The translations under genes and the position numbers were made by a program. This document shows, piece after piece, positions 1 through 32,000 of a stretch of DNA of 32,000 nt. The notes beneath the pieces are model-generated. The model did no database searches, had not been told where the DNA came from, and saw only the letters and a list, made by a program, of their open reading frames with translations. The stretch covers positions 4,530,001 to 4,562,000 of the forward strand of contig OZ245049.1 of NCBI GenBank assembly GCA_965224465.1, written 5' to 3'. How positions within the stretch are numbered: the stretch's first letter is position 1; each line of letters begins with the position of its first letter. The stretch is from Flavobacteriaceae bacterium. Lineage in GTDB: Bacteria > Bacteroidota > Bacteroidia > Flavobacteriales > Flavobacteriaceae.

Positions 1-389
1 CATATAAAATCATCGATTCTACAAGTTTCAACCCTAATTATCCTAAAAAATCAGTAATTGAACAAAGCCCTGAAGCAGGTGATTTTGTAAAAGAAAAAAG
101 AAAAATATATTTGACTTTAAATCCTTCTAATTATAGAAATGTCACCATTTCTAAATTTTATGGGAAAACCAAACGAAATATCTCTCCGATACTTATTGCT
201 CAAGGATTTCGAATCTCTAAGAAATATATATATGTTTCTGACATTGCTAAGGATGTTGTAAGAGGAATAAAATTTAAAGGGAAAGACCTTAAAAAAGGAG
301 ATAAAATACCTAAAAATTCTTTATTGACATTTGTTTTAGGTGATGGAAAAGGAAGTGGACGTTATAACTATACTCAACAAAATAACTAA
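1..389 (+). CDS. PASTA domain-containing protein, C-terminal part (5' end outside window)
   Basis: The frame of the 111..389 ORF stays open back to nt 3 (YKIIDSTSFNPNYPKKSVIEQSPEAGDFVKEKRKIYLTLNP...). Repeated V/IxxQxPxxGxxV...I.L pattern typical of PASTA repeats. Sits directly upstream of rluD and overlaps its start codon. Confidence 0.55.
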   Translation, partial: YKIIDSTSFNPNYPKKSVIEQSPEAGDFVKEKRKIYLTLNPSNYRNVTISKFYGKTKRNISPILIAQGFRISKKYIYVSDIAKDVVRGIKFKGKDLKKGDKIPKNSLLTFVLGDGKGSGRYNYTQQNN

Positions 390-1405
390 TGAATCAATCA
401 GAAGACAAAAACGATTTATACGAGCATTTTAAATATGTAGCCAAAGAGGGGCAAGAGCCTTTACGTGTAGATAAATTCTTAATGAATTTTATTGAAAATG
501 CAACAAGAAATAAAATACAAATAGCCGCCAAAGCAGGAAATGTTTTGGTAAACGATGTTTCCGTTAAATCTAATTATAAGGTGAAAGCGCATGATGTGGT
601 TAGGTTGGTTTTAGAGCATCCGCCACACGAACAATTGTTGGTGGCAGAAGATATTCCTTTGGATATTGTTTATGAAGACGACCAAGTATTGGTTGTCAAT
701 AAAGTAGCAGGAATGGTGGTGCATCCAGGTCATGGTAATTATAGTGGTACATTGGTGAATGCCTTAATACACCATTGCGAAAATGTTCCGATGAATAGTA
801 ATGATCGTCCTGGTTTAGTACATCGTATAGATAAAGATACCAGTGGATTACTCGTAATCGCAAAAACGGAGCTGGCTATGGAGAAGTTGTCGAAACAGTT
901 TTTTGATAAATCTACCAAACGTATCTATCATGCTTTGGTGTGGGGAAATGTAAAAGAAGATTCTGGAACGATAGAAGGAAATATTGGGCGTAGCTTAAAA
1001 AACAGGTTGCAAATGACTGTTTTTCCAGAGGGTGATTTTGGTAGACATGCGGTGACACATTATAAAGTGTTGGATCGTTTTAGTTACGTTACTTTAGTTG
1101 AATGTCAGTTAGAAACAGGACGTACACATCAAATTCGCGCTCATTTTAAGTATATTGGACATACATTGTTTAATGATGAACGTTATGGAGGCGAACGCAT
1201 ATTAAAAGGAACTACGTTTACCAAATACAAACAATTTGTAGACAACTGTTTTAATATCCTTCCAAGACAAGCCTTACACGCAAAAACTTTAGGTTTTGTA
1301 CATCCAACAACTGGAGAGTTTATGGAGTTTAATTCAGAAATCCCCGCAGATATGAAGGAATGTTTGGACAAGTGGATGAATTATACAGAAAATCAAAGGA
1401 CTTAA
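389..1405 (+). CDS. rluD: RluA-family 23S rRNA pseudouridine synthase (RluD-like)
   Basis: 338 aa. N-terminal S4-like region (LRVDKFL...), catalytic motif HRIDKDTSGLLV, and GRTHQIRAH motif. Confidence 0.9.
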   Translation: MNQSEDKNDLYEHFKYVAKEGQEPLRVDKFLMNFIENATRNKIQIAAKAGNVLVNDVSVKSNYKVKAHDVVRLVLEHPPHEQLLVAEDIPLDIVYEDDQVLVVNKVAGMVVHPGHGNYSGTLVNALIHHCENVPMNSNDRPGLVHRIDKDTSGLLVIAKTELAMEKLSKQFFDKSTKRIYHALVWGNVKEDSGTIEGNIGRSLKNRLQMTVFPEGDFGRHAVTHYKVLDRFSYVTLVECQLETGRTHQIRAHFKYIGHTLFNDERYGGERILKGTTFTKYKQFVDNCFNILPRQALHAKTLGFVHPTTGEFMEFNSEIPADMKECLDKWMNYTENQRT

Positions 1406-1407
1406 TA

Positions 1408-1483
1408 ATACCAATTCACTTTCCAAGTGACGGTTTAGAAATGGAATTATTTTATATCGGTCATTTTGGGTTGTAATTGGTGT
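1408..1483 (+). repeat. 76-bp MITE-like element, copy 1 (imperfect terminal inverted repeats ATACCAAWTACA..)
   Basis: ataccaattcactttccaagtgacggtttagaaatggaatt...cattttgggttgtaattggtgt. Near-identical copy at 26211..26286 and an inverted, expanded copy at 2501..2680. Starts 3 nt after the rluD stop. Confidence 0.6.
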
Positions 1484-1510
1484 AATTCCTTTTTGAACTC
1501 AATAAAATTT

Positions 1511-1540
1511 AAAAATCCTCTTTATGGAGGATTTTTTTTG
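1511..1540 (+). terminator. Rho-independent terminator after rluD
   Basis: aatcctc-tttatg-gaggatt stem-loop followed by T8. Confidence 0.7.
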
Positions 1541-1742
1541 TGAAAAGTTTTCGATATCCTTAAAATGTCTATTTTTGAGGGGGTAAAATCTCTGTTTCGG
1601 AACAGAAAATAGCCTTTTGGAAGTATTCCTAGTAGCCTTGGGCTGAGCTTGTTGATTTATAGAAATAATTTATTGAAATATGATGTCAAGATGATGAAAT
1701 GAGTATCTTTAACCAGCAACTAGCAACTAATAACCAACAGCA

Positions 1743-2501
1743 ATGAAAATAGTAATATCTCCGGCAAAATCATTAGATTTTGAAACAGTAGTGCCAATAA
1801 AAAAGCACACAGAAGCAGTTTTTTTAAAAGAAGCAGCAGTATTGAATAGTGAACTTAAAAAATTATCACCTAATAAATTAGGGGAATTAATGCATATTTC
1901 TTCAGCCTTGTCAGACTTAAATTGGAAGCGCAATCAAGATTGGGCAGTGCCTTTTAATCTTGAAAATGCAAGACAAGCCGTTTTTGCTTTTAAAGGGGAT
2001 GTATATATTGGCTTGGATGCGTATTCTTTGTCGGAAAAAAAGATAGAACAGTTACAGGATACGTTGCGTATTTTGTCAGGGCAGTATGGGGTGTTAAAAC
2101 CATTGGATTTGATGCAAGCCTATAGATTAGAAATGGGGACAAAGTTAAAAACAGGAACTAAAGATAATTTATATAAATACTGGGATTCAAAAATTACGGA
2201 TGCTTTGAATTCGGAATTGACTAAAAATGAGATTTTTGTCAATTTAGCAAGCAACGAGTATTTTAAAGCGGTACACTCAAAAAAAATAAATGTCCCCGTA
2301 ATAACACCTGTTTTTAAGGATTATAAAAACGAGAAGTTAAAAGTTATCAGTTTTTATGCAAAAAAGGCGAGAGGTTTAATGGTTCGTTTTATTATAGATA
2401 ATAATATCGAAACAGTGGAAGGTTTAAAAAGATTTGATTGTGAAGGGTATGGTTTTGATGATAAATTATCATCTGAAGTGGAACTTGTGTTTACAAGGTA
2501 A
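1743..2501 (+). CDS. yaaA: peroxide stress protein YaaA (UPF0246 / DUF328 family)
   Basis: 252 aa. N-terminus MKIVISPAKSLDF and overall length and pattern are typical of YaaA. Confidence 0.85.
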   Translation: MKIVISPAKSLDFETVVPIKKHTEAVFLKEAAVLNSELKKLSPNKLGELMHISSALSDLNWKRNQDWAVPFNLENARQAVFAFKGDVYIGLDAYSLSEKKIEQLQDTLRILSGQYGVLKPLDLMQAYRLEMGTKLKTGTKDNLYKYWDSKITDALNSELTKNEIFVNLASNEYFKAVHSKKINVPVITPVFKDYKNEKLKVISFYAKKARGLMVRFIIDNNIETVEGLKRFDCEGYGFDDKLSSEVELVFTR

Positions 2502-2680
2502 TATCAATTACAATCCAAAATGATCGATATAAATAGGTTGTTTTATGTTCTGTCCTTGTTGAAAAACAGAATAATAGCTAAGGCTATTCATTTGTTTTTT
2601 TACCTAGCTATTTGCTCAGTCGGAGAACAAACAAAAAATAATTCCATTTCTAAACCGTTACTTGGAAATGTATTTGGGAT
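2501..2680 (-). repeat. MITE-like element, copy 2 (inverted orientation, halves separated by about 105 bp of extra sequence)
   Basis: 2501..2533 is the reverse complement of the right half of the 1408..1483 element. 2638..2680 is the reverse complement of the left half (aattccatttctaaaccgttacttggaaatgtatttggg). The intervening segment has its own internal palindromes. Confidence 0.5.
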
Positions 2681-2706
2681 AAAATGGTGTTAAAGATATT
2701 GTTACA

Positions 2707-2738
2707 TAAAAAAACCTCGAAAATACGAGGTTTTTTTA
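2707..2738. terminator. Bidirectional hairpin terminator between convergent yaaA and the DUF2853-like gene
   Basis: aaaaaacctcg-aaaata-cgaggtttttt, with A-run and T-run on either side. Confidence 0.7.
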
Positions 2739-2755
2739 TGTAAAATGATAGTTGT

Positions 2756-3094
2756 TTACGAGTAAATGGCTTCTTTTCCGAATTCTTTTACTAATACATA
2801 ATATACGATAGCTCTGTATTTGTTACGGTTAGATTTTCCTAGTATTTCCATTGATTTTGCGATAGCAGCATCTAATTTAGGGCCGTCAGTCAATCCTAAT
2901 TTTTTAATTAAGAAGTTGTTTTTTACGGTAGCTAATTCTTTTTCATCTGATCCAGATACGGTTTCAGCATCCGGTTTGTATATTGAAGGACCTAAGCCTT
3001 TGGTAACGGCTCTAAACAATACAGCGTCAAAACTAATATTTAGTTTTTTCATTGATTCTTCGTATTTTTCTAATTTTTCATCAAATTTACTCAT
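2756..3094 (-). CDS. small conserved protein, DUF2853-like
   Basis: 112-aa ORF. LGPSIY.PDAETVS.SD..EL.TVKNNFLIKKLGL and NRNKYRA pattern recalled from the flavobacterial DUF2853 family. The opposite-strand ORF 2820..3116 is its shadow. Confidence 0.5.
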   Translation of the reverse strand: MSKFDEKLEKYEESMKKLNISFDAVLFRAVTKGLGPSIYKPDAETVSGSDEKELATVKNNFLIKKLGLTDGPKLDAAIAKSMEILGKSNRNKYRAIVYYVLVKEFGKEAIYS

Positions 3095-3172
3095 TGTAAC
3101 AATTTTAGTTTATTAATTATAGTTTTTCAATACTCAAATATAGGGATTTATTGTTACTAACAAAATAATTCC

Positions 3173-4591
3173 CTAGCAATCTGCGATATTTACACTTACT
3201 GCGAGCCCTCCTTTAGATGTTTCTTTGTATTTGGAATTCATGTCTTTTGCTGTGTTCCACATAGATTCTATGACTTTATCCAAAGGTACTTTGGCGTTGT
3301 CGCAATCTAAGGCTAACTCGGCAGCGTTGATTGCTTTAATGGCTCCCATAGCATTTCTTTCGATGCAAGGTATTTGAACCAATCCTCCAATAGGATCACA
3401 AGTAAGCCCTAAGTGATGTTCCATGGCTATTTCTGAAGCAATTAATACTTGTTCAGGAGTGCCTCCAAGCAATTCACAGAGTCCTGCTGCTGCCATGGCG
3501 GATGATACGCCAATCTCTGCCTGACATCCACCCATTGCGGCAGAAATAGTGGCTCCTTTTTTAAAAATACTTCCTATTTCTCCAGCTACCAATAAGAATT
3601 GTTTAATCTCTTTAAAACCTGCATTGTGGTTTTCTATGGCTAAATAATACATGATTACTGAAGGAATAACTCCTGCACTTCCATTTGTTGGGGCGGTAAC
3701 CACACGTCCTAAACTAGCATTTACTTCGTTAACACTTAGTGCAAAGCAGCTTACCCATTTTAAAATTTGTCTGAATTTTACTTCTGTATTTCTAATTTCT
3801 TTCAGCCACTCAGAAGGATTGCTATAATTGCAATTAGTCATTAATTTTTTATGCATAATAAAAGCTCTCCTACTCACATTTAATCCTCCAGGTAAAATTC
3901 CTTCGGTATGACAGCCAATGTACATACACTCCATCATAGTGTCCCAAACTCTTGCTATTTCTTTATCTATTTCTAAATCGGTCTTTAACGAGCGTTCATT
4001 CTCTAGTACAATATGGGATACTTTTCTGTCTTGTGTAGTACAGTAGTGGAGTAATTCCTTTGCTGTTTGGATAGGGAAAGGAAAATTATTGTGTAGTACC
4101 GCATTGGATTTACTATTGGTACGTTCTTCTTTTACTACAAATCCACCCCCTATAGAATAGTAGGTGTGCTTGATGGTTTTTAAATCTTTGGTGATTCCTG
4201 TAAACGTAAGTCCGTTGGAATGGAATTTTAAAAATTCTTTATTAAAAATGATGTCCTTTTTAGGGGCAAACGATATTTCGCGTTCATTATTAAAAGAAAG
4301 ACGGTTTGTTTCTTGTATCTTTTTTGTGATTTTGGAGATGTTATCTACAGGGATGTATTCTGGATCTGCACCTGTCAGCCCCAGTAGGATGGCTAAATCT
4401 GTGGCATGTCCTATTCCTGTAAGTGATAGAGATCCGTATAGGTCTACTTTTATTTTATGGATATTGTCAAAGTCTCCAGAAGCCTTTAGTTCTTTTATCC
4501 AACGCTCGGCAGCTCTCCAAGGGCCTAAGGTATGTGAGCTAGAAGGTCCAATACCTATTTTTAGCATGTCAAAAATTGAAATACATTCCAT
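3173..4591 (-). CDS. sdaA: L-serine ammonia-lyase, iron-sulfur dependent, single-chain form
   Basis: 472 aa. [25 protein letters not shown]-terminus and [11 protein letters not shown] and [16 protein letters not shown] motifs are typical of SdaA. Confidence 0.9.
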
Positions 4592-4921
4592 AATTTATCA
4601 TTTAATCTTAGGGATTGTTCCCTGTGAAATAGAAACCGAAAACGTTTTCGGTTTTATTGATATTGGAGCAAATATAGGGTATTTATAAAGGGTTTTTAGG
4701 CATATTTTATTAACAAAAAACAAAATATAATTGGCCTTGAGTTTTTAAAGGATTCCTTCTGAAAACATGTCATAATTCACAGTTATTCGGACAGAATCAT
4801 TATGAATTCTCAGTGTTTTTTTTATTTTATGTCAAGATGTCAGTAAAAAATGAATGGCATAATCATTGACAAATTACAAGTGTTGAATAAAAATAAAAAG
4901 ACATAAATTAAATTATATATT

Positions 4922-6817
4922 ATGAGTAAAATAATTGGAATTGACTTAGGTACTACCAACTCTTGTGTTTCTGTAATGGAAGGAAATGAGCCAGTGGTAA
5001 TTCCTAATGCAGAAGGAAAGAGAACGACTCCGTCTATCGTTGCATTTATCGAAGGTGGTGAGCGTAAAGTGGGTGATTCTGCAAAACGTCAGGCAGTTAC
5101 TAATCCGATAAAAACCGTGTATTCTATCAAACGTTTTATGGGTAACAAATACTCGGAATGTACAATGGAAGCAGAACGTGTACCTTATACTGTTGTAAAA
5201 GGAGACAATGACACGCCGCGTGTAGATATTGATGGTCGTATGTATTCGCCACAGGAAATATCTGCAATGATTTTGCAAAAAATGAAAAAAACGGCCGAAG
5301 ATTACTTAGGTCAAGATGTTACAGAAGCAGTTGTGACTGTGCCTGCATATTTTAATGATGCACAACGTCAAGCAACCAAAGAAGCTGCTGAAATTGCAGG
5401 ATTGAAAGTACGTCGTATCATAAACGAACCAACGGCAGCTGCATTGGCTTACGGATTGGATAAAAAAGGAATTGACCAAAAAATAGTTGTATTTGATTTT
5501 GGTGGAGGAACACATGATGTGTCTATCTTAGAATTAGGTGATGGTGTCTTTGAAGTATTGGCTACTGATGGAGATACACATTTAGGTGGAGATGATGTAG
5601 ATCAAAAATTAATCGACTGGTTGGCTGAAGAGTTCAAAGCAGAAGAAGGGATTGATTTACGTAAAGACCCAATGGCGTTACAACGTTTGAAAGAAGCAGC
5701 TGAGAAAGCGAAAATTGAATTGTCTGCAGGAACTAGTACAGAAATTAACTTGCCTTATGTTACCGCTACTGCTAGTGGACCAAAGCATTTGGTACGTAAA
5801 ATGACACGTTCTAAGTTTGAACAATTGATTGATGATTTAGTAAAAAGAACAATCAAGCCTTGTAAAACTGCTTTAGATGCAGCTGGATTATCAACTTCTG
5901 ATATCGATGAAATTATTTTAGTAGGTGGTTCTACACGTATTCCTGCAGTTCAGGAAGCAGTAGAAAAATTCTTCGGAAAAACACCTTCTAAAGGAGTGAA
6001 TCCTGATGAAGTTGTTGCAGTAGGAGCAGCCATTCAAGGTGGAGTTTTAAGTGGAGATGTAAAAGATGTATTGTTATTAGACGTAACACCTCTTTCTTTA
6101 GGGATCGAAACTATGGGGAATGTAATGACTAAGTTAATTGAGTCTAATACAACCATCCCAACTAAAAAATCTCAAGTATTCTCTACAGCAGCGGACAATC
6201 AACCATCGGTTGAAATTCACGTAATTCAAGGTGAGCGTGCGATGGCAGCAGATAATAAAACAATTGGACGTTTTCATTTGTCGGATATTCCACCAGCACA
6301 ACGTGGAACTCCTCAAATCGAAGTAACATTTGATATTGATGCCAATGGTATTATCCATGTATCTGCTACTGATAAAGCAACTAATAAGACGCAAGATATT
6401 CGTATCGAAGCTTCTTCTGGATTGACTGAAGAGGAAATCAAACGTATGAAAGCTGATGCTGAAGCAAATGCAGAAGCTGATAATAAAGCAAAAGAAACTG
6501 CAGAAAAAATTAATGGAGCTGACTCTATGATTTTTCAAACAGAAAAGCAATTGAAAGAGTTTGGTGATAAATTATCTGATGATAAGAAAACACCAATCGA
6601 GGCTGCTTTAGTAGAGTTGAAAAAAGCACATGAAGCGAAAGATATTACGCTAATTGATACTGCAATGGAAGCTATTAATGAAGCATGGAAAAATGCATCT
6701 GAGGAGATGTATAAAGCAGAAGAAGCTGCTAAAGGTGGAGCTGCAGGTGCAGAAGAGCCAAAAGCTGAAACTGACGATGTTCAAGATGTAGATTTTGAAG
6801 AAGTAAAAGAAGAGTAA
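4922..6817 (+). CDS. dnaK: molecular chaperone DnaK (Hsp70)
   Basis: 631 aa. [24 protein letters not shown] and [13 protein letters not shown] signatures, acidic C-terminal tail. Confidence 0.98.
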
Positions 6818-6840
6818 TCTTTTTACTGACTTTTTATATA

Positions 6841-6875
6841 AAAAGCCTTCCTGGTAACAGGAAGGCTTTTTTTTT
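6841..6875. terminator. Bidirectional hairpin terminator between convergent dnaK and the S8 peptidase gene
   Basis: aaaagccttcctg-gtaa-caggaaggctttt followed by a T-run. Confidence 0.75.
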
Positions 6876-6905
6876 GTGCTTTGTAATTAAATAGGACAGC
6901 TTGTT

Positions 6906-8405
6906 TTATTGAACAGCGCGTAAAGCATCGATGTTTCCATATCCGAATTTTGAGTTTTTGTTAGGGTAAAAATCAGCGGACTGTTTTAATTTTTCTAACA
7001 CTTGATTTTTAGTCCATTCAGGATGTCTTTCCCAGACTAAAGCTGCGATTCCTGCGGTTGTAGCAGTAGCACAAGACGATCCTCCTACGTAACTTTCCTG
7101 ATTGTTATAAAAACCGAGTGCTATTGCATGGCTGTTTGTGTTGTTTGTGCGCTCCATAATAATGGTGAAATCTATTTCGGAACCTGTATGACATACATTA
7201 CATTTTTGATAGTTACTTGAGTCTTTTACTCCTGTAACCGCAACTGTTTCGCTCATGGATGCAGGGAATATCACTCCGTACCAAGTGGTGTAAGAGGTAG
7301 AAGTACCTCCAGCTGCAATTATTAATTTACCTTTACTGTGGGCGTATTTAATAGCGTCTTTTATGTTTCCGATACTCCATAAGTATCCTACAGACATTGA
7401 AATTATTTTAACATCTCGACGGTTTGCTAGTTCAATCAAGGCTCTTGTTACTCCTTTTCGTTCGTGGTAGTCGTTTAAAACAACGTCTTCTGTCGCTCTA
7501 TATGCTACTAAGTTCGAATTATACGCAACTCCTACTGGGAGTCCGTCATCGTTTCTTGGTGCTGCTATAAGTGATGCCATAGAAGTACCGTGTCCACATA
7601 AATCATGAGGCCCATCGTAATTACTAGACCACCACCAATAAGAATCAATAAAGACTCCATATTTTTCTATAGTTCTACCATTGGAGTATCCATCGTTAAA
7701 ACCAGAAGGATTTAGAAGTGTTTGTTGTCTAGAAATACCTGTGTCAATAAGTCCTACAGTAATGCCTTTTCCTGTAGCGTAGCGCCATGCCTTTGTGATG
7801 TTGTGCTTGCTTAAATGCCATGATACTTTTGCATTATTAGGAGTTGTGGTTGTGTAGTCAGCTGCGTTTAGGTTTTCTCCTTCTTGAGAGCATCCAGAGG
7901 AACTGAGCTTTGATGATTTAAGTGTTCCGAATTTTGAATATCCGATAGGTTCTATATAACGAACGCCTTCTGTGTTTCTTAATTTTTTGATGGTGCTTAG
8001 TTTTTTTACTTGCACATCTAATACATTGATAATTGTGTAGTCTGTTATTAGTGTTTTTTTGTTGCTTGTTTCTTCGTTTTCGCTTACAATCGCTATTAAA
8101 TTGTTTTTTAGAGTTGTTAATTTGCTGTTAGGATTTGATGAGAAGTGCTCTTCTTTTTCACCATATCCTATAGAAAGAATGTTTTCTCCATGTATTAACG
8201 CACTCCATAATGTGTGGTCGTCTACTTCGCTCCAGTTAAATTTACCGTTTTCTAGAAGTGATTTTTCAATAACTTTATTGATGTGTGTCACGCTCAGAGG
8301 TTCTTGATCAAACGCTGTTGGTTTTTGTTCAAATGTTTCGTCTTTACTGCACGAGAGTGTGTAAAAACAGAGTAATGCACTAAAAATAATGTGTTTAGTT
8401 TTCAT
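6906..8405 (-). CDS. S8 family (subtilisin-like) serine peptidase, predicted lipoprotein
   Basis: 499 aa. Lipobox LSCSK after a hydrophobic N-terminus. Catalytic triad contexts VGLIDTGI (Asp), HGTSMASLIAA (His) and GGSSCATATTAGIAAL (Ser). Confidence 0.85.
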   Translation of the reverse strand: MKTKHIIFSALLCFYTLSCSKDETFEQKPTAFDQEPLSVTHINKVIEKSLLENGKFNWSEVDDHTLWSALIHGENILSIGYGEKEEHFSSNPNSKLTTLKNNLIAIVSENEETSNKKTLITDYTIINVLDVQVKKLSTIKKLRNTEGVRYIEPIGYSKFGTLKSSKLSSSGCSQEGENLNAADYTTTTPNNAKVSWHLSKHNITKAWRYATGKGITVGLIDTGISRQQTLLNPSGFNDGYSNGRTIEKYGVFIDSYWWWSSNYDGPHDLCGHGTSMASLIAAPRNDDGLPVGVAYNSNLVAYRATEDVVLNDYHERKGVTRALIELANRRDVKIISMSVGYLWSIGNIKDAIKYAHSKGKLIIAAGGTSTSYTTWYGVIFPASMSETVAVTGVKDSSNYQKCNVCHTGSEIDFTIIMERTNNTNSHAIALGFYNNQESYVGGSSCATATTAGIAALVWERHPEWTKNQVLEKLKQSADFYPNKNSKFGYGNIDALRAVQ

Positions 8406-8724
8406 AATTTGATTTTTTTGATTTATGTAAATATAACAAAAACTACGTATTATGTTAATTATTTGTAATTTTTGACCATTATTATTGCTAATTACATAGA
8501 GTTTTAAGGTGAATGCCTTAAAGGTGAATAAGTTATTGGTGTCAATTGTTTGGTAGTGTTTTTGACGGAGTTGTAAAAAAAAAACAGTGATTTTGGAAAT
8601 GATTAATAACTGTGATAAACAACAAAAGGAATGAATATATGTTTGGTTCTACGTATTATAAAACACTTTTTGTGTAAAGCGCTACGTATTTGTAGCTTTA
8701 AATTTTTAAGCCCACCAGTGGGTT

Positions 8725-9849
8725 GCTGAATTCAAGTCACAAACGCAACTTTTAGTTAAATAATAATTGTTCCATTACAAATATAGGGTTTTCGTATTTA
8801 TGTCTCTTCCTAGGTCTGTTATTTAATTTTGTTTCTACCTCTTTGATTCTTTGATCTGTTAGGTTTGTAAAGTCACTTCCTTTGGCAAAATATTGTCTAA
8901 TCAAACCATTTAAATTTTCGTTAGATCCTCTTTCCCAAGAGTGATATGGATGCGCAAAAAAGTAATCAATACATAAATTTTCTGCAACCTGCTCATGGCC
9001 TGCAAATTCTTTTCCATTATCAGCTGTTATAGTATGTAGATAAGGCTTCCAGTCTTCTAATATTTCATTGATAGCTTTGGTGACAACAACTGCTTCTTTA
9101 GAGCTTACTTTTTTCATTTTAAGCATTCCAGAAGCTCTATCATTTACGGTAAGTATGGCTTGATTATGGTTTTTACCTATGATTAAATCGACCTCTAAAT
9201 CTCCAAATCGATTTCTTTGTTCAACAACTTCAGGTCGTTGTTCTATACTAATGCGATTCTTTATAACCCCTCTAGAATCCTTTGATGAGCCACGTTTTCT
9301 ATATCTCCTTCCCTGTCTGCGAAGGTGTGTATGTAAATCACCATCATTCCTCTTGTCTTCCCTAATATGCTGATATATACGCTCAATAGACACCGTTTCT
9401 TTACCTTGTTTTTTTAGGATACCAACTACTTGCTCAGGACTATAATCGTCTCGCAATAACAATTCTATTGCTTGTTGAATATCTTCTGTAAAGCGTTTTC
9501 TTTTAGGCTTTTCTTTATGACGTTTAGCATACTTTTTTTGGGCTAATTCATGCTTGTAAACTCCATTTCTTTTGTCTGAATTACGCTTAATCTCTTTGCT
9601 AATAACAGACTTGTCTTTTCCTATAGCAGCTGCTATCTCAACCTGTTTATAACCTTGTTTTAACATGCAGCAAATTGTGTATCTTTGTGCTTGGGTGATG
9701 TGTTTCATACAACTTCTTTTTTCGAGATTTGAGACCGTAAGATACATATCCATCAAGACAAGAAAGGTAGGTTTTCCTACTTTTCTGTTTTGAAAATATA
9801 ACCATCATAGAATCAAATCGAAAAGTTGCGTTTATTAGTTGAATTTAAG
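8725..9849 (-). mobile_element. IS30-family insertion sequence, copy A (1125 bp)
   Basis: Boundaries defined by comparison with copy B (19634..20758), with about 8 mismatches by eye. Imperfect terminal inverted repeats share the core AATTCAA.T.A.AAACGCAACTTTT. Flanked by a 3-bp direct duplication GTT (8722..8724 and 9850..9852). Confidence 0.9.
8752..9708 (-). CDS. IS30 family transposase
   Basis: N-terminal HTH (MKHITQAQRYTICCMLKQGYKQVEIA) and a DDE region (DLEVDLI...ITADNGKEF...SWERGSNENLNGLIRQY). The track ORF extends to 9756, but the MKHITQAQRY start at 9708 matches typical IS30 N-termini. Confidence 0.9.
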   Translation of the reverse strand: MKHITQAQRYTICCMLKQGYKQVEIAAAIGKDKSVISKEIKRNSDKRNGVYKHELAQKKYAKRHKEKPKRKRFTEDIQQAIELLLRDDYSPEQVVGILKKQGKETVSIERIYQHIREDKRNDGDLHTHLRRQGRRYRKRGSSKDSRGVIKNRISIEQRPEVVEQRNRFGDLEVDLIIGKNHNQAILTVNDRASGMLKMKKVSSKEAVVVTKAINEILEDWKPYLHTITADNGKEFAGHEQVAENLCIDYFFAHPYHSWERGSNENLNGLIRQYFAKGSDFTNLTDQRIKEVETKLNNRPRKRHKYENPIFVMEQLLFN

Positions 9850-9989
9850 GTTTAATTCTCCGATACTTACATATAAATGATTAAGGTTTTTTTCTTTTCT
9901 CGTGAACTTGCCCTAAGGTTATTGACTTAGCTCAGTAGTTTTAAATAAATGTGTGAATTGTGCTTTATTGCAAATTAGTGGGGCCAGTT

Positions 9990-10270
9990 TGAAAGTTTTT
10001 GGGAATAAGTAAAAACATACTCAAAGTAGTACTCGTAGTTTTTTTAGACATGCCGTAGAATATTCTAACATAAACCCTTTGACAACAGTAGATACATTAG
10101 GATATTCATTTACTACGCATTGGACTATAAACCTATAATTATGAATCCTCTACAGGATATGCTAAGACATGCCTCTTCAAAAATTACAGAAATATATACA
10201 AAGACCATCGAAATTAACAATAAAAAAATAATTGGAGCATTTGAGAATTTAAAAATAATTGGAGCGAGAA
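9990..10270 (+). pseudogene. decayed tyrosine recombinase / integrase 3' remnant
   Basis: Stop- and frameshift-interrupted translation: ...NINPLTTVDTLGYSFTTHW (compare H.LRHSFATHL), then LQDMLRHASSKITEIYTKT (compare IQ.LLGHSS..TTEIYTHV, which contains the catalytic Tyr context). No intact N-terminal part is present. Confidence 0.45.
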
Positions 10271-10636
10271 GGAGTGTGTTTTTGAGGCGGATTTCCAAAC
10301 GGGTTCCCTGTTTCCAGTTAGGTTTCATACCTAAGGCATTGGGAGCTACTTTGGATATTTCAAAAATAAACTATTTAGTTTTTCGGTAAAATCATTTGGT
10401 GGTTGGATGCTATTTAACAAGTAGTATATTAACCACATATTATTCGAAACTCTAAAAAAGAAATGATTTCATAGTAGTTACAATAGCTTATAAAAAGTAA
10501 AAGACACACCCTAGGAAGCTGTTCTAAAGGGTATCGTGGCGTGTACTGTCTATGTAAATGTACTTATAATTTGGCATTTAACTATATAATGTCTTCTATT
10601 TTATTCAAAAGCCATCACTACCACCAAGATAAAGTA

Positions 10637-11083
10637 TTATTTTTTATCAGGAACAATATCAAAAACAATATCATCCCCTGTGTTTCTTCTTAAGTTAATA
10701 GTAGGAAATACTATTTTCTTCAACTGCTCCGAATCTGCTTGTGTCTTTTCGAAAAGAACCCCTCTCATGGTACCTAGACAAAGTACTAAAAAATGCTCTT
10801 TTAAACCCCTAGGGATGGTAAGTTTTCCATCTTTATTTAGGCTGTCCCATGCCTTTTTTTCGATCAAAAATTCAAAACCCATTTCTAAAACTGCAACAGT
10901 CTTATCATCATTTAAAATAGTGAGTCGAGGCTCACAATGCACTTTATTAATTGATGGATTAACAATAAAATCAAATTCAAAATCTAAACTCGTCTTTGCT
11001 GATTCTACTTGATTTTTAGGAAATGACGCCCATTGTTTAGTTACAATATCGTTCAGTACAAAAGGTATTTTTAATTGCTCCAT
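10637..11083 (-). CDS. hypothetical protein, possible SecB-like chaperone (third gene of a toxin-antitoxin-like operon)
   Basis: 148 aa, starts 1 nt after the stop of the upstream HTH gene. Size, predicted beta-then-helix layout and the C-terminal IVFPTINL motif resemble SecB-like chaperones. This resemblance is weak and judged by eye only. Confidence 0.55.
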   Translation of the reverse strand: MEQLKIPFVLNDIVTKQWASFPKNQVESAKTSLDFEFDFIVNPSINKVHCEPRLTILNDDKTVAVLEMGFEFLIEKKAWDSLNKDGKLTIPRGLKEHFLVLCLGTMRGVLFEKTQADSEQLKKIVFPTINLRRNTGDDIVFDIVPDKK

Positions 11084-11084
11084 C

Positions 11085-11501
11085 TTATGCTGTTACTGGT
11101 ATATAATTATCAAATATTTTTGGACCGAAAGAATGGTTAAATGATACTTTTATAACTTTAGTTTCATTTTTAGCAGGTTTTTCATGTTCATTTATATTAA
11201 TCAAAGAAATATCCAATGCCGTTTCTAATTTAGCAATGGTTTCTATATTTAATTTTTCTTTTCCTTTTAGTAATTTATTGATGTATTGTGGAGAAACCTC
11301 CATTTTTTCTGCTAATATTTTCTGAGACCATCGTGGTTGATCTAGGATATCCAATACAATTAAAGCAATGCTTTGTGAGTATCTTAACCATTTTCTGTTC
11401 GCTTTACGTTGTTTAGCGGTAGTTAGGATATCAGTTTTAGGCTTTTTAGCGATACTTGCTAACTTTTTTAAATTTGCCATTTTAGTCGTTTTTAAAATCA
11501 A
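11085..11501 (-). CDS. XRE-family helix-turn-helix protein (putative antitoxin)
   Basis: 138 aa. HTH WSQKILAEKMEVSPQYINKLLKGKEKLNIETIAKLETAL. About 35-aa C-terminal tail after the HTH. Overlaps the upstream gene by 20 nt. Confidence 0.75.
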   Translation of the reverse strand: MILKTTKMANLKKLASIAKKPKTDILTTAKQRKANRKWLRYSQSIALIVLDILDQPRWSQKILAEKMEVSPQYINKLLKGKEKLNIETIAKLETALDISLININEHEKPAKNETKVIKVSFNHSFGPKIFDNYIPVTA

Positions 11502-12003
11502 TAAAGCTATCCTTATCTATAACATCTTTGTCTATTAGATAGTCTCTTACTTTATTAATAGTGTTTAACTCTTGTTGGGTGTGAGGTCTTTGTTGTAATG
11601 CTCGTGTGAACTTTAAGGCACCTCCTGTTATAACATAACAGTTACTCTCTATTTTTACAGCATAGATTCGTGTATTGCTAATTCTAGTAACACGTCCTTT
11701 TTCTCTAGGTAATAATTGTCCATAATCTTCTTTTCCTAAGGGCTTAAAAAATGAATCTAATATTTCTGTCTTGCTCTCACATAAATCAATAATATCATCT
11801 TCTATTTGCTCAGTATCTCTTATAATCTCTTTTACTACACTATTAATGCTTCTTCCGTTAAGATCAGCCTGATGTGTTTTTACAAAATCTCGCACAAAAC
11901 TTACATCCGTCCAATTATCTAATAGTGTCTTGTATACATGTTCCACATCTTTTGGATGCTTTATTGCGTATAACTTCTCTGCAAATATATCAATTATTTC
12001 CAT
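11482..12003 (-). CDS. hypothetical protein with RelE/HigB-like C-terminal region (putative toxin)
   Basis: 173 aa. The C-terminal half (REKGRVTRISNTRIYAVKIESNCYVITGGALKFT) resembles RelE/ParE-superfamily toxins that precede HTH antitoxins. The N-terminal ~90 aa is unrecognised. Confidence 0.5.
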   Translation of the reverse strand: MEIIDIFAEKLYAIKHPKDVEHVYKTLLDNWTDVSFVRDFVKTHQADLNGRSINSVVKEIIRDTEQIEDDIIDLCESKTEILDSFFKPLGKEDYGQLLPREKGRVTRISNTRIYAVKIESNCYVITGGALKFTRALQQRPHTQQELNTINKVRDYLIDKDVIDKDSFIDFKND

Positions 12004-12332
12004 TTAATCAACCTGTAGGTTTACTTTTGCGTTATTTTTAACATATTGATGTGATCTCACTTAACCGAAATTCATCCTTTTAACCAACTACTTTCTCATT
12101 GTATTTAAACGTTACATTGTGTTGCTTACAATACGTTTCAAAATCTTTTAATTACTTAATTGCCAATTCCTGAAAGGAGGTACTCAACAATAAACTCCCT
12201 CTACTGGATATTTTTCATTTTAACAACCAGGAGTAATTAAACCGTTCTTTATACTTTTTGTTCAAGCTTGTCCGAAACCCTGTACTAATCATAGCCAAAG
12301 ATTGAGCATAATTAATCACTATATAATAACAC

Positions 12333-12770
12333 ATGACTAAGATCTTTTATCTACTATGTTTGATCATTTTATTTTCTTGCGATAATTCGGCGAAGAAAGA
12401 AAATGACGATTGGAATTCAATAACAACAACTAAATATGCGCAATTAAACACTTCTAAAGAAACTTATTACGCAAAATTGTTAGCTGAATTTGATTCAGAA
12501 GGGCTACTTAGTACAATTTCTCTTCTAGGTCCATGTTTTTATACATCTCCAATAGACGATTATGAAAATAGCAAAAGAATTAACGTAGGCGAAAATTATA
12601 AAAATGAAATTATCAGAATGTATTCCAATAAATATGGAAAACCACAAATAACTAACAGAAGAAACCAACTTTTAGATGATATATCTAAAGCATTTTTTGA
12701 TGCTATATCGAAAGATCATGAATATGACAAAATATTTACACTTTTAGAAAAGGCGGAAAAACAATCATAA
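12333..12770 (+). CDS. hypothetical lipoprotein
   Basis: 145 aa. Signal peptide plus lipobox LFSCDN. No recognisable domain. Confidence 0.55.
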   Translation: MTKIFYLLCLIILFSCDNSAKKENDDWNSITTTKYAQLNTSKETYYAKLLAEFDSEGLLSTISLLGPCFYTSPIDDYENSKRINVGENYKNEIIRMYSNKYGKPQITNRRNQLLDDISKAFFDAISKDHEYDKIFTLLEKAEKQS

Positions 12771-13022
12771 TTTCTATTGAATGTTGTACAGATTTTAAAT
12801 CGGAAATAAAGTATATACTAACCTCAGACTACAATAAAAGACAAGAAAAAAAACAAATTGACAAGAATATAGAAATGGAAACGAAAAATAGAGCTAAAAA
12901 GAAAACTCAAGAAGAAATTTAAATAAGGAAAAAATCAGATGTGTTTTTCTCTTTCTCTTTCAGTTTGTTATATATCGTTACTATAAAGATATAAACACTA
13001 ACGTCAATATCATTTTATTTTC

Positions 13023-13058
13023 AATCCCTTTATTGAATAAATATCCAATAAAGGGATT
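13023..13058. repeat. perfect 13-bp inverted repeat (hairpin)
   Basis: aatccctttattg (13023..13035) and caataaagggatt (13046..13058) with a 10-nt loop, in the intergenic region between the lipoprotein gene and vgrG. Confidence 0.6.
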
Positions 13059-13665
13059 AAAATCAATTAGGTTTTTCTAACGGAAATTTCTAGTTTTTTG
13101 GTATGAAGCAATTATTCAGTTTTAGAAAATATACGTGATGTTTACGCCTTATTTTATTGACGATTTTTTTAGGGTGAGGATGCACCCAAATTTAAAATCC
13201 CATCGGGTATATCTCACCCTTTAAATAAACCGAAATTTTCATCGTGATATATACCCGATTTGTGACTTTTTTTTCAGTACATTTACATCAAATTAAGTTT
13301 TAAATTACAAATTAGATATCCCCACATGTCTCCGAGAATGGCTAGTCGCTCAATTTATAGACCTGCTTTTAATTTTCTCGTTGTTAAAAAATAGATCCAT
13401 CGCTACGGCTGTCCGTTGTTTTTTTGTCAAGAAAAACAAATTAGGTTCGTACGCATATGATGGGATACACTATTTTTAAACAGTCATTTGGAGATGTGTT
13501 ATGCGTGTTCTTTTTTGCAAATAAAACGGATTTCCTTTGTGGTTTATAAGGAAATATAAAATTTTAATACACTATTTAAAAACACATATCACAGGAAAAG
13601 CAAGACCGATTGCTGCTTCCTGAAATAGAATAATAATTGCGAAATTAAAAAGTATAAAAACACGT

Positions 13666-15432
13666 ATGGCATTACAAAGCATCACTTCTATTTGGATAGG
13701 ATCAACAGAGATATCCTATTTTAAATCATTAGAATTACATCAAAATATAAAAGACCATCACCACCTAAAATTAGTTTGTCGCATGGATGTTTTAGAGGGT
13801 TTTGAAGAAGAACAAGCAAAGAGTAGCAAGGATTTTTTAGGCCAGGTTATCAGCTTAGAAATAAGTCCCTCTATAGGGGTTGAAGGCGCCAAAGAACTCC
13901 TTTTTAAAGGCGTTGTAACGGGCGTGCAAAGCATAAAGGGCTTTGAGGCAGGTGATGGCGATGAAGTGATTATTAGCGCAAAGAGTCCTACTGTTTTAGC
14001 TAGCGATGGCGCACATTTCACTTCGTACAACGATGTTTCTTTGTCTGATATTATATACGATAATTTTCAGCTTTACGACACCTCAAAGCTATCCGTTTTA
14101 ACACGCTTACAAAACGATCCTACCATACATTATTCGGTACAGCACAACGAAAGTTCTTTTGCCTATGCAAGTAGGTTAGCGGCTATGCATGGAGAATGGA
14201 TGTACTACGATGGAATCCAATTGATCTTTGGAAAACCAGATCAAGCAGAAGTTGCATTAACCTACGGATTTGATTTAAAAGAATACGAGTTAAAGCTAGA
14301 GCCACAATCTAGTAATTACACCTATTTTGCAAACGATTATTTAACAGACCAGGTATATGAGCAATCGGCAGCTAATGTAAATACAGGACTGCGAGGATAT
14401 GGCGATTTTGTATCAGGTAAATCCGCACATCTATTCCATAAGGAAACTAAAATTTGGCATAATTTACACAACAGTCCACAAACGCAACAACGCTTAGACA
14501 GGGCTACAGAAATACAAATAAAAGCAATTGCTTTACAACAAGTAATTGTCCGTGTCACAAGCGACAATACAGGGGTAAAACTGGGAGGTATTGTAACGAT
14601 AGAAGGCAATAAATACAGGGTTGTAAAAATTACACATACCAATACAGAAACAGGCGAATACCTCAATAAATTTGAGGCCATTACCACAGATATAAATACA
14701 TATCCGTATACAGATATAAACGCATTTCCAAAAAGTGAAAGTCAAACAGCTGTTGTAAAACACAACGATGATCCCGATGGTTTAGGGCGTGTAAAAGTAC
14801 AGTTTGTTTGGCAAAAAATCACAGGAGAAATAAGTCCATGGATACGAATGGTACAGCCACATGGGGGAGCAGATAAGGGCTTTTATTTTATTCCCGAAAT
14901 AAACGAAGAAGTATTGGTAGGTTTTGAAGGTGGGAATGCAGAGTATCCCTATGTCCTAGGTAGCCTCTACAATGGAAGTCAGGGCGCAGGTGCTTTTCAA
15001 TCAAAAAACAACGATATCAAAGCGATTAAAACCCGTAGCGGACATACTATTGAGTTTAATGATAAAGAGGGTGCAGAAAGCATTACTATAAAAGATAAAA
15101 AGAATAATAGTGTTTTTATTGATACCGCAAATAATAATATAACGATATCGGCAAATGAAACAATGACTTTTAAAGCTAAAAACATTGAGATTAACACTAC
15201 AGAAAATCTAAATATATTTGTAGGAAAGGACAAAAACGAAAGCATTGCAAAAAAACAAACTTTAACAGCAAAAAACAGCACTATCTTAATTGAAGAAAAA
15301 GCAGAAATTCAAGCTAAAGAGTATCTTAAAAATGCGCAAAAAATAACAATAAATAGTACCAAAGAAAACCTAGAACTTTCAAGTGCGAAACAAGTAGTGA
15401 GTAATAGTGCTGAAAAAAATATTTTAAGTTAA
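13666..15432 (+). CDS. vgrG: VgrG / TssI-like spike protein (gp27-gp5 type)
   Basis: 588 aa. gp5 OB-fold signature GRVKVQFVWQ...SPWIRMVQPHGGADKGFYFIPEINEEVLVGFEGGNAEYPYVLGSLYNG, followed by a repetitive beta-helix-like tail (IKAIKTRSGHTIEFNDKEGAESITIKDKKNNSVFID...). Confidence 0.85.
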   Translation: MALQSITSIWIGSTEISYFKSLELHQNIKDHHHLKLVCRMDVLEGFEEEQAKSSKDFLGQVISLEISPSIGVEGAKELLFKGVVTGVQSIKGFEAGDGDEVIISAKSPTVLASDGAHFTSYNDVSLSDIIYDNFQLYDTSKLSVLTRLQNDPTIHYSVQHNESSFAYASRLAAMHGEWMYYDGIQLIFGKPDQAEVALTYGFDLKEYELKLEPQSSNYTYFANDYLTDQVYEQSAANVNTGLRGYGDFVSGKSAHLFHKETKIWHNLHNSPQTQQRLDRATEIQIKAIALQQVIVRVTSDNTGVKLGGIVTIEGNKYRVVKITHTNTETGEYLNKFEAITTDINTYPYTDINAFPKSESQTAVVKHNDDPDGLGRVKVQFVWQKITGEISPWIRMVQPHGGADKGFYFIPEINEEVLVGFEGGNAEYPYVLGSLYNGSQGAGAFQSKNNDIKAIKTRSGHTIEFNDKEGAESITIKDKKNNSVFIDTANNNITISANETMTFKAKNIEINTTENLNIFVGKDKNESIAKKQTLTAKNSTILIEEKAEIQAKEYLKNAQKITINSTKENLELSSAKQVVSNSAEKNILS

Positions 15433-15436
15433 GTGT

Positions 15437-15691
15437 ATGTTTGATTTTATAACAGACACAGAACGTAACGAGAAGGCTTTTAAAAACAATGACCTTAATT
15501 TGGACGGTCGTGACACCTTAAATATTCGCCCCATAATTGGGGTACATACCTATGCGGTCTCTATAAAACATCTGGATGCTGAAACCGAAAAACGACTTGA
15601 CTATACAATAACTGTTGAATTTTTAGAGACCAATGATAAACTAGAATATCTTTTTAGAATTGATAAATCAAATTTTTTTATCAAGACTTGA
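15437..15691 (+). CDS. hypothetical protein (possibly the 5' half of a frameshifted gene)
   Basis: 84-aa ORF starting 5 nt after vgrG. It ends just after a T7 run (15674..15680). Confidence 0.4.
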   Translation: MFDFITDTERNEKAFKNNDLNLDGRDTLNIRPIIGVHTYAVSIKHLDAETEKRLDYTITVEFLETNDKLEYLFRIDKSNFFIKT

Positions 15692-15932
15692 AAAAAGTAG
15701 AGAAAATTATTTCGATGAATTAATTCGAATTCCTGATTATGTAGCTGGGGCATTAGCTTCTTATGATATTGAAAATAAAGAAAATATGTTTAAAATAAAG
15801 GGAAAGAATAAATTGATTTTCAGGGATGTAATTTCTGAATCAATAAATCAAGTAACTTTGAAACTTGAAAGTAGTGAACAAGCTCTATTATCTGTTTATA
15901 ATTTTAAATGGATGAATAGTAAAAGTACTTAA
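15660..15932 (+). CDS. hypothetical protein (possibly the 3' half of a frameshifted gene)
   Basis: 90-aa ORF with a non-ATG (TTG) start that overlaps the previous ORF. Removing one T from the T7 run fuses the two into about 173 aa. Confidence 0.35.
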   Translation: MINQIFLSRLEKSRENYFDELIRIPDYVAGALASYDIENKENMFKIKGKNKLIFRDVISESINQVTLKLESSEQALLSVYNFKWMNSKST

Positions 15933-16095
15933 CAGCACCTAAACGTAATGCAGGTTTGGTGCTTACAATAAAGTTCAGTACATCTAACGAATACCGCTAA
16001 CACGAAGTCTCACCGAAGGCAAATCTTTTGATTTGGTTTTAAGAGAATAAAGAAAAAACAAAATAAAAAGCTTTGGCTAATTGCAATATTGAAAG

Positions 16096-16147
16096 TCCGT
16101 ACTTTCTAATCCGTACTGCGCTTAGCCAAACGTTCTAAGCAATTAGA
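16096..16147 (+). promoter_or_regulatory. conserved 52-nt upstream element, copy 1 (function unknown)
   Basis: tccgtactttctaatccgtactgcgcttagccaaacgttctaagcaattaga. Contains the direct repeat TCCGTACT-N6-TCCGTACT and the palindrome GCTTAG-N9-CTAAGC. Lies 23 nt upstream of ATG 16171. Similar copy at 18668..18719. Confidence 0.4.
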
Positions 16148-16216
16148 CCACTAAACTTAAAAAAATAAAAATGATATCAAAATTAATAGCTACGGTAGGC
16201 GACACACACTTGTCCA

Positions 16217-16999
16217 ATGATAACAGCTACAAAACCTCATACTGGAGGAACAATTATTTCAGGCTCTCAAAGTGTTTTTATTAACAATAAACCCGTAGCA
16301 CGTATGGGGGATAAATGTATTTGTACTGGATGTGGGATGATTACAATAATTGTACAAGGAGATGCTAATGTATTAGTAGATGGAGTACCTATTGCTTATA
16401 TGGGATGTATGACTTCGCACGGAGGAGTAATCACATCTGGACAAGTCAATGCTTTGATTGCAGGAAACAAACCTCCAAATATTGTAACTATGCCATTAGA
16501 GGATATTCCTTTTCCAAATATTTATTTAATCGATAAAATATTCTCTTCAAAACAGATTAAAGTATCTAAATCTAACATTGAAAAAATTAAAGAACAAGCT
16601 TATAGTGATGATGAAAACATATCAATTACAAGTACAGTTGCAATTGAACAATTTGTTGAATTTTGTAAAGAAACAGAAACAGAGGATTTTATAAATCAAT
16701 GTAAAGAAGCTTACGGAAATAAAATTTTAAAAAAAACGTTTAAAATTTTGCAAGAGAAAGCCAAAAACAATGAAATTCAACAACCAAAAATAAAAACAAC
16801 AAAAGGATATGTACCTAAAGATGTTAATTATAATTTTAAAGAAGGGGCTCATATCATAGAAGTGACCGAAAGAATTATAAAAGCGTCTAAAAAAAGTGAA
16901 ACAGAACACGATAGGTTAATGCTTAATTTAGGAAATGCTTTTCACGATTATATAAAAAGTATCATTGATAATGAATGTAAACCAATTGTAAATTCTTAA
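16217..16999 (+). CDS. PAAR domain-containing protein with ~170-aa unrecognised C-terminal extension (N-terminus apparently frameshifted, see findings)
   Basis: PHTGGTIISGSQSVFINNKPVARMGDKCIC...VDGVPIAYMGCMTSHGG matches PAAR repeats. The expected first motif (MISKLIATVGDTH) lies in another frame, starting at 16171. Confidence 0.8.
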   Translation: MITATKPHTGGTIISGSQSVFINNKPVARMGDKCICTGCGMITIIVQGDANVLVDGVPIAYMGCMTSHGGVITSGQVNALIAGNKPPNIVTMPLEDIPFPNIYLIDKIFSSKQIKVSKSNIEKIKEQAYSDDENISITSTVAIEQFVEFCKETETEDFINQCKEAYGNKILKKTFKILQEKAKNNEIQQPKIKTTKGYVPKDVNYNFKEGAHIIEVTERIIKASKKSETEHDRLMLNLGNAFHDYIKSIIDNECKPIVNS

Positions 17000-17001
17000 A
17001 A

Positions 17002-17901
17002 ATGAAAAAAAAATTAGTAGACTTATTTCTCAAAAAATCTGAAATGACTGCCACAGCCAATATAAATGGAGAAACACACGAATTATCTATGATTATCGGA
17101 GGGAGTGAATTAAAAGAATTAGAAAAACCATATAAAGAGCATCAATATTTCTATTATTGTTACGTAACAGATGAATTTGTGAATGGAAAAAAATATGCTC
17201 TTACTGTTGTTGCAAGGATGGATTTAAAACGGTATTATGGAATACCTGAACCAATTAAAAATGAAATTATCTACAGGCACGTAGACATTACACATATAGC
17301 ATTAGATGGTAACGGAACTCCTATTACAGGATGGCATCATCGAAGAGAAATTGATGAAATAAGAAAAGAAGGAGATGGAGGAATTTGGGATAGTATATTA
17401 AATACTAGTAAATATTTTGAACATAAAACAAAAAGTGATAAAACGTACAGGGTTAAAGAACAGAATATTAATGATGTTTTAAATAAACAAATTTTAGTTT
17501 GTCAATCTAACGTAAATATTAAACTTGAAAAAAATTTTATAAAATACTTAAATGAAATAGGCAATTTTACAAGAGAGAACGATACTACCTTTCCTTACGC
17601 TGTAATTAGTGATGAGATGGCTGACTTCGACAACATCAGAACAGCAATCGGTGCAGTTTCAATGTTTGTGCCAGTTGGTAGAGCTTATAAATTATCTCAA
17701 GAAATTGTTTCATATTTAATGGACATAATAGGTTCTTCAAGTTTGGCACTACCAGCTTCGAAATTTTATGATTTGCGTGGTCCTATAAAATTATCAAAAG
17801 TTACAAGAGATGTTTACGAAAGTTTTATCGGTCAGAATAGTAAACATTATTATGAAAAAAAACAAACAAATCAAAATGATGAAATTATTATATTTTATTA
17901 G
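17002..17901 (+). CDS. hypothetical protein (no signal peptide), tightly coupled to the PAAR gene
   Basis: 299-aa ORF starting 2 nt after the PAAR gene stop. No recognisable motifs. Confidence 0.6.
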   Translation: MKKKLVDLFLKKSEMTATANINGETHELSMIIGGSELKELEKPYKEHQYFYYCYVTDEFVNGKKYALTVVARMDLKRYYGIPEPIKNEIIYRHVDITHIALDGNGTPITGWHHRREIDEIRKEGDGGIWDSILNTSKYFEHKTKSDKTYRVKEQNINDVLNKQILVCQSNVNIKLEKNFIKYLNEIGNFTRENDTTFPYAVISDEMADFDNIRTAIGAVSMFVPVGRAYKLSQEIVSYLMDIIGSSSLALPASKFYDLRGPIKLSKVTRDVYESFIGQNSKHYYEKKQTNQNDEIIIFY

Positions 17902-18508
17902 TAAATTATTTTTATTATTTACATTTATTACTTCTTGTACGAGCAATAAAGAAGTTCCTTTTTTAATAACTTCAGATTTTTTATCAAACTTTGATTCGAT
18001 AAAAAAACAAGCTCCATATAAAGTTACAAACTTAGCTAATTGTGATGTAGGGTATTCTAATTTACCTATGGAAATTCATACTAAAAGAAATAGTAAAAAA
18101 ATACATAAAGCTTGGGATGAAATAGTTAACCTGTATAAATCAGAATCTAATTTCTATATAGATACAATAAATATAGAAATTAGAGTTAAAAGAAAATTGA
18201 CTAAATGGCTTTTTGAAAATGACAAAAGATTAGAAAAGCAAATAACAGTTGATGATTTTAAAAACTTGTTAATCAAAGATGGCGTAAAACCAAACGATTT
18301 CGACATTAAACAAGAAAGGGAAATCGAATATGATGGTGGATTTAAAAATAAAATATTAGAGCTATGGTATAAAGGGACAGTGAATAATATTAGAATTGGT
18401 CGTAAAGGAGATATCCATATAAATACTTACTTAGAATCTCAAATACCATACTGGGAAACACAAGGATATCAGTTTTCAACACCCTCGCCTGAAACGAGTG
18501 GAAAATAG
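17852..18508 (+). CDS. hypothetical lipoprotein
   Basis: Track ORF begins at 17810. The internal start MKKNKQIKMMKLLYFISKLFLLFTFITSCTSNK gives a charged n-region, a hydrophobic core and the lipobox ITSC. Overlaps the previous gene by 50 nt. Confidence 0.6.
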   Translation: MKKNKQIKMMKLLYFISKLFLLFTFITSCTSNKEVPFLITSDFLSNFDSIKKQAPYKVTNLANCDVGYSNLPMEIHTKRNSKKIHKAWDEIVNLYKSESNFYIDTINIEIRVKRKLTKWLFENDKRLEKQITVDDFKNLLIKDGVKPNDFDIKQEREIEYDGGFKNKILELWYKGTVNNIRIGRKGDIHINTYLESQIPYWETQGYQFSTPSPETSGK

Positions 18509-18667
18509 GTTTAAAAATAAAAATTAAAGCCACCTAAAATAACTGCTTAGAATAATAAGTGTATTATACTACCGGCAACGCTATTAATAACCAATCCATC
18601 AATAGTATATTCATACCCTACTAAATAACCACCTATAGAAACATCACCATCTACAGAATTAGAAGCA

Positions 18668-18719
18668 TCCGTACTTTCTAATCCATACTTCGCTTAGCCA
18701 AACGTTATAGCCGATTAGA
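18668..18719 (+). promoter_or_regulatory. conserved 52-nt upstream element, copy 2
   Basis: tccgtactttctaatccatacttcgcttagccaaacgttatagccgattaga, with about 7 mismatches to copy 1. Followed 4 nt later by ATG 18724, a 35-codon ORF in a different frame from the 18815 ORF. Confidence 0.4.
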
Positions 18720-18814
18720 AAAAATGGAATACAAAGGAAAAATTGCTGAAGAGTTTGTAAATGAATTAACATATAATTTATTTTTAAAGTTTTGGCGCTA
18801 CCCTGGTCAGAAAT

Positions 18815-19633
18815 ATGAAAACGTCAGCTAATCGACTTTTTGGGTATATAGCTAGGTTCCAAATAAAAACAACTTTATACGCCAATAAAGATTCTTTTAC
18901 AGGTAAAGAAGTGGACTATGTAAGAGAAGGATTAATTATTAATGATAAAGAAAATCGTAATAGCAATAATTTTACAAACAAATTTAAAAGCGTTGCTCCT
19001 AACGGAGAGGTAATTGGAGTCACTTATACAAGCGAAGATGAAATGATTAGCAATAGTGGTTACGGGAGACATGTACAATATGGTATAGATAACGCTCGTA
19101 AATACACCAAAACTGCTTTAAAAGAGATATACGATACAAAAAATAATGGTTTTGTCCTGGAAGGGCAGCAAGTATCTTTTCAGGTAAAAGATGATACGAT
19201 GGATGTGATATTAGAGAAATACGAAGCGGGAAAAAATAATATGTTGGCTGTTGTAGGTGATGTAGAATACAGCTCAAAAGAAACAGGATCTTGTAAATTC
19301 TCTAAATTACAAATAGAACATAAAAGTAGAAAGAAACCATTTGTACTTTTTGACGAAGAGAAGACGACTCAAAAACCAATAGACCATACCAATTTAGCCT
19401 TTTCCATTATAGCAGCAACAAAGAAAGAAACGATTAAGATTACAGCCATTGGCTTAGCCATACAAAACTATCAAGATAAAGGAGAACGAAAACCAAAATG
19501 TTATGGTATTACCACCGCAAAAAAGATAAAAGAAGGCATTCTGACGGATAAAAAAATAAAACATAAAAGACAATTAGATTTTAAGCACAACTCCATTAAA
19601 GATGTGTTTCCTATGGAAGACGCTTATATATTA
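18815..19633 (+). pseudogene. 5' part (273 codons) of a ~751-aa candidate secreted effector gene interrupted by IS30 copy B
   Basis: The ORF reads into the IS at 19634, so the last 12 codons of the track ORF (AEFKSQTQLLVK) are IS-derived. The true start may be further upstream (18724) with a frameshift. Confidence 0.75.
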
Positions 19634-20758
19634 GCTGAATTCAAGTCACAAACGCAACTTTTAGTTAAATAATAATTGTTCCATTACAAATATAGGGTTT
19701 TCGTATTTATGTCTCTTCCTAGGTCTGTTATTTAATTTTGTTTCTACCTCTTTGATTCTTTGATCTGTTAGGTTTGTAAAGTCACTTCCTTTGGCAAAAT
19801 ATTGTCTAATCAAACCATTTAAATTTTCGTTAGATCCTCTTTCCCAAGAGTGATATGGATGCGCAAAAAAGTAATCAATACATAAATTTTCTGCAACCTG
19901 CTCATGGCCTGCAAATTCTTTTCCATTATCAGCTGTTATAGTATGTAGATAAGGCTTCCAGTCTTCTAATATTTCATTGATAGCTTTAGTGACAACAACT
20001 GCTTCTTTAGAGCTTACTTTTTTCATTTTAAGCATTCCAGAAGCTCTATCGTTTACGGTAAGTATGGCTTGATTATGGTTTTTACCTATGATTAAATCGA
20101 CCTCTAAATCTCCAAATCGATTTCTTTGTTCAACAACTTCAGGGCGTTGTTCTATACTAATACGATTCTTTATAACCCCTCTAGAATCCTTTGATGAGCC
20201 ACGTTTTCTATATCTCCTTCCCTGTCTGCGAAGGTGTGTATGTAAATCACCATCATTCCTCTTGTCTTCCCTAATATGCTGATATATACGCTCAATAGAC
20301 ACCGTTTCTTTACCTTGTTTTTTTAGGACACCAACTACTTGCTCAGGACTATAATCGTCTCGCAATAACAACTCTATTGCTTGTTGAATATCTTCTGTAA
20401 AGCGTTTTCTTTTAGGCTTTTCTTTATGACGTTTAGCATACTTTTTTTGGGCTAATTCATGCTTGTAAACTCCATTTCTTTTGTCTGAATTACGCTTAAT
20501 CTCTTTGCTAATAACAGACTTGTCTTTTCCTATAGCAGCTGCTATCTCAACCTGTTTATAACCTTGTTTTAACATGCAACAAATTGTGTATCTTTGCGCT
20601 TGGGTGATGTGTTTCATACAACTTCTTTTTTCGAGATTTGAGACCGTAAGATACATATCCATCAAGACAAGAAAGGTAGGTTTTCCTACTTTTCTGTTTT
20701 GAAAATATAACCATCATAGAATCAAATCGAAAAGTTGCGTTTATTAGTTGAATTTAAG
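19634..20758 (-). mobile_element. IS30-family insertion sequence, copy B (1125 bp)
   Basis: About 99% identical to copy A, same orientation. Flanked by a 3-bp direct duplication TTA (19631..19633 and 20759..20761). Confidence 0.9.
19661..20617 (-). CDS. IS30 family transposase
   Basis: Differs from the copy A protein by one residue (VGILKK versus VGVLKK). Start chosen as for copy A. Confidence 0.9.
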   Translation of the reverse strand: MKHITQAQRYTICCMLKQGYKQVEIAAAIGKDKSVISKEIKRNSDKRNGVYKHELAQKKYAKRHKEKPKRKRFTEDIQQAIELLLRDDYSPEQVVGVLKKQGKETVSIERIYQHIREDKRNDGDLHTHLRRQGRRYRKRGSSKDSRGVIKNRISIEQRPEVVEQRNRFGDLEVDLIIGKNHNQAILTVNDRASGMLKMKKVSSKEAVVVTKAINEILEDWKPYLHTITADNGKEFAGHEQVAENLCIDYFFAHPYHSWERGSNENLNGLIRQYFAKGSDFTNLTDQRIKEVETKLNNRPRKRHKYENPIFVMEQLLFN

Positions 20759-22198
20759 TTATACCCAGATGCTATAAGTAATGTATCTACTGCTATTGTA
20801 GAGACAGACGGTACAGGTACAATTAATATAGAAGAACAAAACCTCGAATACACCTATCTCAAAAATGGTATAGAACTAAAGGTTGGGTATTTTTACAATA
20901 AGACTTTTGATACTTCTGTAGAAAAAATAATTGGACTAAAAATAGGAGAATGGACGAATGATTTTATTGATAAAGCTTGGATTTTAAGATACTTTTTACT
21001 CAGAGATAATCAAGCACAAACCTATTTTATCCCTGTTGGAACTTGTAGGTACCCGAATCAAACCGTTGTCATAAAAATATATCCAGACATAAATTGGTCT
21101 ATTTCATTTTCTTTTGGGAAGGTAGATCCAAAACATAAAGAAGATTGGCAAAGTGGCTTGTCCGAAAAAAAAGCAGCACTAATAAATAAGTATAAAGAAG
21201 AAATATCCGAAACAAAAGCAGCACTAATAAATAAGTGTAAAGAAGTAATTTTTAGAAGTAAACAGCTCTCCGTAGAAGAAAAGAAAAAAAAAGAAGTATT
21301 AAAAAAAATCAACTTCTCACTTGGTATAGCCGCTGCTTATGGTACAAATAAAATTAATTTAACACCTGATTTAGGTAAAAAAATACATGACCTAATATAT
21401 GAGTTTGCCAAAGCCAAAAACTTAATTGATTCTATAAGTGGAAATTCTGTTAGTAAAGAAAAACAAAATTCATTATACAAAAATCGGATAAAAAATCTTG
21501 GTGGAAAATGGATGAAAAAACTAGACAAACTACCTGTTACCATAACAGTGTATCAACCCAGTTTTTCAGCTGGTTTTGCATGGGGTAGGAAAACATTGGA
21601 ATCACAAACAAATTGCAATGCTCCTATAACATATGATGTGTTTTTAAAAGCAGATCCTTTATTTAAAATGGAAGGAAGCCTAGATTTAATTACCTGTGCT
21701 ACTTTTATGCCTGTTATTGGACAGGTAATAAAAGTAGTTGATATTGTATTAAATGTTGCTGGAATAGAGCCTGTATTGAAGCTTACTGCCATGGGGGAAA
21801 TTAAATTATCACTAATAGGTACAATAAAAGTTGACGGCGACACCAATGAGAAAAAACTAGAAACTAAAATGAGTGCAGGACTCAAAATGACTATAGAAGC
21901 AAGTATTACTATAGGAGATGGACTGGTAGGATTTATGTTTGCTGGTGGTGATATTATTGGCACTGTGACAAAGAAGACCTATACCGCCTATGCGGAAACA
22001 GGATTTGAATTAAACCTATCCACTGGCGTTACGGCTCATAAAGGCCCCTATGTAGGAGTGAAACTAGAATTCCTAGGTCTTATTGCTGCAGGGAAATTAG
22101 AAACAAAAATAGATAAATTTGGAGGGACTTCCGAAGAACTATTTAAGTATACTATTATAGAGAAAACTACTTTTATAGACAAAACTTTTTACTTTTAA
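20759..22198 (+). pseudogene. 3' part (about 478 codons) of the IS30-interrupted candidate effector gene
   Basis: Removing the IS and one TTA copy joins ...MEDAYIL to YPDAISNV... in frame. The first 8 codons of the track ORF (MRLLVEFK) are IS-derived. The C-terminal ~220 aa are rich in Gly, Ala, Ile and Thr (GDGLVGFMFAGGDIIG, LGLIAAG). Confidence 0.75.
21161..21250 (+). repeat. 2 x 45-bp in-frame tandem repeat inside the effector gene
   Basis: tccgaaaaaaaagcagcactaataaataagtataaagaagaaata followed by tccgaaacaaaagcagcactaataaataagtgtaaagaagtaatt (SEKKAALINKYKEEI / SETKAALINKCKEVI). Confidence 0.85.
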
Positions 22199-22202
22199 AA
22201 TT

Positions 22203-23144
<942 letters not shown>

Positions 23145-23155
23145 TAAAAGAAAGT

Positions 23156-24058
23156 ATGAATAGAATTTTATTGATTTCGTGGGGCTGTATTTTTTTCTGT
23201 TGTTCAGTGTATGGACAACAGAAAAAAAACATGAACACCCAAACCAGCCAACAGAACAATTACCCGTATAAAAACGACAGCCGACCTGGTTATTATTTAC
23301 AAATAAATAATCAGAATTGTTATTACGAACTGGATATAAATGGCTTAAGCAGTACAGAGTATTATGGTGAATATCCTGCTTATTCAACAAGAATACCTCT
23401 AAATCTTCAAATATTAAAAAGTGGAACACAAAGTCTTTCCTTAAAAATAGTTCCTTATAAAGGTGATACCCTGTCTCCAAAAGCCAACCTGCAAATGCGT
23501 TTGATAAAATATGCAGACATGACAGATTTAGAAAACGAATATGGAGGAAGTACCGTATTGTGGAACTGGGAAATGCCAGATATTGAGAACCAAAAACTAC
23601 CCTTATTTGTTTATGATACTGTATTTAAAGCGGAGGTGCCCTATTCAATTAATACACTTGACACCAAGGCAGTTGATTTATCTAAAATAGACAAAGACAT
23701 ACTGCTAGAGAAAGTACTTACAGAATTTACTAGGATTAGAGCATCTGTTATTAATAAAACACAAGACAAAGAAGCTTTATGTAAATTGGTAAATCGTGGA
23801 ATTATACAATTATACAAAGGAGAAAAACTTAAAGACGAGGTGGTTGATGATATGATAAATCTTGGAGATGGAAAAGAACCACAAGCCTTAGAGAATTTTG
23901 AAATGTGCATGTATTATCACAATAGAACTGTAACTCTGGTTAGAAAAGTTAATAAAGGAGCTGTTATCTGGTTTGAGAATCCAGAAACGGGAGGGACATC
24001 CTGGCAGCCTGTTTATATATACATAGATAAGGTTACTGGGAAATGGGTGCGATGGTAA
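23156..24058 (+). CDS. family-A lipoprotein or secreted paralogue A2
   Basis: Start placed at MNRILLISWGCIFFCCSVYGQQKK. The MGAMVIKES extension in the track is the 3' end of A1 read in another frame. Only 2 Gln at the tract position. Confidence 0.75.
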   Translation: MNRILLISWGCIFFCCSVYGQQKKNMNTQTSQQNNYPYKNDSRPGYYLQINNQNCYYELDINGLSSTEYYGEYPAYSTRIPLNLQILKSGTQSLSLKIVPYKGDTLSPKANLQMRLIKYADMTDLENEYGGSTVLWNWEMPDIENQKLPLFVYDTVFKAEVPYSINTLDTKAVDLSKIDKDILLEKVLTEFTRIRASVINKTQDKEALCKLVNRGIIQLYKGEKLKDEVVDDMINLGDGKEPQALENFEMCMYYHNRTVTLVRKVNKGAVIWFENPETGGTSWQPVYIYIDKVTGKWVRW

Positions 24059-24069
24059 TAAAAGAAAGT

Positions 24070-24972
24070 ATGAATAGAATTTTATTGATTTCGTGGGGCT
24101 GTATTTTTTTCTGTTGTTCAGTGTATGGACAACAGAAAAAAAACATGAACACCCAAACCAGCCAACAGAACAATTACCCGTATAAAAACGACAGCCGACC
24201 TGGTTATTATTTACAAATAAATAATCAGAATTGTTATTACGAACTGAGAATTAATGATTTTAATGGAGGTAATTATTTTGGTATGTACCCATCATATTCA
24301 GTACGGATCCCTTTAAATTTACGAATATTAAAAAGTGGAAAACAAAGTCTTTCTTTAAAAATAGTTCCTTATAAAGGTGATACCCTGTCTCCCAAAGCCA
24401 ACCTACAAATGCGTTTGATAAAATATGCAGACATGACAGATTTAGAAAACGAATATGGAGGAAGTACTGTATTGTGGAGCTGGGAAATGCCAGATATTGA
24501 GAATCAAAAATTACCCTTATTTGTTTATGATACTGTATTTAATGCAGAAGTGCCCTATACACTTGATAGACTTGACACCAAGGCAGTTGATTTATCTAAA
24601 ATAGACAAAGACATACTGCTAGAGAAAGTACTTACAGAATTTACTAGGATAAGAGCATCTATTATTAATAAAACACAAGACAAAGAAGCTTTATGTGATT
24701 TTATAGATTGTGCACTTATACAATTATACAAAGGAGAAAAACTTAAAGACGAGGTGATTGATGGTATGATAAATCTTGGAGATGGAAAAGAACCACAACC
24801 CTTAGAGAATTTTGAAATGCGCATGTATTATCACAATAGAATTGTAACTCTGGTTAGGAAAGTTAATAAAAGGTCTGCTATCTGGTTTGAGAATCCAGAA
24901 ACAGGAGGGACATCCTGGCAGCCTGTTAATCTATACATAGATAAGGTTACTGGGAAATGGGTGCGATGGTAA
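24070..24972 (+). CDS. family-A paralogue A3
   Basis: Same architecture as A2. Carries the alternative variable patch ELRINDFNGGNYFGMYPSYSVR. Confidence 0.75.
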   Translation: MNRILLISWGCIFFCCSVYGQQKKNMNTQTSQQNNYPYKNDSRPGYYLQINNQNCYYELRINDFNGGNYFGMYPSYSVRIPLNLRILKSGKQSLSLKIVPYKGDTLSPKANLQMRLIKYADMTDLENEYGGSTVLWSWEMPDIENQKLPLFVYDTVFNAEVPYTLDRLDTKAVDLSKIDKDILLEKVLTEFTRIRASIINKTQDKEALCDFIDCALIQLYKGEKLKDEVIDGMINLGDGKEPQPLENFEMRMYYHNRIVTLVRKVNKRSAIWFENPETGGTSWQPVNLYIDKVTGKWVRW

Positions 24973-25186
24973 TAAAAAAAGTTAAAATTTGATTACCCAC
25001 GGTATTTTACATAGAGTCTGATTTTTCGACGGATTTTTATTTTTCAGGAGTCACCATTTTTGTTAAATTTCAAGGAGGGAGAAAAAAAGAGGGTAAAGCA
25101 GACTCTACTTTTCACATAATCGACGATTTAAGCACTTCTTTTGATATTTTAAAAAAGAAAGGAGAATTCAAATAAAATAATAAAAA

Positions 25187-26008
25187 ATGAAATCACAAAA
25201 ACACCTTATACTAAGCATTGCAATGCTAGTACTTGTTAATTGTAAAGGACAAGAAAGTAAAAAAACAAACGATCATAAAAAATACGCAATGAATATACCA
25301 AAAAAACAATATTTCCTGAACTATGAGCTATTTATGTCTTATGAATTATATATAAATGATGTAAAATTAACCAATAATTTTCAATCGGGACCAGTATCTG
25401 GTATGGAGTATTTGAATGATTACATTCTGAATTCGGGAAAACAAACAATAACATTAATTGACCGTGATTTAGAACCTGATTCTAATATGCCAAATGATAT
25501 ATTTAAAAAAATAAGTTTAGCAATTTATAGTGCAGATGAAAATGATGAAAACACAAAGTTGGAAAAGAAGTTTGATTTCCCTGATATACCAACTCCAAGA
25601 CCATATTATTATAAAAACACATGGGAGTTTGATGCTGAAGTTCCTTACACCGTAGACGGATGGAAAGATGGGCAAGATTTATCAAAAATAGATCAAAAAG
25701 AGTTGAAGAAAATGGTGGTAGCGAAATTTCAACACTTAAGAACAATTTTAAATCAAGGAAAAGTAGATCAATTTATGGAAGAAAACGCCAAAGGATATAA
25801 GGAATTTGTTATTACCAACTATTATCAAAAAAAATGGCATGAATTTGACGAAAACATTAGAGAAACTATAGGTAATCAAAAGGGAATTATGCTTCCTTTA
25901 GAGCATTATAAAATGAAAATAGTTGCAAATGGTCAATTGGTAACCTTAGAAAGAATTAACCTCCCTTATAAAGGACAAAGTGCATTGTTAGCAATCAATG
26001 AAAAATAA
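25187..26008 (+). CDS. family-B lipoprotein B1 (distant paralogue of family A)
   Basis: 273 aa, lipobox LVNCKG. Shares architecture with family A (YELYINDVKL... / ...SGKQTITL / FDAEVPYTVDGW..DLSKIDQKEL). Ends at a TAA that is followed by 33 more in-frame codons. Confidence 0.7.
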   Translation: MKSQKHLILSIAMLVLVNCKGQESKKTNDHKKYAMNIPKKQYFLNYELFMSYELYINDVKLTNNFQSGPVSGMEYLNDYILNSGKQTITLIDRDLEPDSNMPNDIFKKISLAIYSADENDENTKLEKKFDFPDIPTPRPYYYKNTWEFDAEVPYTVDGWKDGQDLSKIDQKELKKMVVAKFQHLRTILNQGKVDQFMEENAKGYKEFVITNYYQKKWHEFDENIRETIGNQKGIMLPLEHYKMKIVANGQLVTLERINLPYKGQSALLAINEK

Positions 26009-26141
26009 AATACGATATACACTGATTATATTCATTTATATATGCCAAAAGGAAAAACAAGCTTAGAGCCAATACGTCTGAATATAGAATATGAGGTTGC
26101 TCATTTTTAAAAACAACAACTTTACAACAGATTAATCATCA

Positions 26142-26311
26142 ATGATAAAAAGGCTGCTATCTGGTTTAAGAATTCAAAAACGAGAGGAACATCCTGGCAG
26201 CCTGTTTATACCAAATACATTTCCAAGAGACGGTTTAGAAATGGAATTATTTTTTATATCGGTCATTTTGGATTGTAATTGGTATCATATATACATAGAT
26301 AAGGTTAAAGG
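26142..26311 (+). pseudogene. remnant of a family-A gene 3' end, frameshifted and carrying a MITE insertion
   Basis: aaaaggctgctatctggtttaagaattcaaaaacgagaggaacatcctggcagcctgtttata ... tatatacatagataaggtta aligns to the conserved A-gene tail (NKRAAIWFENPETGGTSWQPVYIYIDKV). Confidence 0.65.
26211..26286 (+). mobile_element. 76-bp MITE-like element, copy 3, inserted in the A-gene remnant
   Basis: Intact paralogues read cctgtttatatatacatag. Here 76 bp are inserted and ATA (or TA) is duplicated at the junctions. Near-identical to 1408..1483. Confidence 0.65.
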
Positions 26312-27242
26312 GCAAAGTGGCTTGTCCGAAAAAAAAGAAGTATTAAAAAAAATCAACTTCTCACTTGGTATAGCCGCTGCTTATGGTACAAATAAAATTA
26401 ATTTAACACCTGATTTAGGTAAAAAAATACATGACCTAATATATGAGTTTGCCAAAGCCAAAAACTTAATTGATTCTATAAGTGGAAATTCTGTTAGTAA
26501 AGAAAAACAAAATTCATTATACAAAAATCGGATAAAAAATCTTGGTGGAAAATGGATGAAAAAACTAGACAAACTACCTGTTACCATAACAGTGTATCAA
26601 CCCAGTTTTTCAGCTGGTTTTGCATGGGGTAGGAAAACATTGGAATCACAAACAAATTGCAATGCTCCTATAACATATGATGTGTTTTTAAAAGCAGATC
26701 CTTTATTTAAAATGGAAGGAAGCCTAGATTTAATTACCTGTGCTACTTTTATGCCTGTTATTGGACAGGTAATAAAAGTAGTTGATATTGTATTAAATGT
26801 TGCTGGAATAGAGCCTGTATTGAAGCTTACTGCCATGGGGGAAATTAAATTATCACTAATAGGTACAATAAAAGTTGACGGCGACACCAATGAGAAAAAA
26901 CTAGAAACTAAAATGAGTGCAGGACTCAAAATGACTATAGAAGCAAGTATTACTATAGGAGATGGACTGGTAGGATTTATGTTTGCCGGTGGTGATATTA
27001 TTGGTGCTGTGACAAAAAACACCTATACCGCCTATGCGGAAACAGGATTTGAATTAAACCTATCCACTGGCGTTACGGCTCATAAAGGCCCCTATGTAGG
27101 AGTGAAACTAGAATTCCTAGGTCTTATTGCTGCAGGGAAATTAGAAACAAAAATGGATGAATATGGAGGGACTTCCGAAGAAACTTTTAAGTATATTATT
27201 ATAGATAAAACTACTTTTATAGATAAAACTTTTTACTTTTAA
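26312..27242 (+). pseudogene. orphan copy of the effector C-terminal module (duplicate of about 21147..22198, lacking a 120-bp repeat segment)
   Basis: Near-identical to the 3' third of the effector gene from WQSGLSEKK onward, diverging only in about the last 35 codons. It has no N-terminal region of its own. The track ORF 26142..27242 is a chimera reading through the A remnant and the MITE. Confidence 0.7.
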
Positions 27243-27246
27243 AATT

Positions 27247-28179
<933 letters not shown>

Positions 28180-28190
28180 TAAAAGAAAGT

Positions 28191-29094
28191 ATGAATAGAA
28201 TTTTATTGATTTCGTGGGGCTGTATTTTTTTCTGTTGTTCAGTGTATGGACAACAGAAAAAAAACATGAACACCCAAACCAGCCAACAGAACAATTACCC
28301 GTATAAAAACGACAGCCGACCTGGTTATTATTTACAAATAAATAATCAGAATTGTTATTACGAACTGAGAATTAATGATTTTAATGGGGGTAAATATTTT
28401 GATATGTACCCATCATATTCAGTACGAATCCCCTTAAATTTACGAATATTAAAAAGTGGAACACAAAGTCTTTCTTTAAAAATAGTTCCTTATAAAGGTG
28501 ACACCCTGTCTCCAAAAGCCAACCTACAAATGCGTTTGATAAAATATGCAGACATGACAGATTTAGAAAACGAATATGGAGGAAGTACCGTATTGTGGAA
28601 CTGGGAAATGCCAGATATTGAGAATCAAAAACTACCCTTATTTGTTTATGATACTGTATTTAATGCAGAGGTGCCCTATACAATTAATACACTTGACACC
28701 AAGGCAGTTGATTTATCTAAAATAGACAAAGACATACTGCTAGAGAGAGTACTTACAGAATTTACTAGGATAAGAGCATCTATTATTAATAAATCACAAG
28801 ATAAAAAAGATTTAATAAGGGGGATAAGACGTCCGCTTATTCAGTTATATAAGGGAGAAAAACTTAAAGACGAGGTGATTGATGGTATGATAAATCTTGG
28901 AGACGGAAAAGAACCGCAACCCTTAGAAAATTTTGAAATGCACTTGTATTATCACAATAGAATTGTAACTCTGGTTAGAAAAGTTAATAAAAGGGCTGCT
29001 ATCTGGTTTTGAGAATCCAGAAACGGGAGGGACATCCTGGCAGCCTGTTTATATATACATAGATAAGGTTACTGGGAAATGGGTGCGATGGTAA
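28191..29094 (+). pseudogene. family-A paralogue A5, frameshifted near the 3' end
   Basis: T4 at 29007..29010 where all other paralogues have T3 (ctggtttgagaatcc). This creates TGA at 29010..29012. The remaining 27 codons of the conserved tail continue in the +1 frame to the stop at 29092..29094. Confidence 0.7.
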
Positions 29095-29308
29095 TAAAAA
29101 AAGTTAAAATTTGATTACCCACGGTATTTTACATAGAGTCTGATTTTTCGACGGATTTTTATTTTTCAGGAGTCACCATTTTTGTTAAATTTCAAGGAGG
29201 GAGAAAAAAAGAGGGTAAAGCAGACTCTACTTTTCACATAATCGACGATTTAAGCACTTCTTTTGATATTTTAAAAAAGAAAGGAGAATTCAAATAAAAT
29301 AATAAAAA

Positions 29309-29404
29309 ATGAAATCACAAAAACACCTCATACTAAGCATTGCAATGCTAGTACTTGTTAATTGTAAAGGACAAGAAAGTAAAAAAACAAACGATCATAA
29401 AAAA
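29309..29404 (+). pseudogene. family-B lipoprotein gene B2, 5' part (32 codons), interrupted by IS66-family element
   Basis: MKSQKHLILSIAMLVLVNCKGQESKKTNDHKK is identical to the B1 N-terminus. The upstream 215-bp intergenic region matches the one before B1. Confidence 0.75.
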
Positions 29405-29483
29405 GTAAGCGTACGGAGAACTACATCTTGTAAGAAGTTAAAAATAATCTAATTTTTGCATCTAAACAAAAACGAAAATATAA

Positions 29484-29837
29484 ATGTTAGGATTAGGTAC
29501 AGAACACACGTATTATTATCACTTATCTGCAGTTGATATGCGAAAAGGATTTAATGGATTAAGTGGATTAGTTAGTGAGCACATGGAACAAGAGCGAGAT
29601 AGAAATAGTGTTTATGCATTTATCAATAAGCAAAAAAATAAACTAAAACTTCTTCATTGGCGACCTGGAGGATTTGTACTGTATTATAAACGATTGGAAC
29701 GAGGTATTTTTGAGCTTCCAAAATACGACATTGAAGATGGATTAGTAGTTTTGAGTTATACCCAAATGGTTATGGTTTTAGACGGAATTAGTATTATAAA
29801 TACTCAGAAAAACGAACGTTATTTAGAGGCTAAATAA
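29484..29837 (+). CDS. tnpB: IS66 family accessory protein TnpB
   Basis: 117 aa. DMRKGFNGLSGLV and LKLLHWRPGGFVLYYKRLERG motifs are typical of IS66 Orf2. Confidence 0.85.
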   Translation: MLGLGTEHTYYYHLSAVDMRKGFNGLSGLVSEHMEQERDRNSVYAFINKQKNKLKLLHWRPGGFVLYYKRLERGIFELPKYDIEDGLVVLSYTQMVMVLDGISIINTQKNERYLEAK

Positions 29838-29880
29838 TTCAATAAAACTGTAGGTTTTACCTGCTATTTAGTCTTGTTTT

Positions 29881-31383
29881 TTGTATATTTATAGTGTGGA
29901 AAACAATACAATAGACATACAAAAAGAGCTGGTAATTTTAAAGATTGAACTTGAAAAAACAGCTCAAGAACTAGCTGAAATTAAGCAGCAATACGAGCAG
30001 CTTAAAAGAATGGTTTTCGGGTCTAAAAGCGAACGTTTTATCCCTGTTGACACAAATCAATTGTCGCTTTTCGGAAAAATAATAGCTGAGAAAGAAGAGG
30101 CATACAAAAAACATATTGTAATCTACGAAAGAAAACAAAAGAAGAAAGGAGAGAAAAAACCTGTTCGCTCTTCTATACCTGCGCATTTTCCGCGAGTAGA
30201 AGAGATTATAGAGCCTAAGCACATAGAAGAAGGAGCTGTAAAAATAGGAGAAGAAGTTACAGAACTTTTAGAAATAACGCCTCTTTCCGTTTTTGTAAGA
30301 CGAATTGTAAGACCTAAATATGCACTTCCGGAAGAAAAAGGCGTTGTTATAGCAGAATTACCAAGCTTACCGATACCTAAAGGAAATGCATCAGCAAGTT
30401 TATTGGCCTTTATACTTATTTCAAAATTTGTAGACCATTTACCACTTTACAGATTAATTCAAATTTTTAAACGACAAGATTTAAAAGTAAGTAAATCAAC
30501 AATTGGAGGATGGGTATCTAAAAGTTCGGAGCTTATCGCTCCTTTATACGATACATTTAAGGCTCAGTTTTTAGAAAATGCCAATTATATTCAAGCAGAC
30601 GAATCTCCTATAAAGGTTTTAGATAAAGACAAGAAAAAATCAACACACAGAGGGTATATGTGGGTGTATCGAAATCCTGTTAAAAATTTAGTTCTTTTTG
30701 AATACAATAAAGGGAGAGGAAAAGTTGTTCCAGAAGAGTTTTTTAAAGATTTCAATGGGACACTACAGTCCGATGGGTATGCTGCATACCAAAACTTAAC
30801 AACAAAAGGAGAAATTACTCTTTTAGGTTGCATGGCTCATGCTAGGCGGTATTTTGAGAAGGCGCTGGATAATGATCCTAAAAGAGCGGATGTTGTTTTG
30901 TTGGAAATTCAAAAGCTATACAAGATAGAACGTAAAATAAAAGAACAAGAATTAACTATTGAGCAAACTAAAGCATATAGAGAAAAACATGCATCACCTG
31001 TTTTAGACGGAATAGAAATTTATCTTACAAAAGAGCGAAAAAACGTACTGCCTAAAAGTGCCATAGGAAAAGCAATTGCTTATACTCTTAAAATATGGCA
31101 AAACCTAAAACTATACATCGATGATGGCAGGTTTGAAATAGACAACAATAATATAGAAAATGCCATAAGACCTTTAGCTATTGGCAGAAAAAATTATCTC
31201 TTTGCTGGCAGTCATGAGTCCGCACAAAACATAGCTCTATTTTATAGCTTTTTTGCTACTTGCAAAAAGAATAACGTAAACCCACATACGTGGCTATGTG
31301 ATGTCCTTAATAGATTACCAGAACATAAGGCTAATAAACTTTCGGAGTTACTGCCTCAAAATTGGAAGCCTGTTGATAAATAA
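29881..31383 (+). CDS. IS66 family transposase (TnpC)
   Basis: About 500 aa. N-terminal coiled coil and KRMVFGSKSERF, DHLPLYRL, ADESPIKVL...GYMWVY, and CMAHARRYF motifs. The start codon is uncertain (TTG 29881 or GTG 29895). Confidence 0.9.
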   Translation: MYIYSVENNTIDIQKELVILKIELEKTAQELAEIKQQYEQLKRMVFGSKSERFIPVDTNQLSLFGKIIAEKEEAYKKHIVIYERKQKKKGEKKPVRSSIPAHFPRVEEIIEPKHIEEGAVKIGEEVTELLEITPLSVFVRRIVRPKYALPEEKGVVIAELPSLPIPKGNASASLLAFILISKFVDHLPLYRLIQIFKRQDLKVSKSTIGGWVSKSSELIAPLYDTFKAQFLENANYIQADESPIKVLDKDKKKSTHRGYMWVYRNPVKNLVLFEYNKGRGKVVPEEFFKDFNGTLQSDGYAAYQNLTTKGEITLLGCMAHARRYFEKALDNDPKRADVVLLEIQKLYKIERKIKEQELTIEQTKAYREKHASPVLDGIEIYLTKERKNVLPKSAIGKAIAYTLKIWQNLKLYIDDGRFEIDNNNIENAIRPLAIGRKNYLFAGSHESAQNIALFYSFFATCKKNNVNPHTWLCDVLNRLPEHKANKLSELLPQNWKPVDK

Positions 31384-31411
31384 TCAAGGGTGTACTTTAC
31401 CGTACGCTTAC

Positions 31412-32000
31412 CATAAAAAATACGCAATGAATATACCAAAAAAACAATATTTTCTAAACTTTGAGTTATTTATGTCTTATGAAATATATATAAATGACAT
31501 GAAAATAGCAAATAACATTCAATCTGGACCAGTATCTGGATTACGATATTTGAATGATTACATTCTGAATTCGGGAAAACAAACAATAACATTAATTGAC
31601 CGTGATTTAAAACCTAATTCTAATATGCCAAATGATATATTTAAAAAAATAAGTTTAGAAATTTATAGTGCAGATGAAAATGATGAAAACACAAAGTTGG
31701 AAAAGAAGTTTGATTTCCCTGATATACCAACTCCAAGACCATATTATTATAAAAACACATGGGAGTTTGATGCTGAAGTTCCTTACACCGTAGACGGATG
31801 GAAAGATGGGCAAGATTTATCAAAAATAGATCAAAAAGAGTTGAAGAAAATGGTGGTAGCGAAATTTCAACACTTAAGAACAATTTTAAATCAAGGAAAA
31901 GTAGATCAATTTATGGAAGAAAACGCCAAAGGATATAAGGAATTTGTTATTACCAACTATTATCAAAAAAAATGGCATGAATTTGACGAAAACATTAGAG
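31412..32000 (+). pseudogene. family-B lipoprotein gene B2, 3' part (continues beyond window)
   Basis: After the duplicated CATAAAAAA the frame continues YAMNIPKKQYFLNFELFMSYEIYINDMK..., highly similar by eye to B1. Confidence 0.75.

Follow-up and report, generated by a model that had tools for sequence, protein, structure and literature searches.

The VgrG-PAAR island found in the 32,000-nucleotide stretch of Flavobacteriaceae DNA analysed in this study (hereafter the window, meaning the stretch at its full length) is real, and its sequences place it in the known Bte3 family and not in a new system. It is very probable that the region, which probably stems from an Aquimarina-like marine flavobacterium, represents a VgrG island auxiliary to a Bacteroidota T6SS-iii, namely a decayed duplicate of a Bte3/Bti3-type locus, and what it now holds is most likely an immunity array together with a reserve of toxin C-termini. 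The features recognized are collected in Table 1. The initial annotation had described a T6SS-type effector-immunity island with orphan C-termini and arrays of lipoprotein paralogues, which our analysis supports. It had also considered the effector and immunity families unrecognised and the locus a candidate new system, which does not hold, as these families match by profile a Bacteroidales locus with the published Bte3/Bti3/Ate3/Pte3 layout. The island would have started as a duplicate of a cassette comprising a VgrG, an Ate3-like adaptor, a DUF4280 PAAR-like tip, a Bte3-family effector of about 985 aa and Bti3-family lipoprotein genes. A segment of 3.2 kb (about 15690-18862), which fills the interval between the adaptor stump and the truncated effector, would have displaced the DUF4280 gene together with three quarters of the adaptor gene and effector codons 1-250, and an IS30 element would later have split the remaining effector, leaving the toxin gene dead.

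Table 1. Features of the VgrG-PAAR island, with positions in the window
Feature	Position	Strand	Evidence or remark
VgrG spike protein, 588 aa	13666..15432	+	Pfam Phage_GPD and Phage_base_V, E 1e-23; TIGR01646, TIGR03361
Ate3-like adaptor gene stump, 84 codons	15437..15691	+	HMM positions 2-83 of 329, E 1.3e-13
90-aa ORF, start of the replacing segment	15660..15932	+	ORF call
Canonical PAAR tip protein, 260 aa	16217..16999	+	PF05488 over aa 5-73, E 8.5e-21
299-aa protein, candidate cargo effector of the PAAR cassette	17002..17901	+	no signal peptide
218-aa lipoprotein, candidate immunity protein	17852..18508	+	signal peptide, lipobox FITSC; overlaps end of the 299-aa gene
Effector pseudogene, 5' piece	18863..19633	+	tblastn with P0065: 100% identity, residues 251-507; called ORF 18815-19672
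IS30-family insertion sequence	19634..20758	-	transposase 19661-20665; Pfam HTH_38, rve; 3-bp target duplication TTA
Effector pseudogene, 3' piece with C-terminal toxin domain	20762..22198	+	98.7% identity to P0065 residues 507-985
A1, Bti3-family lipoprotein, 313 aa, poly-Q linker, intact	22203..23144	+	lipobox LTTAC; family match
A2 paralogue, intact, different signal peptide	23156..24058	+	paralogue comparison
A3 paralogue, intact	24070..24972	+	paralogue comparison
B1, second class of Bti3-family lipoprotein, truncated	25187..26110	+	nonsense codon 26006-26008: 273 of 307 codons
Orphan module: degenerate A 3' remnant (26145-26210) and toxin C-terminal fragment	26142..27242	+	open 366-aa ORF
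A4 paralogue, intact, poly-Q linker	27247..28179	+	paralogue comparison
A5 paralogue, frameshifted	28191..29094	+	additional T (+1) near 29008
B2 paralogue, interrupted by IS66 after codon 32	29309..32000	+	resumes near 31411-31420, runs past window end
IS66-family element	29405..31410	+	tnpB 29484-29837, tnpC 29881-31383; Pfam TnpB_IS66, DDE_Tnp_IS66

The conserved cassette and its Bte3-type relatives

A survey of 67 genomic loci revealed that the relatives share a common cassette, which consists of VgrG, an adaptor of about 330 aa, a DUF4280 PAAR-like protein, a large effector and an A/B-type lipoprotein. The adaptor and DUF4280 genes are found 5' of the effector in 63 of these loci, and an A/B-like gene lies within 1.3 kb 3' of it in 62; at least two immunity paralogues were noticed in 19 loci, and orphan effector fragments in 11. 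The VgrG and PAAR genes of the initial annotation were both confirmed, in place, by profile matches. The C-terminal 123 aa of the window VgrG are of the type present 5' of adaptor-DUF4280-effector cassettes, and its C-terminal part shows 65-73% identity to the VgrGs of related cassettes (46-53% for the N-terminal part), against only 26% to the VgrG paralogue (602 aa) in this genome. The adaptor stump that comes next was detected with an HMM of 329 positions built from 64 adaptor homologues, and the remainder of this profile has no match anywhere downstream of the 84-aa stump.

The relationship with Bte3 is drawn through P0189, a protein of 766 aa within a complete Bacteroidales T6SS-iii cluster. 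The HMMER profile of the effector family finds 340 representatives, many of them 750-785 aa long; it matches P0189, one of these, at E 1.8e-24, hhalign gave a probability of 99.9% (E 1.4e-34) over P0189 residues 253-731, and the C-terminal domain in the 3' piece of the window effector aligns with the C-terminal part of the same protein. Its gene is followed by two A/B-family lipoprotein genes (E 3e-56 and 9e-54), an adaptor-family gene (E 2.5e-33), a DUF4280 gene and a second gene pair, which is the layout published for B. fragilis as bte3-bti3-orf1-ate3-pte3-bte4-bti4 (PMC13402684). P0189 is taken as Bte3-type from its size, locus layout and partner genes.

With reference to the literature, Bte3 is toxic only in the periplasm and Bti3 is a protective lipoprotein (Valguarnera et al., Nat Commun 2026, PMC13402684). 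The B. fragilis GA3 T6SS module described there and the marine cassettes carry the same four gene families beside a dedicated VgrG, three of them profile-matched to the locus of published layout and the fourth being the DUF4280 domain in both; likewise common to them are an effector lacking a signal peptide, a conserved beta-rich C-terminal domain of about 350 aa and lipoprotein immunity. However, the N-terminus of the marine effectors is about 200 aa longer (880-1045 aa versus 768), the adaptor and DUF4280 genes stand 5' of the effector instead of 3' of the immunity gene, and Aquimarina-type cassettes have an extra 382-aa Sortilin/BNR-like gene. In the marine system each genome carries many amplified copies of immunity genes and orphan C-termini, whereas bti3 orphans are reported to be rare in B. 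fragilis, being found in 3 of 882 isolates (PMC13402684). The window copy differs further from the Bte3 module as a pseudogene with neither adaptor nor DUF4280. If working copies behave like B. fragilis Bte3, their adaptor and DUF4280 protein would load the effector onto the matching VgrG, the beta-rich C-terminal domain would poison the target cell in its periplasm or outer membrane, and the periplasm-facing lipoprotein would protect sister cells. An envelope- or periplasm-acting toxin, as proposed beforehand, is the best reading; AlphaFold models of the effector and A1 were of low quality (pLDDT about 50).

As to the delivery machine, the related cassettes adjoin TssD, TssR, TssO, TssN, TssC and ClpV, with TssD, TssR or TssO often among the neighbours. 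TssD pairs were observed upstream of the cassette in L003 and 16 other loci, and tssO, tssR and tssD are annotated beside it on a Tenacibaculum finnmarkense plasmid. These neighbours bear out the T6SS-iii that the initial annotation had named as a possibility, and we infer the T6SS-iii core of the source organism from these relatives. No T6SS core gene lies within the window, which could point instead to a VgrG and PAAR belonging to an extracellular contractile injection system or a prophage tail; such an origin is extremely improbable, given the Tss genes and ClpV adjoining the homologous cassettes, and the window harbors no sheath, tube or baseplate genes of phage or eCIS type.

The truncated effector and the imported PAAR segment

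An intact paralogue of 985 aa (P0065) is encoded elsewhere in the same 5,241,564-bp genome and, counted from residue 251, shares 99.2% identity with the window copy. Codons 1-250 are missing from the window copy, and the residues they encode are conserved throughout the full-length relatives. The first 16 codons of the called ORF are non-homologous, the homology beginning at residue 251 of the intact paralogue. When the IS30 element is left out, 18815-19633 and 20762-22198 rejoin in frame to encode 751 aa, with the stop codon 4 nt from the A1 start. The reconstructed 751-aa gene of the initial annotation, directly followed by A1, is confirmed, but its product is neither a whole protein, as the relatives measure 880-1045 aa, nor a working effector. 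A second IS30 copy occurs at 8725-9849 (target duplication GTT, 8 mismatches).

Judged from these sequences, the window effector is a pseudogene, which is cut at its 5' end, interrupted by IS30 and deprived of its adaptor and DUF4280 tip genes. The reading frame that stays intact across the IS30 site and the 99% identity to the intact paralogue might suggest an active polymorphic toxin locus, with the 751-aa protein or its two halves fired on the local VgrG-PAAR spike. This is very improbable, since the conserved first 250 residues are absent, IS30 still splits the gene, the adaptor is down to 84 codons, no DUF4280 gene is present, and both accessory proteins are needed for Bte3 secretion in B. 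fragilis (PMC13402684). The 99% identity indicates that the decay is recent.

The cassette of PAAR, 299-aa protein and lipoprotein that occupies the replacing segment is unrelated to the adaptor-DUF4280-effector cassette. The 90-aa ORF at the start of the segment has no family match in profile searches and no match in related loci, and the PAAR residues after the domain, an extension of about 170 aa, are without family match in the profile search. The PAAR protein was considered as the tip of the Bte3-family effector and rejected, as it stands in a separate cassette replacing the native delivery genes. Among solved structures it is closest to the B. fragilis T6SS spike PAAR 8GRA_J (E 1e-17, PAAR domain only), named the PAAR for Bte2 (Pte2) in PMC13402684; both proteins are longer than the bare PAAR domain, yet their extensions are mutually dissimilar. 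The 299-aa protein is similar to nothing known, with no match in Pfam, NCBIfam, PDB or plasmids. In an independent marine contig (L072), all 260 aa of the PAAR, extension included, are conserved at 76% identity; a 299-aa homologue (57%) lies directly 3' of it, and a 218-aa lipoprotein homologue (40%) comes next. This recurrence of the gene order argues for a maintained three-gene unit, and the imported cassette may still be functional, with the 299-aa protein as the putative active member of a separate cargo effector and immunity pair.

It is also possible, though unlikely, that the PAAR is a relic of a larger PAAR-Het-C-type effector cut after its linker, with the 299-aa and 218-aa genes as unrelated passengers and the 15.7-18.9 kb segment devoid of toxin function. 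All 260 aa of the PAAR, domain and extension, align at 37-40% identity with the N-terminus of PAAR-Het-C-LysM proteins of about 1100 aa from two marine metagenome contigs (L073, L074), and the 299-aa protein matches no toxin family. Unlike these effectors, however, the window PAAR ends after the extension, has no Het-C or LysM domain and is followed by the separate 299-aa gene; besides the recurrence of the split order in L072, the overlapping 299/218 pair has the usual effector-immunity layout, and the 8GRA PAAR also extends past its domain (222 aa, the match stopping at its residue 106). Lipoprotein genes also come after the PAAR-Het-C-LysM genes in both L073 and L074.

The lipoprotein array and the orphan C-terminus

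Seven lipoprotein paralogues (A1-A5, B1 and B2) had been proposed after the effector; all are present and homologous, and A1-A4 are intact, but A5, B1 and B2 are broken. The A proteins are 85-90% identical to one another, and B1 and B2 share about 27% identity with them, being clearly homologous. B1 equals the 307-aa paralogue P0018 save for a single GAA>TAA change, and the IS66 element within B2 displays the terminal inverted repeat GTAAGCGTACGG and a target duplication of 8-9 bp. A1 is homologous to the gene after the effector in L003, L004 and L011 (60-71%), and the A-family HMM matches the Bti3-position genes of L075 (E 3e-56). The differences among the A copies are mosaic-looking with pN/pS <1, so that positive selection is not directly indicated. 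Among 107 A/B-family homologues from other genera, about 20 have no signal peptide, which indicates that immunity in the periplasm does not hold for every family member.

The A/B lipoproteins match no curated family or solved structure, which would suit surface or nutrient-binding lipoproteins amplified by chance beside a mobile region. This has hardly any probability, as an A/B homologue lies at most 1.3 kb 3' of the effector in 62 of 67 loci, the A/B class and that of the effector C-terminus vary together across the loci (13/2 against 12/28, Fisher p 2e-4), the family HMM matches both Bti3-position genes of the Bte3-type locus (E 3e-56, 9e-54), and protection by Bti3 against Bte3 has been shown experimentally (PMC13402684). 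We infer an immunity function, and the four intact A-type genes, and possibly truncated B1, look functional. They would guard against the genome's own intact effector and related toxins of neighbours. The array resembles the Bacteroidales AID orphan-immunity islands (PMC13402684) as an immunity cluster without a working cognate toxin near mobile elements, but it sits within a VgrG island and derives from a duplicated effector locus of the same genome, and no integrase-based AID gene cluster was seen at the window island.

The orphan effector C-terminus expected beside the immunity paralogues is likewise present. Its homology runs over 26329-27242 and corresponds to effector residues 682-985, with 14 of 914 nt differing from 21285-22198. 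These differences fall mainly in a hypervariable patch of about 20 residues, which was observed in eight copies in the genome and again in an unrelated genome (L018). The same 366-aa orphan ORF exists in four copies in the genome; being open and kept four times, it might also be expressed by itself. The orphan could also recombine into the intact effector gene and thereby switch its cassette.

Rhs, CDI and other polymorphic toxin loci stack promoter-less 3' toxin fragments, each with its own immunity gene, 3' of the full-length gene, and homologous 5' flanks would permit the fragments to be swapped in. The island is similar in these respects, but it has no Rhs/YD repeats and no VENN or PxxxxDPxGL demarcation motif. 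Its modules, moreover, share the toxin domain and differ almost solely in the one hypervariable patch, and its orphan, whose beginning lies in a degenerate remnant of an immunity gene, retains an open frame of 366 aa.

Layout and decay of the island

The stretch from position 13666 onward was observed to hold a VgrG gene, a PAAR gene, the genes of a 299-aa protein and of a lipoprotein, a split large gene and an array of paralogues, and in this respect the feature description of the initial annotation was accurate. The G+C content of the window is 33%, and the island genes discussed from 13666 onward all lie on the plus strand, with the exception of the IS30 transposase. Starting 4 nt past the stop codon of the large gene, the array runs in the order A1, A2, A3, B1, an orphan toxin C-terminus, A4, A5 and B2.

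Coordinates of the features in the window
Feature	Position	Strand	Characteristics
Housekeeping genes	left half of window		pseudouridine synthase, YaaA, serine dehydratase, DnaK, subtilase
IS30-family copy	8725-9849		1125 bp; target duplication GTT
Three overlapping small genes	10637-12003	-	148, 138 and 173 aa
Small lipoprotein, 145 aa	12333-12770		lipobox LFSC; no family match
VgrG, 588 aa	13666-15432	+	Phage_GPD, Phage_base_V and TIGR VgrG models
PAAR protein, 260 aa	16217-16999	+	PF05488 at residues 5-73; about 170 further residues without family match
299-aa protein	17002-17901	+	no signal peptide
218-aa lipoprotein	17852-18508	+	overlaps the 299-aa gene; lipobox FITSC
Large gene, split	18815-19633 joined to 20762-22198	+	in frame, 751 aa, after removal of IS30 and one TTA
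IS30-family copy	19634-20758		1125 bp; target duplication TTA
Hypervariable patch, main copy	22100-22165	+
Poly-Q tract of A1	22254-22310	+	(CAA)n/CAG, about 17 Q
Orphan toxin C-terminus	26142-27242	+	366-aa ORF; toxin piece proper at 26329-27242
Hypervariable patch, orphan	27144-27209	+
Poly-Q tract of A4	27298-27345	+	(CAA)n/CAG, about 14 Q
IS66-family element	29405-31410		tnpB and tnpC, without tnpA; inserted past codon 32 of B2

The gene of about 751 aa had been taken as the effector of the island, a role that this copy has lost, as it is dead. The large protein has homologues of 880-1045 aa, whose similarity to the window copy begins only at 18863. Exact-sequence cluster look-ups in the same 5,241,564-bp genome disclosed an intact 985-aa paralogue (P0065), to which the window copy is 99.2% identical from residue 251 onward, while the first 16 codons of the window ORF are unrelated, indicating that the window effector lacks 250 N-terminal codons in addition to carrying the IS30 insertion; an intact ORF of a Bte3-type effector is thus absent from the window. 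The same look-ups recorded three VgrG copies (588, 588 and 602 aa), at least seven A and at least eight B copies, and C-terminal toxin fragments comprising four of 366 aa and two of 228 aa.

The two IS30-family copies differ from each other at 8 positions, and each is flanked by its own 3-bp target duplication, indicating recent transposition of IS30 in the host genome. The IS66-family element ends in perfect inverted repeats of 12 bp (GTAAGCGTACGG), and its target duplication measures 8-9 bp. Between the first IS30 copy and the island lies the trio of overlapping small genes, the middle one harboring an HTH_3 domain and resembling HigA/HipB-type antitoxins weakly; the trio may be a toxin-antitoxin or phage-derived module. 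The 145-aa lipoprotein gene stands just 5' of VgrG.

Immediately 3' of VgrG, an ORF of 84 aa corresponds to positions 2-83 of the 329-position HMM of the adaptor family (E 1.3e-13), and the remainder of this HMM found no match downstream of it. With the adaptor reduced to this 84-codon stump and the DUF4280 (PAAR-like) gene absent, VgrG is all that is left in the window of the set of VgrG, Ate3-like adaptor and DUF4280. The last 123 residues of VgrG (466-588, at 15066-15432) share 65-73% identity with VgrGs that precede such cassettes elsewhere, in other genera, compared with 46-53% for the N-terminal part against the same proteins and only 26% for these C-terminal residues against the 602-aa paralogue of the same genome. 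This pattern is consistent with a VgrG C-terminus that would specify the cargo, and the adaptor stump together with the cassette-type VgrG C-terminus indicates that the island began as a normal cassette. Where the 5' end of the effector, the DUF4280 gene and the bulk of the adaptor gene would be expected, a foreign segment (about 15690-18862) is now present. The present role of the island is most likely that of an immunity array and a reserve of toxin ends, with an imported PAAR cassette that is possibly active. For annotation of the window, the lesson is that the island is a decayed duplicate, retaining mostly immunity genes.

Family membership and delivery

According to a 2026 study, the toxicity of the B. 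fragilis GA3 effector Bte3, compared in the presence and absence of a PelB leader, is confined to the periplasm; Bti3, a lipoprotein recovered in the periplasm and outer-membrane fractions, is protective, and Bte3 secretion requires both its adaptor Ate3 and Pte3, a DUF4280 protein (PMC13402684). The same study recorded structural orthologues of Bte3 among free-living Bacteroidota, F. columnare being one of them (PMC13402684). Our exhaustive HMMER search with the effector family profile recovered 340 cluster representatives, many of which are 750-785 aa long and match only via their C-terminal ~360 residues; the named matches include Porphyromonas macacae, Bacteroidales MAGs and F. oreochromis/columnare. 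Among them, a 766-aa protein (P0189) matched the profile with E 1.8e-24, and hhalign of the family alignment against it gave a probability of 99.9% and E 1.4e-34 over its residues 253-731. The P0189 locus is a complete T6SS-iii cluster, with TssN, TssE (gp25-like), three TssD, ClpV, TssC and VgrG. On the 3' side of P0189 we found two lipoprotein genes (325 aa and 336 aa) matched over their full length by the A/B HMM of 107 sequences (E 3.4e-56 and 9e-54), a 315-aa protein matching the adaptor HMM (E 2.5e-33), DUF4280 and a gene pair. P0189 was classed as Bte3-type by locus layout and size, rather than by comparison with the published Bte3 sequence. Since the profiles match and the gene order equals the published layout, we conclude, via the P0189 locus, that the large protein is a predicted member of the Bte3 family, A and B of the Bti3 family, and the ~330-aa protein of the Ate3 family.

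The proposal of a new polymorphic toxin-immunity system stands in part: the region is an effector-immunity island of the T6SS-iii kind and bears orphan modules, but its families are those of the already characterised Bte3/Bti3/Ate3/Pte3 module. This module, so far studied in a gut Bacteroides, is hereby extended to marine and soil Bacteroidota, with a spread over Aquimarina, Tenacibaculum, Chryseobacterium, Pedobacter and the fish pathogens of the F. columnare group; in marine and soil lineages it has been amplified into arrays with orphan toxin ends. Fte1 of F. johnsoniae was also considered as the effector and rejected, as Fte1 (Fjoh_3275) is the DUF4280 protein itself.

The cassette of VgrG, ~330-aa gene, DUF4280, large protein and A/B-like gene is common to three homologue contigs and 67 genomic loci, the latter from Aquimarina, Tamlana, Cellulophaga, Aequorivita, Tenacibaculum, Chryseobacterium, Pedobacter, F. 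columnare, F. covae and a Bacteroidales MAG. In 63 of the 67 loci the effector is preceded by the ~330-aa gene and DUF4280, and in 62 an A/B-like gene follows within 1.3 kb; two or more A/B-like genes were noticed in 19, and fragments of the large gene downstream in 11. None of the T6SS-iii core genes searched for (TssD PF17642, TssN/O/P/Q/R, TssB/C and ClpV) occurs within the 32-kb window. Cassettes of relatives adjoin such genes in L003, L071, L075 and 16 other loci, TssD (PF17642) pairs are located 5' of VgrG in L003 and many other loci, and on a Tenacibaculum finnmarkense plasmid the cassette is placed after annotated tssO, tssR and tssD, which points to T6SS-iii as the delivery system of the island. 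Cassettes of the Aquimarina type display an extra 382-aa gene, Sortilin-Vps10/BNR-like, between DUF4280 and the effector (L003 6296-7444, L001 8807-9955); both this gene and the long DUF4280 (455-533 aa) of these cassettes are missing from the published Bte3 module. In the Aquimarina latercula contig L001, phage-like genes, including Peptidase_M15_3 and Glucosaminidase, lie 3' of the cassette on the opposite strand (17170-23027).

Structure prediction was also attempted. The AlphaFold2 model of the effector (P0001), built on an alignment of 17 sequences, reached a pLDDT of 50.7 and is beta-rich throughout with long C-terminal hairpins; at this low confidence, a Foldseek search of the PDB returned generic tandem Ig-like sandwiches only (TM about 0.1), and the effector profile matched no sequence in the PDB. 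For A1, the Bti3-type fold was defined as an N-terminal beta-sandwich followed by four helices, and the model (16-sequence alignment, pLDDT 50.2) places a sandwich at 59-172 and four helices at 179-250, with additional strands at the C-terminus and with weak C2-like Foldseek matches only in the PDB at the same low confidence. With pLDDT at about 50 and generic matches, both models were treated as uninformative.

Immunity paralogues and orphan toxin ends

The genes A1-A4 are intact, whereas the rest of the array is damaged: A5 has an extra T near 29008, B1 is identical to a 307-aa paralogue (P0018) save for one GAA>TAA change at 26006, and B2 is interrupted by the IS66 element. A and B align at 27% identity with conserved columns. 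Lipoproteins were called by direct inspection of the sequence rather than by a dedicated predictor, the lipoboxes being LTTAC in A1 and A4, FFCC in A2, A3 and A5, and LVNC in B. In A1 and A4 a poly-Q linker, a length-variable simple repeat within the lipoprotein tether, comes right after the lipobox cysteine; A2, A3 and A5 have no such tract and a different signal peptide. Among the 107 A/B-family homologues, about 84 harbor a lipobox and about 20 lack a signal peptide (L029, L041-L045, L051-L053, L055, L057, L059, L061, L066, L067 and L069). The latter derive from Chryseobacterium, Pedobacter and the F. covae/columnare group and are located 600-800 nt 3' of the effector, suggesting that one immunity subgroup may be cytoplasmic.

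The A copies differ chiefly in two patches. Positive selection was not detected among them, pN/pS staying below 1 throughout, and the variable patches are rich in synonymous divergence as well, which suggests mosaic recombination rather than demonstrable diversifying selection. Effectors with the window-type C-terminus are followed by an A-like rather than a B-like gene (13 against 2) and the others mostly by a B-like one (12 against 28; Fisher p 2e-4, phylogeny ignored). The immunity class thus tracks the class of the effector C-terminus, and the B genes of the island probably confer immunity to a class of toxin absent from this locus. The putative protection of A and B against their cognate effectors receives indirect support from this co-variation and from their adjacency in the loci of relatives (62/67).

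The orphan toxin C-terminus is a 3' toxin piece without the N-terminal part, followed by A4, A5 and B2. Its ORF opens with ~55 codons read, in another frame, from what is left of a degenerate A-gene 3' end. The orphan lacks a stretch of ~40 codons present in the main gene between two poly-A runs, and its 366-aa ORF is kept open in four genome copies. All eight C-terminal copies in the genome are near-identical, representing the same domain at 95-98% identity, and vary in a patch of ~20 residues close to the C-terminus, such as KINKKGEASEEP, KIDKFGGTSEEL and KMDEYGGTSEET. This patch is almost the sole difference between main and orphan copies in the genome. In the window, the main and orphan copies show 14 nt differences, 10 of which are amino-acid-changing (7 codons), with 8 of those 10 in the last ~90 nt. 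In L018, an unrelated Flavobacteriaceae MAG, the orphans are likewise told apart by this focal patch (13639-14442 and 16413-17216), and a 3' fragment with an immunity gene is present here and in 11 related loci.

The island resembles Rhs/CDI-like loci in that immunity genes come after 3' toxin fragments devoid of the N-terminal part. Such loci, on the other hand, carry distinct toxin domains and a conserved demarcation motif, whereas the modules here share one domain and differ in one patch of ~20 residues, and no Rhs or CDI family match was obtained in the profile searches of the window proteins. The Bte3 family of marine Flavobacteriaceae may undergo cassette switching via orphan C-termini differing almost only in this loop, a scheme that, if true, is undescribed for Bte3. 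Each orphan C-terminus may pair with Bti3-like variants that differ in two patches, and loop and patches together may constitute a specificity code, diversified by recombination, for a toxin acting on the periplasm or outer membrane. The hypervariable patch is likely the contact site of toxin and immunity protein, and it could guide experiments on the still unexplained toxin action.

The PAAR cassette

The PAAR domain was recognized by Pfam with 74.4 bits against a cut-off of 27, and among solved structures it comes closest to 8GRA_J, the T6SS PAAR of B. fragilis (E 1e-17). A marine metagenome contig (L072) exhibits the same gene order, with identities of 76% for PAAR, 57% for the 299-aa protein and 40% for the lipoprotein, so the segment looks like a maintained three-gene unit. 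The ~170-aa extension recurs in L072 and also in proteins of ~1100 aa from L073 (102-3476) and L074 (27-3263), which consist of PAAR, the same extension, Het-C and a C-terminal LysM, suggesting that the extension is a conserved linker or cargo-holding region. The 299-aa protein had no significant match in Pfam, NCBIfam or PDB and none in the plasmid search or metagenome scan, and no search assigned the 218-aa lipoprotein to a family.

Judged by gene layout only, we infer that the 299-aa protein would act as a cargo toxin, with the 218-aa lipoprotein giving immunity to it. The two separate proposals, cassette switching in the Bte3 family and PAAR(260)-299aa-218aa as a new cargo effector-immunity pair on a conserved PAAR extension, are tentative and rather doubtful readings, and the orphan arrays with the hypervariable loop and the PAAR-299-218 unit are the parts worth following. 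Lipoprotein genes also lie 3' of the PAAR-Het-C-LysM genes of L073 and L074, and the one in L073 displays DUF7738 (Pfam scan of L073 only).

Follow-up and report, generated by a model that had tools for sequence, protein, structure and literature searches.

The gene split by an IS30-family element in the window analysed here, a 32,000-nucleotide stretch of a marine Flavobacteriaceae genome, is most probably a degraded spare copy of a Bte3-like T6SSiii cargo effector, that is, a pseudogene or orphan cassette. Taken by itself, such a gene would be an unremarkable pseudogene within a T6SS auxiliary island that is decaying. Its relatives form a large unannotated Bacteroidota protein family tied to the recently characterised Bte3/Bti3/Ate3/Pte3 system, and the island would provide a natural example of effector displacement in the Flavobacteriaceae. 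These four proteins belong to the Bacteroides fragilis GA3 T6SS (Valguarnera et al., Nat Commun 2026, PMC13402684), where Bte3 is a periplasm-acting type VI effector whose secretion needs Ate3 and Pte3, and where Bti3 is the lipoprotein immunity protein. When Bte3 was expressed with or without a signal peptide, it proved toxic only in the periplasm.

Table 1. Features of the VgrG island and its downstream array (window coordinates)
Feature	Position	Strand	Basis or remark
VgrG spike gene, 588 aa, island head	13666..15432	+	Pfam Phage_base_V 1.2e-23, Phage_GPD 8.3e-12; NCBIfam VgrG models
Ate3-like adaptor stub, first ~81 codons	15437..15691	+	tblastn
Replacement segment	15692..18862	+	PAAR gene, orf299 and lipoprotein gene
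52-nt direct repeat, left copy	16096..16147	+	repeat search, 88% identity between copies
PAAR gene, apparently frameshifted	16171/16217..16999	+	Pfam PAAR_motif 8.5e-21
orf299	17002..17901	+	in replacement segment
Lipoprotein gene	about 17852..18508	+	in replacement segment
52-nt direct repeat, right copy	18668..18719	+	repeat search; 144 nt upstream of truncation point
Fortuitous ATG and 16 codons (MKTSANRLFGYIARFQ), outside effector family	18815..18862	+	P0024 alignment begins at codon 17
Effector fragment 1 (P0024 residues 251-507)	18863..19633	+	100% protein identity to P0024 over span
Target-site duplication TTA, left copy	19631..19633		sequence reading
IS30-family insertion sequence, copy B (1125 bp)	19634..20758	-	NCBIfam transpos_IS30, inverted terminal repeats
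Target-site duplication TTA, right copy	20759..20761		sequence reading
Effector fragment 2 (P0024 residues 508-985)	20762..22198	+	identity to P0024
Variable patch (P0024 residues 958-971)	22112..22153	+	all 6 differences from P0024 fall here
Three tandem Bti3-like lipoprotein (immunity-type) genes	22203..23144, 23156..24058, 24070..24972	+	alignment, lipobox
Divergent B-type immunity lipoprotein gene	25187..26008	+	26% identical to L001 imm301
Chimeric 366-aa ORF	26142..27242	+	immunity-gene 3' end, ~80-bp repeat, copy of effector 3' end
Two further Bti3-like genes	27247..28179, 28191..29012	+	second frameshifted by 1-nt insertion
IS66-family element	29405..31411	+	Pfam TnpB_IS66 4.3e-29, DDE_Tnp_IS66 1.1e-93

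An IS30 element within a candidate effector gene

The original prediction held that a TTA-flanked IS30 element interrupts a gene that can be precisely reconstructed, and both translation and an intact paralogue bear this out. When the element and one TTA are removed and the two flanks are joined in frame from 18815, a reading frame of 751 codons (2256 nt) with 0 internal stops is obtained. The junction, MEDAYILYPDAISN, is read uninterrupted in the 985-aa paralogue P0024, which matches residues 17-751 of the reconstruction at 729/735 positions and apparently belongs to the same genome, as its contig has the length of 5,241,564 bp recorded for all window proteins. A scan of a genome-contig collection with P0024 alone gave no match. 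Since P0024 reads straight through the junction, the in-frame join did not arise by chance. Homologues in at least 13 genera likewise carry one ORF across it. There is consequently next to no chance that the halves are two independent genes with a spurious join; in the source annotation they do figure as two ORFs, one of 285 aa and one of 487 aa, but the end of the former and the start of the latter both lie in IS-derived sequence.

The inserted element is typical of the IS30 family in every feature, with a length of ~1.1 kb, a single DDE transposase carrying an N-terminal HTH, imperfect terminal inverted repeats of about 25-34 nt found by repeat search, and a 3-bp target duplication within the 2-3 bp of the family. 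Its transposase ORF (19661..20665, minus strand) matches the NCBIfam model transpos_IS30 with 290.7 bits (cutoff 80, E=1.2e-86), and annotated IS30 transposases gave weak DNA matches to this copy. Another copy, A, located at 8725..9849 and flanked by its own 3-bp duplication (GTT), is 99.3% identical to copy B (8 differences).

The insertion after codon 507 lies inside a predicted linker (residues 506-526, with low pLDDT at 513-515 in the AF2 model), so that the splitting of the gene coincides with a domain boundary. Fragment 1 contains the end of the N-terminal beta-sandwich and a conserved Cys/His middle domain, together with the conserved residues C394, E415, D424, C463 and H492, and fragment 2 contains a TCRYPNQ motif, a helical region and a beta module of long strands. 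The invariant Cys/Cys/His/Cys plus Glu/Asp set of the middle domain could guide work on the mechanism of Bte3. The 487-aa ORF, with a TTG start at 20735 inside the IS end, could in principle be expressed. The Bacteroidetes-type promoter pattern TTTG-N17-23-TANNTTTG was found at 6 sites (3.2 expected), 0 of them at the IS end or upstream of 18815, an uninformative outcome. Rfam and tRNA scans across the window were empty.

Loss of the 5' side of the effector and of its partners

The IS had also been taken as the only obvious lesion, a view that did not hold, since the first 250 codons of the effector are lost as well, the adaptor is mostly lost, and the DUF4280 and 382-aa genes are absent. Homologues of the effector are 847-1023 aa long, mostly about 980-1020, and a tblastn search of the whole window detected nothing that corresponds to their first ~250 residues. 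Homology to P0024 starts at codon 17 of the reconstruction (nt 18863) and the frame upstream carries stops; judged from these features, the ATG at 18815 is not the true start of the gene. The N-terminal beta-sandwich region is thus incomplete in the window copy, which lacks residues 1-250 of the intact protein, including positions conserved in at least 90% of relatives (W48, G110, P122, F143, Y164, H175, N221 and W234).

These losses bear on the reading that the 751 reconstructed residues amount to a whole effector, functional until recently, with IS30 as its sole lesion, from which precise excision would restore a toxin. The clean in-frame join, the perfect target-site duplication and the lack of stops agree with it, and E. 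coli Bte3 orthologues have one N-terminal beta-sandwich only (PMC13402684), which means that shorter forms of the family exist. It is nonetheless very improbable, because all 17 homologues found by sequence, like the in-genome paralogue, carry another ~250 aa on the N-terminal side, codons 1-16 bear no relation to the family, the truncation breakpoint falls inside a modelled beta strand (residues 244-258, AF2) and not at a domain edge, and the adaptor and DUF4280 genes, whose counterparts are needed for Bte3 secretion, are a stub or missing in the island. The window copy, being near-identical to P0024 and free of stops, was either inactivated very recently or kept homogeneous by gene conversion, and some residual role for the remnant is conceivable.

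Upstream, the island is headed by a VgrG 56% identical to the one upstream of the effector in a related locus, L001. The adaptor stub that comes next matches residues 1-81 of a ~330-aa gene located directly after VgrG (tblastn, 8 related loci). The replacement segment then stands where the 3' part of the adaptor, DUF4280, the 382-aa gene (g382) and effector codons 1-250 would be, and the window holds no homologues of DUF4280 or g382. Homologues of orf299 and orf232 are adjacent in a Cellulophaga locus (L018), and the junction sequences 15692-16216 and 18509-18862 had no match among the fetched loci. The PAAR/orf299/lipoprotein module is bracketed by the two 52-nt direct repeats, whose 39-nt core occurs 2x against 0 expected.

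Relationship to the putative Bte3 and a proposed displacement model

The effector family comprises 334 representatives at 50% identity and had no prior annotation; Pfam and NCBIfam searches with the reconstruction, P0024 and nine relatives assigned no family, the sole match being LysM on one relative. Its members were located in 66 Bacteroidota genome loci, from Aquimarina (which has the nearest homologues), Chryseobacterium, Pedobacter, Flavobacterium columnare/covae, Niabella and others. The gene order TssD-VgrG-g330-DUF4280-(g382)-effector-imm is conserved in L001, L002 and the 66 genome loci, and a DUF4280 (PAAR-like) gene precedes the effector in nearly all fetched loci.

The family profile aligned with the cluster profile of a 768-aa B. 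fragilis protein (hhalign 100% probability, E=2.8e-51, 541 columns), which fragment 2 also matched by BLASTP (E=3e-17). From the species name, the exact length and the gene order, we infer that this protein (P0224/P0249) is Bte3 and that the 325-aa gene downstream of it is Bti3; its locus, L070, shows the bte3-bti3-orf1-orf2-orf3(DUF4280) order of PMC13402684. The tandem lipoproteins of the window matched the 325-aa gene (hhalign 98.4% probability, E=5e-15), and the full-length adaptor of L001 matched the 312-aa gene at the Orf2/Ate3 position of L070 (E=1e-11). The proposal of a candidate secreted effector is therefore supported by the VgrG island, by T6SS synteny in 66 loci, by homology to the putative Bte3, and by the Bti3-like lipoprotein gene lying immediately downstream.

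The likeness to Bte3 covers the effector from the middle domain to the C-terminus, including the C-terminal module, as well as the downstream lipoprotein, the VgrG/T6SS context and, in relatives, a homologous adaptor gene and a PAAR-like DUF4280 gene within the operon. The predicted N-terminal beta-sandwiches and long C-terminal beta strands are consistent with the 'open beta-barrel' of PMC13402684. In contrast, the intact protein has 985 aa instead of 768 aa and its first ~300 residues cannot be aligned, the genes for the adaptor and the PAAR-like protein precede the effector rather than follow the immunity gene, and this family has an extra 382-aa gene and tandem immunity genes. The window copy differs further in being 5'-truncated, split by an IS and devoid of partners. 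With these partners reduced to an 81-codon stub and DUF4280 absent, it is a remnant of a family member rather than a working member.

The C-terminal ~220 aa had been described as rich in Gly, Ala, Ile and Thr, and the composition of the last ~225 aa confirms it (G 9.8%, A 7.1%, I 9.3%, T 10.7%). A pore-forming or membrane role for this module was put forward as speculation and is plausible. In the AF2 models (pLDDT 78.6 and pTM 0.66 for fragment 2), the Gly-rich motifs GIAAAYG, GFMFAGGDIIG and LGLIAAG are placed in beta strands or a low-confidence loop, and the single hydrophobic stretch (Kyte-Doolittle 19-residue mean 1.77) forms a helix beside long amphipathic beta hairpins. Neither hydropathy nor the AF2 secondary structure supports an alpha-helical transmembrane or glycine-zipper reading. 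Across Pfam, NCBIfam, PDB sequence and Foldseek searches, no recognisable pore-forming fold was found. PDB sequence searches with two family profiles gave nothing meaningful (matches to eL29 were Lys-rich noise), Foldseek with the C-terminal model against PDB and BFVD gave no match at E<1e-3 and no specific fold, and the full model searched against PDB in the same way yielded only generic matches (Ig-like, arrestin, alpha2-macroglobulin; TM about 0.1 on the query). These models leave room for membrane activity through a new fold.

We propose that the island once resembled the intact module of its relatives, which consists of VgrG, an Ate3-like adaptor, a DUF4280 PAAR-like protein, a 382-aa protein, the effector and at least one Bti3-like lipoprotein gene. 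Recombination would have swapped the stretch from adaptor codon ~82 to effector codon 250 for another PAAR/orf299/lipoprotein module, sparing the 3' 2.2 kb of the effector and the immunity array, and the IS30 element would have inserted with its TTA duplication either after or before this displacement. The outcome would be a remnant without a deliverable toxin, because the N-terminal beta-sandwich region, the adaptor and the PAAR-like partners are lacking; the immunity array is probably what selection maintains here. For an intact member, a mode of action like that of Bte3 is presumed: the adaptor and DUF4280 proteins would attach it to the VgrG spike for firing into the periplasm of a neighbour, where the C-terminal amphipathic beta module of long strands would presumably damage the envelope, and a periplasm-facing lipoprotein would protect the producer. 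Anatomy, homology and synteny are direct observations; the delivery route is borrowed from the experiments on Bte3.

Effector displacement and orphan immunity arrays have been described in Vibrio cholerae T6SS clusters (Kirchberger et al. 2017, PMC5361080). As in that system, a new effector module stands upstream of an older effector whose 5' side is destroyed, and the immunity genes of that older effector persist as a downstream array. The present case belongs to another phylum and effector family, and differs in the survival of a long 3' remnant of the effector, in additional hits by insertion sequences, and in an array that derives partly from segmental duplication.

The immunity array and the variable effector tip

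Five tandem Bti3-like immunity genes and two divergent ones were recognised in the window. Lipobox signal peptides are visible in the sequence of the tandem genes, and the three at 22203..24972 show 69% identity to the L001 gene that follows the effector. The B-type gene at 25187..26008 is truncated, with 273 aa compared with the 307 aa of its paralogues, and its 3' remainder is still detectable. In the chimeric 366-aa ORF, which is present four times on the contig of the window proteins, the effector 3' end is repeated from 26329, corresponding to 21285 onward.

The 14-residue patch at the effector tip, which holds every difference between the window copy and P0024, varies as well between the fragment copies of 366 aa and 228 aa that the genome carries. 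It would be rather unlikely that Bte3-like effectors of marine Flavobacteriaceae diversify via cassettes, with arrays of 5'-truncated 3' ends, each bearing a different ~14-residue tip, and patch-matched immunity paralogues as a recombination reservoir; if so, the reservoir would switch toxin-immunity specificity and the tip would mark the immunity-binding surface of the family. Applied to this island, the truncated copy and the shorter 3' fragments would be silent cassettes that recombine into the intact locus and swap the patch with the matching immunity gene, with recombination enabled by identical 5' stretches of hundreds of bp to 2.2 kb, as proposed for Rhs/CdiA orphan modules. At least seven 3' fragments on the same contig (one 751-aa remnant, four of 366 aa and two of 228 aa) fit this account, being identical over long stretches and differing almost only in the patch KLETK..GG.SEE.FKY.II, and full-length genes in L004, L008, L012 and L045 are likewise followed by orphan 3' fragments of the effector. 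The two cassettes of the window differ patchily, with 0 differences in 600 nt followed by differences that cluster at the effector tip and within the first immunity gene (28 differences in 100 nt at 22385-22484). However, the 366-aa units share a chimeric junction, which indicates amplification of one unit and not repeated capture; no recombination event was seen; the presence of IS30, IS66, frameshifts and truncations within one island speaks for decay; and the patch, a putative contact with the immunity protein, spans about 14 residues. On balance, silent cassettes are an unlikely account of this particular copy, and we favour the degraded spare copy.

The resemblance to Rhs/CdiA orphan cassettes lies in 5'-truncated toxin fragments, each followed by an immunity gene, that are homologous to the full-length gene over long stretches and diverge at the C-terminal end. 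In contrast to those systems, Pfam found no Rhs/YD or CdiA features here, the variable part is ~14 residues and not a whole toxin domain, and the large remnant lies at another VgrG island than the intact gene. A diversity-generating retroelement target was considered and rejected, as the substitutions in the patch are A/G, A/T, C/T and multi-base and not adenine-specific, and Pfam found no RT domain among the 20 window ORFs. Varying together with patches in the immunity genes, this short C-terminal segment could likewise guide work on how Bte3 acts.

Further decay was observed across the island, in the frameshift of the PAAR gene, in frameshifted and truncated immunity copies and in the IS66 element, which is flanked by an 8-bp duplication (CATAAAAA) and splits the second B-type immunity gene into 29309..29404 and a part from 31412 onward.

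Insertion site and uninterrupted paralogue

The original prediction proposed that IS30 copy B (19634..20758), flanked by the triplet TTA, splits a candidate effector gene that can be rejoined in frame. The ends of copy B were set by comparison with IS30 copy A (8725..9849), to which it is 99.3% identical (8 substitutions), and the flanks read GTT on both sides of copy A and TTA on both sides of copy B. Imperfect terminal inverted repeats were detected independently of this comparison by a repeat search. The transposase ORF matched NCBIfam transpos_IS30 (E=1.2e-86, 290.7 bits, cutoff 80) and, in Pfam, HTH_38 together with a weak rve match. Deletion of the element and one TTA gave 2256 nt, i.e., 751 codons with zero internal stops, and reproduced the predicted junction (...MEDAYIL-YPDAISN...). 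Thus, the insertion, its TTA flanks, the join and the junction all stood, whereas the gene start did not, since the ATG at 18815 is unrelated to the family.

Features of the split locus and its surroundings
Feature	Position	Strand	Basis or content
VgrG	13666..15432		Pfam, NCBIfam matches
285-aa ORF	18815..19672		ORF listing of 18600..22400
Invariant-residue region, part present in the window	18863-19633 + 20762-21100
334-aa ORF, IS30-family transposase	19661..20665	minus	ORF listing, NCBIfam, Pfam
487-aa ORF	20735..22198		ORF listing
Chimeric 366-aa ORF	26142..27242		Immunity-gene 3' end, ~80-bp repeat, effector 3' end from 26329
IS66-family element	29405..31411		TnpB 29484-29837, TnpC 29881-31383, terminal GTAAGCGTACGG

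An exact look-up traced all proteins of the window to one 5,241,564-bp contig, and the 90%-identity cluster that contains the 285-aa and 366-aa ORFs also holds a 985-aa protein, P0024, an intact paralogue apparently from the same genome. P0024 is uninterrupted across the junction (...KDVFPMEDAYILYPDAISNVSTAIVETDG...), and, aligned with residues 17-751 of the reconstruction, its residues 251-985 are identical at 729 of 735 positions; the six mismatches all lie within P0024 residues 958-971. Since homologues from other genera are likewise single ORFs across the junction, the search for an uninterrupted allele in relatives favours the reconstruction. In the AF2 model of P0024, the IS30 site (after residue 507) falls in coil, with low confidence at 513-515, consistent with a linker.

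N-terminal truncation and remodelling of the island

The notion that the IS was the only obvious lesion proved wrong. Effector homologues are mostly 970-1023 aa long (full range 639-1023), and tblastn with four of them as queries found no match in the window to their first ~250 residues. Homology to P0024 is confined to codon 17 (nt 18863) onward. The ATG at 18815 and the 16 codons after it show no relation to P0024, and the upstream frame is closed. The missing part holds W48, G110, P122, F143, Y164, H175, N221 and W234, conserved in at least 90% of 57 relatives, and the truncation point lies inside a modelled strand (244-258), not between domains.

The arrangement in the closest relatives, as read from L001 (a Logan contig) and L002 (Aquimarina latercula), runs TssD, TssD, VgrG (590-602 aa), a ~330-aa gene (g330), DUF4280, a 382-aa gene (g382), the ~1000-aa effector and a ~300-aa gene. 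When one genome per species was scanned with a degenerate pattern, 66 loci were retrieved, from Aquimarina (A. longa, 62% identity; sp. RZ0, 59%), Cellulophaga, Tamlana, Spongiivirga, Algibacter and Tenacibaculum, as well as many Chryseobacterium, Pedobacter, Niabella, Empedobacter, and Flavobacterium columnare and covae. In tblastn searches with the L001 neighbours, the trio of g330, DUF4280 and effector was present in nearly all 66, and in most cases a homologue of the ~300-aa gene came next. In A. longa, the effector is followed by three tandem copies of the latter and one divergent copy, as in the window.

The window retains little of this arrangement. An 84-codon ORF starting five bases after VgrG matches only residues 1-81 of g330 (8 loci), and the window holds no homologue of DUF4280 or g382. 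With its N-terminal region and adaptor/DUF4280 partner missing and an IS in mid-gene, the copy in the window cannot function as an effector.

The interval from the g330 stub to nt 18863 is occupied by a different module, comprising a PAAR gene (Pfam E=8.5e-21; apparently frameshifted near 16205), orf299 and a lipoprotein gene. Within the PAAR region 16171-16260, MISKLIATVGDTH (ATG at 16171) runs on as THTCPMITATKPHTGG in the +1 frame, and the apparent frameshift leaves the listed PAAR ORF (start 16217) devoid of the first PAAR strand. Homologues of orf299 and the lipoprotein (17002-18508) sit side by side in a T6SS island of Cellulophaga (L018, 8542-9545), with 48% identity for the C-terminal half of orf299 and 31% for the lipoprotein; neither matched a Pfam or NCBIfam family, and the two probably make up a further effector-immunity pair, so far uncharacterised. 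A 52-nt direct repeat (16096-16147 and 18668-18719, 88% identical) bounds the module on both sides. Two occurrences of its 39-nt core were counted (0 expected), and the repeat had no match among the related loci compared; it may represent either a recombination joint or a duplicated promoter/leader.

The simplest reading of the island is that an incoming PAAR/effector/immunity module would have displaced the 3' part of the adaptor gene, DUF4280, g382 and effector codons 1-250, the same displacement pattern as proposed for the immunity arrays of Vibrio cholerae (Kirchberger et al., PMC5361080). Either the IS30 insertion or the displacement may have come first.

Relationship to the Bte3 system and predicted structure

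Valguarnera et al. 2026 (PMC13402684) described the B. fragilis GA3 effector Bte3, which is toxic in E. coli only if targeted to the periplasm, needs the adaptor Ate3 (Orf2) and the DUF4280 PAAR-like protein Pte3 (Orf3), and is neutralised by the lipoprotein Bti3. The authors left its mechanism undefined and reported structural orthologues in free-living Bacteroidota, F. columnare included. Our profile A6, built on the ~770-aa branch of the family, retrieved a 768-aa cluster of 268 members, one of them named B. fragilis. At the B. fragilis locus (L070) the order is ClpV, TssD genes, TssE, a 605-aa gene, VgrG, and genes of 768, 325, 466, 312 and 231 aa (DUF4280), in agreement with bte3-bti3-orf1-orf2-orf3 (PMC13402684). 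We infer from length, species and gene order that this 768-aa cluster represents Bte3 itself. P0024 matched it by BLASTP (E=3e-17), and the family profile by hhalign (100% probability, E=2.8e-51, 541 columns, P0024 308-985); the window immunity-type profile matched the 325-aa gene (98.4% probability, E=5e-15) and the L001 g330 protein the 312-aa gene (E=1e-11). By these matches, all four components of the system are homologous to their B. fragilis counterparts. The effector label of the original prediction is supported by this homology, the VgrG/T6SS synteny and the immunity homologue, and the split gene is a degraded member of the family described in 2026. The significance of the locus itself is modest; its by-products are the family-level links, the invariant middle-domain residues and the variable C-terminal tip.

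By homology and the Bte3 experiments, the intact 985-aa protein would be a cargo effector, mounted on VgrG via the Ate3-like adaptor and the DUF4280 tip protein and delivered into the periplasm of a neighbour, where it would be toxic, while a periplasm-facing lipoprotein would protect the producer.

Pfam, NCBIfam and PDB sequence searches with the effector returned nothing. An exhaustive profile search gave 334 family representatives. Of the two halves, it is the C-terminal one (profile positions ~540-990) that is widespread; some proteins share the N-terminal half alone. AF2 models were obtained for the second window fragment (478 aa, 62-sequence alignment; pLDDT 78.6, pTM 0.66) and for P0024 (pLDDT 75.0, pTM 0.63), and Foldseek against PDB and BFVD found no specific fold. 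The P0024 model is mostly beta strand to ~residue 260 and mixed until ~625, followed by helices at 642-752 and, at 796-984, by seven to eight very long strands (20-23 residues) with hydrophobic helices at 816-839 and 895-901.

Amphipathicity is strong in the long strands, with mean Kyte-Doolittle values of +2.0 to +2.7 on one face versus -0.9 to -2.2 on the other. Of the three Gly-rich motifs named in the original prediction, GIAAAYG (695) and LGLIAAG (945) lie in modelled strands, and GFMFAGGDIIG (897) is modelled as a short helix plus a loop of low confidence; the only near-transmembrane hydrophobic segment, 819-837 (KD19 1.77), corresponds to modelled helix 824-839. The scarcity of invariant polar residues in this long-hairpin module (D815 only), its amphipathicity and the location of the immunity protein are compatible with the hypothesis that a new fold may damage the envelope or membrane; the pore-forming action originally suggested is likewise hypothetical.

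Across 57 relatives, C394, E415, D424, C463, H492 and C602-R603, in the middle domain, and W619 are invariant, and these columns (P0024 394-619) are also invariant in the B. fragilis Bte3-type cluster. The middle-domain residues could form a metal/disulfide site or a catalytic centre; no fold match accounts for them.

Duplication, tip variation and decay of the downstream array

Self-comparison of the window showed that 21285..25282 recurs at 26329..29404 with 94% identity, and therefore the last ~914 nt of the effector gene recur in the chimeric 366-aa ORF, whose first 62 codons are the immunity-gene 3' end and the ~80-bp repeat. The contig has four such 366-aa ORFs with one common chimeric head, plus two 228-aa fragments. 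The head common to the four copies indicates that the 366-aa unit was amplified from one junction and not captured several times over.

A patch of ~14 residues near the C-terminus accounts for every difference separating the remnant from P0024 and for most of those between fragments. The two window cassettes are identical over 600 nt, after which differences cluster at the effector tip and form patches in the first immunity gene; one stretch (22385-22484) has 28 differences in 100 nt. This pattern could fit co-varying specificity determinants and a reservoir of orphan cassettes, as in Rhs and CdiA systems; given the amplification junction common to the copies and the general decay of the island, we regard this as a minority possibility. 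A DGR was rejected as the source of tip variation, since the substitutions are not adenine-specific.

Downstream of the effector fragments lie five ~310-aa immunity-type paralogues and two divergent ones, and damage to the array is widespread, with one paralogue frameshifted, one truncated and one split by IS66. A 1-nt insertion (TGGTTTTGAG versus TGGTTTGAG, site 28975-29030) truncates the product of the fifth paralogue (28191-29012), and a B-type copy (25187-26008) is shortened to 273 aa versus its 307-aa paralogues. The IS66-family element, flanked by the 8-bp duplication CATAAAAA (29397-29404 and 31412-31419), has inserted into a second B-type immunity-like lipoprotein gene, now in two parts (29309-29404 and 31412 onward); no tnpA-like first ORF was evident within it.

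Effector 3' fragments also occur downstream of full-length members in four related loci (L004, 9452-10399; L008, 13659-14546; L012, 15011-16552; L045, 13862-15052, there followed by an immunity homologue), so that orphan fragments are recurrent in this family. The ~80-bp repeat (1408-1486, 2635-2683 inverted, 26205-26288) forms an inverted pair around yaaA, its third copy interrupting the immunity-gene 3' end in the 366-aa ORF; the repeat resembles a REP or MITE-type element. Finally, two immunity-type genes have a CAA tract directly behind the lipobox cysteine, (CAA)16 at 22257-22304 and (CAA)13 at 27301-27339, which encodes a poly-Gln linker. The tract is unequal in length between the two cassettes and absent from the other immunity paralogues.
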